Shown piece after piece: positions 1-64,000 of a stretch of 64,000 bases of DNA (position 1 is the first letter of the stretch; each line of letters opens with the position of its first letter). The notes below the pieces were generated by a model. That model saw only the letters and a program-made list of their open reading frames with translations. It ran no database searches and had not been told where the DNA came from. The stretch is from contig JBFYLP010000005.1 in assembly GCA_041305345.1 (NCBI GenBank), positions 109,817-173,816 on the forward strand, in the 5' to 3' direction. Source of the stretch: Candidatus Micrarchaeota archaeon. GTDB taxonomy: Archaea; Micrarchaeota; Micrarchaeia; Norongarragalinales; SBBD01. Position numbers and translations under genes: made by a program.

Positions 1-351
1 GTTGTCGAAATCGGTCTTGATGATTGAGAGGGGCGCTTTGGCGCCCGCCTTCCTTAAGTTCTTTTGCAAGAGCTCGTTGATCTTCCATTTAGTGAACACG
101 CCCGTAAGCTTGTCGATTTCCGCATTCTCGCGCACCCTGCCCGCACGCGCGCCCATTATATACCCCCCGACAACCGGAAGCAGGCTCAGGCCGATTCCCG
201 CGATTTTCTCCCTTGTGCTCACCGGCAGGTGGCCCCATTTCCTCGCAAACCATTTTCCCCCGGCCAAGACCCAGCTCCTCCTGGCATCGGTAAAGCGCCG
301 TTTTTCCCCTTGGGATGCGAAATATTCCAAAAGATTCCATTTCATGAACAT
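1..351 (-). CDS. Partial (runs off window) membrane-associated GGDEF-like (diguanylate cyclase-fold) protein
   Basis: Manual translation from ATG 351: MFMKWNLLEY...IAGIGLSLLPVVGGYIMGA (hydrophobic)...EIDKLTGVFTKWKINELLQKNL...PLSIIKTDFDN. This matches the start of GGDEF domains (D.LTG..N.......L...PLS....D.D.FK). Not in the ORF track; the GGDEF motif itself would lie outside the window. Confidence 0.6.
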   Translation of the reverse strand, partial: MFMKWNLLEYFASQGEKRRFTDARRSWVLAGGKWFARKWGHLPVSTREKIAGIGLSLLPVVGGYIMGARAGRVRENAEIDKLTGVFTKWKINELLQKNLRKAGAKAPLSIIKTDFDN

Positions 352-439
352 CCTTGCGTTCCCGAGGCATAAAAGGCTTCCGTTGCGTTGAGGGGCAAGG
401 TATTTAATTCTGCTAGCGCAGTTTAATACCGGTGTGAAC

Positions 440-1114
440 ATGGTCAACCTTACCTACCTGGGCCATTCCGCATTTGAATTGAATTTCGGTAAAAAAACGG
501 TCCTGATCGACCCGTGGCTCAACCCGCACCCGAAGGAGGAAAGGCTTGTGCAGCCCGCATATTCCGCGGAACAGGTGAAGAATGCGGACCTGATACTTAT
601 TTCGCACGAGCATTTCGACCATTTCGACCCGCTGGACGTCAAGCGCATCTATGAGCGCACCTTCGCGCATATCGTGGCCCCGGAAACCGTGTTTGAAAGG
701 ATCGAGATTCCAGAGAACAGGAAGATGGTAGCCTACCTGGGCGACAGGTTCACCTACCAGGGATTCGACATACAGGTTGTCGAGGCTAAGCACCCCCAGG
801 CGGCATATTCGGTTGGCTACATCATTTCAGATGGCCTCCAGAGCGTCTACTTCGCAGGCGATACATATGATTTCTACGGGCTTAGCAAAATCAAGGCGGA
901 TGTTGCGTTAATTCCAATCGGCGGTACTTATACGATGGATATGATAGGCGCGCTATCCGCGGCAAAGAAGCTCCACGTATCCCACATAATCCCAATGCAT
1001 TACAACACTTTTAGCAACATCAAGGCCAACCCCTACGAGTTTGCAAAGCGCGCCCGAACCGAGACCAAGGCGCAGGTGCACGTCCTTGAAGTTGGGCATT
1101 CAATTGAGCTTTAA
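440..1114 (+). CDS. Metallo-beta-lactamase-fold metal-dependent hydrolase (UPF0173-like)
   Basis: LGHS, IDPW, SHEHFDH, H...GY, YFAGDT, PIGG.YTM and PMHYNTF motifs; GGTGTGA SD before ATG 440. Confidence 0.9.
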   Translation: MVNLTYLGHSAFELNFGKKTVLIDPWLNPHPKEERLVQPAYSAEQVKNADLILISHEHFDHFDPLDVKRIYERTFAHIVAPETVFERIEIPENRKMVAYLGDRFTYQGFDIQVVEAKHPQAAYSVGYIISDGLQSVYFAGDTYDFYGLSKIKADVALIPIGGTYTMDMIGALSAAKKLHVSHIIPMHYNTFSNIKANPYEFAKRARTETKAQVHVLEVGHSIEL

Positions 1115-1179
1115 GCAAGTCATTTAGCACAAAGCCTTTCAACTCCCACATATCATTTACTCCAAAGACCACAAGCGTT

Positions 1180-3606
1180 CTAATCCTGGGTGCCGCTAAT
1201 GAATTCGGACACCTGCTGCACAATCTGCGCATATGAAAGCTCCATCTGCTCCCAAACATTCACCACATTGAAAAGGCTGCCAATGCCTGTTGCGGTCTCA
1301 TTCCCCGTCAGGTAATTGAAACCCCAAGCCTGGTTCCCAAGTGTCGCAACTTCGTCAAAACTCCCAAAGGAGTGCCCGCCTTGCTGATCAACAAGGTAAA
1401 CCTTCTGGTCGGCTTGGATCGCAGAATCCGGAATAGCGCTGCGTATTCCCTCCAGGATGGCCGCCCTCCCAGTGGATTCATTAACGGATTTCTGCACCAG
1501 GGCAATCCGGACAGTGAGGGAGTGGTTCAAATATACCAAAACCGATTCCGGGAAATAGTCGGGATCCCTAGCTGCGGTGAAATTGTGCGGCGCATAGGTC
1601 ACGTTGACGGTCTTGTTGCCAATGAATTCGGTCACCAGGACGGGGTTCGTGATGCCATCAACCGCTTCAAGGTTCAGGTATTCCGGGAATGACGAGGAAG
1701 AGTTGGTGATGTTCACCTTTGCGCCGGATACGAGGCTGCTTGCCTCATCGGTTACGTTGACTGCTGCATAATGCCTTACCCTCGCCTCGGAAAGCCCGGA
1801 GTAGGAGATGTTGGAAACAACCGCGCTTGAAAAGTTCACGAAGGTGAAATTCGATCCCACGAGGAACGCGATCCTAGGGTTGGTGGAATTCACGTACATC
1901 TCGTCAATGGCGCAGCTCTCGCCCGAAACCCTATAAAGGCCCTTCCGAAGGTTAACGTATTGGTTTGCCGTGAAGTTGAGGTTTTTCGTCTGGGAATCCC
2001 CATAATACACCTCAAATGACGGGTCCAGGCTGATGTTTGCAATCGTATTCCTGATGAACGATAAATTGGTAACCGTGCCCGAAAAGGAGAAGAGCGCCTG
2101 TGAATCCGTGCCATAGGTGCCGACAAACGCATTGTCGTTGAATGCCAAGTCCCTGGTTGTTGTCAGGAAGGCATAGTGGTACTGGCTGAAGTTCTCAAAG
2201 GAATTGTTGCTGAATTGCGAATTGTTCACGTTTTGCAGCCAGAGGATGTTGATATTCGTATTGGGCGCTGCACCGTATTTCACCACGTAGTTCTTCACCA
2301 GCAGGTCCTTCGATTGGTGAAAATAGAAAATCTCGTTGCTTACGTTGTTGATTGGCGAATTGGCGCCATCAAAAACGATTTTCTCCGATGCATAAACCCT
2401 GAAAAAATACTCGAATTCCGGTTTTTGCGGGTCATATGAGAAGCTCGTGTTCCTGAAGCTCAGGCGCGAGGAATTGAATATGTTGAAATGGTGCCTGTTA
2501 TCGTCGTATGTATCCGAAAAATTGGAGGAATTCACGCCATTGAGGTAAAGGCCGTACTGGTAACCGACATTGGAGGCGGAAATGCTGGTGATGTTGGAGC
2601 AGATGAAGTCCTCAATGGATGAATTTGTGGAATTGTAAAAATACGCGCCAAACGCCGTGCTGCCTTGGACCAACGATCTCGAATAGATGGAGTTGGCGAC
2701 TAGGTTTCTCGCGTGCACCTGCGATGACGACTCGACCTTAAGGCCGTATGTGAGCACGGATGCGACAGCGTACCCGAACTGCTCCGATACGTCGATACCC
2801 TCCAGCTCCACCTCACGGGAACCGCTGACCTTCACCCCGGTGTTGAAGTTCTTGATTTTGCAATCCCGGATGGTCACATTCCTCCTGTTCGCAATCGTGA
2901 TCCCAACGCTGCCCGGAGCGCGCGAGCCGCTGATGATGAACCCGTTGCAGTCCAGCGTGACGTTATCCGCAAGCACATATATGCAGCTTGATGCTGCAGA
3001 AATGCTCTGGTTCAGCTCATACACCTGGTTTGGGGATGCGAGGTTCCCGCAGGCGGAAGTGGTGTTCGGGTCCAGGATTGCCGGCTGTGCGCTTCCGCCG
3101 GAGAGTGTGAGGTTCCACGTTCTCTCAAATGAGTTTGGCATTTCCCAGTAGATGTCAAACCACCTCCTTTCCGGGCTTAGGGAAAGCGAAGCAGGCAAGG
3201 GCCTTGGATCGACGAATCTTACATTCCTAATGGTAACAGGAGAATGGCGGCAAATCGTTGCATTTAGCAATTCATCAAAAATACAATCCATTTGAAGCAC
3301 GGTTTCATCGAAATAGGCCGGGCCGACTTCCATTATTGCAAGATTCCGCGTTCCCGTTGAATCAGATAGAGCTGGCTGCATCACATACTCACTCAGAATG
3401 GGCCGGCCTGCTGCCATTGAGATTCCTACATAATTGTGGCATTTGGCATACTCGTCCGAGCCTGCCGGGGCTAAATCGCAATAATGCAAGTCCTCGGAGG
3501 TAATATCAATGCCATTTGTCAGGATAGTTTTGGCCCCGGATGATGGCAACGAAAACAAAAGGCACAATAACGCCAGCAATACGGTGCTCGAACCCGTCTT
3601 CCTCAT
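1180..3606 (-). CDS. Secreted right-handed parallel beta-helix (NosD/CASH-like) surface protein
   Basis: Signal peptide MRKTGSSTVLLALLCLLFSLPSSG at ATG 3606; CIYVLADNVTLDCNG...GI...NVTI..C.I.NF..G beta-helix signature; many N-x-S/T sequons. Confidence 0.75.
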   Translation of the reverse strand: MRKTGSSTVLLALLCLLFSLPSSGAKTILTNGIDITSEDLHYCDLAPAGSDEYAKCHNYVGISMAAGRPILSEYVMQPALSDSTGTRNLAIMEVGPAYFDETVLQMDCIFDELLNATICRHSPVTIRNVRFVDPRPLPASLSLSPERRWFDIYWEMPNSFERTWNLTLSGGSAQPAILDPNTTSACGNLASPNQVYELNQSISAASSCIYVLADNVTLDCNGFIISGSRAPGSVGITIANRRNVTIRDCKIKNFNTGVKVSGSREVELEGIDVSEQFGYAVASVLTYGLKVESSSQVHARNLVANSIYSRSLVQGSTAFGAYFYNSTNSSIEDFICSNITSISASNVGYQYGLYLNGVNSSNFSDTYDDNRHHFNIFNSSRLSFRNTSFSYDPQKPEFEYFFRVYASEKIVFDGANSPINNVSNEIFYFHQSKDLLVKNYVVKYGAAPNTNINILWLQNVNNSQFSNNSFENFSQYHYAFLTTTRDLAFNDNAFVGTYGTDSQALFSFSGTVTNLSFIRNTIANISLDPSFEVYYGDSQTKNLNFTANQYVNLRKGLYRVSGESCAIDEMYVNSTNPRIAFLVGSNFTFVNFSSAVVSNISYSGLSEARVRHYAAVNVTDEASSLVSGAKVNITNSSSSFPEYLNLEAVDGITNPVLVTEFIGNKTVNVTYAPHNFTAARDPDYFPESVLVYLNHSLTVRIALVQKSVNESTGRAAILEGIRSAIPDSAIQADQKVYLVDQQGGHSFGSFDEVATLGNQAWGFNYLTGNETATGIGSLFNVVNVWEQMELSYAQIVQQVSEFISGTQD

Positions 3607-3734
3607 TCCGGCCTCACTCCTATCCCCTGTTGAATGCGACCGGCAAACCAGCCGATCCTTAAACCCGCAAGCCTTATGGAGCCCCTTTTTTAATAACCCT
3701 CCGAACGCCCACCAGACCGCTCTCCGAATCCCTT

Positions 3735-4490
3735 TCCTTTCCAGTGTAAAGATACCTTGATTTCGCATCGTAGAGCGGTTCGCCGAAGGGTTTGTAATTG
3801 GTGTCCTCGACCACCGCGCCAGATTCATTCGTAACTAAGGTAGTGCTCCCAAGATGGTCTGGATGATAGAAATACTTCTTGCCATCGGGGTCTTTCCTCG
3901 CGATAAGCTGGGAATCGGCGTAATAGTAGATTGTGTCGAAGGTGCCCGTCGCATTTATTACTCGGAGGAAATTCGGGTTGAAGTAGAAGACGGTTTCGTT
4001 CTTGATTCTGTCGGATTTCCTGATGCGGTTGCCATCCGAATCGTAGAGGTATTCGGAAATGACGGTTCCAGTCGAATTTCCATCTCGGATTTTCGAGAGC
4101 TGATTAAACGAATTATACTCGTAATAGGATTGCGAATCCTGAACCATATTCCCGTTGGCATCGTAAATGAACGATTGGGTGAGGTTGGAAGCATTACGGG
4201 AGGTGTTTTGCCCGATTGCGAGGGATTGCTGGCTCCAGAGAGTGAGATTTCCTGCTCTTGCGGTTATTTTGTAATCTGTTGAATTCGAGTAGTTGTATGC
4301 GAGGTAGACGAAAATGCTCTCTTGGGAGGTGAGGTTGATGGGGATTGTTGAGTTGATTTGCGAAACTCCCGTGAAGAACGTGAAATTGATGTTCGAAATG
4401 TTGAAATTCGCGTTGTTCCTGATGTGGAAGCCGAAGATTTTGAGGGTGGCGTTTGTGGAGAGGAGGCGGAGGTCTTTGAGTTCGGAGAGG
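3735..4490 (-). pseudogene. Silent Rhs cassette 2: Ig-like insert plus Rhs core, truncated at DSESGL with no toxin tip
   Basis: Highly similar to 9400-10130 of the main Rhs gene; reading frame preceded by TAA with no start; homology stops just before MYYGARYY. Confidence 0.85.
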
Positions 4491-4509
4491 TGTCGGCAGA
4501 GTTTTTAGC

Positions 4510-4715
4510 ATTGGTTGCTAAAAAAAGAAAAAAAAGGGCTCTGTGCAGTTGTCAAAAGCGATAAAAAAAGAACTGCGTCTTCGCGTCTGGGCGAAGGGCT
4601 GACATCGACTTATGCGGAAAGACCGCATGTTGAAAAAAATTAAAATTTCAATGCATCGAATAACTTTGACAAAATACCTTTTTTGGCCCATTTTGTCAGT
4701 TACCGAAGGATTATC
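4510..4715 (-). repeat. Inter-cassette repeat copy A (decayed Imm 3' tail plus three-hairpin spacer)
   Basis: Near-identical to 6803-7008; inverted repeats gcagtt/aactgc (4545/4571), cttcgc/gcgaag (4579/4591), atgcgg/ccgcat (4612/4623). Confidence 0.9.
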
Positions 4716-4763
4716 ATCCACCTTTCCCAATAAATGTTCATTGATCAATAATTTTCATTTTTT

Positions 4764-5228
4764 TCACTTTTTGGTATTTTTTAATTTTTCAATTACGTCT
4801 AAAGCAATTCGATCATCTGGATATTTTTTTAAGACATCTTTTGCAATTTTTAATGCTTCACTTTCGGAAATCAACCTCTCTGGTAAATTATAGAAAAAAA
4901 GTAAAAACTGTTTGTGACCAATATTTTTTGGGGATAAATTAACTGCTCGCCTTGCATGAAATAAGGCTAAATTATACGCGTTTGGTAAATAATTAATTCC
5001 ATTGGAAAGTAGGACGGATGCAATCGAATGATATTCTGCATTTTCATTTTCATTTATTAAAAACCAAATGAAACCATATGGTGCAATACTCTTTCCATGA
5101 TAAGTTAGCTTGAAAAGAATTTCGTCTAATTTTTTAATTGTTAAATGTTTAACCAGTATTTTTGCTTTATAAAAATCTCCTGACAAGATATATTTTTCTA
5201 ATTTTGACTCCTCGGCATATATTTTCAT
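4764..5228 (-). CDS. Putative cognate immunity protein (helical/TPR-like) of the Ntox35-like tip
   Basis: ATGA overlap with the toxin stop; AT-rich; YHSIASVLL...AYNLALFHARRAVNLSP helical repeat. Confidence 0.7.
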   Translation of the reverse strand: MKIYAEESKLEKYILSGDFYKAKILVKHLTIKKLDEILFKLTYHGKSIAPYGFIWFLINENENAEYHSIASVLLSNGINYLPNAYNLALFHARRAVNLSPKNIGHKQFLLFFYNLPERLISESEALKIAKDVLKKYPDDRIALDVIEKLKNTKK

Positions 5229-6802
5229 TTTTTATTCACCCATGCATTTGAAATTGTTCTTCCACTTCCTTCTTTTTTCCAAGTCACAGTTACAACTTCC
5301 CTATTAATTTTTAATGTTGACTGATAAACTCCCTTTCCCGATTGATAAGAGCTAATCGTCCCTTCTTTTAATGTCTTATCGATAACTCCACTAACATCGC
5401 CCCAATCTTTAGGATCGCTAACAACTTTCCCCCAATCGTGTTTATCTGCCAGTATATGTGCTTGATGCGCTTGGTCGATTGCCTTAACTTCGGGTAATAA
5501 TTCTTTAACTGCTACTTTTCCGATATTTTTAGCCTCATTGGCTCTCTCCGCCTTCTTAAAATCACCTCCAGCTTCTAACGCCTTCTTCGCATCATTAAGG
5601 TCATCCGTATGCAATGCAGCCTTAGCGACAACGCCTCCACCGCCAATTAAAGGCGCCGCAGTTGATATTATATCGGCGCCAAAGCAGACCCAATTTTCCA
5701 AATGACTGAAATAACCCGCGGGATCATTTTTGATGTCGTTTATATCTTGCGCCAAGCTCAAATAATCCATGAAATCGGTAGGGGAAGCCCACTTTCCGGT
5801 TGGATCGACATACTTGTAGGGATTATTGGTTACATATGAGTAGCGGTTCATTGATTGCGGGGCATATTCGTACTCCTGCAATTCAGTATCGGGTTGAATG
5901 AATTTCCCAATCACCGGACTATAATATCTCGCCCCATAATACATCAAACCAGATTCCGAATCCCTTTCCTTCCCAGTGTAAAGATAACGCGATTTCGCAT
6001 CGTACAATGGCTCGCCGAAGGGTTTGTAATTGGTGTCCTCAACAACAGCACCACTTTCATTCGTAACGAGAGTCGTGCTTCCCAGATGGTCGGGATGGTA
6101 AAAGTATTTCTTGCCGTCGGGGTCTTTGCGGGCGATCAATTGGGAATCGGCGTAATAGTAGATTGTGTCGAAGGTTCCCGTCGTGTTTATGACTCTCAAG
6201 AAATTCTGATTGATGTAGAGGATGGTTTCGTTCTTGATTTTATCGGATTTCCTGATTCGGTTGCCGTCTGAATCATATAAATATTCGGAGATGATTGCGC
6301 CACTCGAATTTCCCTCTCTGATTCTGCTCATCTGGTTGAAGGAATTGTACTCATAATATGATTGCGAATCCTGAACCATATTCCCGTTGGCATCGTAAAT
6401 GAACGATTGGGTGAGGTTGGAGGCGTTCCGAGAGGTGTTTTGCCCTATTGCGAGGGATTGCTGGCTCCAGAGCGTTAGGTTCGATGCGCGAGCGGTTAAT
6501 TTGTAATCGGTTGAGTTAGAGTAGTTGTAGGCGAGGTAGACGAAAATCGACTCTTGGGAGGTGAGATTGATTGAAATTGTGGAGTTGATTTGTGATATTC
6601 CTGTAAAGAATGTGAAATTGATGTTCGAGATGTTGTAATTCGCGTTGTTCCTGATGTGGAAGCCGAATATTTTCAAAGTGCCATTTGTTGAGAGTAATCG
6701 TAGATTATTTACCTCGATAATTGGGCCTGTTTGGGAGATGGTTTTTTGAGCATGGGCGGGGGAGTTTTGGTAGGTGTAATTGCTGATTGTGTTGTTGTTC
6801 GT
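5225..6802 (-). pseudogene. Silent/orphan Rhs cassette 1: Rhs core plus alternative C-terminal toxin (Ntox35-like predicted RNase)
   Basis: Core YYGARYY...NPYKYVDPTG then a distinct tip HILADKHDWGKVV...ISNAWV. The only upstream ATG (6832) lies in the poly-T tract of the repeat (MPFFFFF). Confidence 0.8.
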
Positions 6803-7008
6803 ATTGGTTGCGAAAAAAAAGAAAAAAGGCATGTGCAGTTGTCAAAAGCGAGAAAAAAAGAACTGCGTCTTCGCGTCTGGGCGAAGGACTGACATCGACT
6901 TATGCGGAATGACCGCATTTTGAAAAAAATTATAATTTCAATGCATCGGATAACTTAGATAAAAACCCTTTTTTTGCCCATTTGGTTGGTTTACCAAAAG
7001 TATAATCT
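6803..7008 (-). repeat. Inter-cassette repeat copy B
   Basis: Direct repeat of 4510-4715; includes the last ~22 codons of the 6930-7562 gene. Confidence 0.9.
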
Positions 7009-7562
7009 GAAATCTTCCTAAACCAGATATTTTTCAAATTAGCCTTTTCCATAATTTGCTTGAGTTTAGATGTAACGATGAATCTTGTCTTAGAGTCAAC
7101 TGAAAAGAAATATTCGCCATTCCAATGATGTAAATCAAAATAAAATCCCTTCATGGCTGAAAGATATTTCTTCCCTTCCGAGTCTATCGAGTATTCAGGT
7201 TCACACTCGCCGATTAATAATGGTAAGGGATCAGATTTTGTTTCCATATAATAATATTTTGCCAGTATACTATTATAATTTACTTGGATTGGCCAGACAT
7301 GAAAATCACCAATATTGTTGTTCTTAAGTAAGGAGACAATTTTCTTAGAGTATACTTGTGTTGCCCACGAAGTAGCTAAAATATCCCCATACGTCGTTCC
7401 TGTTTGCGGAATAAGAGTAATTTTACCTCCTTTAACATATTCATCAAAATTTCTTTTTTGATTTAACTCTATATTTGAGATTTCTCCAGTTAACCAAAAA
7501 TATTTAGTTGCCCAACCATGCTCTAGAATATAAAAATCAGAATATCTCTGTTCAAGATTCAT
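6930..7562 (-). CDS. Orphan immunity protein, Imm11/DUF1629-like
   Basis: GDILAT...YSKKIVSLL and GFYFDLHHWNGEYFF...FIVTSKLKQIMEKANLKNIWF pattern; GGTGA SD; AT-rich; located in the toxin locus. Confidence 0.6.
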   Translation of the reverse strand: MNLEQRYSDFYILEHGWATKYFWLTGEISNIELNQKRNFDEYVKGGKITLIPQTGTTYGDILATSWATQVYSKKIVSLLKNNNIGDFHVWPIQVNYNSILAKYYYMETKSDPLPLLIGECEPEYSIDSEGKKYLSAMKGFYFDLHHWNGEYFFSVDSKTRFIVTSKLKQIMEKANLKNIWFRKISDYTFGKPTKWAKKGFLSKLSDALKL

Positions 7563-7645
7563 ATAGTATCACCCGCCATAATAACCATAGTAAATATCAA
7601 AATTATATTTTGAAGACATCAAATCTTTCCTCATGGTTTCACTTT

Positions 7646-8515
7646 TTAATATATTGATTCGGGAGCTCCCTCAATTCTTAATGGTTTCAGGTACTCGTTA
7701 AGTTTTTTCAAGTCATTTACATACCGAGTAGTTCCAAAATAGTTGTTAAGATTGATTTCGTAATTGGTTAGTTGTAGATAGGCTCCATTCGAGACTGATT
7801 TGACGATGGCTACGGGGGCTTCATTCTTGACTTTCTCAATCCCCCCAAGCCGGGCTAAATGATGTTTATTGAGGAAATTGCCCCAATAGGCTTTAAAGAT
7901 ATTTTTACAAACCCGATTTTGGTTTATTTGGTAAAATCTGACCTCGTCATTAAGTTTCTTTTCATAAGGGGTTTCTACAAGTCCTCGATCAATATCGAAA
8001 TAGGTGATTGGGGAGAGTGTCGCTTGCCTCATATAATCCGCTAAATTATTATGAAAAGTTATAAACCCGTATTCGAAGTTTTTTAAAAGCGATTCACTTA
8101 CTATTTCATTAATCTTAAAAGCTAAATTTGCGTCTATAAAATTAATACTTAAATTTTGTGGTTTTTCAAATTTTGGAGATAAGTCAAGATGAAAACTTAA
8201 TCCAATATTTTGGTTTTTTTCCTTAAATTGATTTTTTGATCGATTTTCAATAATAATAGAATAAAATCGGTCATCCTTTATTTTATTGATTATCTTGCCA
8301 ATATTCCTTGCGGATATTTTTTCAAATCGTTCGGCTGTTGCTGTTTCCTTTTTCATAAACGAATAAGTATCGAACGGATTCTCGGCATATTTATTAATTG
8401 TTTTTACTAGGGTCAATAATTCAAGAGGGGCTTTACGAACTTCTATATGAAAATATACTGTGAACCCATATTGTAATGACTTCCAATTTTCATGTTTTAA
8501 TTCTTTTGAATTCAT
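7646..8515 (-). CDS. Putative cognate immunity protein of the REase-fold toxin
   Basis: Immediately downstream of the Rhs stop; AGGTGA SD before ATG 8515; YWGNFL...LGGIEKV...GAYLQLT resembles immunity proteins of PD-(D/E)xK toxins; AT-rich. Confidence 0.65.
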   Translation of the reverse strand: MNSKELKHENWKSLQYGFTVYFHIEVRKAPLELLTLVKTINKYAENPFDTYSFMKKETATAERFEKISARNIGKIINKIKDDRFYSIIIENRSKNQFKEKNQNIGLSFHLDLSPKFEKPQNLSINFIDANLAFKINEIVSESLLKNFEYGFITFHNNLADYMRQATLSPITYFDIDRGLVETPYEKKLNDEVRFYQINQNRVCKNIFKAYWGNFLNKHHLARLGGIEKVKNEAPVAIVKSVSNGAYLQLTNYEINLNNYFGTTRYVNDLKKLNEYLKPLRIEGAPESIY

Positions 8516-8524
8516 ATATTTCAC

Positions 8525-11500
8525 CTACCTATATGGAACAATTTCAAAGCTCCACGCTCCGGATTTACCCCAATCAGCAGGTTTGCCATATTTACTCCAG
8601 TCGGCATTTTTTGCTGCATCAATATAGCCACTAACCTGATCCCTCGTGCTTTTTAAATTTACACGCCCCTCAGGTTTTAATTCATAAATTACCCTATTAT
8701 TTAGATCTATCGCATCTGGTCTAATGCGATATCCGGGAATAGCTTTATTGGTTATCATTCCTTTTTCTCCCATTATATTGTAGAATTTTTGATGTTCGGC
8801 CATACCTTTTACTATGGCTTCTCGAGTGTTTGGATTTGCTGCTCCTCTTAAAGTTGACTTGGAACCACTATTAATCTCGCCTTCGGTAACGCTCATTGCA
8901 TTGCCAGAACCGCTTAAGGCCTTCCCAACCCCATGCCCAACCCCTCCCAGGACAATATCAAATCCTATGCCACCCGGGTCAAGCAGATTCTGGGTTAAAT
9001 CCTGCCCGGTTAAAGCATTTTCTGCCACTTGGGCCGCTCTGCCGGAGGCTACGCTAGAGCCAACTGTTGCTAATAGAGATGCACATCCTGTTAATCCTGC
9101 AACGCCCCCTGCTACACCACCAACAACTGCCGCTCGGCCTACATCTGCTAAATTTACCTGTCCGGTTGCCATATATTGTGTGCCGGCAGAAATTGCAGCC
9201 CCCAAGGCGCCTCCAACCACGGCGCCAATCACGGCCGCAGGCAAAGTAATGAAATTCCCGCTTTCATCCGTGAATTTGTACGGATTGTTTTGAACGTACG
9301 AGTATCTGTTCAAGGATTGCGGTGCGTAGGGGAATTGGATCATTGGATCTGGTTGGTAGAATCTTCCAACGTTTGGGCTATAGTAACGGGCGCCATAATA
9401 CATCAAACCCGATTCAGAATCTTGCTCCTTCCCAGTGTAAAGGAAACGGGATTTCGCATCGTAAAGTGGTTCACCGAAGGGCTTGTAATTGGTGTCCTCC
9501 ACTACTGCTCCGCTTTCATTCGTAACCAATGTGGTTGATCCTAAATGGTCGGGATGGTAAAAGTATTTCTTGCCGTCGGGGTCTTTCCTCGCAATTAGTT
9601 GCGAATCGGTATAATAGTAAATCGTGTCGTAAGTGCCAGTCGCATTTATAACTCGGAGGAAATTCGGATTTATGTAGAAGACGGTTTCGTTCTTGATTCT
9701 GTCGGATTTCCTGATGCGGTTGCCGTCTGAATCGTAGAGGTATTCGGAAATGACGGTTCCAGTCGAATTTCCATCTCGGATTTTCGAGAGCTGATTAAAC
9801 GAATTATACTCGTAATAGGATTGCGAATCCTGAACCATATTTCCATTGGCATCGTAGAGGAATGATTGGGTGAGGTTGGAGGCGTTTCGGGAGGTGTTTT
9901 GCCCGATTGCGAGGGATTGCTGGCTAATAAAAGTGAGGTTTCCTGCTCTTGCGATGATCTTGTATTCCGACGAGTTCGAGTAATTGTAAGCGAGGTAAAC
10001 GAGGATGCTCTCTTGGGAAGAAAGGTTGATTGGGATTGTGGAGTTGATTTGGGAAACTCCCGTGAAGAAAGTGAAGTTGATGTTGCTGATGTTCTGGTTG
10101 CCATTGTTCTTGATGTGGAAGCCGAAAACCTTCAAAGTTGCGTTTGTGGAGAGGAGGCGGAGGTTCTCAACGGAAATGATGGGGCCGGTTTGACTGATGG
10201 AATTGGGGGCGTGGACTGGGGAGTTTTGGTAGGTGTAATTGCTTATTGTGTTTCCATTGTTTTCGGTGATTGTTAGGATATTTCCGATTGAGGAGTAGGA
10301 GTAGTTGAGAAGGTAGTCTTCCTTCTGGGGGGAATTATCGGTCCTGCGAGCGTAAATTAAACGGTTCAATTTGTCGTAGTCCATCGTTTGAAGTATCGAG
10401 TTGTAGGTGTCTTGAATCTGCATAATGTTGGAAACGTTGTCGTATTGGTAATTGAGGTCTTGGAGGTTGGAAGTGTAAATTCTGGTGAGCCTTGAAGTTG
10501 GGAAGTCGTAAGTGAAGGAGGTGTTGAGGTCGTTGCTGTAAGCTCGGAGAACGGGTTTGTTGAAGGCATTGTGCTGTGTGAGGTTGAGGATGCCTTGAAT
10601 TGTTGAGAGCTGGTTTTGCGAGGAGTAGTTGTAGGTGATGGTTTCGGAGTTGGGCAAGGTTTCGGTTCTGAGCCTATCGAGGGAATCGTAGGTGTAATTC
10701 GTGCTGGAAGTGTTGTGGCCTATAGTCTTGAGTTCGGAGGTTTTGCGGTAGCGGGAGTCGTAGGAGAAATTGAAAGAGAAATTAACTGCTGAAATGGATG
10801 AAAGGGTTCCGTTGAGCTGGCGGTCGTAGAGGAAGCTGATGGATTCGGTTGTGGAGTTTATACGGATGAGGCGGTTGAGATCGTCGTATTGGAGGGTTAT
10901 GGCTGTGCTGCGGTTGTCCTTCTGGGTGATGAGGTTGCCGGCTGCATCATAAGAGTAGTTCCAGATGCCTAAATCCGGGTCGATTAATGAGGTTTTCCTT
11001 CCGAGAGTGTCATAGGAGAATTTGAAGGTGTTTTGCTCGTTGTCGGTGATGTTGAGGAGCTGGGAGGCTGCGTCGTAGGAGTATTTGGTGACGTATGGAG
11101 TGACTGAGTTGAATTCGTGGATTTCGGTGATTTGACCGTAAGCGTCCTGAACCTGCTTGATTTGGTTGCCGTTCTCGTCCGTGGTTGTGGTGTTCCATCT
11201 GCTGTAATTGAACGATTTGGTGGTGTTGTCGGGGTTCCTGATGGAAAGGATGCGGCTTAGAGGGTCGTAGGTGATGTTGGAGAAGGGGATGGAGGCGTTG
11301 GGGGAGGAGTAGTTTTGGGAAGGAGTGGCAAAGTAGGGGTTGGATTTTCGCTGGACGCGGAATGAGGAGTCGTAGAAAGTGTCCTGGATGATGGATTGGT
11401 TGTTTTCGGCTTCCGAGCGGGTCTGGATTAGGTTGCCACGGCCGTCATAGAAGGAGATGGAATCATAAGTGTTATTTGTGGCATTTTCCTCGCGCTGAAC

Positions 11501-14500
11501 GACTTTTATTTTTTCAGGCGCGATGCCGTCGAATTCGTACTCATAGAGGGTTGAGGGGTAGATGGGGGAGTCGTAGGGCTTGATGATTTTGATGAGGCGG
11601 CTGAAATTGTCGTAGGAGTAGTTGGTGGTAAAGCCGTTGGAATCCGTTGTTGAGAGGAGGTTGCCGGTGCCTAAATCGTAGAGGGAGGTTGTGGTATGGT
11701 TGAGGGCGTTTATTGTTTTTTCGGGGAAGGTGAATGTTGAATCCGTTATGTTGTAAATGAATTTTGTGGTGCGGTTGAGGGGGTCGGTGGTGTTGATGAG
11801 GTTGCCGTAGGAATCGTAGGAGTAGTAAGTGAATGGGTTGGTGCCGCCTTCTAGCGTTTCTTCCTTTTTAGTAAGGAGGCCTTTGTGGGGCGCTGCACCA
11901 TATGAAAGGCCGTCGTAATAGTATTTGGTCCTGCGTAGAATCTGGCTGTCAAAACCTATCAGATGATGCGAGTATGGCTCATCCATTATCCACTCGCTCG
12001 TGTTGTAAGCGTACTGGTAGATTTCGTATTTCTCATCTCCGGAAACGCCGTTCTCGCCAAAATTCGAGATTGAGAGGGGGTTGCCGTAATCATCGTAGGA
12101 ATAGGTGGTGTTGGTGATTCTGGGGTTTGAGGAGGAGCCGTCAAAAGTGAAGGATGTTTCTCCTTGGAGATGGGTTGTGTAGTAGTTGTTTGAGAAATTG
12201 GTCGTGAAGTTGTATTCCTTTTTTAGGTAGGGGTTATTGGCTGCTTCATAGGTTTCGGTTCTGAATTCCATCCCCTTCCTGCCGGAATCCTGATGGAAAT
12301 AGTGGGTTGCCTTTGAACCGTCCGCATAAGTGATGTTTGCATTGGCAAAGCCCTTGAACTCACGATCTGGGTTGGACCACACGCCGCCGGAATAGGAATA
12401 ATTTGTGGTTGAGTTTATGTGTGCGGAGCCGTTCAGACTGTTGCTCAATGTGACCGAGGAGACGAGCCAGAGGTTGAAAGGGAGGTCTGAAAACGAGTCG
12501 TTGCCGGTGTTGTTGAGTTTTGTGGATTTGAGGTAGTCGACGCTGGTTTTACCGCCGAACTGGTTCACGGAATAATTGAGCAAATATGCTTTGCTTCCGT
12601 TGTTGATGTATGCTTTATTCGTGTTGCCGCCGCCGGCATTCGTGAAGGATTGCAGGATGTCTACTGATCCATCTCCATTCGCATCTGCAAGCCTGACTCC
12701 TAAATCACCCCTGCCGTCAATCGCGAACTCCATCGGGAAGGGAGCTAAACCATAGGAGGCTTCATAAACCCAGGCGGAGCCATTGTTGAGATATGCTTTA
12801 TTCGTGTTGCCGCCCCCATAATTCGTGAATGATTGGAGAACGTCTATAAGGCCATCGCCGTTGGCATCCTCAAGCCTCGTGCCTAGGTCGCCCCTTCCAT
12901 CGATGGCAAACTCTATTGGGAAGGGAGCTAAACCGTAGGATGCATCGTAGTTCCAAGCGGTGCCGTTGTTGAGAAAAACCTTATTCGTGTTGCCGCCGCC
13001 GGCATTCGTGAAGGATTGCAGGACATCGACGAGTCCGTCGCCGTTGGCATCTGCTAACCTGACGCCTAGGTCGCCCCTCCCATCAATTGCGAATTCGACC
13101 GGAAACGGGGCTAATCCCCAAGAGGATTGGTTGTTCCAGGCGGTGCCGTTGTTTATGTAAACGGTATTGGCGTTGCCGCCGCCGGCATTCGTGAAGGATT
13201 GCAGGACATCGACGAGTCCGTCGCCGTTGGCATCTGCTAACCTGACGCCTAGTTCGCCCCTCCCATCAATTGCGAATTCAACTGGGAAGGGGGAAGGACC
13301 ATACGAGGTTTGGTTGTTCCAGGCAGTGCCATTGTTTAGGTAAATCTGGTTTGTGTTGGCTCCCAGCGAATTGGTGTATGATTGCAGGAGGTCTATGGCC
13401 CCATCGCCGTTGGCATCCGCTAACCTTATCCCTAAATCGCCCCTCCCATCGATTGCGAATTCGACTGGGAATGGGGTTGGGCCATAGGAAGCATCGTAAA
13501 CCCAACCGGTTCCGTTGTTGAGGAAAACTTTGTTCGTGTTGCCGCCCAGGGCGTTTGTATAGGATTGGAGAACATCAATAAGGCCGTCACCGTTTGCATC
13601 CGCCAACCTTACTCCTAGATCGCTTCTGTTCTCAATTGCGAATTCTACTGGGAAAGGAGAAAGACCATAGTAGGTTTCGTAAGTCCAACCCGTTCCAGCA
13701 CCAATAAAGTAAAATTTGATTGGAGCCAGTGATTGGTTTTCATTATTCCCGAATTCGGTAATATTGGCAAGGAAGGAACGGGGGCTGAAGCTTACATTGG
13801 CGTAAGCAAGACCATATTTTCTGACGAGTCGGTCGTTTGCATTTATTTGTATCTCCTTCAGCCGCCTGGAAAGCCGCACGATGTTGGAGGCATCGAATAC
13901 CTTCCAGATGTCCGGGCGGTCGGAGGTTTCATAGATGAACTGCACATCGCGCTTTCTGTCGTTGTTGAATTGGATGGAAATGGGGTAGGTCGAGCCCAAA
14001 TCGTTCGGGAAGGGATTTTCGGAATAATTGTGGAAAATGGAGTTGTTGTGGGCATCCGTGATGGAATCAAGGTACCAGCGGGTGGCGAACAAACCGGTGT
14101 GTGAGACCATTTCGGAGCTGTTCTGCGAGCCGAAAACATAGGTTTTGCCGTCCTTGGAGCGCACGCGCCAGTAAGAGCCCATCTCATTGCTTGAGGCAGT
14201 AAGATTTTCAATTGAGAGGAAGGTTTCGATCTTTGTGTGGAAGCGGTTGTCCGCATTAGAAAAAACGAGCTCGAACTCGGAACCGCCAAGCACCAGCTTG
14301 AAGGAATCGTCCGAGAAATTGTATAAAGTGTGATTGAAAGCCCTCTCGATGTAACTTAGCGAGATTTCCCATCCGGCGCCCAATACCGTAGGCAATGAGT
14401 TGGTTTTCTGGTGGTTGTAGAAGAGGGTAACTGAAGGCTGCAAACCGTTTGTGCCCGGGGGAAGCTTGATTTGGTGATTATAAGTGAACGCGCCCGTGAA

Positions 14501-14647
14501 TAAGGAAGTCTTGAACGAATCATCCTGCTTGAAATCCGGTGGCGCAACGAATTCCGGCCGGGGCTGGCCTGGCGGATCGATTGCGGCAACCGGGAATGGA
14601 ATAAGGGAAAATGCAAGCAGGAAAAGCAGCAAGCAAGATTTGCCCAT
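8525..14647 (-). CDS. Large Rhs/YD-repeat polymorphic toxin: signal peptide, SpvB/TcB-like N-terminus, FG-GAP-like repeats, YD repeats, Rhs core, Tox-REase-9-like C-terminal nuclease
   Basis: MGKSCLLLFLLAFSLIPFPVAA signal; TGAFTY...LPPGTNGLQPSVTLFYN...LGAGW (SpvB-like); DANGDG repeats; YSYD..GN repeats; HPDHLGS...YTGKEQDSESGLMYYGARYY...NPYKFTDESG; tip IRPDAID...IYELKP...Q..GY. Confidence 0.92.
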   Translation of the reverse strand: MGKSCLLLFLLAFSLIPFPVAAIDPPGQPRPEFVAPPDFKQDDSFKTSLFTGAFTYNHQIKLPPGTNGLQPSVTLFYNHQKTNSLPTVLGAGWEISLSYIERAFNHTLYNFSDDSFKLVLGGSEFELVFSNADNRFHTKIETFLSIENLTASSNEMGSYWRVRSKDGKTYVFGSQNSSEMVSHTGLFATRWYLDSITDAHNNSIFHNYSENPFPNDLGSTYPISIQFNNDRKRDVQFIYETSDRPDIWKVFDASNIVRLSRRLKEIQINANDRLVRKYGLAYANVSFSPRSFLANITEFGNNENQSLAPIKFYFIGAGTGWTYETYYGLSPFPVEFAIENRSDLGVRLADANGDGLIDVLQSYTNALGGNTNKVFLNNGTGWVYDASYGPTPFPVEFAIDGRGDLGIRLADANGDGAIDLLQSYTNSLGANTNQIYLNNGTAWNNQTSYGPSPFPVEFAIDGRGELGVRLADANGDGLVDVLQSFTNAGGGNANTVYINNGTAWNNQSSWGLAPFPVEFAIDGRGDLGVRLADANGDGLVDVLQSFTNAGGGNTNKVFLNNGTAWNYDASYGLAPFPIEFAIDGRGDLGTRLEDANGDGLIDVLQSFTNYGGGNTNKAYLNNGSAWVYEASYGLAPFPMEFAIDGRGDLGVRLADANGDGSVDILQSFTNAGGGNTNKAYINNGSKAYLLNYSVNQFGGKTSVDYLKSTKLNNTGNDSFSDLPFNLWLVSSVTLSNSLNGSAHINSTTNYSYSGGVWSNPDREFKGFANANITYADGSKATHYFHQDSGRKGMEFRTETYEAANNPYLKKEYNFTTNFSNNYYTTHLQGETSFTFDGSSSNPRITNTTYSYDDYGNPLSISNFGENGVSGDEKYEIYQYAYNTSEWIMDEPYSHHLIGFDSQILRRTKYYYDGLSYGAAPHKGLLTKKEETLEGGTNPFTYYSYDSYGNLINTTDPLNRTTKFIYNITDSTFTFPEKTINALNHTTTSLYDLGTGNLLSTTDSNGFTTNYSYDNFSRLIKIIKPYDSPIYPSTLYEYEFDGIAPEKIKVVQREENATNNTYDSISFYDGRGNLIQTRSEAENNQSIIQDTFYDSSFRVQRKSNPYFATPSQNYSSPNASIPFSNITYDPLSRILSIRNPDNTTKSFNYSRWNTTTTDENGNQIKQVQDAYGQITEIHEFNSVTPYVTKYSYDAASQLLNITDNEQNTFKFSYDTLGRKTSLIDPDLGIWNYSYDAAGNLITQKDNRSTAITLQYDDLNRLIRINSTTESISFLYDRQLNGTLSSISAVNFSFNFSYDSRYRKTSELKTIGHNTSSTNYTYDSLDRLRTETLPNSETITYNYSSQNQLSTIQGILNLTQHNAFNKPVLRAYSNDLNTSFTYDFPTSRLTRIYTSNLQDLNYQYDNVSNIMQIQDTYNSILQTMDYDKLNRLIYARRTDNSPQKEDYLLNYSYSSIGNILTITENNGNTISNYTYQNSPVHAPNSISQTGPIISVENLRLLSTNATLKVFGFHIKNNGNQNISNINFTFFTGVSQINSTIPINLSSQESILVYLAYNYSNSSEYKIIARAGNLTFISQQSLAIGQNTSRNASNLTQSFLYDANGNMVQDSQSYYEYNSFNQLSKIRDGNSTGTVISEYLYDSDGNRIRKSDRIKNETVFYINPNFLRVINATGTYDTIYYYTDSQLIARKDPDGKKYFYHPDHLGSTTLVTNESGAVVEDTNYKPFGEPLYDAKSRFLYTGKEQDSESGLMYYGARYYSPNVGRFYQPDPMIQFPYAPQSLNRYSYVQNNPYKFTDESGNFITLPAAVIGAVVGGALGAAISAGTQYMATGQVNLADVGRAAVVGGVAGGVAGLTGCASLLATVGSSVASGRAAQVAENALTGQDLTQNLLDPGGIGFDIVLGGVGHGVGKALSGSGNAMSVTEGEINSGSKSTLRGAANPNTREAIVKGMAEHQKFYNIMGEKGMITNKAIPGYRIRPDAIDLNNRVIYELKPEGRVNLKSTRDQVSGYIDAAKNADWSKYGKPADWGKSGAWSFEIVPYR
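12575..13669 (-). repeat. Six tandem 183-bp (61-aa) FG-GAP/VCBS-like coding repeats
   Basis: Unit YGLAPFPVEFAIDGRGDLGVRLADANGDGLVDVLQSFTNAGGGNTNKVFLNNGTAWNYDAS repeated six times with high identity. Confidence 0.92.
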
Positions 14648-14718
14648 CAACCCAAGCGCCCCGAAAGGTAAGATTTCAAGTAATATTTAAAGCAGTTGGA
14701 ACGGACCCTCTTTGCCGA

Positions 14719-14844
14719 TCAGAACCTATAATCCCAAGGCGTCTTCGCCGGCTTCTTCCTTCCCTGGAAGCCAAGAATCCAAACGAGTATCACTACGCCA
14801 ACGGCAATCAGGACGGCTGTTTGGGAATCGATGAAATCGGCCAT
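14719..14844 (-). CDS. 41-aa single-TM microprotein
   Basis: MADFIDSQTAVLIAVGVVILVWILGFQGRKKPAKTPWDYRF; TM followed by basic residues; TTTAAATA box and GGGA SD upstream; below the ORF-track cutoff. Confidence 0.5.
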   Translation of the reverse strand: MADFIDSQTAVLIAVGVVILVWILGFQGRKKPAKTPWDYRF

Positions 14845-14895
14845 ATCCCTACTATTCTCACTAACTATTTAAACCCGAAGCGTGTGGATTTAATC

Positions 14896-16020
14896 ATGAA
14901 CCAGGAACGGGACAGGAGGCCGGAGGAACCCAAGCTTCTTGCCGCATATTCCGGGGGGATCCCGCAGTGGGTACTGATCAGCATCATCGTGATAATCCTG
15001 GTTATCGGCGCACTATTATATTTCCAATCGAGGAAGATTGACATCGTTCCCACGGCAACACCTACTGTGCGGCCGGCAATAAGCCCGACACCCTCCGCAA
15101 CTGTGGCAACTCCAACAAAGGCTCCAACTCCAACCGATGAGCCGATACCCACAATCAAGCAAGTTGTGAAAACCGCCTGCGGCGCCGTTTCCCAAAGCAT
15201 CACGCTCCAAAACGATCTCAAGGCCCAGGCGACGTGCTTTACCGTGATAAGCGAAGGCGTGACCATCGATTGCAACGGCTTTGTGATTGATGGGGGCGGG
15301 GTTGAGAACTCGAGTGCGATATATTCCGAATTTGCAAACACAGCAATCAAGAACTGCAACATCGGCGGCTTCGAGGTCGGCGTATGGCTCAAGAAGGCCG
15401 ATGGGAGCAGCGTGCTTTATTCGACGATCGCAAACAACATCGGCGGGATCGTGATCGAAAAATCTAAGGGTGTACGCGCAAAGGGAAACAGGGTTTATAA
15501 CAGCACCGAGGTCGCCATAATGCTCTCGGCAGTTGAGGATAGCACGATAGAGGATAATTTTGCGGACGGCGGCAAGAAATACGGAATCCAGATGGTCGCC
15601 TCGAACGGCAATGCCGTCAGGAGAAATGTCGTTTATGGAATGAACATTGGCCTCCAGCTATCGCAGTCAAGACGGAACGAGGTTGAGGCGAACAACATCA
15701 GCTTCAATTTCGCCGGGATGAAGATGACGAGCGGATCAACGGACAACACGCTGACCCGAAACAACATCGTGGACAACAAGGCCATCGGATTGCACATATT
15801 GGATTCCAATGGCAACCGCCTCATTGGAAACACAATGACGGGAAACGAATACGGCATCCACCTTCTTGACTCTCGGAACACCCTGCAGGACAATTACGTC
15901 TGCGGCAATGTGATCGAGGACATCGAATGCGAGATTGCGCAGGAAAATGCCACCGGAAACACCTGCTTCCTTAGGGCGATGACCTGCGGATTCGATTGCG
16001 CAAGGCGCTGCCCTACTTGA
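14896..16020 (+). CDS. Membrane-anchored NosD/CASH parallel beta-helix protein with Pro/Thr linker
   Basis: TM WVLISIIVIILVIGALLYF, PT-rich linker, CFTVISEGVTIDCNG, repeated N.I..N..GI.L..S. Confidence 0.85.
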   Translation: MNQERDRRPEEPKLLAAYSGGIPQWVLISIIVIILVIGALLYFQSRKIDIVPTATPTVRPAISPTPSATVATPTKAPTPTDEPIPTIKQVVKTACGAVSQSITLQNDLKAQATCFTVISEGVTIDCNGFVIDGGGVENSSAIYSEFANTAIKNCNIGGFEVGVWLKKADGSSVLYSTIANNIGGIVIEKSKGVRAKGNRVYNSTEVAIMLSAVEDSTIEDNFADGGKKYGIQMVASNGNAVRRNVVYGMNIGLQLSQSRRNEVEANNISFNFAGMKMTSGSTDNTLTRNNIVDNKAIGLHILDSNGNRLIGNTMTGNEYGIHLLDSRNTLQDNYVCGNVIEDIECEIAQENATGNTCFLRAMTCGFDCARRCPT

Positions 16021-16041
16021 AAATACGCGGTATGAACGAGT

Positions 16042-16197
16042 ATGCCTGACGGCGAATGGTCGGATGACGAACCCCGGATGGACCTTGGCACGGGAAGGAT
16101 CGTATGCGACATCTGCGGCTCGGCGATGCGCTTTGCCGGCGGATGCTATTTCTGCACCAAGTGCGGACAGAAAAAGTGCACCTCGGATTTGACGTGA
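16042..16197 (+). CDS. 51-aa zinc-ribbon microprotein
   Basis: MPDGEWSDDEPRMDLGTGRIVCDICGSAMRFAGGCYFCTKCGQKKCTSDLT; CxxC...GGC..CxxCG...C. Confidence 0.6.
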   Translation: MPDGEWSDDEPRMDLGTGRIVCDICGSAMRFAGGCYFCTKCGQKKCTSDLT

Positions 16198-16287
16198 ACA
16201 CCCGGCCAAGGCGTTTATTATTATTCTTCTTATGGTAAGCCCGCAAAAGATACATTTATATATAGATTTAGCATAAAATTGTAAAAT

Positions 16288-17118
16288 ATGAGAAAACTAT
16301 ATACAAGGAAATTACACATACCCAAGGAAGTTCGGGAGTTCATTGCCGGCAGCGATGTCACTACGGCTATGCAGCTAAGCAAGCGTTTTGGGTTTTCAGA
16401 AATTACCGCAATGAATTACCTGAGCCGGGCGAAGAAATTGGGGCTGGGAACAAGGGTGGCCCCAAAGATGCTAATGAAGGCAAGGCACGACTATCCCGAA
16501 TTTTCAAAAGAAAAAAAACGCGTTTATGATGCGATAAGGAAAGACATGCCATTTGTGCCCATTACCATCTGGTCTACCTTTGACCTTAACCGGTATGCGC
16601 ATAACATTATAATGAAGGGAGTGATTTTTGTTGAAACTGAAGGATTTGCAGTTGAAACCGTAAAAGATAAACTTCTATCGAATGGCGTCAAGGCAATAAG
16701 TTTCAACAGCAAGGCTGACCTCCGCAATATTTTTGATCTTATGGAAACACCCGTATTGGTGATGGGAAGAAAGGACAAGGCGGGCACGAATGCAGACAAG
16801 AAAGATAAGAATTTGCATCTGCCTTCATTTGAAAGGATATTTGTAGATGTTTATTTCCTGAATACCCGAAAATACCTCTCGCTGCCGCTTTCCGAGCTTG
16901 GGAATGTACTTGAGAATATATCCGCATTCGGGTACTCACTCAACTATTCCCTGCTGAATTGGGTTGCAATGCGAAGAAATGTCCTTGCGGAAATCGAAAC
17001 CGCGTTATACTTGTTCAAGAAGAAAAGCAGCCGCTTTGCGTCAATTCCTGAAAAATTTGCAAGGAAAAGGAAGTTAAGCAAGAAGCAGTTAAATTCCGTA
17101 ATGCAAATGGTTGGTTAA
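16288..17118 (+). CDS. AbiEi-like type IV antitoxin / transcriptional regulator (N-terminal HTH)
   Basis: N-terminal wHTH-like segment, PSFERIFVDVY motif; directly upstream of an AbiEii-like gene. Confidence 0.65.
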   Translation: MRKLYTRKLHIPKEVREFIAGSDVTTAMQLSKRFGFSEITAMNYLSRAKKLGLGTRVAPKMLMKARHDYPEFSKEKKRVYDAIRKDMPFVPITIWSTFDLNRYAHNIIMKGVIFVETEGFAVETVKDKLLSNGVKAISFNSKADLRNIFDLMETPVLVMGRKDKAGTNADKKDKNLHLPSFERIFVDVYFLNTRKYLSLPLSELGNVLENISAFGYSLNYSLLNWVAMRRNVLAEIETALYLFKKKSSRFASIPEKFARKRKLSKKQLNSVMQMVG

Positions 17119-17119
17119 G

Positions 17120-18163
17120 ATGGCGGAAGAATTCAAAAGCAAGGAAATATTGGAAAAGGCAACGGCAGCCTTCACGTTTCTAAAACTCCTGACAGAGTAC
17201 GGCCTTAAGCCTTTATTCAAAGGTGGAACATGCGCCCAGCTATTCCTGCCTTCAAAACAGCAAAGGCTTAGCGGCGATATTGATATTGCATATGGTAATG
17301 AGATCGAAGTTGAAACCGCCCTAAGTAAAACCGAGAAGGATTCCTACAAGATAAAGCGCTGGCCGGATAATCCCGATCCAAACCTCCCTTTCATCAGATA
17401 TACAATAACCGCCCCGAACAAAGCCGAATTTTACCTCGATCTTATCCTTAAAGAACCCAAATACAAAACCCAGCTAACGAAGCTTGAAACAACGTATTTT
17501 ATCTCTGCAATCAAAGTCAGGACGCCCACCCTTCACTCAATTATCGGGGATAAGCTTACTACTTTGGGACCCTCGACAGTAGGGAGGGCGTTAACCGAGA
17601 AAAAAGGAGCCATCGAATATGCGAAACAGGTATATGACCTTGCGCATCTTTTGCCCCTTGCTTCAGATCAGGAGGAAATTTACGATGCTTACGGGATGGT
17701 GGTTGAGGATCAAAAGATCTTCCGCCCAACCAAAGTAATTACCCTTGAAAATTCGATTGAGGATTTGCTTTACGTTGCAAGGATGCTAACGATGACCGGG
17801 CAGGATGTTGGGAAGTTGAAAGACAAAGAAATAGGTGGGCAAATCGCATATATCAAGAATGGCATCGATGGCTTGGGTAACTTTTTGAATTCCAGCATCA
17901 AATTTGGACCCAACGAGGCGAGGGTTGCAGGAGGCCAAATTGCGTTAATTGGCATGGCGCTTAAGAAATTATCGACGGGAGAGAATCCGGATTATTCGGG
18001 GCTTAGGAAAAAAGCGCTGAGTAAGCCCGATGATGAAAGTTTTCTTCAAGAAGCCTCAAAACGGCTCATAGAATTTGAACCACTAATCGAATGGAAGCGC
18101 CTGCAGGTTTTAACGCCTAGGTCCATTCCCTACTGGTATTTTGCTTATTTTGGAGAAAGCTGA
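17120..18163 (+). CDS. AbiEii-like nucleotidyltransferase toxin (type IV TA)
   Basis: LFKGGTCAQL...RLSGDIDI motif, IIGDKLT, KQVYDL. Confidence 0.85.
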   Translation: MAEEFKSKEILEKATAAFTFLKLLTEYGLKPLFKGGTCAQLFLPSKQQRLSGDIDIAYGNEIEVETALSKTEKDSYKIKRWPDNPDPNLPFIRYTITAPNKAEFYLDLILKEPKYKTQLTKLETTYFISAIKVRTPTLHSIIGDKLTTLGPSTVGRALTEKKGAIEYAKQVYDLAHLLPLASDQEEIYDAYGMVVEDQKIFRPTKVITLENSIEDLLYVARMLTMTGQDVGKLKDKEIGGQIAYIKNGIDGLGNFLNSSIKFGPNEARVAGGQIALIGMALKKLSTGENPDYSGLRKKALSKPDDESFLQEASKRLIEFEPLIEWKRLQVLTPRSIPYWYFAYFGES

Positions 18164-18351
18164 AATCTGAAACAGGCAACATGACCCTCCATGAATCCAA
18201 GTATTGCTCGATCTCTGCCCAGTAAACAAAGCACCCGAACTGACCCTACATTTCCTTTTTAAGCCCAAATTTAGTCCCTTATGAGTAACAAAAATTGAAA
18301 AATGGCGGATTTGGCGAATGATTTAAGCGACTTTTAACAGAGGCGGTTTGC

Positions 18352-18729
18352 ATGGGGACTTCAACTCTTTTTAAGAGATTTAATGATTTGAGCAGTAAAT
18401 TATCTAGTTTGTCAAAGGAGGAATTGAAGGAAATTGATGAGCTAAGCCCATATGGCGAGCAAAAAGAAAGGGTCCGGGGCTGGAGCGTTGAAATGGAACT
18501 TCATAACGGTAATTTCGAACCTTTGATTTGGTGGTACGGTCGACTTATGCGCCTTCGGGATGCGTCAAGGCTATTGGCGAAAAAGCATTACGATACATAT
18601 AGGGGAAAGCAAATGCAAATTTCAGAATGGAAACTAATGAAAGGTGTGCTGGAAAAAGAGTTGGAAAGATACGACAAGGAGTTCGAAAAGCAAAGGGCAA
18701 GAGAGTATCGGCAGAGGGGTAAAAAATGA
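18352..18729 (+). CDS. Hypothetical protein
   Basis: 125-aa ORF with ATGA overlap to the next gene. Confidence 0.55.
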   Translation: MGTSTLFKRFNDLSSKLSSLSKEELKEIDELSPYGEQKERVRGWSVEMELHNGNFEPLIWWYGRLMRLRDASRLLAKKHYDTYRGKQMQISEWKLMKGVLEKELERYDKEFEKQRAREYRQRGKK

Positions 18730-19139
18730 ACAACAAACTCACGCAAAAACTCTTCGAAAAATACCCTAAAATATTCCCAAAAAAGAATCGCGCACATAAG
18801 GAAAGCCTCATGAGCTACGGATTTGAATGCGGGGATGGCTGGTATTGGCTCATAGACAGCCTTTGCGACATCATCCAGAGATATTACAATGCCAACTCAA
18901 AGCGCCAGGGTTTCAAGCAGCCGGTAGCAGAGCAGGTGAAGGAGAAGTTTGGTGCTTTACGGTTTTACACCACGGATACTGATCCAGCCATACATTCAAT
19001 GATCGCTTTCGCGGAGGAACTAAGCGTTAGGATCTGCGAGGATTGCGGGGCAATAAGGGGAGGAAAAACCAAGCCGATTAATGGCTGGTACAAGGCGCTT
19101 TGCGAAAAATGTTACAAGAAAAAATCCAAAAGCAAGTGA
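18726..19139 (+). CDS. Phage/MGE-type conserved hypothetical protein with C-terminal CxxC...CxxC
   Basis: GFECGDGWYWLI...QVKEKFGALRFY...ICEDCG...LCEKC, a pattern I associate with phage-borne hypotheticals. Confidence 0.7.
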   Translation: MNNKLTQKLFEKYPKIFPKKNRAHKESLMSYGFECGDGWYWLIDSLCDIIQRYYNANSKRQGFKQPVAEQVKEKFGALRFYTTDTDPAIHSMIAFAEELSVRICEDCGAIRGGKTKPINGWYKALCEKCYKKKSKSK

Positions 19140-19344
19140 ATCGTTAACAAGCGGAATGACAGATGAAATCTGAGATAAACTGATCGAGGAAGCTGGAGAA
19201 CTGGAGGAAGCATTACTGCAAAAACCAGACAAGGAAGTTGTTTGGGAAGCTGCGGATCTGCTGGTCTTCACGCTGGTTGGGCTAGAGAATAGGGGGATTG
19301 ATCTAAAGGAAGTGATGGAGGAATTGAAAAAAAGAAGGCGATAG
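19138..19344 (+). pseudogene. hisE-like phosphoribosyl-ATP pyrophosphohydrolase (MazG-fold) remnant
   Basis: Frame reads ESLTSGMTDEI*DKLIEEAGELEEA...EVVWEAADLLVFTLVGLENRGIDLKEVMEELKKRRR*; in-frame TGA at 19171-19173. Confidence 0.7.
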
Positions 19345-19398
19345 GGTATTAATATTTGCCGCTAAAATAAAGTAAAACGTAAAAAACAGGTTGATTAA

Positions 19399-19719
19399 AT
19401 GAAACTTGGAATTGTAATAAGCACTGATGAAGTTGAAGCCGTCTGGAATGCTTTCCGGCTGGCTAATTTTTCCAGGGGAAAGGGCGACGAGGTCCGGGTT
19501 TTCCTTGTGGGCAAAGGTGTTGACTACGAGAAATTGAGCAATGAGAAGTTCGATGCTGTCTGCGAAGCGAAAAAGCTGCTTAATGCAGGGGGGATCATCA
19601 TGGCTTGCGGAAACTGCCTGAAAATTAGGCAAAAGGGCGGAAGTGACGTTTGCCCGATTTCAAGCCTCAAGGATCTTTATGATTTGGTGAATGAAAGCGA
19701 TAAGGTATTGTCGTTTTAG
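19399..19719 (+). CDS. DsrE/DsrF-like family protein
   Basis: WNAFRLANF...VFLVGKGV...ACGNCLKIR...CPISSLKDL. Confidence 0.85.
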   Translation: MKLGIVISTDEVEAVWNAFRLANFSRGKGDEVRVFLVGKGVDYEKLSNEKFDAVCEAKKLLNAGGIIMACGNCLKIRQKGGSDVCPISSLKDLYDLVNESDKVLSF

Positions 19720-19933
19720 AAGTTGTTGCCAACCAGCTACCAACCCGTAGCTATTCAGCAACACTTGAGAGTGGGGTTTACCAGGGCGCAGTGCTTGAGG
19801 CCCCAGTGCTCGGCCAAGGCGTCATTATTATTCCGGTCATTATTCGCAACCCAATTTACCTTACATTTTATTTCAAAATGTGTGCTAACTTTGCCACTAA
19901 TTTGTTTAGGCATACATTTCAACAGGCAAATGT

Positions 19934-20905
19934 GTGGTAAGATTAATTAAGCCCAAAATCCATATTATTACCATGAGGATAAGGAAAAAGGGCGTCAACG
20001 GCAACGGATACTACTACTTAGAGGAAACGATAAGACTGGAAAAGCCAAAAGTCTACTCCATATTCCTTGGAGCCAAACTACCCGAAAAGATCCAAATCGG
20101 GGGCTTTAAGCGAAAGTTGGTTGACAAGATTTACAATGACCTATTAGGGGAAAAGGAACGGATTTACCTAACAAAGGAGCAGCTGATCGAAGCTGAAAAG
20201 AGAAGGAGGAGGTATGCAGCCAAAGTAAAACTTCTCGGAAAAGCAAGGCAGGATGAAAAGGACGAAATGGATACAGTCAACTTCGTTTATACCACCCTTA
20301 CAACGGAAGGAGTCCCAATAACTAAGGAAGATGCGAATCTGGCCTATAGACTAACTCAGAAAAACATGAAAAACCTAAGGGATGAAAACCTTCGGGTCGC
20401 ATTGGACATGATCAAGGGAATCAGGTTCGTCAAGGAGAGCAAAACAGGTATTTTTAATGAATTTATCCTAAAATTGCACAATATCATCATGTCCCAATAT
20501 TCTGATAAGGGACCCGGCAGCATAAGAGATATTCCTGCTTATATCTATTTGAAAAGCTATGAAAAAGTTGAGGAAATCGGGTTTAGGCCAACTCCGCCGG
20601 AAATGATAAGGAAGAGACTTGAAGAACTGATTAAATGGTACAATGATAATGTCGGCAAAATGAATGCAATTGAATTTGCTAGTCTTTTTCACCTGCGCTT
20701 TTACACGATCCATCCATTCAAGGATGGGAATAAGAGGATGTCAAGGCTTTTGCTGAACAAAGCTTTCTTGGATTCGGGTTATCCGATGCTCAATATATCC
20801 AAGCAGTCGCAGGCATATTTTGATGCCCTGATCGGCTCAGTAGAAGGCAAGGATGAAAAGCCGTTTGTTGAGTTCGTTTATGGAAGGTTTATTTCGGATA
20901 TCTAA
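19934..20905 (+). CDS. Fic/Doc family protein
   Basis: HPFKDGNKRMSRLL motif; start may be ATG 19973. Confidence 0.9.
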   Translation: MVRLIKPKIHIITMRIRKKGVNGNGYYYLEETIRLEKPKVYSIFLGAKLPEKIQIGGFKRKLVDKIYNDLLGEKERIYLTKEQLIEAEKRRRRYAAKVKLLGKARQDEKDEMDTVNFVYTTLTTEGVPITKEDANLAYRLTQKNMKNLRDENLRVALDMIKGIRFVKESKTGIFNEFILKLHNIIMSQYSDKGPGSIRDIPAYIYLKSYEKVEEIGFRPTPPEMIRKRLEELIKWYNDNVGKMNAIEFASLFHLRFYTIHPFKDGNKRMSRLLLNKAFLDSGYPMLNISKQSQAYFDALIGSVEGKDEKPFVEFVYGRFISDI

Positions 20906-20950
20906 CGCCATTAGAATTCAAGCATTGCTTAACCTTGGCCAATGCGCCCA

Positions 20951-21649
20951 TCATCTAAGCGACTCCCAAAGCAGCTCCTCCCTCGCGTTTATTTCAAGCC
21001 CGCGGTCCGTGATCTCGAAGGGATGGACGGCCTTGTCGTTGTTCGTGCCCCTCATCTTGCGGACGAACATCGACCTGTGGGGCGGGAAGAAGTATAGCAT
21101 TATTACCCCATCCGTCAGGAACTCCTCGACGCCAAAGCGCGAGAGCTCATCCTTCTTGCCCGAGGTTTCGCACGTGAGAAGGGTCGTCACGTCCATCTTC
21201 CGAAGCTCCTCTATTAGCGAATACATTGCATACCGGATCTTATTAGTGTCCTCCAGCCAGAGGGAGAAAGCGGTCACCGAATCAATGACGAGCCGCTTCG
21301 CATTCATCTCCCTGGCCTTTTCCAGGATGCGTTTCGTCTGGCCCTCGATGTCGTCCTTCATCGAAAGCGATGGCTCGAATTTGTAGATTTTAAGCAGGTT
21401 TTCCTTCTCCAGGGGCAGCAAGTCCCACTTGAAGCGCTGCATGTTCCACCAAAGGTTGTGCGCGCCCTCCTCGAGGGTGATGTAAGCGCCGCGCTCCCCG
21501 TACTCCTTCGCGCCCTGGTAGAGGAACTGCATGCAAAAGATGCTCTTCCCGCAGCCCGGGCCGCCGGATACGAGGATGCTTGAGCTTTCGGGGAAGCCTC
21601 CTTCTATCAATTCATCCAGCCCCGGGATCCCTGATTTTATCCTGTTCAT
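20951..21649 (-). CDS. KaiC-like / RAD55 RecA-superfamily ATPase
   Basis: SGIPGLDELIEGG, GGPGCGKS Walker A, LVIDS Walker B, VRKMRGT. Confidence 0.92.
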   Translation of the reverse strand: MNRIKSGIPGLDELIEGGFPESSSILVSGGPGCGKSIFCMQFLYQGAKEYGERGAYITLEEGAHNLWWNMQRFKWDLLPLEKENLLKIYKFEPSLSMKDDIEGQTKRILEKAREMNAKRLVIDSVTAFSLWLEDTNKIRYAMYSLIEELRKMDVTTLLTCETSGKKDELSRFGVEEFLTDGVIMLYFFPPHRSMFVRKMRGTNNDKAVHPFEITDRGLEINAREELLWESLR

Positions 21650-21658
21650 CTGTGATCA

Positions 21659-22162
21659 TCAAAATTTGGGCTTGCGGATCCGAACCTTCAGGACCATCAA
21701 GACTGTTGCAATGAGCATTGCATAGGGCGCGAGGGGCCTTATGAAATAAAAGGTGCCAACGGTAAGCAGGGCCGCTGCAGGTATCGGAAGCCCCCAATAG
21801 AAGCCCTCCTCCTTCTGGAGATTGAAAGCAGCCAGCCTAAGTATACCTGCGCACACGTAGCAGATGGCAAAAACGAGGGTCAGGGAGGAATACGAAACTG
21901 AAACCACAATCGCCGCAGGTGCCACGCCGAATGAGACCACGTCCGAAAGCGAGTCGAGCTGCTTGCCAAAATCGTTGCTCTTCCTCGTCTCACGAGCGAC
22001 CTTTCCATCTAGGTAATCGAACGCGGCTGAAATCGCAATGAAGATGAATGCCGCAGCGGGGTTCGAGGAGAGCGCGTAATAGACCGCGAGGAATCCGGAG
22101 GCCGCGTTCGCAAGGGTCAGAAAGTCCTTTGCTTCGAGCATTTCAAGGGCGTCGTGGATCAT
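21659..22162 (-). CDS. CDP-alcohol phosphatidyltransferase (archaetidylserine synthase/PssA-like)
   Basis: DYLDGKVAR...FGKQLDSLSDVVSFGVAPA signature. Confidence 0.9.
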   Translation of the reverse strand: MIHDALEMLEAKDFLTLANAASGFLAVYYALSSNPAAAFIFIAISAAFDYLDGKVARETRKSNDFGKQLDSLSDVVSFGVAPAAIVVSVSYSSLTLVFAICYVCAGILRLAAFNLQKEEGFYWGLPIPAAALLTVGTFYFIRPLAPYAMLIATVLMVLKVRIRKPKF

Positions 22163-22292
22163 GTAAGGCTAACCCTTACTTGGTTAAAAAGACTTTTGGA
22201 TGCAAATGGCCGCACTTGCCGCTCACCTCCAATCGTTAAAAAGGCGACACGGCATAAATAAACCGGGCCTGCAGAAATGAAAGTTCTGCAAA

Positions 22293-22645
22293 GGGCTTGT
22301 AGGTGCGCCTGCTTGCAGCCGCATCAAAGAAGCTCAGCCTGGTCTAGAGCGCCAACGAACCTTTTTTTCCCGAAAGAAAAAAGCCCTCCATAAAAAAAGA
22401 AGGGGCTTTTTTGCGGTTTGGAAAATCAAAGGTTCGGCGTTCGTCTTATACGACGACGGAACACGTTTTCGTTCGACTAGGAGAACTGGATGTCCCGGGT
22501 TCAAATGACTTGCTTTGCCTTATAAAAAGGCAAAGTGGTGCACCGCAATGGTTTTTTTGCAAATCAAAGCCGTTCCTTGGCGCGCGGGGCAATCGCACCT
22601 TTCATTAAAAGGAAGGGGCAAGGCGTGAAAATCCCGGCAGGCCCA
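22293..22645 (+). tRNA. tRNA-Ile(UAU) with four introns (about 9/10, 29/30, 37/38, 59/60)
   Basis: Exons 22293-22301, 22332-22354, 22443-22450, 22484-22505 and 22632-22645 join to 76 nt: GGGCTTG TA GCTC AGCCTGGTCTA GAGC G CCAGT CT TAT AA ACTGG ATGTC CCGGG TTCAAAT CCCGG CAGGCCC A. BHB-like motifs at the junctions; the first junction is the weakest. Confidence 0.85.
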
Positions 22646-22730
22646 TCTGCTTCTTTTTTTGAAAGGATGCCCCACATCGAACAGCTAATCCTATTAAAAA
22701 ATCTTTTTACTCATTAATAGGGTGGTAAAA

Positions 22731-23867
22731 ATGGCGCTTGAAGGTGAGAAGATGAAATTGGTTGCAGCTGTGGTCGTGGTAATTGCAGTAATTGCATTGG
22801 TTTTCGCTTATGCCAATGGCAATAATGAGGCTCCCTCGGGAGCAGTCGGGCAGGCTTATGAGGCAGGGAACTCGACGCCGACCCCTACGCCAACAACTGG
22901 AAGCATTCAGGCATCAACCTACCCCCAAGGAGCGACGATACGCCTTGATGGATTGAAAAAGGGCATCACGCCAAGGACGATCACGGGCGTAAACCCGGGC
23001 ACGCACACGATTGAATTTGTGAAGACCCAGTACGTGACCCACTCCCAACCGGTGATCGTGACCAGCGGGCAGACAACCTATGTCAGCGTCAACCTCACCC
23101 ACGTAAACCAAACCGGGAAAATCTACGCAACATCCACACCCAGGAGGGCAAGGGTATATGTAGATGGCATTTCCAAGGGCCTAACCCCAATTACCATCCA
23201 ATACCTGATGCCTGGAATCCACTCCGTGAAATTCACCTATTCCGGCTATCCGGATTACCTAACGACCGCAACGGTTTATGCAATGCAGACAACAAACGTA
23301 TATGCGAACATGTCATCACCAAATCCAAGCCCTTCTCCCTCGCCTATTCCAAGCCCCTCTCCTTCTCCTAGCCCTTCGCCAACGCCAATTCCAAACAACT
23401 GCTCCGATACCGATGGCGGCTTCAACGTGAACCTTATGGGAACTGCTTACGGCTATCAAGGCGGGGCCCCATATTCCTACACGGATAACTGCCATTCAAC
23501 CAGCCTTCTGGACGAATACTACTGCGCGGGATCATCGCTATACAACACCACATACAACTGCAATGCAAACGGGACTGCAACTTGCATCAGCGGCAGGTGT
23601 GTGCCAAATCCAAGCCCTTCGCCAATACCTAGCCCATCGCCTTCCCCCATGCCAAACAGCTGCAATGACTCCGATGGAGGATTCTACCTGTTCACGCAAG
23701 GAACAGCCAGTGGCATCTTTGGCAACGCCCCATACTCCTACACCGACTTCTGCCCGGACAATGCCACGCTATTGGAGTATTATTGCGGGGGCACGCTCGC
23801 ATACAATTACACGACGAGCTGCATGGTGAACACGTCCACGGCCTGTATTGATGGAAGATGCGTCTGA
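22731..23867 (+). CDS. Secreted PEGA-domain protein with Ser/Pro linkers and two Cys-rich CxDxDGG modules
   Basis: N-terminal TM; two STP.GA.(I/V).(L/V)DG..KG.TP PEGA-like repeats; (SP)n tracts; CSDTDGG and CNDSDGG modules. Confidence 0.8.
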   Translation: MALEGEKMKLVAAVVVVIAVIALVFAYANGNNEAPSGAVGQAYEAGNSTPTPTPTTGSIQASTYPQGATIRLDGLKKGITPRTITGVNPGTHTIEFVKTQYVTHSQPVIVTSGQTTYVSVNLTHVNQTGKIYATSTPRRARVYVDGISKGLTPITIQYLMPGIHSVKFTYSGYPDYLTTATVYAMQTTNVYANMSSPNPSPSPSPIPSPSPSPSPSPTPIPNNCSDTDGGFNVNLMGTAYGYQGGAPYSYTDNCHSTSLLDEYYCAGSSLYNTTYNCNANGTATCISGRCVPNPSPSPIPSPSPSPMPNSCNDSDGGFYLFTQGTASGIFGNAPYSYTDFCPDNATLLEYYCGGTLAYNYTTSCMVNTSTACIDGRCV

Positions 23868-23953
23868 TTTTTTTCTTTTTTTCCTTTTTTTCTTTCCGCA
23901 CCCTAATTTGAAAAAGCTTAATAACGGGCCGAAATTAACCCGTATGAACCTAT

Positions 23954-24400
23954 ATGCCAGACTTCCTTACGGTAATGGTTTCCATTTTCGTTGCCGCAAT
24001 GCTAATTGGCGCTGGCTACTATGCTTACAAAACATATGGGATGCCGGACGTGGCAAAACTTGCAAATTCCTCCGCTTATGGAAATCCTTCACCTATTGTG
24101 ACAAAAAAATCCCTGCCAACAAGCACCATCCAGAATTATGTCACGCCAACGCGCTCCTTCTCTTCCCCAACGCCAAGGCCGCCTGCGGTCCAAAAAAGCT
24201 GCACCGATTCGGATTCGCATAACACCTCATCCAAAGGCTATGTTACGGGAGTTGCAGCAAGCGGGAGCTACAAGACGTGGGATTATTGCTTCGATTACCA
24301 CACGGTAATGGAGCAGTATTGCGACGAGAATTCCTCAAGGGAAATTGGCTACTCGTGCAAGTTCACCTCACAGACCTGCGCGGATGGGAGGTGCGCGTAA
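23954..24400 (+). CDS. Membrane-anchored protein with one Cys-rich CxDxD module
   Basis: N-terminal TM, S/T/P linker, CTDSD...KGYV...DYC...EQYC...C...CADGRC. Confidence 0.7.
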   Translation: MPDFLTVMVSIFVAAMLIGAGYYAYKTYGMPDVAKLANSSAYGNPSPIVTKKSLPTSTIQNYVTPTRSFSSPTPRPPAVQKSCTDSDSHNTSSKGYVTGVAASGSYKTWDYCFDYHTVMEQYCDENSSREIGYSCKFTSQTCADGRCA

Positions 24401-24462
24401 AATAGAACTTTTTTAAATCCCGCTAGCGTCCATATTCACAACCACTTTTGCAGGTGATCCGA

Positions 24463-24705
24463 ATGGGTTCAGACGAAAAGGCGTATTCTTCAAGGCATAT
24501 GTATCATCACGCGGCAAGTTCCGGAATGACCCAAAAACAGCAGGAGCAGTTGATGAAAGAAAGGGAGGAATTGAAAAAAAATGCAAAAAAAGCCTTCGGC
24601 GGGGGAAGTGAGGAGGGGCTTATACAACAAATGATGAATACGGGCATGTCCAGGGATGCGGCAAAGAGGGCCATCAAGGGCATACAGGACCATCACGAAC
24701 GCTAG
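24463..24705 (+). CDS. Small hypothetical protein
   Basis: AGGTGA SD before ATG 24463. Confidence 0.55.
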   Translation: MGSDEKAYSSRHMYHHAASSGMTQKQQEQLMKEREELKKNAKKAFGGGSEEGLIQQMMNTGMSRDAAKRAIKGIQDHHER

Positions 24706-24706
24706 T

Positions 24707-25438
24707 CTAATGGACCCGTTCCATCGAATATGAGCCGTAAGCTTCCCGGAATAGCCGCGAGGCAATTTCGGGCCTGAGCCGTTTGTTGAGCAGGGCAAGG
24801 ATTGCGGAGTTCCGGTGCGAGAGCGCATCGGGATTTCCTTTTTCCAGGGATGCCTTCAACTTTTCCATGCTTGGGATCGCTTCCTTGTGGTTTTTCAGCC
24901 AGAGCTCAAGGTAATCGTTGCTGCCGGGAAGAGTCAAAAACGAGGTGAGCCGGGCATATCTGTCAGGCAACCTGCTTGCACCGTGCTGGAGGCGTTTGGA
25001 GTAATCAAGGGCTTTCCTTTTAAGGACCGGCTCTAGCAACCACCCTAGTTTGCGGACACGGTTGCGATAAAGGTGGAAATTCTTCGGATTGATGAGCCAG
25101 GTTCGCTTGATCCAAATCCTTGTCATGGGCCCCAGCCTCGAATGCCTTCCTCCAAGAAGGGAAATTGCATCCACAAGGTCCCCTAGCATTTTCCGGGCAT
25201 CTCCGGATGGGTTGAAAAGATAACGTATCGTCAAATGGAATAAACCGCGGCCTCCCTTCTCCCGCAAGGCAGAAATCTGATAGCCGATGTGCGTCGCATC
25301 CCCCATTTTTTCCTCAAGCCTACGGAATTCGGGGGTTCCTGCCATTGGGGAATCGTGCGGTTCCCTTTGAGCGTGCAGGATTTTTCCGCCGGATATTAGG
25401 ATGCGGCCCGCACAGCGATAAGTCCGAATTTCTGCCAT
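24707..25438 (-). CDS. Basic hypothetical protein
   Basis: 243-aa ORF filling the gap; no recognised motif. Confidence 0.55.
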   Translation of the reverse strand: MAEIRTYRCAGRILISGGKILHAQREPHDSPMAGTPEFRRLEEKMGDATHIGYQISALREKGGRGLFHLTIRYLFNPSGDARKMLGDLVDAISLLGGRHSRLGPMTRIWIKRTWLINPKNFHLYRNRVRKLGWLLEPVLKRKALDYSKRLQHGASRLPDRYARLTSFLTLPGSNDYLELWLKNHKEAIPSMEKLKASLEKGNPDALSHRNSAILALLNKRLRPEIASRLFREAYGSYSMERVH

Positions 25439-25487
25439 AGGGTGTTTCAGCTGGAAAAATTAAAAAAATCATTGGGAGGAGGGGGCA

Positions 25488-26645
25488 TCATTGCACGGCA
25501 TCTTTGTAAAGCTCCTCATACCCCTTTGCGGATAGGTCCCACGTGAAGTTCCTCGCGCACCGCTCCCTTGCATTCACTCCCATCCGCCTGCGGAGCTTGT
25601 CATCCCTTAGCAGGATTAGCATCTTTTCCTTCATTTGCGCAGCGTTTCGAATTTCAAAAAGGAAGCCCGATTCGTCCTGGATGATTTCAGGGATGCCGCC
25701 CACGTTCGTGCCAATGACCGGCTTCCCGCTTGCCATCGCCTCGCACAAAACCATCCCGAAGGGCTCCCATACCGAGGCGAGAACAAAGAATTCGCACGCA
25801 GCGTACATTTCAGTGATGTCCGCCTCGGTGATCTTCTCCGTTATGAAAATGACGCTTTTGCCAAGCCCCAAATCCGATGCGTATTTTTTCAGGTAAGCCT
25901 CCTGCGGCCCCTTGCCCAGGATCACGAGGGTCACGTCGCGCTCCTCCTTCACTATTTCTGCGAAAGCCTGCAGCAGGTAGATGAAGCCCTTTTGCTGCTG
26001 AAGCCTTGCAATGGATAGGATGAGGCGATCCTCCCCCAGGCCATATTTCTTACGGATGTTCCCTTCGCCATTTTTGGGGTTGAAGAGCTCAATGTCAACG
26101 CCATTATATATTACGCGGGACTTTCCGTGCAGGTTAGGCGGTGCGGTGTTTTGGAGCGTATCCCTGCTTACTGCTGCAAGCGCATCGCACGCATTCATCA
26201 TCGGCTTCCCGAAAAGGTCGTCGTAAGCATCGCCAAAAAAATCCGTGACCGGCTCCACGGCCCGAAGCCTTGCGTTATGGAGGGTAAGCCCTAGCGTTTT
26301 CCTCCCATACCTCTTGATGAGAGCCATGTCCAGCAGATTGTAGAAGAACCGGTTGTGCATGTGGAAGATATCGTGCCGCGGTATTTCGGAAATTAGCGAA
26401 GTGAGGAAGAAGGGCGAGAGCGGAACTGGCGGGGGCAGTGGATGGGGCGCATCGTAGAAGATCCTGCAAGGGATCCGCTTCACCTTCACGCCATCGATTT
26501 CCTCGTAAGCAAGGGTATTTGGCAGCCTGGAAGTCAGCACCGTGACATCGTGCCTTTTCGCGAGCCGGCGCGAAACCTCAAGGACGTGCTTTTCCGTCCC
26601 TCCCTGGTAAGGGTGGAAGAAAGGGTTCAGCATACAGATGTTCAT
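25488..26645 (-). CDS. GT4 family glycosyltransferase
   Basis: MNICML...GGTEKHV, YNGVD, ARLQQQKG, EPFGMVLCEAMASGKPVIGTNVGGIPE. Confidence 0.95.
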   Translation of the reverse strand: MNICMLNPFFHPYQGGTEKHVLEVSRRLAKRHDVTVLTSRLPNTLAYEEIDGVKVKRIPCRIFYDAPHPLPPPVPLSPFFLTSLISEIPRHDIFHMHNRFFYNLLDMALIKRYGRKTLGLTLHNARLRAVEPVTDFFGDAYDDLFGKPMMNACDALAAVSRDTLQNTAPPNLHGKSRVIYNGVDIELFNPKNGEGNIRKKYGLGEDRLILSIARLQQQKGFIYLLQAFAEIVKEERDVTLVILGKGPQEAYLKKYASDLGLGKSVIFITEKITEADITEMYAACEFFVLASVWEPFGMVLCEAMASGKPVIGTNVGGIPEIIQDESGFLFEIRNAAQMKEKMLILLRDDKLRRRMGVNARERCARNFTWDLSAKGYEELYKDAVQ

Positions 26646-26854
26646 TGCAATCCCAAGGGAGCACATCCCCCTTAGTCTTGCCGGACGCGCCGAAACCCCC
26701 GGAGGTTCTTCGCATGCCAGGAAACCCAAAGTTTTCTGGAAGCGCGCCAAAAAACCCATAAAATGGAGTTTCCGAAGCACAAATTACTAAGAAGGATTCA
26801 GAATATGTTATTGGTAAGAATAGGCAGAATAAAAATATATGCGACCCCCCTAAA

Positions 26855-27115
26855 TCAGCCCTTCATCGATTCGAGCTCGCTCATCAGGTTCCAGATGATC
26901 GTGCGCGCGTGCATCGGCAGGTTGATGTCGCTGCTCGCCTCGTCAAGCGTGTAGATCACTGAACCGATTGCAAGGTCGGTATCCGTGTTGTCCTTGAGCT
27001 TCATCTGCGCGGCCTGCAGGTTCGTCCGAACGTTGCGCGGGATCGAAGTATCGCCAACAAGCAAGTCGAGCATGCCCGAGATCTTCTCCAGCTCCGCCTT
27101 GTCAACCTTGCCCAT
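26855..27115 (-). CDS. UPF0147 family protein
   Basis: L..DTSIPRNVR...LDEASSDINLPMHARTIIWN. Confidence 0.9.
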   Translation of the reverse strand: MGKVDKAELEKISGMLDLLVGDTSIPRNVRTNLQAAQMKLKDNTDTDLAIGSVIYTLDEASSDINLPMHARTIIWNLMSELESMKG

Positions 27116-27199
27116 ATCGCTCACTGTAAGCTGCATAAAATCAGGAAAGGTATTTTACGCAGGGAGATTTATTAAACCCTCCTGAAATTTTTTGGATTC

Positions 27200-28426
27200 C
27201 TAGTATTTTATCAGAATCTTCTCGCCGATGTTGGAGATGCTAGGAAAGCCAAGGTCGATCTTCTGCCCCCTCTCGGTCTGAACGATGATCGCTTCCTTCT
27301 CCCTATCGACGCCCGTAATCTTGCCAAGGTAGCCGCCTATTTCCGTGTAAACCTCCTTGCCCTCGAGCTTCATCTTCGCGATGATGTTCTTCTTTAACTG
27401 TTTCGAGAGGTAGATCACGAGGTACATTATTATGATCGTGAAAAGAAGCGAATAGAAGAAGTTCTCGAAGCTCTGGCTGCCAATGACCCATTCGGCCGCA
27501 TTGTTCGCAATGAGCCAGAAGAGAACAACAGCTGCAGCAGAAATCCCAAAGTTGGGCAGTGCGTAATGCTTACGCTCGTTCCACGCCTCGAGCACGTTGC
27601 CGCCAATCATCAGGAGGAGCGCGATTGGGAAGAGTAGGAGGAAGCTCTTGAGCCCTTCCGCGGCAAGCTTTGCGATGTTTTCGACGCCTTCAGCCTGCTT
27701 CGTTGAGACCTTGTCCACCGCAAGATAGAGGGAAATTATGATGAATGCAGCCGAAGTGAAAAGGAAGATGAAGCTGATCCTTTCGGTTGAAAGCTCGGCG
27801 CGGGTGAATCGCTGCAATATCGCCTCCTCGATCCCAAAGCCCTTGAGGATGAGGTAACCGCCAACAAGCCCAATGAAGAGCCGGATTCCCGCCTCCTGGA
27901 AGAGGAATGCCAGTAAAAGAAGCACGCCCGGAACCCCAAACACGATCCTGGCGAACTGCGGTTCCTTCAGCTTTTCGAGCAGGACGAAATAGGTCTTCTC
28001 AAGCTCCTTTGATTGCTTGACAACTAACGTATGCACGCTGTTCACCTTGACGCGCGATTGTATCAGCGGCAGCACCTGCTCATCGCTTGCGCCGTCGGAT
28101 ATGAAAACGCACGCCTCTGGCTTGAAATCGCCGAGCACTTTTTCCAGCTGCTTCACGATTTCCCTATCCGCATAGTAGCCAAGCCTGTTGCTGCCTGTAA
28201 TCGTGACTATTTCCGCCTGGTAATTCTGCTTTAGCAGCTCATCGTACCTCTTCACAGCCTGGAAGATGGTGTTCCCGTCGGTGTCGCCCGGGTCGGCAAT
28301 TGAGAATTTGGTGGCGGCCTCGACGTTGCGCTTCCTTCCGATGATCGGGCCCCTCACCCTTGCCTTCTCATAAAGGTCGTTGTCCACATCAACGCATAAA
28401 ACCAGCAGTCTTTTCGCTTCGGGCAT
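27200..28426 (-). CDS. DUF373 family membrane protein
   Basis: LVLCVDVDNDL...DPGDTDGN, ISDGASDE...VVKQSKELEKTY; C-terminal PRC-barrel-like segment. Confidence 0.9.
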   Translation of the reverse strand: MPEAKRLLVLCVDVDNDLYEKARVRGPIIGRKRNVEAATKFSIADPGDTDGNTIFQAVKRYDELLKQNYQAEIVTITGSNRLGYYADREIVKQLEKVLGDFKPEACVFISDGASDEQVLPLIQSRVKVNSVHTLVVKQSKELEKTYFVLLEKLKEPQFARIVFGVPGVLLLLAFLFQEAGIRLFIGLVGGYLILKGFGIEEAILQRFTRAELSTERISFIFLFTSAAFIIISLYLAVDKVSTKQAEGVENIAKLAAEGLKSFLLLFPIALLLMIGGNVLEAWNERKHYALPNFGISAAAVVLFWLIANNAAEWVIGSQSFENFFYSLLFTIIIMYLVIYLSKQLKKNIIAKMKLEGKEVYTEIGGYLGKITGVDREKEAIIVQTERGQKIDLGFPSISNIGEKILIKY

Positions 28427-28476
28427 TTTTCCACCATTATCCTTAGCAAACCAAAATAACTCCTGTAATTAAGGAA

Positions 28477-31400
28477 CTAGTTGCCATTTAAATTACGCGC
28501 CTGCTTGCAGGCAAGAAAGTAATGGTAAAGCATATGCATTACCTGATCGGTCGCATCTATCGGGGGCACATATTCTGCCATAGGTGTTGGGCTGGGGCTC
28601 GTTTTTGGCGAATCGTAGGAGGGGCACCAATTCCGCTCATTCGATACGGCAACTTTAACGGCACTTTCGGGCAGGGGCTTTATCGCAACGAAGGTGTCAT
28701 CCGCAGCAGCGGGTTTTTCCACTAGCTTGCCTTCATCCAACCAGCACCGGGATGAAAAAATCGTCCCGTCGGGCTTTTCAAGCGCAAGGCATATGTTCTT
28801 GCCCTCGAAGAGCTTTCTTTGGATGAATAATTCGGTTTCCTTGTCGCCAATGTCTTCCGGCTCGGATTTCGTGCCGGTGCAATCCTTGTTGTCGCATACC
28901 CTGGCTTTTGTCCCGGGGGGCAATTTTGACAGGTCCAGCTGGGCGTTCACGCAAACCTTATCCTTCGTTGCCGTAAATTCATCCTCTTCAGAGCCTTTAT
29001 CCACCGGCAGGCATTTATCAGTATTCTCAGTGCTGACCGGGGTTAGGCTGATGCGCTGTATTGCCTCTTCTGCCAGGGCCGTGCCTTCCATCGACGCCCC
29101 AAAAATTTCCGTTGATTGGTTCTTGGGCTGGTTCTTCACGCCGTATTCGTCCGGCTTGAATGTGAACAGCCAGTAGGCGTCATCCTGGTATTTTGAAATG
29201 TCCCACATCCCCACGGGTTTTCCATCGTGGGTCAGATCAAATTGCGCGCCCTCCCTCAGAAGGTATTTCAGTGCTGCCTTGAAAGCCTCCTCGCTGATGT
29301 CCGAAAAGTCGGCGGAGGAAACGGTGTCCTTTATTTTGCAGTTTTCGGGAGTGGCCATCACGAATGGGATTTGGACATCGCACGCTGAGAATGTTTTCAC
29401 TGACACGAATGTGAGCTCCTTGTTTGCAGGATCAAGCATTACGAATGAAAACGGCTCGAGCATGTTGAAATCATTTACCTTGTCGAGCTTTATCCCCATA
29501 TCAGCACAGCTGTTTTCAATGCCGGTGTAATCGAGAAGCAGGCCGCGGTCATCCAGCCAATCAGGCGGCTGCTTCAGGCCGATGTTGCAGCTCTTGATCT
29601 TGATGTCCCTATTTCCACCAGTTCCCTTAAGGGCACCGAAGGATTCGTCATATATTTTCAGCTTGTCCTGGGTTAGGTCCGTGCTGAACGCATACTTGTT
29701 CATCGTGTAAAGCGTCGGGAGACCGGGTGCATCCTGCTTCACAATCACGGGGTTCTCCAGGTAATGGTATATTGGCGCATTGTTGGAGTTGTCAAGGGAA
29801 ACTGCAATGAAGCGGTCCTTTGGCTGGGGTTTGAGCTTCTCGGATACTTCATTCTTGTTCTTGGAAAGCGCCTTTTGGAGTCCCGCATCAACTGATTCGG
29901 AGGAAAGCGCCTGGTCAAGGGTGAAGAAACCTCCGGAGCTGCTTGAGCCCTGCTCTTCCGTGAGGGCGCTAAAGCTCTTTAGCACGTAGCCCGCGGTCTT
30001 CGCGGAAGCATCCGTCTTGAAGAGGACCGAAACCTCGAGCCCCCTCGTGTCCACTATTGGCTTTGCGTATTGCACGCGCGGCTGGAAGGGGAAGCCCTTT
30101 TGCATCATCCGGTTCATCATCGCCTGCTTGATCGCGCCGAAATTGTTCGTTGCTGCAAGCGCCTCGAAAGTGTTGAGGAATTCCGAGTCGCAAACTGAGG
30201 CATCGAGCATATCCTTCTCAACTGCCCAAAGCTCAGAGCCCGTGACCGTCTGGTCGCAGTAAGCGCCCTCGACGCAGTTATAATCATAGCTGCTCGAAAC
30301 CGACTGCTTGCAAAAGCCGTCGGTCAAAGCCTCGACACCCTTGCAAAGCTCGTATTGCGCCTTGTCTGCAATGTAATCCTGCAAAGTGAGCGCAGCTGCT
30401 TCGGCGATCCTTTCAAGCGCATAGTCGCCAAAGCCCGCAAAATCGAGTTTCTGTATGCGGATGTCCTCGTGGGCCTCCTCGATGTCCTTTGCAACCTCCT
30501 CTGCAGCTTCCTGAAGATCCTTTTCCGAGCAGAAATTATTGCCGCTGCATTGAAGCCCGCCATCGCCTTCGGAGCCCGGATTGCCAATCACGTCGTATGC
30601 GCCATCCGAATCCAGGGTTGTTGGCGAGGGAAGCGCAAGTGGGAAAGGGTCCTCGTCGCGGATCCTCCTTAAATCAAACGTCCGTTCCGTTCCCAGTTTT
30701 AAATTCTGTTCAAAATAATAGAGCTTGTAGAAATCGTCATTTCCCCTGCAGAGTTTGTTTGGGTTTGCTTGATTGCACAGGTCGCCGTTATCAGGAACAT
30801 CAACTAGCTTGCTGCCGGGGATGTTGTTCACCAGATAGAAAGGCTCGACGGCGTCCGTGCCTTCATCGTTCCTTGCGGTTATTTGGGAGGAAACGGGCAC
30901 CGACTGCAGCACGTATTTCCCGATCCCCTCGTTATGGATGATGAATTCAAATTCGATTGAGAACTCCTGCCCGGTTGGCACGAACTTCATAACTATCCGC
31001 TGTTTCTTCGTTTCCTTACCGTCATCGAAGAGGAGCCTGCCTTCCGTTGAGCCCGCTTCCCCGGAGAACTCGTATTTCATCTTCCTCGGATCGTTCGTGA
31101 AAATGAAGGTGGTATAGCGGGGAGCAATGCCGATGATGCTGTTTAGGTCCTGCAATGCGCCGATGATCTTCCCGTCTGGGCCGTTCTTGTCCGCATAGTA
31201 GCCTGCAAGGTATTTGAGTTCTTCGCCGGTGTCGTACAATTGGATGTTCGAGGCGGAGCCGTATGCAAGCGCATAATCATTGATGATCGAGAATGCGGCG
31301 CCGTTGATTGGCAGGAAAGGCGAGAGGTGGACCTTGCAGCTAAAGCCCGCGCCGTTCCCAACGACTTCGCAAATCCCCGGGTCATCCGCAGTTTGGAGGG

Positions 31401-34400
31401 AGGAATACGGCCCCATCTGCAGCTGGTTTTGCTGGTAATACTGCATATTCTGCGAAGCTGCCGGGTTCCAGCTGTTCGTGAAGCCGTTGAAATTCTGGCC
31501 GTAAACCGCAGGCTGCGCAAGCCCGGGGCTTTTAACTGCCTGGATGCCGTTGGTATAAACGTAGAATTTGTAAAAGCTGCTGTATGCTACCTGCTTTGAT
31601 TTTCCCGCCTGGGGCTCGAGCTGGCCGATTAGTCCCTTCGTGAGATGGCCAACGAACCTTTGCGCAAAGTAGTTGTTGTTCTTGTACTTGCAAATCGCAT
31701 CCACATTCCCAACGTACACGATGCCCTTCATCGAATTTTCGCCCATATCCCGGTAATTGTAAATGCCGCTCCTGGTGAATTGGAAGGAATACGTCTTCCC
31801 GGGCTGGATCGAACCCGACTTGAAGGGTACGCCGGAGGGCGATTTGTAGCCCGAAATCGATTGCAGCTGGTGCGCCTTTGAATCCTGGTTGACCCACGTG
31901 ACCTTTGCATTCTCGGGGATCGAAACTGCGGGCGGTTCGAAACCATAGCTGGTGATCACAACGATGGTTCCATTCGTATCCGTTGTCTGCGAAGCGCCGG
32001 GCTTGACAGCTGGCCCTGTGATCACGACTCGGACGCTAAGTTGGGGCTTGTTCGAAAAAGTGATGTAAAGCCTTCCGGTTTGAACAACCGCCCTTTTATT
32101 GGTATCGAGCGTGGCATCCGTGCTTGTTGCAGCTTCCGTTTCGGGAGTGCACGCATCAACTGTGCAGCCAAGAGTTTCCTCAAGCTGCTCGCACGCCTCC
32201 TTCTGTGCAAGGGTGCCAACTTCCGGGCACCTTTGCCTGACGGTGCCGTCTGATTTGTAGTATGTCTTGCCGGTGCTAGCTGTTTTGCTAACGACAACGT
32301 AGCCGCCATCGGTGCAGGAATAAATGGTTTCGACATTCGCATCCCCGCACCTTGAGGAGGGGTCTGCTGCAAACGAAAGCGTTCTCAATTCCGGCCCGCT
32401 GAAGGATAAGGAGCTTGCCTCCTTCCCGCCAAAATTCAAATTGTCAAGATCAGCATAAATGACTCCCTTGTAATACGGATGGCCCGAATAATCCGCCAAA
32501 ACCACAAGGACGCTTGGGTCCGTGGAGCAGTCGAGATTCACGTAATTTTCCATCTTTGCATTCTCATCGGTTTCGGGGCTCCTTATGGTGCAGCCTGTGA
32601 TCGTGCTCCCCCGGGTTATTTCCTGCAGCGAATAATAACCGTTGAACTGCAAAGCCTCATCGAGCTCGAGCGTAAGCGTATCCGTTGGAAGGGCGCCGTA
32701 GGGGGTTGCAGTTGGCGTTAGTTCAATCTTCTTGCAGATGTTCTCAACGCAGGCCATCCCCGCATCGCACTGCGAATCAAGCGTGCAGAATTTTGGCAGG
32801 GCGCAATTGATCTTCACCGGGATCTTGATGTTTGCGTGGCTGCCTCCTGCGGCCTCGCCATCGATGCTAAGGTCGCACGCGCTTCCCTGCCTTGTTGGCG
32901 TAAGCACGAGGCTTTTCTTTTTCTTCGCGCCAAGGGTGAATGCAGCGCCGGTTCCGGATGCTATGGTGTTGACGCCATCGCCTATCAGGGTTATGCAGTT
33001 GGACTGTGCGAGTACGTTGATCTCCGCATTCAGCAGGTTCTCGACATCAAGGGTGCTGCCGTCGCACGAAAGCAGTATCGATTGCGAGCTTGCTGAAAGG
33101 AACTCGGTTAGCGAGACCGCAACCTCCTTCTTTGCATTGCGGAACCCTTCGCGTTTTGCAATGACGGTGAACCTTCCGGTGTTAAGCGGATGCAGCCTTC
33201 GGAACTCGTACACCCCATCAGCGCCCTCCTTTTCCGATCCGTCACCGACGATGGAATCGGGGACCATTCCATCGAATGCGGCGCTTTCGTCCTCCTCTAT
33301 TGTGATTGTGGCATCCGTGATCGCACTTTCATCAAGTGCGTTCTGCAGGAGCACGCGCAGGCTGGAATCATCATTCGCCTGCATCTGCAGGGGCGCAACC
33401 TGCATAAGGAAATCGTTTGTGCCAGTAACCTGCACTGACGATTTCAATGAGATGTATTGGGAATCCGCATCTCCAAAAATAAGCTCCATTCTCGAGTATG
33501 CAGTTGAAAGTAACCCAAGGAGCTCGATCTCGCCCGAAATGGTGCTGCCTTCCTCGAGGCTTTCGAGCTGCCACGTCCATTCCTTCCTCCCTTCCGCATT
33601 CCCGCTGCTGCTTCCGAGCCTGAATGCGCCAAAGGAGAGTTCGCTATCGTCGGTGAGCTTGAGGAACGGTGAGTTTTCATAGCGCTTCAAGGCGCGGAGG
33701 GAGAAATATGCCTTGAAGGGAACGCCTACGTCAACTGCAAAGCCCTTGGAAACCCTTGGCAGGTTGGCTTCCCCGAACTGCAGCGAAAGGCACGCTTTGT
33801 CGTTGCATATGAACCGGTCCTCCGAGATGCGGAAGGAAACGGCATCCGATTCGGCGTAGCACGAATCCCACTCATCGGTCCGCTCCGCAGTGCCTAGGGC
33901 GGCATCCTCCGGAACGCGGGTGAAAATACTCCCGCTTGACGCATAACCGCGATAGTTTATGGAGATCTCGTCGTTTTGCTTTGCCGTAGGCTTGATGAAA
34001 ATCTTAAGCACAACCGCCTTCGTATTTTGCTGCTTTGGAAATTCGTATTGCACCCATTTTGCCATTTTGGCGCTCCCATCGACATCAGAGGACTTGTCGG
34101 ATTTGCAGCTTTGGGAAGGATTGTACGAGAAGCCCTTCGTGACAGCGGAGTTCGCAGGCTTGTCATAATAGGATATTGCCGCAATGTCCTCCTCGGCTGT
34201 CTTTGAATCGCTTCCGCCAACCCTTATGAACATCCCGCCCATTTCGCTTCCAGCTGGTATGTTGAGGACGAATTTCGCATAATAGTACGAGCCCTTGGAA
34301 AGGGATGGAAAATCGCGGGCGTATGTGCCGCCCTCGGTCGATGCAAGGCCCTCAAAGTTGACCGACAGTTCGTTCTTCAATGCCGCGGGTATGAGCTTCA

Positions 34401-36252
34401 CTTCGATTTTCTTCTCGGATTGGGGTTCGACGAAAAGGTCCTCGGTTTCATATTCGAGGTAATTCTGCGATGAGATCTTGAGGTACACCTGCTTGTTTGC
34501 GGGCACCTTAATGCTGCAAGAACCGCTTGAGAAGGCGCACTCGCCATCGGGGATAGCAAGCCCATCCGACCTCAGGAACGCCTTTGCCCCTCCTGCGGGA
34601 ATGGTTTTCTGGTTAGTGGCATCCCTAAGGGAAACAATAAGCGTGCCCATCGGCCTTGCCAGCTTTACAACCACCTCATTTGCATCCCCTACCTCGGGGA
34701 TGAAGGATGAAGATGCGCCGCTTACGCAGTCCTTGCTTGCCGTGACGTAGTACTTGGCTTGGCCGCCAAAGAGCAATGTTGGCACGTTCGAAAATGCGGT
34801 TGTGCCATCTTCGATCGTCAGCTGGTCCTTAAGCCCTAGGAAGAAGCCATCTTCCGTGAAGATGTTTACCTTTGCTGCCTGGGTGAGCTCGCCATCGGAG
34901 TCGAGCACAGTTACCTTGATCCTTGCGGAATTGTCATCCCTTGCATTTTCGAGCTCGATGGAATAGGACTCTCCCATCTGGCCGTCGAGCAAAAGGTTTG
35001 GGAGATACCCATCCTTGTAAGCGCTTATGTACACGATCTTGTCCGTGGTAAATGTTGTTTGGCCCTGGCCATCCGTAGTATTGGAGGCAAGGAGCGCATT
35101 CGTTTCCTGGTTGTACATTCTCACGGCCGCAGCTTCAAGGTTGCTGCCGCCAACTTCCTTCACAGTTATCGTTACCCCGTAGTCGCGGCCGACATCCTTC
35201 TCTTCCAGTTGCAGCTGAAATTCCAATGCGGTTCCGGAAAGTAGGATTTGGGATCCCTCGCTGTCATCCAAGGGGAGGTACGCCTCATCAATGGGATTCG
35301 CAACAACATAAACGCGCTGGCCTACTGCATCGATGTCCGTGAAAAGCACCTTTCCCGACAGATATGTTCTGCCGGAATCAAGAAGCTCGTCATTGCCCGC
35401 AAGGAATAGGCTTACGGTTGCGTCAACGGGATTCCCATCGGTGTCCTTGATGGAAACGAGCACCTCTCCCTTTAAGGGCGCGACCTCGCCGCCCTCGTCA
35501 ACAGGAACCTGCGATTTTTTTGAAAGCGTGACCTGCTTGCTTTTTTCAACCGAAACAACCAGCCTTACCTGCGATGCAACGTAGTTGCTTTTCTCGATTG
35601 TCACGCTCAGCTCGGAATCCAGGTTTGCCGCGGTAAGCAACGCTAGCCCGGACGCATCGGTCACTGCCTGGTCGTAAAGCCCGTTCTCGGAATCGAAATA
35701 TGAAACTGAAGCGCCGCCAAGGGGCACTCCGCTTGCGTCCGCGACCTTGATGGTTACTTTCACCTTCTGGCTTATGCTAGCCCCCCCGGACTGGAGCGCT
35801 GCCGTTATCTCCGGCGTTTCCTTGCTTACAATGAATTCCTTCTCGAATTTCTGCAATCCCGGCTGCTCCGCAACCACCCTTGCGGATTTCCCAACAGGCA
35901 CCTTTTCGAATACCGCCCTTCCCTCGTCATCCGACTCGATGGAACCGAATTCGTTCCCGTCTATTTCCAAAATCACAAGAACGCCGGAAAGCGGATCGCC
36001 ATTTTGCAGCACGGTTATGCCAAGGGACGTTGTGCCTTGGAAGAAAATCCCAAGAGCAAAATATGCGCCAACTGCAATCCCAAGGAGGAGCAGGAGGAAA
36101 ATTGGCAGGGAGGGGACGCCGCGGCTTTCAATTGGGGTGATGAACCAGTCGTAAACGGGCAGCTTTAGCTGCTGCTGGAGGAAATCGCAAAAACCATAGT
36201 AGGAATCCTCAATTTGCCCATAAAGCCCCCTGTCAGTGCCAGTGCTTGCCAT
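28477..36252 (-). CDS. Giant membrane-anchored surface protein 1 (carboxypeptidase-regulatory/Ig-like repeats, cupredoxin-like domain)
   Basis: ~2590-aa ORF; N-terminal TM; repeated V...G.PL.GA.V / TD..G.A beta-sandwiches; GFEP..V.I......WVN.D...H cupredoxin-like segment. Confidence 0.85.
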   Translation of the reverse strand: MASTGTDRGLYGQIEDSYYGFCDFLQQQLKLPVYDWFITPIESRGVPSLPIFLLLLLGIAVGAYFALGIFFQGTTSLGITVLQNGDPLSGVLVILEIDGNEFGSIESDDEGRAVFEKVPVGKSARVVAEQPGLQKFEKEFIVSKETPEITAALQSGGASISQKVKVTIKVADASGVPLGGASVSYFDSENGLYDQAVTDASGLALLTAANLDSELSVTIEKSNYVASQVRLVVSVEKSKQVTLSKKSQVPVDEGGEVAPLKGEVLVSIKDTDGNPVDATVSLFLAGNDELLDSGRTYLSGKVLFTDIDAVGQRVYVVANPIDEAYLPLDDSEGSQILLSGTALEFQLQLEEKDVGRDYGVTITVKEVGGSNLEAAAVRMYNQETNALLASNTTDGQGQTTFTTDKIVYISAYKDGYLPNLLLDGQMGESYSIELENARDDNSARIKVTVLDSDGELTQAAKVNIFTEDGFFLGLKDQLTIEDGTTAFSNVPTLLFGGQAKYYVTASKDCVSGASSSFIPEVGDANEVVVKLARPMGTLIVSLRDATNQKTIPAGGAKAFLRSDGLAIPDGECAFSSGSCSIKVPANKQVYLKISSQNYLEYETEDLFVEPQSEKKIEVKLIPAALKNELSVNFEGLASTEGGTYARDFPSLSKGSYYYAKFVLNIPAGSEMGGMFIRVGGSDSKTAEEDIAAISYYDKPANSAVTKGFSYNPSQSCKSDKSSDVDGSAKMAKWVQYEFPKQQNTKAVVLKIFIKPTAKQNDEISINYRGYASSGSIFTRVPEDAALGTAERTDEWDSCYAESDAVSFRISEDRFICNDKACLSLQFGEANLPRVSKGFAVDVGVPFKAYFSLRALKRYENSPFLKLTDDSELSFGAFRLGSSSGNAEGRKEWTWQLESLEEGSTISGEIELLGLLSTAYSRMELIFGDADSQYISLKSSVQVTGTNDFLMQVAPLQMQANDDSSLRVLLQNALDESAITDATITIEEDESAAFDGMVPDSIVGDGSEKEGADGVYEFRRLHPLNTGRFTVIAKREGFRNAKKEVAVSLTEFLSASSQSILLSCDGSTLDVENLLNAEINVLAQSNCITLIGDGVNTIASGTGAAFTLGAKKKKSLVLTPTRQGSACDLSIDGEAAGGSHANIKIPVKINCALPKFCTLDSQCDAGMACVENICKKIELTPTATPYGALPTDTLTLELDEALQFNGYYSLQEITRGSTITGCTIRSPETDENAKMENYVNLDCSTDPSVLVVLADYSGHPYYKGVIYADLDNLNFGGKEASSLSFSGPELRTLSFAADPSSRCGDANVETIYSCTDGGYVVVSKTASTGKTYYKSDGTVRQRCPEVGTLAQKEACEQLEETLGCTVDACTPETEAATSTDATLDTNKRAVVQTGRLYITFSNKPQLSVRVVITGPAVKPGASQTTDTNGTIVVITSYGFEPPAVSIPENAKVTWVNQDSKAHQLQSISGYKSPSGVPFKSGSIQPGKTYSFQFTRSGIYNYRDMGENSMKGIVYVGNVDAICKYKNNNYFAQRFVGHLTKGLIGQLEPQAGKSKQVAYSSFYKFYVYTNGIQAVKSPGLAQPAVYGQNFNGFTNSWNPAASQNMQYYQQNQLQMGPYSSLQTADDPGICEVVGNGAGFSCKVHLSPFLPINGAAFSIINDYALAYGSASNIQLYDTGEELKYLAGYYADKNGPDGKIIGALQDLNSIIGIAPRYTTFIFTNDPRKMKYEFSGEAGSTEGRLLFDDGKETKKQRIVMKFVPTGQEFSIEFEFIIHNEGIGKYVLQSVPVSSQITARNDEGTDAVEPFYLVNNIPGSKLVDVPDNGDLCNQANPNKLCRGNDDFYKLYYFEQNLKLGTERTFDLRRIRDEDPFPLALPSPTTLDSDGAYDVIGNPGSEGDGGLQCSGNNFCSEKDLQEAAEEVAKDIEEAHEDIRIQKLDFAGFGDYALERIAEAAALTLQDYIADKAQYELCKGVEALTDGFCKQSVSSSYDYNCVEGAYCDQTVTGSELWAVEKDMLDASVCDSEFLNTFEALAATNNFGAIKQAMMNRMMQKGFPFQPRVQYAKPIVDTRGLEVSVLFKTDASAKTAGYVLKSFSALTEEQGSSSSGGFFTLDQALSSESVDAGLQKALSKNKNEVSEKLKPQPKDRFIAVSLDNSNNAPIYHYLENPVIVKQDAPGLPTLYTMNKYAFSTDLTQDKLKIYDESFGALKGTGGNRDIKIKSCNIGLKQPPDWLDDRGLLLDYTGIENSCADMGIKLDKVNDFNMLEPFSFVMLDPANKELTFVSVKTFSACDVQIPFVMATPENCKIKDTVSSADFSDISEEAFKAALKYLLREGAQFDLTHDGKPVGMWDISKYQDDAYWLFTFKPDEYGVKNQPKNQSTEIFGASMEGTALAEEAIQRISLTPVSTENTDKCLPVDKGSEEDEFTATKDKVCVNAQLDLSKLPPGTKARVCDNKDCTGTKSEPEDIGDKETELFIQRKLFEGKNICLALEKPDGTIFSSRCWLDEGKLVEKPAAADDTFVAIKPLPESAVKVAVSNERNWCPSYDSPKTSPSPTPMAEYVPPIDATDQVMHMLYHYFLACKQARNLNGN

Positions 36253-36374
36253 CAGCTTCACCGTTTAAAACGTATCCTCGAAGGAATAAAAACATACCTT
36301 TTGCATCAATGCACGTTGTGGCCGGTTGCCAAATACCCTTTTTAATTCCATTTCCCAAACCCTAATTGATCCCG

Positions 36375-36719
36375 ATGGTTGATGCTAACGCCGTTCTGGA
36401 TGGGATCATCGTCCTCGAGACCGTGATCATCCTCTATAAGCTGCTGCAGCCTTCGCCATCGCAGTTCAAGACAGCTGACTACAAGCGTGAGAAGGTATTG
36501 AAGGAAAAGGGCCTTTCGGAAGTCAAGGCAACGGCAATGAAGCGGCTCAACTCCCTGCTTGATGTCCGGGGAAGGATCACAAGGGAGATTTCGGATGCAA
36601 AAAAAAGGTACATGGCCGGCGAGATCACCTACGAGGCGATGAGAATCATCGAAGCGGAAGGCGAGGGCAGGATCGATGAGGTCGATTTGAAGCTCGCCGA
36701 ATTCGAGGGCGCTTACTGA
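36375..36719 (+). CDS. Hypothetical protein with N-terminal TM and coiled-coil
   Basis: ORF immediately upstream of folD. Confidence 0.6.
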   Translation: MVDANAVLDGIIVLETVIILYKLLQPSPSQFKTADYKREKVLKEKGLSEVKATAMKRLNSLLDVRGRITREISDAKKRYMAGEITYEAMRIIEAEGEGRIDEVDLKLAEFEGAY

Positions 36720-36741
36720 TTTGAAGGGGGGATGATGCGCT

Positions 36742-37644
36742 ATGGTTTTGCTGATGGATGGAAGGAAGGTTTCCGAGAGGGTGCTTTTGGAGGTCAGGCG
36801 GGAGGCGGGGGCGCTTTTGAGGAGGCGCATCGTGCCATCCCTTTCCGTCGTGCTCGTGGGGAACGACCCATCCTCCGAAATATACGTAAATTCGAAGGAG
36901 AAAAAGGCAAATGAGCTCGGGTTCGTTTCCAGGAAGACCAGCCTGCCATCGAACATATCGGAAAAGGAATTGCTTCTCAAGGTGGAGGAGCTTAATTCGG
37001 ACAAGTCCGTTAATGCAATCCTTGTCCAGTTCCCGCTGCCCGAAAAAATCAACGAGAGGAGGGTTAGGGATGCGATTAAGCCCGAAAAGGACGTGGACGG
37101 GCTGTGCTCCCTCAATGTGGGAAGGCTAATCAATGGCGATGAGACGCTAGCACCCTGCACCCCAAAGGGCATCATCAGGCTTCTTGAGGAATATGGCATC
37201 ACGCCGGAGGGGAAGCACGCGGTCGTGATTGGAAGGAGCCTCCTCGTGGGAAAGCCAATTGCAAACATGCTCCTAAATAGGAACGCAACGGTTACGATGT
37301 GCCATTCAAAAACGCGAAACCTTGGTGAAATCGCAAACACTGCGGACATTCTGGTGGTTGCTGTTGGGAAGCCAAGGCTAATCACCGTTGAGATGGTTAA
37401 GGAAGGCGCAGTTGTCATTGATGTTGGGATCAATAGGCTGATGGGCGAAGCCATCAAGGAGGACGTGGGCCAGGCGGTGAAGCCGAAATTGGTGGGCGAT
37501 GTTGATTTTCAAGAAGTTAGCAGGAAGGTGCACGCGATTACTCCCGTTCCCGGCGGGATTGGCCCAATGACGATTGCGATGCTGATGAGAAACACTTTGA
37601 ATTGCGCAAGAATCCAGCACGGGCTGATTGGAAAAAGGCATTAG
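36742..37644 (+). CDS. folD: Bifunctional methylenetetrahydrofolate dehydrogenase/cyclohydrolase
   Basis: YVNSK, ILVQFPLP, KDVDG, PCTPKGI, GRSLLVGKP, TPVPGGIGPMT. Confidence 0.97.
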   Translation: MVLLMDGRKVSERVLLEVRREAGALLRRRIVPSLSVVLVGNDPSSEIYVNSKEKKANELGFVSRKTSLPSNISEKELLLKVEELNSDKSVNAILVQFPLPEKINERRVRDAIKPEKDVDGLCSLNVGRLINGDETLAPCTPKGIIRLLEEYGITPEGKHAVVIGRSLLVGKPIANMLLNRNATVTMCHSKTRNLGEIANTADILVVAVGKPRLITVEMVKEGAVVIDVGINRLMGEAIKEDVGQAVKPKLVGDVDFQEVSRKVHAITPVPGGIGPMTIAMLMRNTLNCARIQHGLIGKRH

Positions 37645-37834
37645 AAGAAGGAAGGTTGCAAGGCCCCGCCTGTGGATGTGGCCGCATCCCAATTTGGCAT
37701 TCGGCTTCGATGGATTTTTTCCTTGCCCACCGCAGGCGCTTTGCCTCAAAAATATATCGCCCCCGCTTCTCCCTTGCGCCTCAAACGATATGGTTTAAAT
37801 TCCCCTATCGCTTAAATGCGTAAAGGTCATCGGA

Positions 37835-38797
37835 ATGGCATTCCTGGACGTGCTGAAGCAGAAATGGATCTCAAGGAATCCGCTCCTAATAATTGCAATC
37901 GGATTTGGTGCCTCGCTCCTTGGAACCGGAACCGCACTGGTTGTCTTTCCAAGGGACGTTGGGCTCATGGGCCTTGCATTCGCGGCATTGATATTGCAGC
38001 CGCTTGTCGCAAGGCTCGTCACGTTCGAGGAGGAGCGCGATTTTAGGAAGAAGCGCATTTCGAGGCAAATTTTCCAGGACCATTCGCAGACATTCAAGAC
38101 GATACTGCTATTATTCTTCGGGATCCTGCTCGCATATGCATTGATGGGCCTTTACCTAAACGAGCTTCGGGTGAAGACGTTCTTTAGCCCGCAGCTTGAG
38201 CCTTACTTAAACCCATCCGACCGCGTTTCGCTTGAATGCTTTTTGGATTTCGATTGCTTCCTTCTTTCCAGGGCCGATACGAGTGCGGACCTTAGGGTCA
38301 TTGGCACCGATGGCAGGATCGAATCCTTGTTTGGGGACAATGCGCCAAGGCAGCCGGTTGGGAATGCGGGCCAGGCGGCGTTCCAATGCACTCCGGGCTG
38401 GGGATGTTTCTACCAGTACGTTGCAAACAACACCGTCGTCCTTGTAATCGTGCTGCTACTCTCTTGTTTTTACGGCGCGGGAGCGATGCTCTACCTTGCA
38501 TACAATGCTAGCGCGTGGGGCACAATCTTTGCATTCGTCGCAAGGGAATCGGTGACCGGGGGCAGCAAGATAGGCGCCTTTTCCTCCCTTTTTGCGAAGG
38601 TATTTCCGCACACGCTCCTTGAGGCTTCATCTTACTTCCTTGCAGTAATATCTGGCGTTGTCGTGATGAAGGCGCTGCTTAAGGAGACGGATCCGGCAAG
38701 GGTGCGCTTTGTCCTGAAGGATGCGGTTGTGTTCTTCTTCCTAGCGATCATCGTGATGCTGATTGCGGCATTCGTGGAGGCGTTCGTCTTCCGGTAG
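37835..38797 (+). CDS. Stage II sporulation protein M (SpoIIM)-like membrane protein
   Basis: Multi-TM; NN..V...YGAG...YNAS..G, PHTLLE..SYFLA..SG, AAFVE. Confidence 0.8.
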   Translation: MAFLDVLKQKWISRNPLLIIAIGFGASLLGTGTALVVFPRDVGLMGLAFAALILQPLVARLVTFEEERDFRKKRISRQIFQDHSQTFKTILLLFFGILLAYALMGLYLNELRVKTFFSPQLEPYLNPSDRVSLECFLDFDCFLLSRADTSADLRVIGTDGRIESLFGDNAPRQPVGNAGQAAFQCTPGWGCFYQYVANNTVVLVIVLLLSCFYGAGAMLYLAYNASAWGTIFAFVARESVTGGSKIGAFSSLFAKVFPHTLLEASSYFLAVISGVVVMKALLKETDPARVRFVLKDAVVFFFLAIIVMLIAAFVEAFVFR

Positions 38798-38861
38798 CAG
38801 AATTAGTTACGTTTGCATTAATTTCACTTCCGTGCCTCCGCAATTTAATTGGGAACAGCGC

Positions 38862-39629
38862 TCACTTGAGCTTTTCTAAAAGCTGCCTGTGGAGAATGCC
38901 GTTGCTCGCCGCGGCATTGAAGCTCCGGTCATCCAAATTGATCCGTTCCCCGCCAAACCGGCTGGCAATGCCGCCCGCCTCTTCCAGTATGCAAATCCCA
39001 GCCGCAACATCCCAGATGTAAAGGTAGGCGGAAATGAATGCATCGAACCTGCCGCACGCAACGTATGCCAGGTCAAGAGCCGAGGAGCCAAAGGTTCGAA
39101 CCCGGTGCTTCAACGCAAGGTTTTTTTCAAGGAGGAGCGTCCTTCTAATCACGTTTTCCTTCGGGGCCATCTCAACCGAAAGCAAAAGGTCGTAGAACTC
39201 CGCCTGCCTAGAAACGGATATTTTTTTTCCATTAAGTGTTGCTCCCAATCCCTTCCCGCCGCAGAACATTTCCCTAAGGGTTGGGGAATAGATCGCGCCT
39301 GCGACCATCTCATCGCCTTTCCTTAGGCCCACGGAAACGCAGAATAGCGGGTTCTCGTGCGCAAAATTGCCCGTGCCGTCAATTGGGTCGACGATCCAGA
39401 CATATTCCTTCTTGCTGCTAACGTACGGTGTTTCCTCGGATAGGAAATCGTGCTCCGGGAAGTTATCCTCGATTAGGATTTTCCTTAGCAGCGCCTCGGA
39501 TTTCTTGTCCGCTGCGGTTGTGATGTCGCGCTCCGCCTTGAAATGGCAGCCCTTCTCCTTGCCCTGGAATTCGAGCACGAGTTCGCCCGCCTCCTTCGCG
39601 GCCTTCCTTGCGATTTCTGAGAAATGCAT
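38862..39629 (-). CDS. Inositol monophosphatase family protein
   Basis: WIVDPIDGTGNF, GSSALDLAYVACGRFD, WDVAAG. Confidence 0.95.
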   Translation of the reverse strand: MHFSEIARKAAKEAGELVLEFQGKEKGCHFKAERDITTAADKKSEALLRKILIEDNFPEHDFLSEETPYVSSKKEYVWIVDPIDGTGNFAHENPLFCVSVGLRKGDEMVAGAIYSPTLREMFCGGKGLGATLNGKKISVSRQAEFYDLLLSVEMAPKENVIRRTLLLEKNLALKHRVRTFGSSALDLAYVACGRFDAFISAYLYIWDVAAGICILEEAGGIASRFGGERINLDDRSFNAAASNGILHRQLLEKLK

Positions 39630-39769
39630 ACGTTTTGGTTATTGATGGAAGTTTTAAATATGCAAGGCTTTTTTCAATCCCGTAAAAGGGATCCGCCTCC
39701 TATTGAAAATCGATACCCCCTTCACCCCATTCAACATCACGTTTAAAAGGATTATTTCCGTTTAAGTTT

Positions 39770-40186
39770 TTGGGGGGAGGCAAAATGGGAGATTTGAAGG
39801 AGATAACGGTAGTTGCAAGGGATCGGATCGGGCTGCTTGCCGACATCAGCGAGGCGCTTTCTGAAAGGAAGATCAACATCGAATCGATATCCGTTGAGAC
39901 TTCGGAGCGCACCGCAATCATAAGGCTAATACTGCAGGACTCGGGCAAGGCAAAATCCATACTTGAAGGGAAGGGGATGAAGGTTATGAACAACGACTGC
40001 CTGGTTGTTGGCATTCCCGACCATCCAGGCGAGCTCGCCAAGCTTTCAAGGCTGCTTGCTGACCATAAGGTGCACATCGAGAGCGCGTACGTGCTCGACA
40101 AGGAGGGCGAGAAGACTGTGCTTGCGCTCAAGATCAGCGATTACAAGAAGGCGAAGGACCTGCTAAGGAAGAGGAGGTACCTTTAA
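39770..40186 (+). CDS. Tandem ACT-domain protein
   Basis: DRIGLLADIS...INIE and DHPGELAKLS...HIESAY. Confidence 0.9.
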   Translation: MGGGKMGDLKEITVVARDRIGLLADISEALSERKINIESISVETSERTAIIRLILQDSGKAKSILEGKGMKVMNNDCLVVGIPDHPGELAKLSRLLADHKVHIESAYVLDKEGEKTVLALKISDYKKAKDLLRKRRYL

Positions 40187-40218
40187 TTCTCGCTCGGACG
40201 GCCGGATGGGAAAAAACA

Positions 40219-43200
40219 TCAATTTCTGATTATCCTGCAGACGACTTTGGGACTTCCATTTAGCGGTTTTCCATCGCGGTAAAGCTGCGCATAAATATTG
40301 GAGCAATCGTCAACATCCTCATTGTCCCAATATGCTACCTCGATGTTTTCAAATGGGAGGGATCGGAAAACGCCCCCGATATCGTTTTCTCCAATTCCCA
40401 GCTCGGATTTGGGCTTAATATTTTCACTGCAAAAGGTGGCGACGCCATAATGCTTTAAATTCGCATAAATCGTGCCGCCGTTGGCACCGATTATTTTTTT
40501 AATGTCTGATTTTGATGGGTCCGACATCCAAATCCTAAATTTCACTCCGCCACCTAATAGCCAGGATCTCGGGCTTACCTCACAATTTGCAACGGCCCAC
40601 GCCTCCGATGAATCGGTTGTTTGGGAAGATTGCAGCGCCAGTATCACAATGCCCCTGAATCCGTCGTTTTCTAGGATGCCACGCCATTTTTTCTCGATCT
40701 TCATTTGTTCGCCAATCTGCTTTACCTCGTCGGTCACGACCAGGCCGAATAATCCATCCCCGTCGGGCATCTTCACTTTGGCATCGGAAGGCAGTTGGTT
40801 CTCGAAAAATTCGATGGGAGCAACGGATAGCGAATTTTCTGATGCAGAACCCGCAACTTCCCGGCCATTGGCCTTGACACCGACCTTCGTGAACTTCAGC
40901 CCGAGCTTATGCTTGACGGTCACGTCAGCATTGCCATCCAGCCGGACTTCCAACTTGAATTCCTCGCTTGGCGAAGCGCTCACCTGCCCCTCCACGCGCC
41001 CCTCGTTCCCTTCGGGGTATTCGCCGGAAATGCAAATGTTGCTTATATCATACTTCAGGTCAGTTGATTTGGCTATTTCAACAATGATGGTTTTATCCTC
41101 CCCTCCGAGAAGCGTTTTGCAGGCGGTTTTTTTTGCCTCCTTTGCAGCAGCGGATTGGGCGGGCTCGTCGCCTGATTCAGTTGGTCTCGATTCATCCGGA
41201 AGCTGGCGATCCGCACCTTTGGTGAAAACATTCAACTCCAGCTCCGCTAGCTTCCTTTTCTCGAATGCGGCTTTTTCCCCCTCTTCTGGAACGCTGTAGA
41301 GGCTTATTGTCAGCAGGTCAATGATCTCATCCGGTTCAGATTCCTTTTCCGAAGTGCCCCGTTCCTTGAGCAGCTCTTCGTAATCAGCATCAATATGAAG
41401 GCCTTTTTCGTTGAAAACGCACTTAAGGAATTCGGTTTGCTTGGTTTGGGGGAATGTTGACGATTCGATTTCACAAAGGTATGCCTTCCCATCATCCGGA
41501 GTGATGATCTTGCCCGCATAAGGAACATCATAAGCCAGTTTCCGCTTCCCTGCCTCGCTAGGAATTTCCTGCTCATTGTTTTTCCTAAAGGATGCGGAGT
41601 GCAGCGTGGAGGAATGCGTACGCAGGATTCCATCGCAGCTAAGCTTCCCTCCCATTGGGAGGGGAATTTCAACCGATGATGAATCCTTGTTGTCTTCAGG
41701 AATTAGCAATGCGGGGTTATTCCCGTCTGGCTTGAATTTCCCGTTTTCCACCTCAATTGGAATGCCAACAACGCCTCCAAGACCGCCAAGTTCGGAAACC
41801 TTTGCCTCATCAGCGCTGCCCCAGCTGGAAAGCTTGCAATTTTCCGTGAGGACATCATCCGTCTGCTTGAATTTTGCAGCAGCAGGACCATTCCCATCGG
41901 TCAGGACAAATTGGAGGTTTTTTGAGAGGGGCTCGAGGTCGTACTCTTTCTTGGAGCCCAGTTGCAATGCCAATGGCAGGAGCTTTGTCAGGCCTACCGA
42001 GGGGTAATGGAGGATTGCATACAACTCCCCTTCCTTGTTTAGCGTTCCGTCCTTTTTCCCTGATGGCGCCGCGGCCTTGCCCAAATCAACTTCGTAGTCA
42101 AGGATTACGCCATTTTGGGATTGGGAGCATTTCTTCACATTCACGGCATTTTGCAGCTTGCTTGAGGGAGAACTCCCGAAATTTTGGGCGGATGGCGCGC
42201 CCGTGCGGTAGTTCGTCATCGACTGGAGCTGGCTGAAATAAGCCGGATCAGAGCCAAGCTTGCAGTTCATTGCGCTTGGCATTTGCGTTTGGGAAATAAA
42301 CGAGATTTCGTGGTGCACAAACCTCTTGAAAGTGAATGGGTCCACCTCTGCGCCCGCTTCGGGAAGCACCTCGTTTTGCATCGTGAACGTGGTTGCCGTG
42401 CTTTGCCTTGGAACCGTTGCGCCTTCCGCAATGATCCGGATTTTCACGCTCCTTGTCCCTCCCGACTGGAACCTCACGAGCAGCGAGCCCTCCACGTAGC
42501 CTGCATTGCACGCAGCTGCATTGAATCTGGAATCGTAAGTTGATGTGCCATATTGCTGCGAAACGGAAATTCCCTGCCCCAGGTTGGATTGGGTGGCTGC
42601 GATTTGCGGATAGGAAAAGGCGGATACGCCCATCTGCGGGTAGCTTGAGTAATCGACATACCCCTGCGCGTATTGCGGCAATGGGTAGTAGCCATTCCCG
42701 TTGATATTCACCTGCGAGTAGCCCCCGTCATAATATTGGCCTGAAGTGCCGAGGTTGGAATTGCCATAGCCCGCATTCTCAAAGTAGTAATAGCACGCGG
42801 GGTTGCTTGAATATATCCTTTGGAGGAGCTTGTTGTACGTGTCGTATCCTGAGAAATCCGCAAGCACGTGGACCCGCTGCTCAAGAGGGCCGCAGATGTC
42901 AGCTGTTATGCCATAATCAATTCCCTGGACCTCGCATCCATCAACAAGGCCGCCTAAATTCCCAAGGGAATAATAATTGTCGAACCTGCGGGTGTTGGGG
43001 TTGAGAGTGAAGACTATGGGATCCGGAAGGGGCGGGAGCTCCCTGTAATAGATGGGCTGAGCGGATGCAATTGCACCTGCAGTGGGCGATGCGTCGATGA
43101 TTGGCGCATCAGGCGCGGTTACGATGACCGTAAAAGTCCTGGTGAGTTGGCCTGTTGTGCGGACGATGACGCTCCCTTTCTGCCGGAACGAACGGTCGAT

Positions 43201-46200
43201 TGTTTCGGAGGAATAATCGGCGGAAATGTGCACCATATCCTTGTTGCACTCGGCGGCAACGTTGAAATCATCACTTCCGCGGATGTCGCAGAAAGCAACT
43301 TCCCCGATGCCGGAGGTGGAAAAGAACTTGTCGGCAAAACCGTTCTCATCAAGTGCAAGGTTCACAATAGAGGGCATCACCGGAAGCGCGGGGTTGCCAA
43401 TCGCCTGAACTTCGGGCGAGGTCACATCAATCCTGACGGGGATTGCAATGCGCACCGACTCCTTTTGCGAAAGCGCGTTTTCAAATATCAATTGGCAGTT
43501 TGACGCGACCGTAATGTTTGGAAGCACGCCCACCTGCACCTCTATGGAATCCTTGAAGTTCGCAACCGAATTCGGGAATGCATAAAGCACAGGCGAAGTT
43601 GCGCTCCCGCAATTTGAGATTACTAGAAGAGTCCCCTTCGCGTCATCCAATGTCGAGGCTACCTCCACCGATTGCTCCAAAAGCCCGCTCGAATCGCCCT
43701 TGAACGTAAGGCTCGAAGGCACCGTTTTTAGGGAATCTTCGGGAGTTTCAACATTGATGATGCACCCGTCATACCGCTTGAATTCGGGATGGTCGACACG
43801 GATCCCAATTTTCCCGGAGGAGATGGCAGAAAGGTCAAATGAATAGATGCCACCTTCGCCCTCGCCCTTATCACCGTTTCCGGAAAGGAGCAACTCGTCG
43901 CCGCCAAGGGGGCTGCGCTCGCAATCGTAAAGGGTGATGATCGCATCGGGAACAGCCACGCCCTGCTCATCAAACACCGATGCCCTAATCTTCCTTTGCT
44001 CCCCTGCAATGATTTTGAGCGGGGTTGCTGCAACCTTAAGGAGGTTCTGGCCGGATATTTTGACATTTTGGTGGAACGTGAATGAGCGCGCCTCCGACTT
44101 GAATTTCAGCTGCAGGTCGGTGGTGCCTGCGCGGATCGCCTTCATCCGTAGGGTGCCTGGAGTGCGCAGGTTCACCGGTATTTCAACGGCAATGCCCTGC
44201 TCCTTACCGGAAGTAATTGCTATAGGTTCATCCGCAAGGTCGGTCCCTGCTGTTGCCTCGAGCAGCTTGACGTTGCCGCTTTGCACTGCAATTGTGCTGA
44301 TCCGTTCAGTTGAAAGCACCTCGAATTGGATGTTGAAGTCGGATCCAAGCAGGATCTCATCCTCAAGACGGAATTTCCTGCAGAAGCTTGAATCCGCTGC
44401 GCAGATCAGGGGCGATGAGGTTACTCGCTGCTCAAAGACCGAATTCCCAAAGCTGCAGGCGCGTTTTACAAGGTCGAATGGCGTAAGCAGGGGTTCAGCC
44501 TCAAGTTGCTCCTCGGATGGGCTGGTAAAGATGATTCCGTTCTTTTGCGCGTAAGATTTGAAGTTGAGCGCAAACGACGAATCTGCAGGCGCAGTTGCAT
44601 CAACGCGGATCTTGGCAACTACCTGCTTCGCGCCTGTTGTGCCTTTTGGGAATATTAGGTCAAGAGATGTGATCTTTCCCTTTGCATCCTCATCCAAGTA
44701 GCAACCTTCCTTCGAATATTTTGATGAGGTATATACGGATTGGCCGGCAAAGTCCCATTCGCCAATTTCCACGAAGCCCGATGGGGAAGTGAGATGCAAG
44801 TGGAAGCCGGCAACATCAGCAGATAGCGGGAATCCCACAAGGAATTTGGCATCGTATGTTTCGCCGTTGCCAGCTTCCGTAATGGCTTCCCCTCTCTGGT
44901 TGGTCAGGCCCACGAATGCAACGGTTACGCTGCTTGCATCAGCTTGGGAAATCAGCTGCAATGCAACCTTCCGGAACTCGGATGGGGAAAGTGAAAGGGG
45001 CGCGGAAGTGGTCACAAGGTACTGCGGCGATTGGGCCCTTAGCGTGATTTCGGAATTTGCCGGCAGCTCCTCGAGCACGCATTTCCCTGCGGTTAGTTCA
45101 CAGCTTGCAAGCATCACTCCCCCCTCATCCAATGCTTCGATCCTTCCGGATGGGACCTGCTGCTTCTTTAGCGCATCAGTTAGGGAAATTTCAATGGATG
45201 CGGGATTGCCAACAAGCGTGATTTCGATTGCCTCATCGAATCCCGAGGTGATCATTGCGCTTTCGCCTGCGCTTGCATCCTTCACGGCCTTTGCATAAAA
45301 TTTGTAGGCCGCGCCGCTTATTTCACTTGGAAGGGAAAATACGGCACGCCCCTCGTGGTCCGTGTATTTCGGCGGTATTCCAAGGAACGATCCATCTTCC
45401 TTAAAAATGGAAATTTCCGCGCGTTCGGCGCCGTCGCCTTCCTCGATTGCGGTAATTTCCAAATCGAAGGAGTTCTCCTCGGTTTCCCTCGTAAGTTCCA
45501 ATGTGCGCCGCGAGCTTGATGCGCCTGCGATGAAGGATGCGGGCAGGAAGCCTTGCGAGTATGCCGTAAGGTAGAACTCCTCGTCCTTCGAAACAAGCAT
45601 CGTGGCCTTCCCATCCCCAACCGTTTGCACCTTGCCAAGATGCTTGCCTTCCAAATCAAAACGGTTGATGACAGCCCCACCCAGGGCGGCGCCATCACCT
45701 GTCACGAGAAGGTCGATGTAATCGCCAGTTAGTTTCTCCTCGAGGAAAACTGAAAGCTCCAACACGTCACCTGATGAGGAAAGCCTGAATGGGTTGGAGC
45801 TCGAGCCGAGGTATTTCGCGCTTTCTGAAACCTCCACAACCAATTCCCTTCCGATAAGGACGCCCTCGAAAAGCACGGCGCCATCCCCGTCGCTCCTTGC
45901 GCTCTTAAGCAAACGGAAGGTCGATGCATCCTTGAGGGAAACAAGAATATCCGAGAGCTGAGTATCTGATGCAGAGGTGAGTGAAATGCTAATGTCGCCA
46001 ATTTCTGGCACCTGTTCCTTGGAGGAATCGTCCGTGCGATCTGATTCAAGTGAAACGCTAATCGAGCCCGCCTCGATGTCACGCGCCCTAATGTCCTTCG
46101 CATATTCCTCGAAATCATCTGCAATAACCCTAAGGGTCGCGTGTTCCGGCACGTTTTCGAATGAGAATGTGGCAACCCCGGAGAAATCCGATGTTAGCGT

Positions 46201-46734
46201 TTCCGCGCTGCCATCGTCAAGAATTAGCCTCACTTCCGCCTCCCGCACGTACTGGTTGGCGGTGTCGGAAACCCATACTGCAAATTGCGTGATCTGCGCC
46301 TCCCCGCCCTGCACCTGCGTGAGGCTTATTTCCGTGGCCGAGAAGCTGATGCTCTCTTCTATTTCCGCATAAACGCCATTCGGATCCGTCACCTTCGCCT
46401 TCAAATCCGAATCCAATGGGACCTCCTTGAAGGTCGCCTTCCCATCAAAATCCGTCTCGGTTTTGCCAATTGGGCTATCCTTGTCATAAAGCCTAACTTC
46501 CATCCTAGGAAGCGGGTTGCCCTCGGAATTTTTGATCAGGAGCGTTAGGGAATCCGTGCGCTTCACAACCGAGGGTAATGAGAAATACGCGCCCGCAAGC
46601 AGAAGAGCAATAAGCAGCACCGGAAGGATGGCACGCGGCGAAGGAACCCCTTTTTCCTCGAGGCTTGCCATCAGCCCTTCATACTGCTCCTTTAGGTTTT
46701 CGATGAAGGATGGCTGCGAATCCTGCGCGCTCAT
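40219..46734 (-). CDS. Giant membrane-anchored surface protein 2 (paralog of 28477-36252)
   Basis: 2171 aa; EEKGVPSP+TM; Ig-like repeats; shared AYSQGFLP and DGSFLG motifs. Confidence 0.85.
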   Translation of the reverse strand: MSAQDSQPSFIENLKEQYEGLMASLEEKGVPSPRAILPVLLIALLLAGAYFSLPSVVKRTDSLTLLIKNSEGNPLPRMEVRLYDKDSPIGKTETDFDGKATFKEVPLDSDLKAKVTDPNGVYAEIEESISFSATEISLTQVQGGEAQITQFAVWVSDTANQYVREAEVRLILDDGSAETLTSDFSGVATFSFENVPEHATLRVIADDFEEYAKDIRARDIEAGSISVSLESDRTDDSSKEQVPEIGDISISLTSASDTQLSDILVSLKDASTFRLLKSARSDGDGAVLFEGVLIGRELVVEVSESAKYLGSSSNPFRLSSSGDVLELSVFLEEKLTGDYIDLLVTGDGAALGGAVINRFDLEGKHLGKVQTVGDGKATMLVSKDEEFYLTAYSQGFLPASFIAGASSSRRTLELTRETEENSFDLEITAIEEGDGAERAEISIFKEDGSFLGIPPKYTDHEGRAVFSLPSEISGAAYKFYAKAVKDASAGESAMITSGFDEAIEITLVGNPASIEISLTDALKKQQVPSGRIEALDEGGVMLASCELTAGKCVLEELPANSEITLRAQSPQYLVTTSAPLSLSPSEFRKVALQLISQADASSVTVAFVGLTNQRGEAITEAGNGETYDAKFLVGFPLSADVAGFHLHLTSPSGFVEIGEWDFAGQSVYTSSKYSKEGCYLDEDAKGKITSLDLIFPKGTTGAKQVVAKIRVDATAPADSSFALNFKSYAQKNGIIFTSPSEEQLEAEPLLTPFDLVKRACSFGNSVFEQRVTSSPLICAADSSFCRKFRLEDEILLGSDFNIQFEVLSTERISTIAVQSGNVKLLEATAGTDLADEPIAITSGKEQGIAVEIPVNLRTPGTLRMKAIRAGTTDLQLKFKSEARSFTFHQNVKISGQNLLKVAATPLKIIAGEQRKIRASVFDEQGVAVPDAIITLYDCERSPLGGDELLLSGNGDKGEGEGGIYSFDLSAISSGKIGIRVDHPEFKRYDGCIINVETPEDSLKTVPSSLTFKGDSSGLLEQSVEVASTLDDAKGTLLVISNCGSATSPVLYAFPNSVANFKDSIEVQVGVLPNITVASNCQLIFENALSQKESVRIAIPVRIDVTSPEVQAIGNPALPVMPSIVNLALDENGFADKFFSTSGIGEVAFCDIRGSDDFNVAAECNKDMVHISADYSSETIDRSFRQKGSVIVRTTGQLTRTFTVIVTAPDAPIIDASPTAGAIASAQPIYYRELPPLPDPIVFTLNPNTRRFDNYYSLGNLGGLVDGCEVQGIDYGITADICGPLEQRVHVLADFSGYDTYNKLLQRIYSSNPACYYYFENAGYGNSNLGTSGQYYDGGYSQVNINGNGYYPLPQYAQGYVDYSSYPQMGVSAFSYPQIAATQSNLGQGISVSQQYGTSTYDSRFNAAACNAGYVEGSLLVRFQSGGTRSVKIRIIAEGATVPRQSTATTFTMQNEVLPEAGAEVDPFTFKRFVHHEISFISQTQMPSAMNCKLGSDPAYFSQLQSMTNYRTGAPSAQNFGSSPSSKLQNAVNVKKCSQSQNGVILDYEVDLGKAAAPSGKKDGTLNKEGELYAILHYPSVGLTKLLPLALQLGSKKEYDLEPLSKNLQFVLTDGNGPAAAKFKQTDDVLTENCKLSSWGSADEAKVSELGGLGGVVGIPIEVENGKFKPDGNNPALLIPEDNKDSSSVEIPLPMGGKLSCDGILRTHSSTLHSASFRKNNEQEIPSEAGKRKLAYDVPYAGKIITPDDGKAYLCEIESSTFPQTKQTEFLKCVFNEKGLHIDADYEELLKERGTSEKESEPDEIIDLLTISLYSVPEEGEKAAFEKRKLAELELNVFTKGADRQLPDESRPTESGDEPAQSAAAKEAKKTACKTLLGGEDKTIIVEIAKSTDLKYDISNICISGEYPEGNEGRVEGQVSASPSEEFKLEVRLDGNADVTVKHKLGLKFTKVGVKANGREVAGSASENSLSVAPIEFFENQLPSDAKVKMPDGDGLFGLVVTDEVKQIGEQMKIEKKWRGILENDGFRGIVILALQSSQTTDSSEAWAVANCEVSPRSWLLGGGVKFRIWMSDPSKSDIKKIIGANGGTIYANLKHYGVATFCSENIKPKSELGIGENDIGGVFRSLPFENIEVAYWDNEDVDDCSNIYAQLYRDGKPLNGSPKVVCRIIRN

Positions 46735-46790
46735 GTTAATACAGATGAATAAAATCGTTTAAAAGGATGCTCATTTCTATCTAACCTGAC

Positions 46791-47023
46791 AGCCCCGTCG
46801 TCTAGCGGTCAAACCTAATTCTTTCCCAATCGTAAAGGAAAGGATTTTGGGAACACGGATAGAGGCCTCTGGAATTGCAATTCGCAATTGAGAAAGCCTT
46901 TGACGGCAGTTCGAAATGCCTTGCCTTTCTTATCAGAAAAGAAAGGCGATGGCGCCGCGAAAGAAAACAATTTAGCGGCTCCGCCAAATTCATCGGCAAG
47001 GCACGAACATCTGCCCGGGGCTA
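46791..47023 (+). tRNA. tRNA-Gln(CUG) with three introns (21/22, 37/38, 59/60)
   Basis: Exons 46791-46812, 46857-46872, 46895-46915 and 47010-47023 give 73 nt: AGCCCCG TC GTCT AGCGGTCAA GGAT A GAGGC CT CTG GA GCCTT TGAC GGCAG TTCGAAT CTGCC CGGGGCT A. Perfect BHB at 59/60; TTTAAAA box upstream and T-run downstream. Confidence 0.92.
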
Positions 47024-47085
47024 TTTTTTTTTAACGCTAGGCCAAAGCACTTATTTTTTATTCCCACGCTGCCTCTAATTTTCCT

Positions 47086-47625
47086 ATGAGGATAGGCTTC
47101 CTTGATAGCATATTCAATTACGCGGACGTGTACGAGGAGGCAGCAAAGGTGCTTGAGGAGAGGATCCCCGCGGTTTCGCTTGAGAGGATGACCGTCCCCC
47201 ATTTGCTGAAAATCCCCCTTTTCTCGAAATTGCTTTTGAAAAACAATTGCGATGCGGTCGTAGTATTCCTTACCATGCTCGAGGAGGATGCGTCCGAGCT
47301 TGACCTTGTGCACGAGAAGGTAATCGACCTTGAGGTTGAGGAGGGAAGGCCGGTTTATTTTTGCATCATTGCCGATTCCGAATTCAAGGACCAGGAGGAG
47401 CTCGTGGCGGTGATGGCGCCCAAATTGGGCTTCATCGCCGAGGCGGTTGCAAAATTGGTGGCATCCCCATCCGGATTATCATCGGATATTGCAAACCAGG
47501 ATCTTACAAGTGCGATGAGCATGTTCGGCGGCACTGCGATTGCAGCGGAAGGACAGAATGAAACCGGATCCGACCTCGATGCGCCAGACCTTGGCGGTGC
47601 TGGGGAGGGAAAAAGCTTGTTCTGA
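47086..47625 (+). CDS. Divergent lumazine-synthase-fold / archaeal riboflavin synthase-like protein with acidic tail
   Basis: MRIGFLDSIF..D...A...L......R.TVP....IP...K.LL....CDAVV parallels archaeal RibC (MKIGI.DTTFAR.DM...R.TVPG.KDLP...K.L....CD.V). Confidence 0.6.
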   Translation: MRIGFLDSIFNYADVYEEAAKVLEERIPAVSLERMTVPHLLKIPLFSKLLLKNNCDAVVVFLTMLEEDASELDLVHEKVIDLEVEEGRPVYFCIIADSEFKDQEELVAVMAPKLGFIAEAVAKLVASPSGLSSDIANQDLTSAMSMFGGTAIAAEGQNETGSDLDAPDLGGAGEGKSLF

Positions 47626-47722
47626 TTGATTGCCTCCTGAAAGGAAGGGAAAAAACGTCTGCTTACCTGAAGAACCCGATCCGATTTACGGATAGGTTTG
47701 CCATCGGGGAGTTTTCCCCAAA

Positions 47723-50700
47723 TCAGCACGCATCGCCGTTCCTGCAAACGCTAATGCCGTATGCGGACACGGAGCAGTCGCCAAAACCGCACGCGCGGCA
47801 GCTTTCCACTTCAACATCCCCGAATACCAGCGGGTAATTCGCAAGGTCATACGGCTCGAATATGAGGAATATCGAACGCCGCTTCCTCGTGCCGGTGCCA
47901 AGGAAGCCGCATTTGCCCCGCGCAAAAAACTTGCTGAGGAGGGCCGGGTAATCGCCTTCCTCCCCCTGCTTCGTGGCAAATGCAAATTGATTTGTTGCCG
48001 GCACGTGATTCTGCCAGCCGATGAAGGAATATGAACGTAAATCAAATGCATTGGGGAAATTCGCGACGAATTGGTCCTTGGCTTTTCCTGAAGCACACGA
48101 TAAAGGGCTGCAGGAACGGTCCCAAATGGCAGATGCAACCGCATTCTTGTCATAGCGCGCATCGCCGTCAGGGACAACGGGGTATTCGTTCGTAAGGCAC
48201 CGCTCAAGATATTCATCCTCGGGATACATATCAGCTGGAATCTTGCCCGGGAACCTTGAGTGCAGCCCATACGGGTCGAACAGGTTGCAAGCGACGACGT
48301 TGCCGCAGAAATCCTGCGTGCCCGCCCCCATCGAATCGGGATAATTGTCGCTTATTGCAAGGGGAGAAAGCCCAAAATTCCTCTCCCCGAAGAAGAAGTC
48401 CTCGCCGTTCGTTGTCTGCACCGAGAGCAGGTATATTCCCTGGCGGTATTTGCAATCATCGGGCAGTTGGGCGATCTCAACTAGGTTTTCCCTTGCAGAA
48501 GAGAACTCGGGGTATCTGTTGAATTTGTTATAGACGATGTCCGCACTCAGGGGGAATACCGCCGAGAATGTGATCGGGGCGCTTTCCGCGTTCTGCACGA
48601 AATATTTGTATGGCGACCTGCTTTCAAGCCCGCCAATGCCGGCGCCCATCGTTACCTCGTACAATTCCGCGTCACCGTTCTCCCAGACGTATTCGTACCC
48701 TTCGTCAATCAGGGTGGTGCGGAGGCCTTCAGGGCTGCAATCGCATTCCTCAGGCGTCCCGCAATAATCGCCCTCCGCGATGGATTTCTCCGAGCACGAG
48801 TAGAGGCACTGAATCCCTTCATCGGAGTCTTCGGGAACCCCCGAATCATCGCACGCGTACGCGGTTCCGTCGGGGCCGATGTAGGTTTCGTTGCCCTCCA
48901 CATATGCGCAATGGCCGGTTTCGCACTCGTCGGAAGGCAGGCACCTGATATCGCAAACGTCAACATTGTAGTTGTCCTCGGAGGGCGCACCATATGTTTC
49001 TTCATATGTATCGTGGCAGAAGGTGCACGCCGCGACCTCAATCCTCTGCTTGTTCGTAACCCTCATCCACGCAGCAGCGGAATCCCTGCAAATCTCGGGG
49101 TCATAAGTATCCTCATTGGAAATATCTTCGGGAGGCTTGATGCAATAGAAGGTGGCATCAAAGCTGCGCTTGAACGCGGTCTTCCGCAAGATGTTGCCTG
49201 CAATTTCCTTGAAGGATTCAAGAACTGCGGGGGCATACGCCAACGCGGTCACGTTGGAGTGGCCGATCCTTTGGAATGCCTTGGAATTCAGGTAGGAAGC
49301 AAGGCCCGTGCCTGCCGGGGATGACGAAGCGATGGTTGCAACAACTGGCGGCCTTTGGTTTGCAACAGCGCCCGCATCGGGGTGCACGAATATCTTCTCC
49401 TTCCGGGAATCGTCCCACGAAACCAGGGAAGCATCCTGGCCCGAGCCGATTAATTTGGTGCTCGTTGTGCTTCTTTTAAAATAGCCCGCCGATGGGGAAT
49501 ATTCAGCAGCCCAATATTCCTCATTGTTCGTTATGCCCTTCACGCGGTTGTTGAGCGCATATACCAGCTTCATGGATGATGCCTCCGTGTCGTAATCGTC
49601 GCCATAGAAGGAGAGCGGTAGCGCGGAATCTTTCAAATACGGGGTCTTGTAGTTAATGCCCGAAAACTCCAATGCATTGAGGTCCCCGATGTCGGAATAA
49701 TTCGCAATCGTGATGTTTATGATGCGGCCAGCTGTTCCCGTGCAATTAACCCTCATCTGGATGTTATCGGCTGATGGGACCATGTTGCCAATTGGCTTTA
49801 AGGGGCACGTATCCTTCTTGCCGGGCCAGAAACGCAGCGCATTCCCGCCGGGGGTTGCGCCGGTCACGAAGCAATCGTTATATTTTCTTGGTTCAGAGGC
49901 GGTGCCGAAAGCGTACCCGAGATTGCAGCCTCCAAGGCCCGAATCGTTGAGGGGGATTGCATCTGCGGGGAAGAAGGAATCCACCCTGAATACGATTCTG
50001 TCGCAGGAGGATTCGATGACGGGCTGGCCGGCGCCCGAGTAGGTTTTCTTCATCAATGTGAGCGCATTGCAGCTAAACGGGTTCGGTAGCTGAATGGGAG
50101 GCGAGGCGGGCATGTTCGATGCAATGACAACGTAAGGTTTGATCACAACAGCAGGTGCTGTGCTCGAATGCGAATACGATGCCTTGATGATTGCTGTGCC
50201 GTGCTCCTTGGGAGTGAGGGTGATCCTGCCTTGGAGCTTCGAGCTGTCGGTTATCTGAAGCGTAAATGAATCGGAATCAGCAAGGCTGAACACTTGATTT
50301 CCAACAAGCGCCGTCACGGGAACGAGCAGGTCGTTGCCCAGTATGTCCGAGGAAGCGTCCTGGTTGTAAAGCTCGATCCTCAAGGTTCCGGGCAGCTTGT
50401 TTGCTACCTCGGTAATGTCATAGCTTATCTCGAGCTCGCCTTCGACGCACGAGTTTCCGCAATCCTTGAGGGAATGCGCATTGAACCCATTGCCGCTTTC
50501 CTCCTCATCGCATAAATCTGCGAGGTCCGGATCGATCAGCCCCCTTGGGCATTGCAGCTGCTTGAAATTGAGCTCGACGCACATTTCGTTGTTGCAGTCC
50601 CTATTCCCGAACTTGCAGATGTTTTCCTGCTGGTTGCACATCGTATTTTGCTGGGTGCATTGCGGGTCGGAATCGCAGCACATCTCCCCTTCCTCCCCGC

Positions 50701-53700
50701 ACGGGGTGCAAGCGCCATTCGAACACATAAGGCCAGGAAGGCACTTATTCTCATCATCCTGGCAGCAATATTCATCCTCATCACCGCAGGATTTGCACAG
50801 CCCAAGGTCGCTGCCCTGTTGCTCTATGCAAGCGCCGTTTTCGCACGCATAAGTATCATCCGCAATAGTGCAAAGCTCGCCAAGCCCGCCAAATTCGCAT
50901 AAGGCAAAATCGCTTATGCAGTCCCTGCACTGCGGGTTGTTAAGATTGGTGGTGTCGCATCCCTGGTCGAACCTGCAATCCAAGCACTGGGCCTTCAGGG
51001 TGCAATCATCAACGTAAACGCATTGCCCTTCCTTGCCGGCATCGTAGCAGCAAACAGTGGCGCCCGTGCACTCGTTTTGCGCTGCGCCGCAAAGCTGCTT
51101 TTGGCTGCAAATCCCTTCTGGTGCGCACCAAAGGCCCTCATTGCACGCATCATCCGGATGCTGCCTCGAATATTCGCAGCAAGAATCGGAAAGCCCACCG
51201 CAGGGGATGCACGCATTTTCTGAAGAGCAGGTAAGCCCATCGTCGCATTTATTTGCAGCGCCTGTGCAGCAAGATTCGCCTTCCATCCCGCAGATGTCCT
51301 CGATATCCCTGCATATCGCTAGGCTTCCGGAAGAATCGCAGAACATATTGCCGCCATAGGAAATGCATTCAGGCGTGCATTCGGCGACGCCCCCGTAGCA
51401 TTCTGATGGGGGCACGCACCCCTTCCCCGATCCTTCATTGCAGCAGAGGTCAAAGCCGGTGCAGAAGGTACCTGCGCTTCCGCAGGAGGTAGGGTAGGTG
51501 CAAATCCCCCTTGGGATCGCGCTGGTCACGCTGCATTTCAAATTTTCCACGCACGGGGATGAACCCTCTTGGCCAATTTCGCTTTGGCTGCAGCAAGTCT
51601 CGCCGAAATTGCCGCACGCAAGCACGTCATAGGTCACATTCCTTGTCCTGGCAAAGCACCACGGCTTGCCAGGAATTTCATATGAAAAGCCTAGTTCGGA
51701 ATCAATGGGGTCGCGGATGTATTCGCCATTCGAGACTGCAAAGCCGCGGTAATTTATGACCAGCTCCTCAGCTATTATGTTGGGCACCACCTTGAATCTC
51801 ATCACGACTTTCGAGGAGCCTTCGTATGAATATTCCGCATTCAGCCACGAAAGGCCTACGAAATCATCCTCGCTTGAAATAAAGGGCGCCTCGCATTCCT
51901 CCAGATCAGATAAGCTGCTAGAGCCCTTCACGATAACAGGCGCAAAGCCGTCGTGGGAATAGTTAGTGAAGTATGCGATCTCGGACCCATCGCCTCCGGA
52001 GAGCTGCACGAATAGCCCCCTTGAAGCCGCTCCGGGCTTGCTGTACAAATCGAATGAGACAAGGTATTCCTGGCCTGAAACGAGCCTTGCCTTCGCATTC
52101 CCGTTAAGGTCGGTTATCCGGTCAAGCGTGGCCTTGATGATCGTCCTTGAATCCAAGCGTGCCATCTGCGCATTAACCGGCAAGTCCGCATTCGGGCTTG
52201 CCTTCCTTTTGCCCGAGGCATTCTGGTAATTCCTCGAGTTGATGACCCATTTGAACGTTTTGTCGGACCTCGCCTCTATGGCGCACGAGCCAGTTAGCGA
52301 GGAGCAGGAGCCGTAAAGCGCATTGTTCTTCTCGTTGTCATAATATACGAAGGCGTCAAGCTGGCTAATTGAACCGTTCGTGTCCAGGTCCGTGGCACTA
52401 AAAATAAGCCGGCCCTTGGGCGCATACATCGTGATGTTCGCTTCGAGGTTCAAGGAGAGATCCACTGTTTCAGAGCCTGAAAACTGGTCCTTCGAGGCAA
52501 AAATCGTGTAAGAGGAATATTTCGCAAGGTTCCGAACAACCGCCTTCCCGTTATTGTCGGTCCTCTGTTCATACGGGGGAATCTGGTCGCCAAGCTCGTC
52601 GAAGAATGCAAGCGGGACTGTGCGCATCTTAACGCCATCCTCATTGATTGTGTTGAGGGTGAGGTTGGCGGAATTGTTTGCATATGCCTTGTAGAGGGTG
52701 ATTTTCTTCTCCTGGGAGCCGGCGAATGCGAGCGTCCTTCCCGGAAGGTATCCGTCCTTGAATGCGGTTGCATAGTACCACGTGAGGCTTGAGATCGGGA
52801 ATGTAAGCACGGATGACGCGGCCTCCTTCTTCACGGCGGAATAGTTGCCCTCATCGGAATGTTCCCAAAGCCATATCTGGGATTGCAAGGAAGCATTGCG
52901 CTCATCTTGCACGCGGATGGTAACCGTGCCGTTTTGCAAACCGGATGTTGCACCTATCTTTTTCAATGAAATGGGCCACGCCGTCGTTTCCCTTAGCGTT
53001 TTTTCACTTGCCTTGGGCTCATACCCCTCTGCCCTTGCAATGACCTTGAGCCTCATTCCAACGCGGAATTCATCATCATTCTCATAGGAGCCAAATTCGG
53101 TTTCAACGACCTTCAGCTCGTCCTCTGTTACCGAATCCAGGATCGTTAGCACCGCATCAATGCCCGCATTTGTCGCCTCATCCTTTATGGTGATCTGCAG
53201 CTGGCTGAATTCCAATGAGGCGGGGGTGGGGATTGGCGAAGCCGCCTTGTTGAGCGTTATCCGCCTTGGCTTGCCTGCTTCCGGTGTGTACGTGACTCCG
53301 GAGCTTGTTTGATACCCCGCAAGAGTCACGCTTACCGTGAGCTCCTTATTTTCGGGTACTGGAATGACAACCTTCCCGTCGGCATCCGTACTCGCGCTGC
53401 CGCCTTCTGCCTCATATGAATATTCGACTAATGCGCCTCGCAGCGGCAATCCGGAAAAATCGCTCACGATTATTTCAGCATCGAACAACTCGGGCCTTCT
53501 TAGGCGGATCGTGATTTCCGGCGAATCGCCGATCCTAAAACTCCTCCTTGCATCCGGGAATCCCTCCAAGCTTACGGTTAGGGTCGCTTCCTTGCCCTTT
53601 GGGGGCTTTTCGAATCTGGCGAGCCCGTTCTCGGTTGTCAATAGCTTGGAGTACTCGCCTGCCTCCAGGAGCACGGTTGCGCCCTCGACAGCGCCGTCAT

Positions 53701-53950
53701 CGGAAATGACAAGGACCCGAAGGGTCATTGGCTGCAGCGATACGAAGGCGAATGCGCCTGCGGCAATTAATAGCAAAAACAGCAGGATTGCAACTGGAAA
53801 TGACGGTATTCCCTTTCCCTCTATCGGGTTCACGAATACGTCGTAGATGGGGAATTTGAGGTCCTTTTGGAGGTAATCGCAAAACGAGTAATAGCCCTCC
53901 TCGAGGCCTTTGTAGAATTGATCCACGGAGTCCTTGAGCCCCATTTGCAT
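47723..53950 (-). CDS. Giant membrane-anchored surface protein 3 with Cys-rich repeat block (paralog)
   Basis: 2075 aa; N-terminus nearly collinear with protein 1; CG..G..CC repeats. Confidence 0.85.
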   Translation of the reverse strand: MQMGLKDSVDQFYKGLEEGYYSFCDYLQKDLKFPIYDVFVNPIEGKGIPSFPVAILLFLLLIAAGAFAFVSLQPMTLRVLVISDDGAVEGATVLLEAGEYSKLLTTENGLARFEKPPKGKEATLTVSLEGFPDARRSFRIGDSPEITIRLRRPELFDAEIIVSDFSGLPLRGALVEYSYEAEGGSASTDADGKVVIPVPENKELTVSVTLAGYQTSSGVTYTPEAGKPRRITLNKAASPIPTPASLEFSQLQITIKDEATNAGIDAVLTILDSVTEDELKVVETEFGSYENDDEFRVGMRLKVIARAEGYEPKASEKTLRETTAWPISLKKIGATSGLQNGTVTIRVQDERNASLQSQIWLWEHSDEGNYSAVKKEAASSVLTFPISSLTWYYATAFKDGYLPGRTLAFAGSQEKKITLYKAYANNSANLTLNTINEDGVKMRTVPLAFFDELGDQIPPYEQRTDNNGKAVVRNLAKYSSYTIFASKDQFSGSETVDLSLNLEANITMYAPKGRLIFSATDLDTNGSISQLDAFVYYDNEKNNALYGSCSSLTGSCAIEARSDKTFKWVINSRNYQNASGKRKASPNADLPVNAQMARLDSRTIIKATLDRITDLNGNAKARLVSGQEYLVSFDLYSKPGAASRGLFVQLSGGDGSEIAYFTNYSHDGFAPVIVKGSSSLSDLEECEAPFISSEDDFVGLSWLNAEYSYEGSSKVVMRFKVVPNIIAEELVINYRGFAVSNGEYIRDPIDSELGFSYEIPGKPWCFARTRNVTYDVLACGNFGETCCSQSEIGQEGSSPCVENLKCSVTSAIPRGICTYPTSCGSAGTFCTGFDLCCNEGSGKGCVPPSECYGGVAECTPECISYGGNMFCDSSGSLAICRDIEDICGMEGESCCTGAANKCDDGLTCSSENACIPCGGLSDSCCEYSRQHPDDACNEGLWCAPEGICSQKQLCGAAQNECTGATVCCYDAGKEGQCVYVDDCTLKAQCLDCRFDQGCDTTNLNNPQCRDCISDFALCEFGGLGELCTIADDTYACENGACIEQQGSDLGLCKSCGDEDEYCCQDDENKCLPGLMCSNGACTPCGEEGEMCCDSDPQCTQQNTMCNQQENICKFGNRDCNNEMCVELNFKQLQCPRGLIDPDLADLCDEEESGNGFNAHSLKDCGNSCVEGELEISYDITEVANKLPGTLRIELYNQDASSDILGNDLLVPVTALVGNQVFSLADSDSFTLQITDSSKLQGRITLTPKEHGTAIIKASYSHSSTAPAVVIKPYVVIASNMPASPPIQLPNPFSCNALTLMKKTYSGAGQPVIESSCDRIVFRVDSFFPADAIPLNDSGLGGCNLGYAFGTASEPRKYNDCFVTGATPGGNALRFWPGKKDTCPLKPIGNMVPSADNIQMRVNCTGTAGRIINITIANYSDIGDLNALEFSGINYKTPYLKDSALPLSFYGDDYDTEASSMKLVYALNNRVKGITNNEEYWAAEYSPSAGYFKRSTTSTKLIGSGQDASLVSWDDSRKEKIFVHPDAGAVANQRPPVVATIASSSPAGTGLASYLNSKAFQRIGHSNVTALAYAPAVLESFKEIAGNILRKTAFKRSFDATFYCIKPPEDISNEDTYDPEICRDSAAAWMRVTNKQRIEVAACTFCHDTYEETYGAPSEDNYNVDVCDIRCLPSDECETGHCAYVEGNETYIGPDGTAYACDDSGVPEDSDEGIQCLYSCSEKSIAEGDYCGTPEECDCSPEGLRTTLIDEGYEYVWENGDAELYEVTMGAGIGGLESRSPYKYFVQNAESAPITFSAVFPLSADIVYNKFNRYPEFSSARENLVEIAQLPDDCKYRQGIYLLSVQTTNGEDFFFGERNFGLSPLAISDNYPDSMGAGTQDFCGNVVACNLFDPYGLHSRFPGKIPADMYPEDEYLERCLTNEYPVVPDGDARYDKNAVASAIWDRSCSPLSCASGKAKDQFVANFPNAFDLRSYSFIGWQNHVPATNQFAFATKQGEEGDYPALLSKFFARGKCGFLGTGTRKRRSIFLIFEPYDLANYPLVFGDVEVESCRACGFGDCSVSAYGISVCRNGDAC

Positions 53951-54066
53951 CCTTCAGGATTATGGAAGAGGGGTTTAAATAATTAACAATGCGATCGGTT
54001 GGGTGAACCGGTTTTTTTTATTAAAAAAATACGAGCTTTTAATAAGGTTTTATGCGAAATCCTGCT

Positions 54067-55542
54067 ATGAAAACCGAATTCGCAGTCGCACACGAGGGCA
54101 TCCGCAGCACAGCGGAGGTAAGGATACCCAAAGATCCACTCGAGCAGGTGATCGGGCAGGATGGGGCCGTAAGGATCGCAAAGCTTGCTGCGACGCAGAA
54201 GAGGCATCTTCTGCTCGTGGGGCCGCCGGGAATTGGGAAATCCCTAATTGCGCAAAGCATCGCATACCACCTCTCCAAGCCCACCGAGGAAATTTCGGTC
54301 CTCCATAATCCCGAGAACCCCGAAAGGCCAATTGTGGAAATCAAGAACATCGCCGACCTCGAGAAGGAAAAGACCATCGTGAAGGAATTGCAAGGAAAGC
54401 TCGTGGAGCCAAAAGAAGTCCCATCCTTCGTTGCCGAGAAGCTTGGTTTCCGGTGCAGGAAATGCAACCGCCTAAGCAGGGCATCCGAAATCAGCTGCCC
54501 TAACTGCGGCACCGACAAGTACAGGAAGGAATATTCGCCCTTCGGGGACCTTTTATCGGACTATTTCTCCGTGCAGCAATCCGACCGGGTCCACACAACC
54601 CGCGTGAACGATGCGGGAAAGGAGGAAATAATAGTATACGAAAGGCACGGCGAGAAGGTCAGGATGCTCGACCAGAAATCGCTTGAAAGGCTAGATGAGA
54701 TCAAGCAGCGCAGGCCAAGGAAGGTGCTTATTCCCCTTGGAAGGAAGAATTTCGTGATAGCAACTGGCGCATCCGAAACTGAGCTCCTTGGAGATATCAG
54801 GCACGACCCGTATGGGGGAAGGGTCACGCCAAGCGGGCCTAACACGTTCATAGGCTCGCATCCTTACGAGAGGGTCAACCCGGGCACGATCCACGAGGCG
54901 CACGAGGGCGTGCTCTTCATCGACGAGCTAGGCGCCCTAAGCTACCTGCAAAGGTACCTGCTTACCGCCCTTCAGGAAAGGAAATATGCGATCGTTGGGA
55001 GGAACCCCCAAAGCTCGGGCGCATCCGTGAAGGTAGATGACGTGCCCTGCGATTTCGTCCTGATCGCTGCAAGCAACATCAACGATTTGCAATACATCAT
55101 CCCGCCGATGCGGTCAAGGATCATCGGGAACGGCTATGAAGTGCTGCTTGATACGCATATGCCAGATACGCAGGCAAACCGCGAAAAAATGCTCCAGTTC
55201 ATCGCGCAGGAGATAAGGAAGGATGGCAAGATCCCGCACGCGACCCTGGACGCCGCGGATGAGATAATCGGGGAGGCAAGGAGAAGGGCGAAGATCAATG
55301 ACAATGCCCCGGACGCGCTGACCCTTAGGTTCCGCCACCTGAGCGGGATCATAAGGCTCGCAGGCGACATCGCAAGGACCGAGGGAACGGAGCTCATCAC
55401 GAGGGATTACGTGAAGGAGGCAACGAAGCGCAACAGGAACATCGAGGAGCAGATGAAGGAGAAGTACGGGAGCGTCTGGAGGGCGTCCGCAAGCGAAACG
55501 ATGAACGTGGACTCCAACAGGGATGGGAAGGAAATAAGCTGA
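54067..55542 (+). CDS. Lon-like (LonB-type) AAA+ ATPase lacking the protease domain and TM insert, with a Zn-ribbon insert
   Basis: DPLEQVIGQD, GPPGIGKS, GDIRHDPY, GTIHEAHEGVLFIDE, PCDFVLIAA; CRKC...CPNC; stops before any Lon_C Ser-Lys dyad region. Confidence 0.85.
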   Translation: MKTEFAVAHEGIRSTAEVRIPKDPLEQVIGQDGAVRIAKLAATQKRHLLLVGPPGIGKSLIAQSIAYHLSKPTEEISVLHNPENPERPIVEIKNIADLEKEKTIVKELQGKLVEPKEVPSFVAEKLGFRCRKCNRLSRASEISCPNCGTDKYRKEYSPFGDLLSDYFSVQQSDRVHTTRVNDAGKEEIIVYERHGEKVRMLDQKSLERLDEIKQRRPRKVLIPLGRKNFVIATGASETELLGDIRHDPYGGRVTPSGPNTFIGSHPYERVNPGTIHEAHEGVLFIDELGALSYLQRYLLTALQERKYAIVGRNPQSSGASVKVDDVPCDFVLIAASNINDLQYIIPPMRSRIIGNGYEVLLDTHMPDTQANREKMLQFIAQEIRKDGKIPHATLDAADEIIGEARRRAKINDNAPDALTLRFRHLSGIIRLAGDIARTEGTELITRDYVKEATKRNRNIEEQMKEKYGSVWRASASETMNVDSNRDGKEIS

Positions 55543-55547
55543 TCTTT

Positions 55548-55832
55548 ATGCCGATAAAAAAATTTTTTGAACTTGCCGCGGAATTCGAATTCCATTTCAA
55601 AGGGAGCAGGACGCCGGAAAACGTGGGAAAATTGAACGAAATTGCCCTTGGCATAAAGAAAATCCGGCCATCGGCCTTGGAACGGGCAAATGCATTGAAA
55701 AAATTGTTAAAGCGTCCATCTCCAATCAGCCCCGAACATCTGGAGGAATTGGGGAAATTCAAAAAGGCGGAGGAGATATTGGAACGGCTTAGCAAAGAAA
55801 ATAAGAGCTTGCGGAATGGGTTCCTGCACTGA
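55548..55832 (+). CDS. Hypothetical protein
   Basis: 94-aa ORF following the Lon-like gene. Confidence 0.5.
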   Translation: MPIKKFFELAAEFEFHFKGSRTPENVGKLNEIALGIKKIRPSALERANALKKLLKRPSPISPEHLEELGKFKKAEEILERLSKENKSLRNGFLH

Positions 55833-56294
55833 TCACTTGGGCGACGCAGCAGCGGTGAGCTTCTTTTTATGCGCCTCCAGCTTCTTCCTTAGCTCTCCAT
55901 TTTTCATCGCAAATATCTTGATGGCGAAAAGCGCGGCATTCTCCGGTTCAAGGATGGTCGCAGGCACGATCCCAGAAGGCATCCTAAGGGAGGAGAGGAC
56001 GTCCATCCCGCCGTATTTTTCGGAATGGGGGGGGTTGTTGATCACGGGATTTGGGGAATTGCCATCGAGAACGCCGCCAAGCGCGTTGCTCCTTCCCGCA
56101 ACCGCCAGGTAGACTATCGGCCTTCCAAGTCCGTCGTAGTAATGCACAAGGTCGAGAAGGTATTTCGTGGCCTTGTGCGCGCTGCAAACCTTTATTTGGG
56201 ATTCGACCCCGAATTCCCTTAGGTAATCGTAGATTTTTTTCGCGTAATCCTCATCGGCCTTTGAGCCAATTATTATCGGCACGAGTTCATCCAT
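55833..56294 (-). CDS. purE: AIR carboxylase (PurE, class II/PAICS-like)
   Basis: IIGSKAD, SAHK, AGRSNALG...PVINNPP, SSLRMPSG. Confidence 0.9.
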   Translation of the reverse strand: MDELVPIIIGSKADEDYAKKIYDYLREFGVESQIKVCSAHKATKYLLDLVHYYDGLGRPIVYLAVAGRSNALGGVLDGNSPNPVINNPPHSEKYGGMDVLSSLRMPSGIVPATILEPENAALFAIKIFAMKNGELRKKLEAHKKKLTAAASPK

Positions 56295-56571
56295 ACCAGT
56301 CACCCTTCCTCCTGTCCGCGAGCACGTGCTTGTGGTAGACGTGGGATATGAGGCTCGATAGGACGTAGAAGCAACAGAAAATCAGCACAACTGAAACATA
56401 CGCGCCAACCGTGCCCGTCACGGTGAAGGGGAAGTAGAGGATTGGCATGTATTTTGCCTGCAATTGGGACGCTAATGCTTGGGGCAGCGGGATTGGCACC
56501 AGCATGAAGAATGCGGTGACCAGCAATTTCCCGATGGTCGGGTCAAGGAAGCGCTTCCAGTTCATCATCAT
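56287..56571 (-). CDS. Small two-TM membrane protein
   Basis: RFLDPTIGKLL followed by two hydrophobic segments. Confidence 0.7.
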   Translation of the reverse strand: MMMNWKRFLDPTIGKLLVTAFFMLVPIPLPQALASQLQAKYMPILYFPFTVTGTVGAYVSVVLIFCCFYVLSSLISHVYHKHVLADRRKGDWYG

Positions 56572-56888
56572 CAGCCCTGCTCGTAATAATATGCATACGC
56601 CTCATTCCTTAAAAGCTTGTATGCGAGGAAGAAGATGCACGAAATCACGTATGCAAGGATGGTTAGCGAAACGGCATAAAGCGTCTTTGTTCGCTCGCAG
56701 GTTGAAAGCGCATCGTATTCGGAGGAGACGCACGCCGCATCCCCGAGCCTGCAGTTGCTCCCATAGTAGCAAGGAACGGAATACGAAGGGTAAATCAACG
56801 CGTATATTGGGATCACGAGCGCAATTAAAGCGACAAGCTTTCCGTAATTCGGTTCCACGAACTTACCTATCGGCAGCATCCATTTCAC
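56571..56888 (-). CDS. Small two-TM membrane protein with Cys-rich loop
   Basis: KFVEPNYGKLV, TM, four-Cys loop, TM. Confidence 0.7.
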   Translation of the reverse strand: MKWMLPIGKFVEPNYGKLVALIALVIPIYALIYPSYSVPCYYGSNCRLGDAACVSSEYDALSTCERTKTLYAVSLTILAYVISCIFFLAYKLLRNEAYAYYYEQG

Positions 56889-56960
56889 TCTCAGAAATTC
56901 ATTATTGCAAACGACTGCTTTCCGCAGTTAAAGCCCCCTTAAGCTCCCCATTGATTATGG

Positions 56961-57689
56961 TCAAATGAATTTATCCGATATTTCCGCTGCAACCCGAAAG
57001 CCATCGAGCACCGCATCGAGCCCAACTTTTCCTTCCCGGTATAGTTGCTTATCTAGCATCCTATCCTTCCTCCCTTCCGGCCAGATCCTCCACGCATTGT
57101 TGGTAATGTCATCCCCGACTAAAAGCCTTCCCTTCGCGTCCCTCCCATATTCAACCTTGAGGTCGACGAGGGCTATTGCCTGCTTTGCAAACGCCTTCTC
57201 CAAAATCTCAAATATCCGCTTTGTAGTGATCCGAATCTCATCGATCTCCTTCTGGTCCGCTACCTTGAGTGCAACCGCGTGATCATCGTTTATGAACGGG
57301 TCGTGCAGCGCATCGTCCTTGAGGAACAATTCGAACAACGGGGAAGTGAACACCGTTCCTTCCTTGAACGGCACTCTTTTCAATAGTGAACCGGTTGCAA
57401 CCCTCCTAACCACGCATTCAAGCGGGATCATCTTCATCTTCAAGACCACCATATGGTTGTCCTCCGGGGCCGAAACATAATGGGAAGGAATGCCGTTCCT
57501 TGAAAGCAGCTCGAAGCAGTTTTTGGTGGTCCGCCAGTCGTACTTCCCCTTCCCCTTCAGGATGTCGTGCTTCGCGCCGTCCCCGGCGGTGATGTCATCC
57601 TTGAAGAAGAGCACCGCATTTCCCGGATCAGAGGCATCCTGATACACGATTTTTGTCTTGCCTTCCGCGATTTTTTCACCGAGCTTCAT
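56961..57689 (-). CDS. purC: SAICAR synthetase
   Basis: EGKTK, FKDDITAG, IPLECVVR..ATGS, LKDDALHDP, LVDLKVEYG. Confidence 0.95.
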   Translation of the reverse strand: MKLGEKIAEGKTKIVYQDASDPGNAVLFFKDDITAGDGAKHDILKGKGKYDWRTTKNCFELLSRNGIPSHYVSAPEDNHMVVLKMKMIPLECVVRRVATGSLLKRVPFKEGTVFTSPLFELFLKDDALHDPFINDDHAVALKVADQKEIDEIRITTKRIFEILEKAFAKQAIALVDLKVEYGRDAKGRLLVGDDITNNAWRIWPEGRKDRMLDKQLYREGKVGLDAVLDGFRVAAEISDKFI

Positions 57690-57697
57690 TTATGAAT

Positions 57698-58999
57698 TCA
57701 CCTAAGAAAAATGATCTCCTCCCTCTCCGGCCCGACCGACACGGAAACGATAGGCACATTGAGTTCGTGCTGGATGTAATTAATATAGGCGAGTGCAGGT
57801 TTGGGCAGTGCCTTCAATTTCTCCTTTTTCCCCTTTTTGGCGACCGATTTCCAATCCTGCTCGCCAAAACCCAAAAAGGTTTTGTAAACCGGCTTGCATT
57901 GCGGGAGCAGGTGGGAATCGGCAGGGAAATGATCGAGCTGCTTGTTTTTGATTTTGTAATGAGTAGCAACTTTGATTTCCTTCAAGCCGCCTAGGACATC
58001 CAATTTTGTCAGGTGCAATCCGGTGAACCCATTTAGCATTATTGCGGTCCTAAGCATCGGCAGGTCGAGCCACCCGATCCTTCTGGCCCTTCCGGTAGTG
58101 GTGCCGTATTCACCGCCCTTCAAACGGATTTTCTCTGCCAACTCTCCTGAAAGCTCGGTTGGAAAAATCCCATTTCCAACCCTGGTAGTGTACGCTTTCA
58201 CTACCCCTTCGGGATTGGTGATGAAATTTGCAGGGATCCCGCAGCTTACAGCGGCTGCGGAAGCGGTCACATTCGATGATGTGGAATAGGGGTAGGTGCC
58301 GAAATTGTTGTCTAAAAAAGTGCCCTGGGCGCCTTCGAAAAGGATCGATTTTCCCCTCGAGGCCGCATCGTTAAGCTCTGCTGGGACGTCAGCTCCATAG
58401 TCCCTAAGCACGCGGCTGTAAGCGGAATACTCGGATACCACTCCCGCATAGGTGAAATCAGCAGGGAAGTAAACGTCCATATGCTCGAGCAGCTTTATTT
58501 TCTGCTCGTATATGGCCTTGATTTTTAAGGGAAGCGTATCCAGGTGCAAAAGGTCCTCGAACCTAAGCCCAACCCTCGCGGCCTTGTCCTCATAGCACGG
58601 CCCAATCCCCCTCTGGGTGGTGCCGATTTTCTTTGAATTCTCGCCTGCCTCCTGGAGGATGTGCCAGGGCATTATGAGGTGCGCGCGGTAATCGATCCCA
58701 AAAGTCTTGTTGGTGAGGCGAACGCCATTCTTCCTTAAGGTTTCCATTTCCTGTAAAAGCACTTTGGGGTTGACCACGACCCCGGAAGCTATCAAATTGC
58801 GCTTTCCTTGATGGAAAACCCCGCTTGGAAGCAGGTGCTGCTTATATTCCTTCGAGCCGATTTTCACGGTATGGCCGGCGTTGTTGCCCCCATTGAACCG
58901 GACGATGTAATCCGCCTTCTCAGCAAGAAAATCAACAATTTTGCCCTTGCCCTCGTCGCCGAACTGGGAGCCTATGATCGCTAAGCCTTTTTTCATCAA
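57698..58999 (-). CDS. purA: Adenylosuccinate synthetase (long form)
   Basis: GSQFGDEGKGK, GGNNAGHT, GTTQRGIGP, FEGAQG, EYGTTTGRARR, TKLDVL. Confidence 0.97.
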   Translation of the reverse strand: MMKKGLAIIGSQFGDEGKGKIVDFLAEKADYIVRFNGGNNAGHTVKIGSKEYKQHLLPSGVFHQGKRNLIASGVVVNPKVLLQEMETLRKNGVRLTNKTFGIDYRAHLIMPWHILQEAGENSKKIGTTQRGIGPCYEDKAARVGLRFEDLLHLDTLPLKIKAIYEQKIKLLEHMDVYFPADFTYAGVVSEYSAYSRVLRDYGADVPAELNDAASRGKSILFEGAQGTFLDNNFGTYPYSTSSNVTASAAAVSCGIPANFITNPEGVVKAYTTRVGNGIFPTELSGELAEKIRLKGGEYGTTTGRARRIGWLDLPMLRTAIMLNGFTGLHLTKLDVLGGLKEIKVATHYKIKNKQLDHFPADSHLLPQCKPVYKTFLGFGEQDWKSVAKKGKKEKLKALPKPALAYINYIQHELNVPIVSVSVGPEREEIIFLR

Positions 59000-59083
59000 A
59001 ACCCCTCTAAACTAGTTAAGAAAAAGCCTTTTAAAAGCTCTTTGGCATAACCCCATACTCTCTGATATTAAGAGGTCGGAATA

Positions 59084-59269
59084 ATGGTTAACAAATGCCA
59101 GCGTTGCAACAAGGAAGCTCATTATGTAGAGAAATGCATGACCTGCGGCAGGTACGTGTGCAGGAACTGCCAGAAGGCGAGCAAGAGCGCAAGCAAAACC
59201 TCAAGGCTCATAATTTGCAAGGACTGCTGGGGAAAGATGCCAAAAAGGAAGGCGTGGGAATCCGCTTAA
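59084..59269 (+). CDS. Small multi-Cys zinc-finger protein
   Basis: Four CxxC motifs in 61 aa. Confidence 0.75.
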   Translation: MVNKCQRCNKEAHYVEKCMTCGRYVCRNCQKASKSASKTSRLIICKDCWGKMPKRKAWESA

Positions 59270-60336
59270 GCACCCTGCAGGCTGCTTTCGAGGACGAATT
59301 GGGATAGGATGAATGCCAGATAGATTAGCAATAGCATCAGCCCTTCCTTCCGGTCCAGCTGCCTTCCCGTGCGGATGAACTCGAGTGCCATGAATCCAAC
59401 AATCACCATTGAAAATCCCGTAAGGAGGCCAAGCGGGAGCTGCGGAATCCTGAAGGGGAATAGGAATGCGATCACGCCAAGGGTCAACGTAGCATCAGTC
59501 GCCACGTTTCCAAGTATGTCGCCAAGGCCAAGCCCCTTCTTTCCCTCCCTGATCGCCTCAAGGGAGAACGTGAGCTCGGGAAGGCACGTTGCAGCAGCGA
59601 TCAAAACGCCAACGAAAATAGCCGGCAGCCGTAAAATGCCCGCAAGCGAAATCGCATTGTCAGCAACTATGTTGGCACTTGAGAAAAGCACGAACAACGA
59701 GAGCGCAATTAGCATTGACCCTGAAAATGCCTTCATCTTGTGCTGACCAATTTCGGCGATCACTTCGCCTGGCGACTTCCTGCTGCGGGAAATATGCCTC
59801 ACGTAAAATGCGAATGCGGCAAGGAGTGCCACGCCGTCAAGCCGCGAGTACTCTCCATCAAGCATAAGCAGCACGGGAAGCGCCAAAAGCGCCAGGTAGA
59901 ATTTGCTGCCCCCCGCTATCAGCGTGCTTGTGAATTTGACGGACGATGCAATGATTGCAATAGCCCCGAGAATCAACGTAAGGTCGGTGACGTTTGAGCC
60001 CAGCAGCAGGCCAAGGCCGAAACCCGGATTCCCGTCCATTGCGGCACTTAGGGAAATTGAAAATTCCGGCAATACGGCAGCTATCCCTATGACGAGGAAG
60101 CTGGTTGTGAATTGGGATATGCCCAGCATTTTTGATAGCGCGACAAGCGCCTTGACAAGCATCTGCACGCTTTGGAGCAGCAAGAGAAAGCCGGCGGAAA
60201 GAAGGATCAGGGAATAAGCGAAATTTCCTTCTGGGAGGCTCGAAAAAACCGGTTTAAAGAGGTCGTTCAAAGGATCGAATAAAAGCAACATCAAGGAATA
60301 GAAAGCGAGCAGAACGATTGGTGCGCTGGTTTTCAT
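59266..60336 (-). CDS. Na+/Ca2+ (CaCA family) antiporter
   Basis: alpha repeats IAAVLPE...GSNV and ATCLPE...GNV. Confidence 0.9.
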   Translation of the reverse strand: MKTSAPIVLLAFYSLMLLLFDPLNDLFKPVFSSLPEGNFAYSLILLSAGFLLLLQSVQMLVKALVALSKMLGISQFTTSFLVIGIAAVLPEFSISLSAAMDGNPGFGLGLLLGSNVTDLTLILGAIAIIASSVKFTSTLIAGGSKFYLALLALPVLLMLDGEYSRLDGVALLAAFAFYVRHISRSRKSPGEVIAEIGQHKMKAFSGSMLIALSLFVLFSSANIVADNAISLAGILRLPAIFVGVLIAAATCLPELTFSLEAIREGKKGLGLGDILGNVATDATLTLGVIAFLFPFRIPQLPLGLLTGFSMVIVGFMALEFIRTGRQLDRKEGLMLLLIYLAFILSQFVLESSLQGA

Positions 60337-60348
60337 TTTTTCCTCACG

Positions 60349-61293
60349 CTAAATGCTCCCCGCACCGAAAATCACAAGGAACGCAAGGTAGCCAAGCACG
60401 AGCAGCATTCCGGCCCTCTTGTCTATGCCCTTCCTCACTACGACCAAATAAAGCAGGAGGATGTTTGCCATCACTGAAAAGATTATCAGTTTAAGCGCGG
60501 GCGCGAAGGAAATTGCGGGATTTATCATCAATGCAATCCCAAATATCATCGTGAGGTTCACGATTGCGCTCCCAACGGCATTGCCTATCGCCATTTTTTC
60601 CTTGTTCTTCCTTGCCGCCGCGATGCTGACCGACAGCTCGGGGAAAGTAGTGCCAAGTGCTATGAGGGTGCCTCCGATTACGGTCTCGGCAATCCCTAGG
60701 ATGTTGCTCAGCTTAATCGCATTATCGACGACAATTTGCGCCATGAAGAGCACTATTGCTATGAAGAAAATGAATTTGGTCATGTGGGGCAGGAACACGC
60801 GTTTTTTGGGCTCCATTTTCGCCTCCTCCCCCTTTTTTCCTTTCGAAAGCATCCAATATACGTATGCGAGGAAGATCAGGAACAAGGCCGCGCCCGTCAA
60901 CCTTCCGGGTTCGTAAATCACGAAAAAAAGGGATATCAGGCTTGTGCCAAGCATTATCATCACGAGTTCGTTCAGGTCCCTGCGCTTTATTGCAACAACG
61001 CCCAGGATCGCTGCCACTCCCAGGACGAAGGTCACATCCGCAATGTTTGCGCCAAATACGTTTCCGACCGAGAGATCGGTTCCGCCCTTGAGCGCAGCGG
61101 TTGTTGAAATCACGAATTCCGGCAGGGAGGTCGCAATAGAAAGGAGGATGAAGCCAATTGCAAGCTCGCTTATGCCAAAAATCCTCGCAAGCTCGGCTGC
61201 GTGCTCGGTGCTCCTTTCAGCGGACCATAGAACTGCAAACATGCCTCCGACCACGAAAGCCAGGGGGATAAGCCATTCTTCCATCTTCATCAC
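60349..61293 (-). CDS. Na+/Ca2+ (CaCA family) antiporter
   Basis: IATSLPE...GNVFGANI; LGTTFPE...GNAVGS. Confidence 0.92.
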   Translation of the reverse strand: MMKMEEWLIPLAFVVGGMFAVLWSAERSTEHAAELARIFGISELAIGFILLSIATSLPEFVISTTAALKGGTDLSVGNVFGANIADVTFVLGVAAILGVVAIKRRDLNELVMIMLGTSLISLFFVIYEPGRLTGAALFLIFLAYVYWMLSKGKKGEEAKMEPKKRVFLPHMTKFIFFIAIVLFMAQIVVDNAIKLSNILGIAETVIGGTLIALGTTFPELSVSIAAARKNKEKMAIGNAVGSAIVNLTMIFGIALMINPAISFAPALKLIIFSVMANILLLYLVVVRKGIDKRAGMLLVLGYLAFLVIFGAGSI

Positions 61294-62537
61294 TCTTTCT
61301 TCTTTGCATAAGGGTATCTTGTGCCGGCACGTATGATCCTGGGCTTTGCAGCGCCGAGCAACGATTCGTACCGGTAAACGCCAACGGTCGCGACCACGTT
61401 TGTTAGGAGGATCACGAGGAACATTATTTCCTGGAAGTATGGTATCGAAACCCCCTTGCCGATTAGCAGGAAGGTCAGCACTGCTGCAATCAGGTCCCGG
61501 GGGATCATCGTTAGTATGAGGGAATTCTGGAAACCGTCCGCGAACAATTTGCCAAGGAGCCTAATGCCCAAAAATCTGGCAAGAATTATCAGAAGCACAA
61601 GCGCAGCGGATACCGAAACGAGCCCAGGGGAAAGCTCCTTGATGTTGATCATTAGCCCCAGGTAAACGAAGAAGAAGGTGCGCACGAAGAAGGAGACCTC
61701 GGTTTGGAATTGGCGCATCTTGTCCTCCAGGTGGAAGTTGCCCTGGATCTTAAGCAGCTTGGCGAATTCCTCGCTGCTCGCAAGGGCAATCCCGAACACG
61801 AGAATGGATATCGCGCCGCTTCCTCCCATCGCCTCGACGATGGAATATTGGATCAAAAGGACCGCAATTGTCAGGAGGTACCCGAAGGGCTTCCCGTAGA
61901 ATCTTTGCAGGATGAATGCCCAGCCCGCCGCGAACAATATGGCAAGCACAATGCCAATTGAAAATGCCGAAGCGATCTGGCTTCCGAATATGGAAAGGTT
62001 CACGGACTTGGAGATGATGATTTGGGCGAAAAGCAGCGCGCCTATCACGCTTAGCGCATCGGTCATGGTGGATTCGAGGGTCAGGAGGGTTTTGGGCTCC
62101 TCGCCTACCCGGATTTTCGTGATGATGGAGATGACGGCAGCCGAGGAGCTTCCGCCAATCACCGCGCCGAGAAGTAGGCCTTCGGCAAGAGGCCAAGGCC
62201 CCAGGAAGAACATCGCCACCCCGACGAGGAAGACGGATATGATGAACACCAGGAATGTAAATGTGCTTGCCCTTCCGATTTCTTTCATTACCCGGAATAT
62301 GTTCAGGTTGATGCCCCCATCGAAAAGCAATATTACCAGCGCGAGAGTCCCTATGAACGGCGCCAATTCATATATGATGGAGGTCTGGGAGATGTCAATG
62401 ACGTTGAATATGGGGCCCAGCAGCACGCCAAGCAGTATTAGGAAGATCACGTCTGGGATTTTCGTCCTCTCGAAGAACATCATCGAGAAGAACCCGATTA
62501 CTATGATGGTGCCCAATATGAAAAATTCCTGGATCAT
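61290..62537 (-). CDS. Cation:proton antiporter (CPA1/NhaP-like)
   Basis: KIPDV..LI..G..LGP, LFDGG, GGSSSAAV, LESTMTD, FFVYLG. Confidence 0.9.
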   Translation of the reverse strand: MIQEFFILGTIIVIGFFSMMFFERTKIPDVIFLILLGVLLGPIFNVIDISQTSIIYELAPFIGTLALVILLFDGGINLNIFRVMKEIGRASTFTFLVFIISVFLVGVAMFFLGPWPLAEGLLLGAVIGGSSSAAVISIITKIRVGEEPKTLLTLESTMTDALSVIGALLFAQIIISKSVNLSIFGSQIASAFSIGIVLAILFAAGWAFILQRFYGKPFGYLLTIAVLLIQYSIVEAMGGSGAISILVFGIALASSEEFAKLLKIQGNFHLEDKMRQFQTEVSFFVRTFFFVYLGLMINIKELSPGLVSVSAALVLLIILARFLGIRLLGKLFADGFQNSLILTMIPRDLIAAVLTFLLIGKGVSIPYFQEIMFLVILLTNVVATVGVYRYESLLGAAKPRIIRAGTRYPYAKKKE

Positions 62538-62608
62538 CTCAATCCGTTAAAGTACGGAGTAGCCAATTATAAATTTTCCCTCCTGCCCCGGAAGCCCAAT
62601 GCATCGAA

Positions 62609-63001
62609 TCAGACAAGGACCGCGTTCACGACCCCGTGCTGCGAGGGCCTGCTCGTGACCTTCGCCTTGCCGATCTCGGTTTCGAGGATCGCGCCCTTGG
62701 TGATGACGTTCTCCGAAGCATAATGCCTATTGTCCGGAGACTGGACCACATTAACGATCTTTACCTTCTTGATCTTCCCATCCTTCGAAACCACGTTGGC
62801 GAAAATCGCCGTCTTCAGCTTCACCTTGTGGTTGGCACCCTTCCCTCTCTGCCTCTCCCGCATCTCCTCCTTTGATTCCCTCTGGAGCCTTGGCCTGGCG
62901 AAGAAACCCCCGTAATTTGCAAGCGTCTTGTCGCGGTTGGGCCGCTTCTGCGCGCCTGTGCCCGAAGTTTTTGTCTTGAAGGATGCGTGATATTGTACCA
63001 T
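62609..63001 (-). CDS. rps8e: 30S ribosomal protein S8e
   Basis: [21 protein letters not shown]...[32 protein letters not shown]. Confidence 0.96.
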
Positions 63002-63057
63002 CTGCCAACACCTCAACTGACCGAAATATTAATTATTTCCAGCCTCGTCTTAAGCTG

Positions 63058-63510
63058 ATGCTGTATTTTTACACCCTCAAATCGGAGCTGAAAAATGAGG
63101 AGATAATTAGCGCCATCAAGAATTATAAAGCCATAGCAATACGGCCCGAATTGGCGCTCCTAAGGGTGTTTATAAGCTTCGGTTTTGGAAAGGCGCAGGA
63201 GGATTTCGGGAAGAAAAAAAACGCGGCAAATGCATTCCCGATCGAATGGCTCCTAAGGATTGCGTGCACGCGCAGCATCAAGAAGGCAATTGAGTTTTGC
63301 ACTCCGGATTCGGATGCGATTGGGGTCGTAGGCGAAAGGCCAATTCCAAAAAAAATTTTGGCCAAAATCGGGCGCAGGTACAAAACCAGGTTGAATGGAA
63401 AAATGCTTGGGGAAGTTGCCAATCAATACGGCATCAGCCGGATTTCCCTCGTAAAATATCCCCTGGAGAAGCTGCTTGAGGAAAAATGCATCGTTTCCTT
63501 CCTCGAGTGA
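63058..63510 (+). CDS. cgi121: KEOPS complex subunit Cgi121-like protein
   Basis: KA...F....N.A....IE.LL..A.TR.I.KAI and YGIS...L...LE.LL.EK pattern. Confidence 0.6.
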   Translation: MLYFYTLKSELKNEEIISAIKNYKAIAIRPELALLRVFISFGFGKAQEDFGKKKNAANAFPIEWLLRIACTRSIKKAIEFCTPDSDAIGVVGERPIPKKILAKIGRRYKTRLNGKMLGEVANQYGISRISLVKYPLEKLLEEKCIVSFLE

Positions 63511-63585
63511 AAAAAAGTTTTATAATGATGTCACGAGAGGATTTTACAATACCTATATATATTTTATCCGAGTATAGGTTTGACT

Positions 63586-64000
63586 ATGCGAAGCGTGCCC
63601 AAGCATCCCAAAGGCGCAAATTTCGTAAAATACCTTCACGAATTCGTTCTGGAAAGCATCGGAAACAAGGGATTGCAGGTGCTTCTTTGCACCGGCGATG
63701 GCTGCACCGATGAAATCATCGAGGAGCGCACGAAATTGAAGATCGCTGAGATCAGGTCCATATTAAACCACCTCCACTCGTACGGCTTTGTCGATTATAC
63801 GAGGGAGAAGAACATGCAGAACGGATGGTTCACATACACGTGGAAGTCGAATGGCGATAGGGCGATGCAGAATTTCCTCATGATCAAAAGGAAGGAGGCG
63901 GAGAGGCTCCGCAGCGGGATAGAGTGCTCGGATGGCGCCGTATTCTACAGGTGCGGCAAGGGATGCGTAAAGCTGATGTTCGATTCCGCAATGGAGCAAA
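63586..64000 (+). CDS. tfe: Transcription factor E (TFE alpha), partial
   Basis: Manual translation: ...CTDEIIEERTKLKIAEIRSILNHLHSYGFVDYTREKNMQNGWFTYTW...FYRCGKGC..LMFDSAME; not in the ORF track. Confidence 0.9.
   Translation, partial: MRSVPKHPKGANFVKYLHEFVLESIGNKGLQVLLCTGDGCTDEIIEERTKLKIAEIRSILNHLHSYGFVDYTREKNMQNGWFTYTWKSNGDRAMQNFLMIKRKEAERLRSGIECSDGAVFYRCGKGCVKLMFDSAMEQ

What the first reader, a model, noticed from the sequence alone, without database searches (positions are those of the whole stretch)
22506..47009. The 59/60 introns of two different tRNAs look homologous, suggesting a mobile tRNA intron
Ile intron (22506-22631): tgacttgctttgccttat-aaaaaggcaaag-tggtgcaccgcaa...ggcaaggcgtgaaaa. 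Gln intron (46916-47009): atgccttgcctttcttat-cagaaaagaaaggcga-tggcgccgcgaa...ggcaaggcacgaaca. They share the closing stem (tgNcttgc/gcaaggc), a first hairpin with a ttat loop start, and the tgg.gc..ccgc segment (seen). Same position plus shared sequence suggests intron transposition between tRNA genes, and their unusual length and branching may indicate a stable functional RNA (inference).
Basis: partly seen in the sequence, partly recalled or inferred. Interest (0 to 1): 0.7.

Follow-up and report, generated by a model that had tools for sequence, protein, structure and literature searches.

The report
Mobile intron family in Micrarchaeota tRNAs
The long T-loop introns of this archaeon's tRNA-Ile and tRNA-Gln genes are two diverged copies of one structured 80-130-nt element that has spread through many tRNA genes, and a few other sites, of related Micrarchaeota; this gives a detailed new case for studying how archaeal tRNA introns are gained.

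Summary
Both introns exist exactly where stated. After manual splicing, the genes give perfect tRNA-Ile(UAU) (four introns) and tRNA-Gln(CUG) (three introns). ARAGORN and Rfam see neither gene unspliced.

The two 59/60 introns are not significantly alike in a direct pairwise test (z 0.45). However, a covariance model built only from six introns of other genomes and other tRNAs picks out exactly these two in the 64-kb window: 54.8 bits (E 1e-12) and 26.8 bits (E 4e-5). Thirteen loci with unrelated 59/60 introns score at most 16.3 bits.

The Gln intron is 86% identical to a tRNA-Asn 59/60 intron in another Micrarchaeota genome. It is absent from tRNA-Gln in two closer relatives.

The family ("A") has a four-helix fold and a nearly invariant 54-nt 3' core. 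It occurs:
- in at least 12 tRNA species;
- at D-loop, 29/30, 37/38 and 59/60;
- in both orientations;
- outside introns, flanked by 18-35-nt direct repeats.

A second family ("B") occupies the Ile 29/30 intron.

The closest precedent is intron transposition in Thermoproteales. The antisense and repeat-flanked copies point to DNA-level mobility, but the mechanism is unproven.

The parts
22293..22645 (+). tRNA-Ile(UAU) gene with four introns. The mature 76-nt tRNA is GGGCTTGTAGCTCAGCCTGGTCTAGAGCGCCAGTCTTATAAACTGGATGTCCCGGGTTCAAATCCCGGCAGGCCCA.
   Evidence: ARAGORN on the spliced sequence gives a perfect cloverleaf with anticodon tat. The unspliced gene is invisible to ARAGORN and Rfam. Orthologues in relatives have identical exons.
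22506..22631 (+). Family-A intron at 59/60 of tRNA-Ile (126 nt), a degenerate full-length copy. P1 is CTTGC 22509-22513 / GCAAG 22618-22622. The BHB central helix is TTCA 22500-22503 / TGAA 22626-22629, with bulges AAT 22504-22506 and 22630-22632.
   Evidence: Model R1, built without window sequences, gives 54.8 bits, E 1.4e-12, full-length match 22508-22624. Pairwise z is 13.9 versus L020 and 18.4 versus the L243 tRNA-Trp intron.
46791..47023 (+). tRNA-Gln(CUG) gene with three introns: D-loop 46813-46856, 37/38 46873-46894, and 59/60 46916-47009.
   Evidence: ARAGORN on the spliced sequence gives tRNA-Gln(ctg), 73 nt.
46916..47009 (+). Family-A intron at 59/60 of tRNA-Gln (94 nt). It is the short form: P1, P2 and P3 are kept, while the P3b hairpin and P4 are deleted. 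P1 is TGCCTTGCC 46917-46925 / GGCAAGGCA 46995-47003. The BHB central helix is TTCG 46910-46913 / CGAA 47004-47007.
   Evidence: It forms a perfect hBHBh'. R1 gives 26.8 bits, E 4.3e-5. It is 70/81 identical to the tRNA-Asn(GTT) 59/60 intron L218:649-728(-), z 26. MFE z is -4.4. The intron is absent from tRNA-Gln in L162 and L168.
22355..22442 (+). Family-B intron at 29/30 of tRNA-Ile (88 nt). This is a second transposed intron family in the same gene.
   Evidence: An nhmmer profile of nine B introns from other genomes gives E 3e-10. Pairwise z is 3.7-17 against introns at 9/10, 29/30, 53/54 and the D-loop elsewhere. There is a weak R1 hit of 22.1 bits.
22303..22332 (+). Short intron at 9/10 (or 10/11; the boundary is ambiguous by one G) of tRNA-Ile.
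   Evidence: It must be removed to obtain the cloverleaf. In relatives the same site holds a family-B element.
22451..22483 (+). Canonical 37/38 intron of tRNA-Ile (33 nt).
   Evidence: It is present in all orthologues at 33-45 nt.
46813..46856 (+). D-loop intron of tRNA-Gln (44 nt, relaxed BHB).
   Evidence: Relatives L162 and L168 have introns at the same place.
46873..46894 (+). Canonical 37/38 intron of tRNA-Gln (22 nt).

Best explanation
The two 59/60 introns are diverged members of one non-coding mobile element family ('A') of Norongarragalinales-like Micrarchaeota.

Anatomy. A full-length copy is about 130 nt and folds into:
- a closing helix P1 (GCCTTGC...GCAAGGC);
- a U/A-rich hairpin P2;
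- a long helix P3 that encloses a small hairpin;
- a hairpin P4.
The 3' 54 nt (TTTCTTTGGCGCGGAGCCATCGCACC-TTTCTTT..AAAGAAA-GGGGCAAGGC) are nearly invariant. The window's Ile copy is a degenerate full-length form. The Gln copy is an internal-deletion 'short form' that keeps both ends.

How it is tolerated (inferred from BHB rules). P1 is the intron-side helix of the bulge-helix-bulge motif, so the host tRNA splicing endonuclease and ligase remove the element from the pre-tRNA and its insertion is harmless. Position 59/60 is a hot spot because the exon half of the motif there is the same in nearly all tRNAs: the T stem plus T54-R57 'TTCR'. One intron 3' end (YGRA+NN) therefore fits any tRNA.

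What is shown:
- common ancestry of the two introns;
- presence in many tRNAs and at several positions;
- gain and loss between close relatives;
- copies in both orientations and outside introns.

What is inferred. Movement happens at the DNA level. P1's two strands double as 7-9-bp terminal inverted repeats, so either orientation can still be spliced. The enzyme responsible is unknown.
For: Membership of both window introns:
- Model R1 was built from six introns of other genomes (tRNA-Asn, Trp, Leu, Ile and others; 70-98% identical to each other).
- It finds the two window introns as the top two hits: 54.8 and 26.8 bits.
- The next hit at an unrelated locus scores 12.7 bits; the Ile 29/30 family-B intron scores 22.1 bits.
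- Controls: 0 hits in 687 kb holding 100 DPANN tRNA-Gln loci, and at most 16.3 bits in 13 loci with unrelated 59/60 introns, filters off.

Hosts confirmed by splicing plus ARAGORN:
- Trp(CCA) at 59/60;
- Gly(TCC) at 37/38;
- Glu(TTC) at 37/38;
- Ala(TGC) at 59/60, carrying a full-length antisense copy.

Hosts assigned by reading: Asn, Gln(TTG), Leu(GAG), Leu(TAA), Pro, a CAT tRNA, Gly(CCC), Ile at 29/30, and a second antisense 59/60 copy in L255.

Turnover between relatives:
- Orthologous tRNA-Ile genes carry 2-5 introns, with A, B or short unrelated inserts at the same sites.
- tRNA-Gln of the genomes of L019 and L022 lacks the 59/60 intron.
- One genome (JBBSVW) shares a private core variant (GCCGTTCGC) among copies in three different tRNAs.

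Copies outside introns: direct repeats of 18-35 nt flank copies at six loci, including the 3' end of a protein-coding ORF.

Structure: 83-96% of cells are canonical pairs, with compensatory changes in 8/8 P2 pairs and 4/9 P4 pairs.
Against: - The two window introns are not significantly similar to each other directly, so the link rests on intermediates and a profile.
- R1 E-values are rough because calibration was shortened, and the structural alignment is fitted to the model.
- Ordinary intronic copies show no clear target-site duplication.
- The repeat-flanked tRNA cases can also arise by partial replacement of an intron-bearing allele, giving the arrangement E1-E2-remnant-E2.
- No transposase, integrase or reverse transcriptase was found in the window, and no autonomous partner was found.
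- All relatives are MAG or metagenome contigs.
- Splicing, circularisation and any function of the RNA are untested.
Confidence: 0.8

Rival explanations
1. What moves is not the intron. A small repeat (the 54-nt core, or the whole A unit) lands in introns that already exist and in other non-essential DNA. Shared sequence between the Ile and Gln introns would then reflect two independent landings.
For: - The 9/10, 29/30 and 37/38 sites of tRNA-Ile are occupied in nearly all relatives. Only the content changes: 30-97, 32-194 and 33-45 nt.
- In L242 the core lies in the middle of a roughly 190-nt intron, away from the splice site.
- Core-only copies lie in intergenic DNA and at an ORF end.
Against: - The 59/60 site is empty in L023, L024 and L026 tRNA-Ile and in L162 and L168 tRNA-Gln. 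There, the presence of A coincides with the presence of the intron.
- In most copies P1 abuts the splice sites and is itself the BHB helix.
Confidence: 0.3
2. Mobility is at the RNA level. An excised intron is re-ligated into another cleaved BHB site, by reversal of splicing or by RtcB joining a foreign intron between two exons. The product is then copied to DNA and recombined into the gene.
For: - Replacement of one family by another at the same site fits intron swapping.
- Extragenic copies keep tRNA-adapted 3' ends: L230 ends in ATGAAAA, the 59/60 type, and L234 ends in GCGTAA, the 29/30 type.
- Those extragenic copies are 5'-truncated with intact 3' ends.
Against: - Full-length antisense copies act as 59/60 introns in tRNA-Ala and in the L255 tRNA. 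An antisense copy also sits in a D-loop intron. Sense-only reverse splicing cannot produce these.
- No reverse transcriptase was seen in the window.
Confidence: 0.12
3. The resemblance is only what BHB constraints, the T-loop context and A/U-rich composition produce.
For: The direct pairwise score is within the shuffle distribution. The YGAA-NN 3' ends are forced by the T-loop.
Against: - The profile built elsewhere hits both introns.
- Unrelated 59/60 introns of the same tRNA in other DPANN score at most 16.3 bits.
- The Gln intron is 86% identical to a tRNA-Asn intron.
Confidence: 0.02
4. The element is primarily a host-beneficial RNA, for example a stable circular sRNA or a protein-binding module. 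Its conservation would then reflect selection rather than recent spread.
For: - The 54-nt core is nearly invariant across genomes whose KaiC-like proteins are only about 70-94% identical to the window's.
- The helices are conserved with compensatory changes.
Against: - Presence is patchy even between close relatives.
- Truncated, antisense and extragenic copies are common.
- There is no match to any Rfam family and there are no C/D boxes.
Confidence: 0.15

Closest known systems
Transposed tRNA introns of Thermoproteales (Fujishima, Sugahara, Tomita & Kanai 2010, Mol Biol Evol 27:2233). The paper is not held here and is cited via PMC4090602, PMC4033280 and PMC10714607.
   Same: [quoted passage not shown] Intron gain is rapid within one order, and many tRNAs carry multiple introns.
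   Different: - The phylum differs: DPANN Micrarchaeota, which are not thermophilic Crenarchaeota.
- The element is long (80-280 nt) and has a defined multi-helix fold and an invariant core.
- Copies occur in antisense orientation and outside tRNA exons, with 18-35-nt flanking repeats.
- One tRNA can carry four to five introns, whereas the 2014 review states a maximum of three (PMC4033280).
- I could not check whether antisense or extragenic copies were looked for in the 2010 study.
Non-canonical BHB introns of ARMAN / Micrarchaeum, cleaved by the epsilon2 splicing endonuclease (Fujishima 2011, PMC3239211; Hirata 2012, PMC3488258).
   Same: The phylum is the same, and the introns lie at non-canonical positions that need a broad-specificity endonuclease.
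   Different: Those papers concern the enzyme and relaxed motifs, not an intron sequence family or its mobility. The endonuclease type of this lineage was not examined here.
MITE-type non-autonomous DNA transposons.
   Same: The elements are short and non-coding, have terminal inverted repeats (the two strands of P1), produce internal-deletion derivatives that keep both ends, insert in both orientations, and exist as many near-identical copies.
   Different: Typical MITEs have short fixed target duplications and a known transposase partner. Here, ordinary copies show no clear duplication, the flanking repeats are 18-35 nt, and no partner is known. The 'TIR' cannot be told apart from an RNA helix required for splicing.
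tRNA gene disruption by an integrating element in Caldiarchaeum (Sugahara 2012, PMC3293823).
   Same: Intron gain and stray tRNA fragments (duplicated tRNA ends) occur together at tRNA loci and are polymorphic between closely related genomes.
   Different: There, a 1.8-kb recombinase-encoding element is implicated. Here the inserts are 54-280 nt and non-coding.

Membership tests
Archaeal BHB tRNA intron | Removal yields a tRNA with a canonical cloverleaf. | tested here: met
   ARAGORN on the spliced sequences gives tRNA-Ile(tat), 76 nt, and tRNA-Gln(ctg), 73 nt.
Archaeal BHB tRNA intron | The exon-intron junctions form helix / 3-nt bulge / 4-bp helix / 3-nt bulge / helix. | tested here: met
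   The Gln 59/60 motif is perfect (4/4/4). The Ile 59/60 motif has a 4-bp central helix and 3-nt bulges, with an inner helix carrying one A.G mismatch and an extra G (a relaxed form; read).
Archaeal BHB tRNA intron | Cleaved by the tRNA splicing endonuclease and ligated by RtcB; a broad-specificity enzyme is present in the genome. | not testable with these tools
   No EndA or RtcB gene lies in the window. The epsilon2 enzyme is known from another Micrarchaeota lineage (PMC3239211).
Transposed tRNA introns (Thermoproteales type) | Significantly similar introns in tRNAs of different anticodon identity. | tested here: met
   Hosts include Ile, Gln, Asn, Trp, Leu, Pro, Ala, Gly and Glu.
Transposed tRNA introns (Thermoproteales type) | The same family is found at different positions of the tRNA. 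| tested here: met
   Positions seen: 29/30 (L022, L227), 37/38 (L244, L247, L260), 59/60 (many) and the D-loop (L203).
Transposed tRNA introns (Thermoproteales type) | Presence/absence differences at orthologous sites of close relatives. | tested here: met
   The tRNA-Ile table and tRNA-Gln in L162 and L168.
MITE / DNA transposon | Terminal inverted repeats. | tested here: inconclusive
   P1 strands GCCTTGC(C)/(G)GCAAGGC are 7-9 bp, but any closing RNA helix looks the same.
MITE / DNA transposon | Target-site duplication flanking copies. | tested here: inconclusive
   Direct repeats of 18-35 nt occur at six loci, and none at ordinary intronic copies. The tRNA cases are also explained by partial allele replacement.
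MITE / DNA transposon | Insertion in either orientation. | tested here: met
   Antisense copies occur in tRNA-Ala at 59/60, in the L255 tRNA at 59/60 and in the L203 D-loop intron.
MITE / DNA transposon | An autonomous partner encoding a transposase with the same ends. | not tested
The element gave no hits in viral contigs.
C/D-box sRNA-bearing intron (tRNA-Trp type) | C (RUGAUGA) and D (CUGA) boxes, with a match to C/D sRNA models. | tested here: not met
   No such boxes are present in A. No Rfam hit reaches threshold.
Group I / group II intron or homing-endonuclease intron | A ribozyme core or an intron-encoded ORF. | tested here: not met
   The element is 80-280 nt with no ORF, and there are no Rfam matches.

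The most novel reading that the evidence does not exclude
Family A is a non-autonomous DNA element whose terminal inverted repeats are at the same time the inner helix of the BHB splicing motif. It can therefore insert into tRNA genes in either orientation and be erased from the RNA by the host endonuclease. Under this reading, BHB introns are born as 'self-hiding' transposons. The repeat-flanked copies at tRNA ends and at an ORF end would be its insertion footprints or abortive products.
Probability: 0.3. Interest if true: 0.85.

Novelty: new variant of a known kind. Interest (0 to 1): 0.66.

Why it matters
How archaeal BHB introns are gained has been open since intron 'transposition' was inferred in Thermoproteales. 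Reviews state that the mechanism is unknown (PMC4090602).

This lineage offers what that case lacked:
- a long, easily recognised element with a conserved fold;
- dozens of copies in different tRNAs and at different positions;
- filled and empty orthologous sites in genomes whose neighbouring KaiC-like protein is 83-94% identical;
- antisense copies;
- copies with flanking duplications.

These features make the competing mechanisms (DNA insertion, RNA-level intron swapping, allele replacement) directly testable with population metagenomes and RNA-seq.

There is also a practical point. Standard tRNA finders miss these genes entirely. tRNA complements and completeness estimates for such DPANN genomes are therefore probably too low (not tested on other genomes here).

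Tried and rejected
- ARAGORN and Rfam, at gathering and E-value thresholds, found no tRNA in the raw window. The genes had to be spliced by hand.
- A generic BHB enumerator gave too many candidates to be useful on its own.
- A T-arm/acceptor scan for further tRNAs found only these two. The candidate at 55481-55615(-) was read and rejected.
- Direct pairwise alignment of the two introns was not significant.
- An exon-anchored scan for tRNA-Gln 59/60 introns found such introns in other DPANN, but their sequences are unrelated.
- Brute-force splice-and-ARAGORN assignment of host tRNAs was noisy and was replaced by manual splices.
- The L237 'tRNA-Thr' with an antisense core has an aberrant T-loop and was not counted.
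- A search for an empty-site orthologue of the L230 insertion among held sequences found none.
- The element gave no hit in viral contigs and matched no Rfam family.
- A K-turn or C/D-box reading of the core was considered and dropped because the motifs are absent.
- The Fujishima 2010 paper could not be read.

Full report
ORGANISM AND GENES

The window comes from a DPANN archaeon of the Micrarchaeota. A KaiC-like protein (20951-21649, minus strand) is 94% identical to one in MAG JAZDKC01 and 83-89% identical to those of four further Micrarchaeota/Norongarragalinales MAGs. ARAGORN finds no tRNA, and Rfam finds none at either threshold.

Reading the sequence and splicing by hand gives two genes that ARAGORN then accepts as perfect cloverleafs:
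- tRNA-Ile(UAU), 22293-22645, with introns at 9/10 (22303-22332), 29/30 (22355-22442), 37/38 (22451-22483) and 59/60 (22506-22631).
- tRNA-Gln(CUG), 46791-47023, with introns in the D-loop (46813-46856), at 37/38 (46873-46894) and at 59/60 (46916-47009).

A scan for further T-arm/acceptor pairs found no other tRNA.

SPLICING MOTIF

At 59/60 the exon side of the bulge-helix-bulge motif is the T stem plus T54-R57. The intron must then end in the complement (YGAA) followed by two bases.

The Gln intron has a perfect motif: GGCAG / TTCG / aaa / TGCCTTGCC ... GGCAAGGCA / CGAA / cat / CTGCC.

The Ile intron has the 4-bp central helix and 3-nt bulges, but its inner helix is interrupted. The closing helix, the first hairpin and the tgg.gc.ccgc segment are not forced.

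IS THE SIMILARITY MORE THAN CHANCE?

Directly, it is not. The local alignment score is 17-18 against 16-16.5 +/- 2.5 for dinucleotide shuffles. Through relatives, it clearly is.

The orthologous tRNA-Ile of MAG JBDRLB01 (L020) has a 185-nt 59/60 intron that matches the window's Ile intron (z 13.9) and, over its first 50 nt, the window's Gln intron (z 13.3).

Two pattern scans recovered about 40 further copies, all in Micrarchaeota-type contigs. The numbers of unrelated bacterial hits were close to the chance expectation.

Six near-full-length copies from other genomes and other tRNAs are 70-98% identical to each other. They were used to build covariance model R1 (130 positions, 48 pairs). Scored over the whole window with filters off, R1 gave:
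- Ile intron: 54.8 bits (E 1.4e-12).
- Gln intron: 26.8 bits (E 4.3e-5).
- Ile 29/30 intron: 22.1 bits.
- Best hit anywhere else: 12.7 bits.

Reverse-strand echoes of the same loci also appear, because the model is mostly helices.

Controls:
- 100 DPANN tRNA-Gln loci (687 kb) gave no hit at E <= 0.1.
- 13 loci whose tRNA-Gln carries an unrelated 59/60 intron gave at most 16.3 bits with filters off.

The Gln intron's closest relative is a tRNA-Asn(GTT) 59/60 intron in MAG JBBSVW01: 70/81 identical, z 26.

ANATOMY OF FAMILY A

The consensus is:
- P1: GCCTTGC / GCAAGGC.
- P2: UUUUCUUUU-loop-AAAAGAAAA.
- P3: GCG-GUGGC-GCCGC-AAAAGAAA, pairing with UUUCUUU-..-GCGG-A-GCCAU-CGC, and enclosing a small UUGAUUCGCRAAUCA hairpin.
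- P4: CCUUUCUUU-loop-AAAGAAAGG.

The 3' 54 nt are almost invariant in all copies. P2 and P4 can carry extra hairpins, giving copies up to about 280 nt.

In 32 non-redundant copies aligned to the model, 83-96% of cells are canonical pairs, against 43-83% when the partner column is slid by one. Compensatory double changes occur in 8/8 P2 pairs, 4/9 P4 pairs, 3/7 P1 pairs and 4/19 P3 pairs. The alignment is fitted to the model, so these figures lean towards it.

The window's Ile copy has all four helices with many substitutions. The Gln copy and the tRNA-Asn copy are a 'short form' that lacks the inner hairpin, part of P3 and P4. The Gln intron folds much better than shuffles (z -4.4) and the Ile intron less so (z -1.5). 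No Rfam family matches.

DISTRIBUTION

Sense copies at 59/60:
- Ile(UAU): window, L020, L022, L227.
- Gln(CUG): window.
- Gln(UUG) and Asn(GUU): L218, L239.
- Trp(CCA): L243, L250.
- Leu(GAG): L214, L261.
- Pro: L203, L241, L256.
- A CAU tRNA: L253.
- Gly(CCC): L233.

Other positions:
- 29/30: Ile (L022, L227).
- 37/38: Gly(UCC) L244, Glu(UUC) L247, Leu(UAA) L260.
- Inside a larger intron of a CAU tRNA: L242.

Antisense copies:
- A full-length copy forms the 59/60 intron of tRNA-Ala(UGC) in L261.
- A core copy forms the 59/60 intron of the L255 tRNA.
- A 5' half lies in a D-loop intron of tRNA-Gly in L203.

ARAGORN confirmed the Trp, Gly(UCC), Glu and Ala hosts after exact splicing. The other hosts were read.

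TURNOVER

Eight orthologous tRNA-Ile genes have the same or nearly the same 76-nt mature sequence but carry two to five introns (corrected by reading for L021):

| Genome | 9/10 | 29/30 | 53/54 | 59/60 |
|---|---|---|---|---|
| Window | short | B | none | A |
| L227 (closest relative) | B | A | none | A-core |
| L019 | B | B | B | short 23 nt |
| L021 | B | B | B | none |
| L023 | B | short 46 nt | none | none |
| L024 | none | short 32 nt | none | none |

L020 and L022 carry short inserts at 9/10 and family A at 59/60; L022 also has A at 29/30. All eight also have a 33-45-nt 37/38 intron.

tRNA-Gln(CUG) in the genomes of L019 and L022 has no 59/60 intron. Copies in three different tRNAs of JBBSVW01 share a private core variant, as expected for spread within a genome.

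Family B is an independent second family. A profile made without window sequences hits 22360-22438 at E 3e-10.

COPIES OUTSIDE INTRONS

Core-only or 5'-shortened copies occur:
- just after complete tRNA genes, followed by a second copy of the tRNA's 3' segment (L168/L263 Gln, L238, L246 Glu, L249 Val, L223 Leu);
- next to a duplicated tRNA 5' end (L255);
- at the end of a flavodoxin-like ORF, flanked by a perfect 33-nt repeat (L230);
- in intergenic DNA (L211/L228, L234).

The flanking repeats are 18-35 nt. In L249 the repeat includes the last bases of another intron, so the duplication arose in DNA and not from mature tRNA. L230 and L234 keep 3' ends adapted to the 59/60 and 29/30 sites respectively, so they derive from tRNA introns.

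Two readings fit the tRNA-end cases:
- long target duplications made on insertion; or
- partial replacement of an intron-bearing allele by an intron-free one, anchored by homology on one side only, which leaves exon-exon-remnant-exon.

MECHANISM

Shown: common descent, many hosts and positions, rapid gain and loss, both orientations, and extragenic copies.

Inferred: the element is harmless because P1 supplies the BHB inner helix and the host endonuclease removes it. 59/60 is favoured because the exon half of the motif is universal there. P1 is an inverted repeat, so a flipped copy begins and ends with the same bases and can still be spliced. This explains functional antisense copies and argues for DNA-level insertion over sense-only reverse splicing.

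The enzyme is unknown. No candidate lies in the window, and the element is absent from viral contigs.

COMPARISON WITH KNOWN SYSTEMS AND VERDICT

The concept is known: tRNA introns that transpose between tRNAs in Thermoproteales, with the mechanism unknown (PMC4090602, PMC4033280, PMC10714607). I found no report for Micrarchaeota in the held literature.

What is new here:
- the phylum;
- the long structured element with an invariant core;
- the antisense and repeat-flanked copies;
- four to five introns in one tRNA, against 'a maximum of three' in the 2014 review.

I rate this a new variant of a known kind.

Noticed in passing
window 22293-22645; L019 (minus strand, about 5334-5738 in reverse-complement coordinates): tRNA-Ile(UAU) carries four introns in the window and five in the orthologue of MAG JACRGC01 (9/10, 29/30, 37/38, 53/54, 59/60). 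A 2014 review gives three as the maximum known (PMC4033280). Standard finders miss both window tRNAs completely.
   Followed up: partly
window 22266-22272 versus 22293-22299: A second sequence complementary to the 3' acceptor strand (GGGCCTG) lies 27 nt upstream of the true 5' end (GGGCTTG), just after a TATA-like ATAAATAAA. This GGGCCTK...ATGAAAGTTC...GGGCTTGTA arrangement is conserved in L020, L021, L022, L023 and L227. It could be a relic of a duplicated 5' exon, as in L255, or a leader or promoter element. It remains unexplained.
   Followed up: partly
window 22355-22442: The Ile 29/30 intron belongs to a second transposed family, 'B' (GAACCTTTTTCTTTC..GAAAGAAAAAGCCCTCCGGAAAAGAAAG..). It is found at 9/10, 29/30 and 53/54 of tRNA-Ile in relatives and in the D-loop of a tRNA-Pro. 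Further copies lie in L230, L255 and L214.
   Followed up: partly
L001, L003, L006, L007, L008, L010, L011, L013, L014, L016, L017: In 11 of 17 other DPANN genomes (Woesearchaeota, Nanoarchaeia and others), a complete tRNA-Gln is followed 72-96 nt downstream by a second exact copy of its last 13 nt (TCTGCCCGGGGCT). Hairpin-rich, non-family-A sequence lies between the two copies. This is the same exon-duplication architecture as around family A, but with other inserts.
   Followed up: no
window 22443-22450 (anticodon loop CTTATA): The only Ile tRNA seen has anticodon UAU. From my own knowledge, a UAU tRNA-Ile reading AUA is unusual in Archaea, which normally use agmatidine-modified CAU, and is known from Nanoarchaeota and Korarchaeota.
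   Followed up: no
window 4000-8600 (GC 0.39 versus about 0.52 elsewhere): A low-GC island holds an RHS-repeat protein with a C-terminal Ntox35 toxin domain (5225-6832, minus strand), followed by a weakly Imm11-like ORF (6930-7562, minus strand). It lies next to a 2041-aa ORF (8525-14650, minus strand). This looks like a polymorphic toxin/immunity cassette.
   Followed up: no
window 16288-18163 and 19934-20905: There is a DUF6577 / AbiEii nucleotidyltransferase pair (type IV toxin-antitoxin-like) and a Fic/DOC-domain protein.
   Followed up: no
window 8525-14650, 28477-36261, 40219-46734, 47723-53950 (all minus strand): Four giant ORFs of 2041-2594 aa take up about 40% of the window. They were not characterised.
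   Followed up: no
L243 about 4700-4830 (minus strand); L250: The canonical intron of tRNA-Trp(CCA) in these relatives (135 nt) contains repeated TGATGA motifs and a weak C/D-box sRNA hit (sR1, 16.5 bits). This resembles the known sRNA-bearing tRNA-Trp intron of Euryarchaeota. The same gene also carries family A at 59/60.
   Followed up: no
L234 (minus strand, around 1305-1412): The two copies of a GTPase gene's first 12 codons (MGSLNAGP..) that flank an A copy differ at eight bases, and all but one of the differences are synonymous (including AGT versus TCC for Ser). The second copy therefore looks imported from a diverged homologue rather than duplicated in place.
   Followed up: no

What the first reader, a model, noticed from the sequence alone, without database searches (positions are those of the whole stretch)
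28477..53950. Cluster of three paralogous giant surface proteins with a conserved pre-TM N-terminal motif
About 20 kb encodes 2.1-2.6 kaa proteins beginning with a conserved segment just before a single TM: EDSYYGFCDFLQ..LKLPVYDWFITPIESRGVPSLP, EEGYYSFCDYLQ..LKFPIYDVFVNPIEGKGIPSFP, and the shorter KEQY...LEEKGVPSP. Collinear Ig-like repeats follow, and the C-terminal halves are wholly different (seen). A constant base with variable tips suggests a diversified attachment or cell-contact apparatus. The N-terminal motif may be an undescribed cytoplasmic docking or export signal (inference).
Basis: partly seen in the sequence, partly recalled or inferred. Interest (0 to 1): 0.65.

Follow-up and report, generated by a model that had tools for sequence, protein, structure and literature searches.

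The report
Conserved N-terminal anchor of giant archaeal surface proteins
Three giant membrane-anchored surface proteins of a tiny symbiotic (Micrarchaeota, DPANN) archaeon start with the same roughly 50-residue helical module just before their only membrane helix; this module matches no domain model, solved structure or paper I could search, yet it heads hundreds of giant protein families in this lineage, so it is probably their shared anchoring or sorting device.

Summary
Three minus-strand genes (A 28477-36252, B 40219-46734, C 47723-53950; 2591, 2171 and 2075 aa) are paralogues. They are collinear over the first ~800-1180 residues and unrelated beyond that.

A and C begin with a strongly conserved ~50-aa segment followed by one ~21-residue hydrophobic helix. 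B carries a shortened version.

The module is not private to this genome. A profile finds 766 protein clusters, always at the extreme N-terminus of large Ig-stalk proteins. A DNA pattern scan of 185,579 species genomes returned 64 loci: 63 real, in Micrarchaeota-lineage genomes or one unlabelled archaeal MAG, and one chance match. Diapherotrites have a variant.

No Pfam, NCBIfam, PDB or literature match exists.

AlphaFold2 (pLDDT 97) gives an amphipathic helix, a loop, a short helix and then the membrane helix. The two halves are an internal duplication (...L-E-x-K-G-I-P-x-aromatic).

Most likely reading: N-in signal-anchor proteins. A cytoplasmic hairpin handle leads to a membrane helix, then a ~6-Ig stalk long enough to cross the envelope, then lineage-specific distal halves.

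The tips are not hypervariable. A- and C-type each have full-length orthologues in other species, some at syntenic positions. Whether the module is retained or cleaved is untested.

The parts
28477..36252 (-). Gene A: giant surface protein, 2591 aa from the ATG (the ORF extends to a GTG at 36261), 282 kDa, pI 4.7
   Evidence: database copy P0001 is 2591 aa and starts MASTG; TATA-like TTTTTATT ~35 nt upstream of the ATG
36103..36252 (-). A: N-terminal module, aa 1-50 (MASTGTDRGLYGQIEDSYYGFCDFLQQQLKLPVYDWFITPIESRGVPSLP), predicted cytoplasmic helix-loop-helix
   Evidence: (110 bits to the family profile)
36040..36102 (-). A: the only transmembrane helix, aa 51-71
32722..36039 (-). A: shared base, aa 72-1177. 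About 6 small prealbumin/Ig-like domains, one larger beta-sandwich, then 3 further beta domains
   Evidence: (AF2 mean pLDDT 86.8, all-beta)
28480..32721 (-). A: lineage-specific distal half. It includes a cupredoxin-like domain without copper ligands (31711-31983). It is conserved in A-type orthologues only
40219..46734 (-). Gene B: giant surface protein, 2171 aa, 234 kDa
46636..46734 (-). B: shortened N-terminal module, aa 1-33, with a single unit (...LMASLEEKGVPSP)
   Evidence: (P0160 has the same short form; P0161 and the third giant of L004 have a divergent full form)
46564..46632 (-). B: the only transmembrane helix
43207..46563 (-). B: shared base, collinear with A to aa ~1176
40222..43206 (-). 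B: lineage-specific distal half; no recognisable domains
47723..53950 (-). Gene C: giant surface protein, 2075 aa, 225 kDa, 99 Cys
53795..53950 (-). C: N-terminal module, aa 1-52
   Evidence: 105 bits; AF2 pLDDT 97
53735..53794 (-). C: the only transmembrane helix, aa 53-72
51515..53734 (-). C: shared base, collinear with A to aa ~812
50441..51616 (-). C: cysteine-rich knot-like repeats (CG..GE.CC......C..GL.C), ~58 Cys between aa 800 and 1200; no family match
47726..51514 (-). C: lineage-specific distal part, conserved in C-type orthologues (P0016, P0059, P0116)
36366..36719 (+). Small 117-aa protein (one TM plus a charged helical tail), divergently transcribed from gene A. It is a conserved neighbour of A-type giants in at least 6 genomes and is a candidate partner (inference)

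Best explanation
A, B and C belong to a large lineage-specific family of N-terminally anchored giant envelope proteins of Micrarchaeota (with a variant in Diapherotrites).

Architecture, shown by sequence and structure prediction:
1. A ~45-50-residue N-terminal module. It consists of an amphipathic, aromatic/acidic helix, a G-[ILV]-P turn, a short second helix and a second E-x-[RK]-G-[IV]-P-S-F-P turn. It arose by internal duplication of one ~14-residue unit.
2. One ~21-residue membrane helix immediately after the module.
3. About six small Ig/prealbumin-like domains within 5-10 residues of the membrane.
4. A larger beta-sandwich and more beta domains.
5. A lineage-specific distal half.

Mechanism, inferred:
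- The proteins insert through Sec as type II signal-anchors (N-in, C-out).
- The module stays on the cytoplasmic face as a folded or interfacial hairpin. It fixes the topology and acts as a common handle for all paralogues, either for self-association or for a shared cytoplasmic or membrane partner that positions them.
- The Ig stalk (6 x ~4 nm) carries the distal half across the 20-25 nm pseudoperiplasm and the S-layer.
- The three different distal halves contact different external ligands, most plausibly on host or neighbouring cells.
For: Family and module:
- The profile of the first 68 residues finds 766 clusters at 50% identity (327 at E<=1e-10). In the top 151 the module starts at residue 1-48 (100 of them at residue 1). 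Most proteins are 1.2-3.7 kaa.
- Near-invariant positions are Y11, E15, Y18, Y19, D23, Y34, P40, E42 (100%), G45, P47, S48 and P50.
- It is the best conserved 50-aa block of the first 1400 residues.
- The internal duplication shows only in one register: columns 21-34 vs 37-50 score +1.46 BLOSUM62 per residue and 26% identity, against 10% or less at every other offset. B and P0160 have one unit.

Structure: AF2 with a 79-sequence alignment gives pLDDT 97, with helix 3-27, helix 33-43, membrane helix 48-69 and then a beta-sandwich. Helix 1 is amphipathic (muH ~0.5).

Anchor rather than a typical signal peptide: the uncharged run after PSFP has a median of 21 residues (IQR 18-22, n=134). It is the only hydrophobic segment, and there is no C-terminal anchor, LPXTG or PGF.

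Outside location of the bulk:
- The domain types are extracellular ones.
- C has 99 Cys in knot-like repeats, and pI is 4.5-4.7.
- N-X-S/T sequons are strongly avoided in A (3 vs 17.3+-3.6 expected), in B (2 vs 12.7+-3.2) and in A-orthologues (2-5 vs 18). A neighbouring secreted-looking ORF has 34 sequons in 882 aa.

Stalk: AF2 of A residues 60-1180 is all-beta, with pLDDT 86.8. The pseudoperiplasm of a cultivated Micrarchaeon measures 20-25 nm (bioRxiv 10.1101/2021.04.28.441871).

Lineage restriction: 63 of 64 hits in 185,579 species genomes are real, spread over 42 assemblies labelled Micrarchaeota, Micrarchaeia or Norongarragalinales, or in one case only 'archaeon'. Nineteen assemblies have 2-3 copies. 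Viral contigs gave 0 hits.

Precedent: clusters of giant membrane-anchored proteins in DPANN have been proposed to mediate cell-cell interaction (PMC5905446; PMC10266531).
Against: - No experiment or proteomic datum shows topology, retention of the module, surface exposure or any ligand.
- The module is net acidic (mean -3) and the flanks of the helix are nearly neutral, so the positive-inside rule does not support N-in. N-in rests on the nature of the C-terminal domains.
- Small residues (GG[AG]A) in the middle of the hydrophobic stretch could also be read as the c-region of a cleavable signal peptide.
- No conserved partner gene was found apart from a small neighbour of the A-type only.
- A- and C-type are conserved, syntenic, single-copy-like orthologues. 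That fits a housekeeping envelope role as well as host adhesion.
- The stalk length is an estimate from a domain count, not measured on coordinates.
Confidence: 0.55

Rival explanations
1. Extended, cleaved signal peptide. The module plus the hydrophobic stretch is a long Sec signal peptide with a conserved N-region, working like the ESPR of autotransporters/TPS proteins or the YSIRK-G/S signal of Gram-positive surface proteins. It would tune targeting or translocation of very large cargo and then be removed by signal peptidase I. The mature protein would be released or held by other envelope components.
For: - The module is tied to very large secreted-type proteins and sits strictly at the N-terminus, as ESPR and YSIRK do (my own knowledge of those families).
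- Small residues are frequent at columns 61-64 (G/G/A/A) inside the hydrophobic stretch.
- Nearly every member has some (-3,-1)-compatible site (141/142), though the rule used is very permissive.
- Conflicting signal peptide vs TM predictions are reported even for the Micrarchaeum S-layer protein.
Against: - The hydrophobic run is 18-22 residues, which is TM length rather than a 7-15-residue h-region. AF2 models it as one continuous helix.
- Only ~5-10 residues separate it from the first Ig domain.
- Cleavage in the GGAA region would leave a hydrophobic mature N-terminus.
- No other anchor exists in A-C.
- There is no Pfam match to ESPR or YSIRK.
Confidence: 0.2
2. Prepilin-type (class III) processing. 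A membrane aspartyl peptidase of the PibD/FlaK type cuts at the cytoplasmic face between the invariant G45 and I/V46 (E-x-R-G | I-P-S-F-P-hydrophobic). This would leave a pilin-like hydrophobic N-terminus, so the giants would act as 'modular pilins' or tip adhesins of a type IV pilus-like fibre, or as bindosome-like surface assemblies.
For: - The geometry fits. There is a basic residue at -2 (R/K/H 74%), Gly at -1 (96%) and I/V/L at +1 (89%), directly followed by ~20 hydrophobic residues.
- Type IV pilus loci are reported in a cultivated Micrarchaeon, where they are linked to adhesion-type proteins (PMC5498576).
- Archaeal non-pilin proteins with class III signals, and bacterial modular pilins, exist (my own knowledge).
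Against: - The FlaFind-like class III pattern, written from memory, matched 0 of 142 members at the conserved G, because of the invariant P at +2.
- The leader would be ~45 residues and the best conserved part of the protein, unlike known prepilin leaders.
- No pilus-assembly or A24-peptidase gene was found among the ORFs scanned in this window.
Confidence: 0.07
3. Housekeeping envelope scaffold, not host adhesins. The proteins would be structural spacers or anchors that hold the S-layer at a fixed distance or organise the pseudoperiplasm. The distal halves would interact with the cell's own envelope. This rival concerns what the distal halves do; it is compatible with the retained-anchor reading of the module.
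For: - A-type and C-type are conserved orthologues over their full length (A-type 37-48% identity, C-type 36-40%). Several sit among housekeeping genes in conserved synteny.
- There is no sign of hypervariation or recombination cassettes.
- The family is widespread in the lineage.
- The estimated stalk length is close to the pseudoperiplasm width.
Against: - The distal halves (1,000-1,400 aa) are far larger than needed for spacing and differ completely between paralogues.
- A distinct abundant S-layer protein with its own N-terminal TM or signal is already known in Micrarchaeota.
- Copy number and length vary widely between genomes (0.5-3.7 kaa, 1-3 or more copies).
- By comparison, giant proteins in other DPANN are proposed host-interaction factors.
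Confidence: 0.2

Closest known systems
Clusters of giant membrane-anchored proteins reported in other DPANN archaea: five >1,800-aa proteins in one 42-kb region of the Diapherotrite Ca. Forterrea multitransposorum (PMC5905446), and the SPEARE-type giant surface proteins of Nanohaloarchaeota (PMC10266531)
   Same: They occur in small-genome symbiotic archaea and take up several percent of the genome. They have a single N-terminal hydrophobic segment, long runs of Ig-like domains and a proposed role in cell-cell contact. The Forterrea proteins may be the same family, because Diapherotrites carry the IPFFP variant of the module; this was not tested directly.
   Different: No published description of a conserved pre-TM module was found. 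SPEARE-type proteins are 5-9 kaa, are described with an ordinary Sec signal peptide and carry a VirB4/TraG-like ATPase domain. A-C have no P-loop ATPase domain: the one loose Walker-A-like string lies inside the cupredoxin-like domain of A.
ESPR (extended signal peptide region) of autotransporters/two-partner secretion exoproteins, and the YSIRK-G/S signal peptide of Gram-positive surface proteins
   Same: What it works like: a conserved sequence block N-terminal to the hydrophobic core of the export signal, found specifically on very large surface proteins and thought to govern how or where they are exported (my own knowledge).
   Different: Those are bacterial, with unrelated sequence, and there is no Pfam match. 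They are shorter, belong to cleaved signal peptides and have a basic n-region. Here there is a 45-50-aa acidic/aromatic helical hairpin and a TM-length hydrophobic helix.
Intimin/invasin-type and other N-anchored Ig-stalk adhesins (Big_1 stalk with a receptor-binding tip), and PrgB-type Ig-domain adhesins
   Same: An N-terminal membrane anchor, a rigid stalk of bacterial Ig-like domains and a distal binding region. There are weak Big_1, Invasin_D3, SpaA and MG-domain similarities and Foldseek hits to PrgB Ig domains and to MG arrays.
   Different: There is no beta-barrel anchor and no outer membrane. The Big_1 scores are below Pfam's cut-off. No C-type lectin tip, thioester or LPXTG was found.
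Archaeal class III (prepilin-like) signal peptides
   Same: A [KR]-G motif directly before a ~20-residue hydrophobic helix at the cytoplasmic membrane face.
   Different: The leader is ~45 residues and highly conserved. An invariant Pro at +2 breaks the known pattern (0/142).
C-terminal sorting domains (PGF-CTERM, Loki-CTERM, PEP-CTERM) recognised by archaeosortases/exosortases
   Same: A short Pro-containing signature (here G-I-P-S-F-P) fused to a TM helix, shared by many large surface proteins of one lineage. There is a 12-bit sub-threshold similarity to Loki-CTERM over the PSFP+TM stretch.
   Different: It is at the N-terminus and so has the opposite orientation. The signature lies on the cytoplasmic side, not the outer side. 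The score is below the cut-off and is driven by the hydrophobic stretch.

Membership tests
Unnamed Micrarchaeota/Diapherotrites family of N-terminal hairpin + TM + Ig-stalk giant proteins (as delimited here) | Significant match to the 68-column N-terminal profile | tested here: met
   A scores 110 bits and C 105 bits; both are recovered in the 1.84-billion-protein search (P0001, P0011). B matches only the second unit (12.8 bits), so B is a member through the homology of its stalk, with a truncated module.
Unnamed Micrarchaeota/Diapherotrites family of N-terminal hairpin + TM + Ig-stalk giant proteins (as delimited here) | Module at the extreme N-terminus, directly followed by the only TM helix (18-22 uncharged residues) | tested here: met
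Unnamed Micrarchaeota/Diapherotrites family of N-terminal hairpin + TM + Ig-stalk giant proteins (as delimited here) | Collinear homology of the following ~750-1100 residues (CarboxypepD_reg-like Ig domains plus the larger beta-sandwich) | tested here: met
   A vs P0002-P0008 and about 60 further members; B and C vs the same set
ESPR (PF13018) / YSIRK (PF04650) extended signal peptides | Match to the Pfam model | tested here: not met
   No Pfam hit on the N-terminus, even at E<=10
ESPR (PF13018) / YSIRK (PF04650) extended signal peptides | Part of a signal peptide removed by signal peptidase I | not testable with these tools
   No signal-peptide predictor or proteomic data were available; the hydrophobic run of median 21 aa argues against it
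Archaeal class III (prepilin-like) signal peptide | FlaFind-type pattern [KRDE][GA][ALIFQMVED][ILMVTAS]x3 at the start of the hydrophobic stretch (pattern written from memory) | tested here: not met
   0 of 142 family members match at the conserved G
Archaeal class III (prepilin-like) signal peptide | Cleavage by a PibD/FlaK/EppA peptidase | not testable with these tools
   This needs biochemistry or N-terminal proteomics
SPEARE-type nanohaloarchaeal giant proteins | VirB4/TraG-like ATPase domain, or the serine protease and other domains originally proposed | tested here: not met
   No such Pfam or NCBIfam hits. B and C have no Walker-A string; the one loose match in A lies in the cupredoxin-like domain
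Micrarchaeota S-layer protein (SLP_Mh type, PF05123 S-layer domain) | N-terminal S-layer domain PF05123 and a size of ~100 kDa | tested here: not met
   No PF05123 hit; the proteins are 225-282 kDa
Alpha-2-macroglobulin / thioester proteins | Thioester motif (CGEQ) and a TED domain in addition to the MG domains | tested here: not met
   Only MG-like beta-sandwich similarity (bMG3 37.8 bits); no C[GLSA]EQ motif
Blue copper proteins (cupredoxin), for the A domain at aa 1427-1517 | Cupredoxin fold signature plus the His/Cys/His/Met copper ligands | tested here: not met
   The fold-level match is significant with the A-type profile (E 1e-10). However, A reads YNYRDMGENSM where amicyanin-type proteins have H-C-x2-H-x2-M, whereas homologue P0006 keeps YSYHCSIHPQM. 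The ligand positions are from my own knowledge.

The most novel reading that the evidence does not exclude
The module would be the first N-terminal sorting domain of archaeal surface proteins. It would be a lineage-specific signal read by dedicated machinery: either a cytoplasmic or membrane scaffold that gathers all giant adhesins at the host-contact site, or a membrane protease that cuts at the invariant E-x-R-G|I-P-S-F-P. It would be the N-terminal counterpart of PGF-CTERM/archaeosortase or of YSIRK/ESPR, and the entry point to the host-attachment apparatus of Micrarchaeota and Diapherotrites.
Probability: 0.25. Interest if true: 0.75.

Novelty: new variant of a known kind. Interest (0 to 1): 0.55.

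Why it matters
DPANN archaea depend on contact with other cells, yet the molecules that make that contact are almost unknown outside Nanohaloarchaeota and Nanoarchaeota.

This finding gives a simple sequence handle: a 50-residue profile, or even a 17-codon DNA pattern that produced a single chance match in 596 Gb. With it, the whole repertoire of giant envelope proteins can be pulled out of any Micrarchaeota or Diapherotrites genome.

It also defines three old orthologous lineages (A-, B- and C-type) with different distal halves.

It points to one short, testable element that all of them share on the cytoplasmic side. If that element is a sorting or docking signal, its partner would be the organiser of the attachment apparatus. 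If it is only a topogenic anchor, it is still a useful family marker and deserves a domain model.

Tried and rejected
- The word-index homology search with the three N-termini alone found nothing, not even the window's own proteins. This is a sensitivity limit of that tool for short queries; the exhaustive HMMER search superseded it.
I replaced it with a hand-designed degenerate DNA pattern.
An exact look-up of protein A's contig found no record.
- Foldseek of the module model against PDB gave no hit at E<=1e-3. The weak hits cover only the Ig-like domain. Foldseek of the stalk returned only generic multi-Ig/MG arrays at TM 0.1-0.3, so A2M, contactin or PrgB membership is rejected.
- PDB sequence and profile searches found only a ligand-less cupredoxin-like domain in the A-type and nothing for the C-type.
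- DGR-type or cassette-type hypervariation of the tips is rejected: there are no direct or inverted DNA repeats in 28-54 kb.
- An ATPase-bearing SPEARE-like design is rejected for A-C.
- C-terminal anchors (PGF-CTERM, LPXTG, a second TM) are absent.
- The hit P0013 (29 repeats matching helix 1) is a Diplonema 'kinesin' repeat protein and is spurious.
- L037 (an Ectothiorhodospiraceae bin) is the single chance match of the DNA pattern.
- ORFs 36342-37457(-) and 39700-40131(-) look non-coding: the first is antisense to FolD, the second is low-complexity.
- The (-3,-1) rule for signal peptidase sites was uninformative (141/142 positive).

Full report
**1. What is in the window**

The region holds three very long minus-strand ORFs:
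- A: 28477-36261
- B: 40219-46734
- C: 47723-53950

For A the real start is most likely the ATG at 36252. The identical database protein P0001 has 2591 aa and starts MASTG, and a TATA-like TTTTTATT lies ~35 nt upstream. The products are 2591, 2171 and 2075 aa (282, 234 and 225 kDa; pI 4.5-4.7).

The genes are separated by housekeeping genes:
- between A and B: FolD, a SpoIIM-like membrane protein, an inositol monophosphatase and a small 117-aa ORF;
- between B and C: a riboflavin-synthase-like gene.

A DUF373 membrane protein and a GT4 glycosyltransferase follow A. An AAA+/Mg-chelatase-like ATPase is divergent from C.

**2. Check of the observation**

- BLASTP gives A~B 24% identity over ~1200 aa (E 1e-56), A~C 26% over ~800 aa (E 3e-54) and B~C E 7e-9. 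Nothing aligns beyond those stretches.
- Each protein has a single hydrophobic segment, near its N-terminus.
- Pfam finds only CarboxypepD_reg, Big_1, SpaA and MG-type beta-sandwich domains in the N-terminal halves, plus a cupredoxin-like domain in A.
- The quoted motif strings are correct.
- In a six-frame search of the whole window with the family profile, only A (4.5e-34) and C (4e-32) score.
- B's N-terminus matches only the second half of the profile (12.8 bits).

**3. The organism and the family**

Full-length homologues of A are all 2.3-2.7-kaa proteins of Candidatus Micrarchaeota, Micrarchaeia or Diapherotrites metagenome-assembled genomes. They are annotated 'hypothetical' or 'carboxypeptidase regulatory-like domain-containing', and all start with the same segment.

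A profile of the first 68 residues (9 sequences) was searched with HMMER against 1.84 billion representative proteins.
- It returned 766 proteins at E<=1e-3 and 327 at E<=1e-10.
- In the 151 valid hits among the best 152 (the shown 150 plus the earlier P0004 and P0006, which also scored locally), the match starts at residue 1-48; in 100 of them it starts at residue 1.
- The median length is ~1460 aa and the upper quartile exceeds 2100 aa. The short entries look like contig-end fragments.
- One hit, P0013, is a Diplonema repeat protein and is spurious.

A degenerate DNA pattern for Y-x3-[VI]-x-P-[ILV]-E-x2-G-[IV]-P-S-F-P was scanned over one genome for each of 185,579 species.
- It gave 64 loci. 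Sixty-three are real N-termini of this family.
- Every one lies in an assembly labelled Micrarchaeota, Micrarchaeia or Norongarragalinales, or in one case simply 'archaeon'. One hit is a chance match.
- They fall in 42 assemblies, of which 19 have two or three pattern-positive copies.
- Viral contigs gave no hit.

Diapherotrites proteins carry a variant with IPFFP.

**4. Is the motif a known domain?**

- Pfam-A (2025) and NCBIfam (2026) give nothing on the N-termini, even at E<=10. The exceptions are a 12-bit sub-threshold similarity of the PSFP+hydrophobic stretch to the Loki-CTERM sorting domain and other noise.
- PDB sequence searches and a Foldseek search of the predicted structure find nothing for the module.
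- Full-text searches for the motif strings, for Micrarchaeota surface or giant proteins and for DPANN large proteins found no description of it.
- The Micrarchaeota S-layer protein is a different, ~101-kDa protein.
- What is already published is the general phenomenon: five >1,800-aa membrane-anchored proteins in a 42-kb region of a Diapherotrite (PMC5905446) and giant surface proteins in Nanohaloarchaeota (PMC10266531).

**5. Anatomy of the module**

Column statistics over 151 members:

| Position | Residue and frequency |
|---|---|
| 11 | Y 93% |
| 15 | E 99% |
| 18 | Y 87% |
| 19 | Y 97% |
| 23 | D 93% |
| 25 | L 85% |
| 34 | Y 93% |
| 40 | P 96% |
| 42 | E 100% |
| 45 | G 96% |
| 47 | P 99% |
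| 48 | S 90% |
| 49 | F 84% |
| 50 | P 97% |

An uncharged run with a median of 21 residues follows (IQR 18-22).

AlphaFold2 with a 79-sequence alignment models C with mean pLDDT 97: helix 3-27, loop, helix 33-43, loop (K-G-I-P), membrane helix 48-69. The first beta-sandwich starts only ~5 residues later. Helix 1 is amphipathic, with an aromatic stripe (muH ~0.5).

The two halves of the module are an internal duplication. Columns 21-34 (F-M-D-x-L-E-x-K-G-I-P-V-Y) against columns 37-50 (F-V-x-P-I-E-x-R-G-I-P-S-F-P) score +1.46 BLOSUM62 per residue and 26% identity. Every other offset gives 10% identity or less and a negative score.

B and its homologue P0160 keep one unit (...SLEEKGVPSP / ...SLEEKGVPNP). 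The related P0161 and the third giant of a 1.3-Mb Micrarchaeia contig keep a divergent two-unit form. B's form is therefore a derived truncation.

The module is the best conserved 50-residue block within the first 1400 residues of ten family members.

**6. The rest of the proteins**

AlphaFold2 of A residues 60-1180 (31-sequence alignment) gives mean pLDDT 86.8 and an all-beta string: about six ~80-90-residue sandwiches, one larger sandwich (A ~633-820) and three further beta domains. Foldseek returns only generic multi-Ig/MG arrays with TM 0.1-0.3.

About 60 family members are collinear with A over ~750-1100 residues.

The distal halves:
- A has a cupredoxin-like domain. The match is significant with an A-type profile (E 1e-10), but the Cys/His ligands present in homologue P0006 are missing. 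The rest of A's distal half has no match.
- C has ~390 residues of cysteine-knot-like repeats (58 Cys) and no match at all, even with a profile.
- B has nothing recognisable.
- None of the three has a thioester motif, LPXTG, a C-terminal TM or a PGF-type tail. None has a P-loop ATPase domain.

**7. The tips are different but not hypervariable**

- A-type orthologues (P0002-P0005, P0018, P0025) align with A over almost the whole length: ~48% identity in the N half and ~37% in the C half.
- C-type orthologues (P0016, P0059, P0116) align at 36-40% over ~2050 aa.
- Synteny is kept. In GCA_043813365 the order is IMPase-SpoIIM-FolD-small ORF-giant-DUF373-UPF0147-GT4, as in the window.
- FolD and/or the small ORF accompany A-type genes in at least six genomes. 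The AAA+ ATPase and the riboflavin-synthase-like gene accompany C-type genes elsewhere.
- A distant Micrarchaeia genome has three tandem giants.
- No DNA repeats, template/variable repeat pairs or cassettes exist in 28-54 kb.

The picture is three old paralogous lineages with a common base, not a rapidly diversifying array.

**8. How it most likely works**

Shown: the architecture, the lineage restriction, the conservation and the predicted secondary structure.

Inferred: the bulk of each protein is outside the cell. The reasons are:
- extracellular-type domains;
- abundant cysteines;
- acidic pI;
- a striking avoidance of N-glycosylation sequons in A (3 vs 17.3+-3.6 expected), in B (2 vs 12.7+-3.2) and in A-orthologues (2-5 vs ~18). 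C is not depleted (16 vs 14.8), and a neighbouring secreted-looking ORF has 34 sequons in 882 aa. Selection on sequons makes sense only for polypeptides exposed to the oligosaccharyltransferase on the outer face.

With a single N-terminal, TM-length hydrophobic helix and no other anchor, the simplest model is a type II signal-anchor with the module on the cytoplasmic face.

Six Ig-like domains (~4 nm each, my estimate) would span roughly the 20-25 nm pseudoperiplasm measured in a cultivated Micrarchaeon. That would place the larger sandwich and the distal half at or beyond the S-layer.

The module would then be a common cytoplasmic handle with three possible roles:
- topogenic: a pre-folded N-terminus that cannot be translocated;
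- interfacial: an amphipathic aromatic helix;
- a site for self-association or for a shared partner.

The conserved acidic residues (E15, D16, D23, E42) and the GG in the middle of the membrane helix fit a specific interaction, but no partner is identified. The only candidate seen is the 117-aa TM protein divergently adjacent to A-type genes.

I put 0.55 on this overall model.

**9. Rivals**

- Cleaved extended signal peptide, working like ESPR/YSIRK: 0.2. It is disfavoured by the length and continuity of the hydrophobic helix and by the absence of any other anchor.
- Prepilin-type cleavage at R-G|I-P-S-F-P: 0.07. The geometry is right, but the known pattern is not met in 0/142 members and the leader would be unprecedentedly long and conserved.
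- A housekeeping envelope scaffold rather than host adhesins: 0.2. It is compatible with the anchor model and is supported by the orthology and synteny.

None can be settled without N-terminal proteomics or reporter fusions.

**10. Verdict**

The finding is best filed as a new variant of a known kind: DPANN giant N-anchored Ig-stalk surface proteins, distinguished by a previously undescribed, internally duplicated, lineage-specific pre-TM module.

Noticed in passing
window 3650-20900: This is a low-GC island (GC 0.38-0.44 against ~0.52 elsewhere) carrying a 2041-aa RHS/Tc-type polymorphic toxin (8525-14650, minus strand). The toxin has SpvB, FG-GAP/EF-hand-like repeats, TcdB_midN, RHS repeats and a C-terminal Tox-REase-9 domain. 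The island also holds an orphan RHS C-terminal cassette with Ntox35 (5225-6832, minus), an Imm11-like immunity gene (6930-7562, minus), an AbiEii toxin with a DUF6577 partner (16288-18163) and a Fic protein (19934-20905). Three copies of the RHS core end (3656-4009, 5888-6241, 9347-9700) suggest a toxin-tip displacement array. An RHS toxin system in a DPANN archaeon is unusual.
   Followed up: partly
window 28477-36252 and 40219-46734, compared with 47723-53950 and 1180-3828: N-X-S/T sequons are almost absent from A (3 observed, 17.3 expected) and B (2 vs 12.7), and from A-type orthologues in other genomes (2-5 vs ~18). C has the expected number (16). An 882-aa beta-helix-like secreted ORF at 1180-3828 (minus strand, no Pfam hit) has 34. 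This suggests selective avoidance of N-glycosylation on some giant proteins.
   Followed up: partly
window 36366-36719 (+): This 117-aa ORF has one N-terminal TM helix and a highly charged helical tail. It has no Pfam match. It is conserved (38-52% identity) and divergently adjacent to A-type giant genes in at least six Micrarchaeota genomes (L001/L052, L002, L027, L035, L042, L068).
   Followed up: partly
window 31711-31983 (-), and P0006 residues ~1200-1277: The cupredoxin-like domain in A has lost the copper ligands (YNYRDMGENSM). The distant family member P0006 keeps a complete type-1 copper site signature (YSYHCSIHPQM).
   Followed up: no
P0147 (Diapherotrites, partial, 843 aa), residues 796-836: This family member's Ig stalk runs into a HerA_C-like P-loop stretch (E 1e-9) just before the contig ends. 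[quoted passage not shown] It was not seen in A-C.
   Followed up: no
L003/L004 10001-27302 (1.3-Mb Micrarchaeia contig JBAZVF010000001): Three family members (2433, 1816 and 2943 aa) lie head-to-tail with no intervening genes. This is a tighter cluster than in the window. The third has the divergent B-like module.
   Followed up: partly
L058 5707-6492: Two family members are transcribed divergently, with their module-coding ends less than 700 bp apart.
   Followed up: no
window 50441-51616 (-): C contains about 390 residues of repeated cysteine-knot-like units (CG..GE.CC......C..GL.C.....C). They match nothing in Pfam, NCBIfam or PDB and are conserved in C-type orthologues.
   Followed up: partly
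window 14611-16020 (+), 22722-23867 (+): Further predicted envelope proteins are nearby: a NosD/right-handed beta-helix protein and a PEGA-domain protein with Pro/Ser-rich linkers (DNA repeats at 23319-23665).
   Followed up: no
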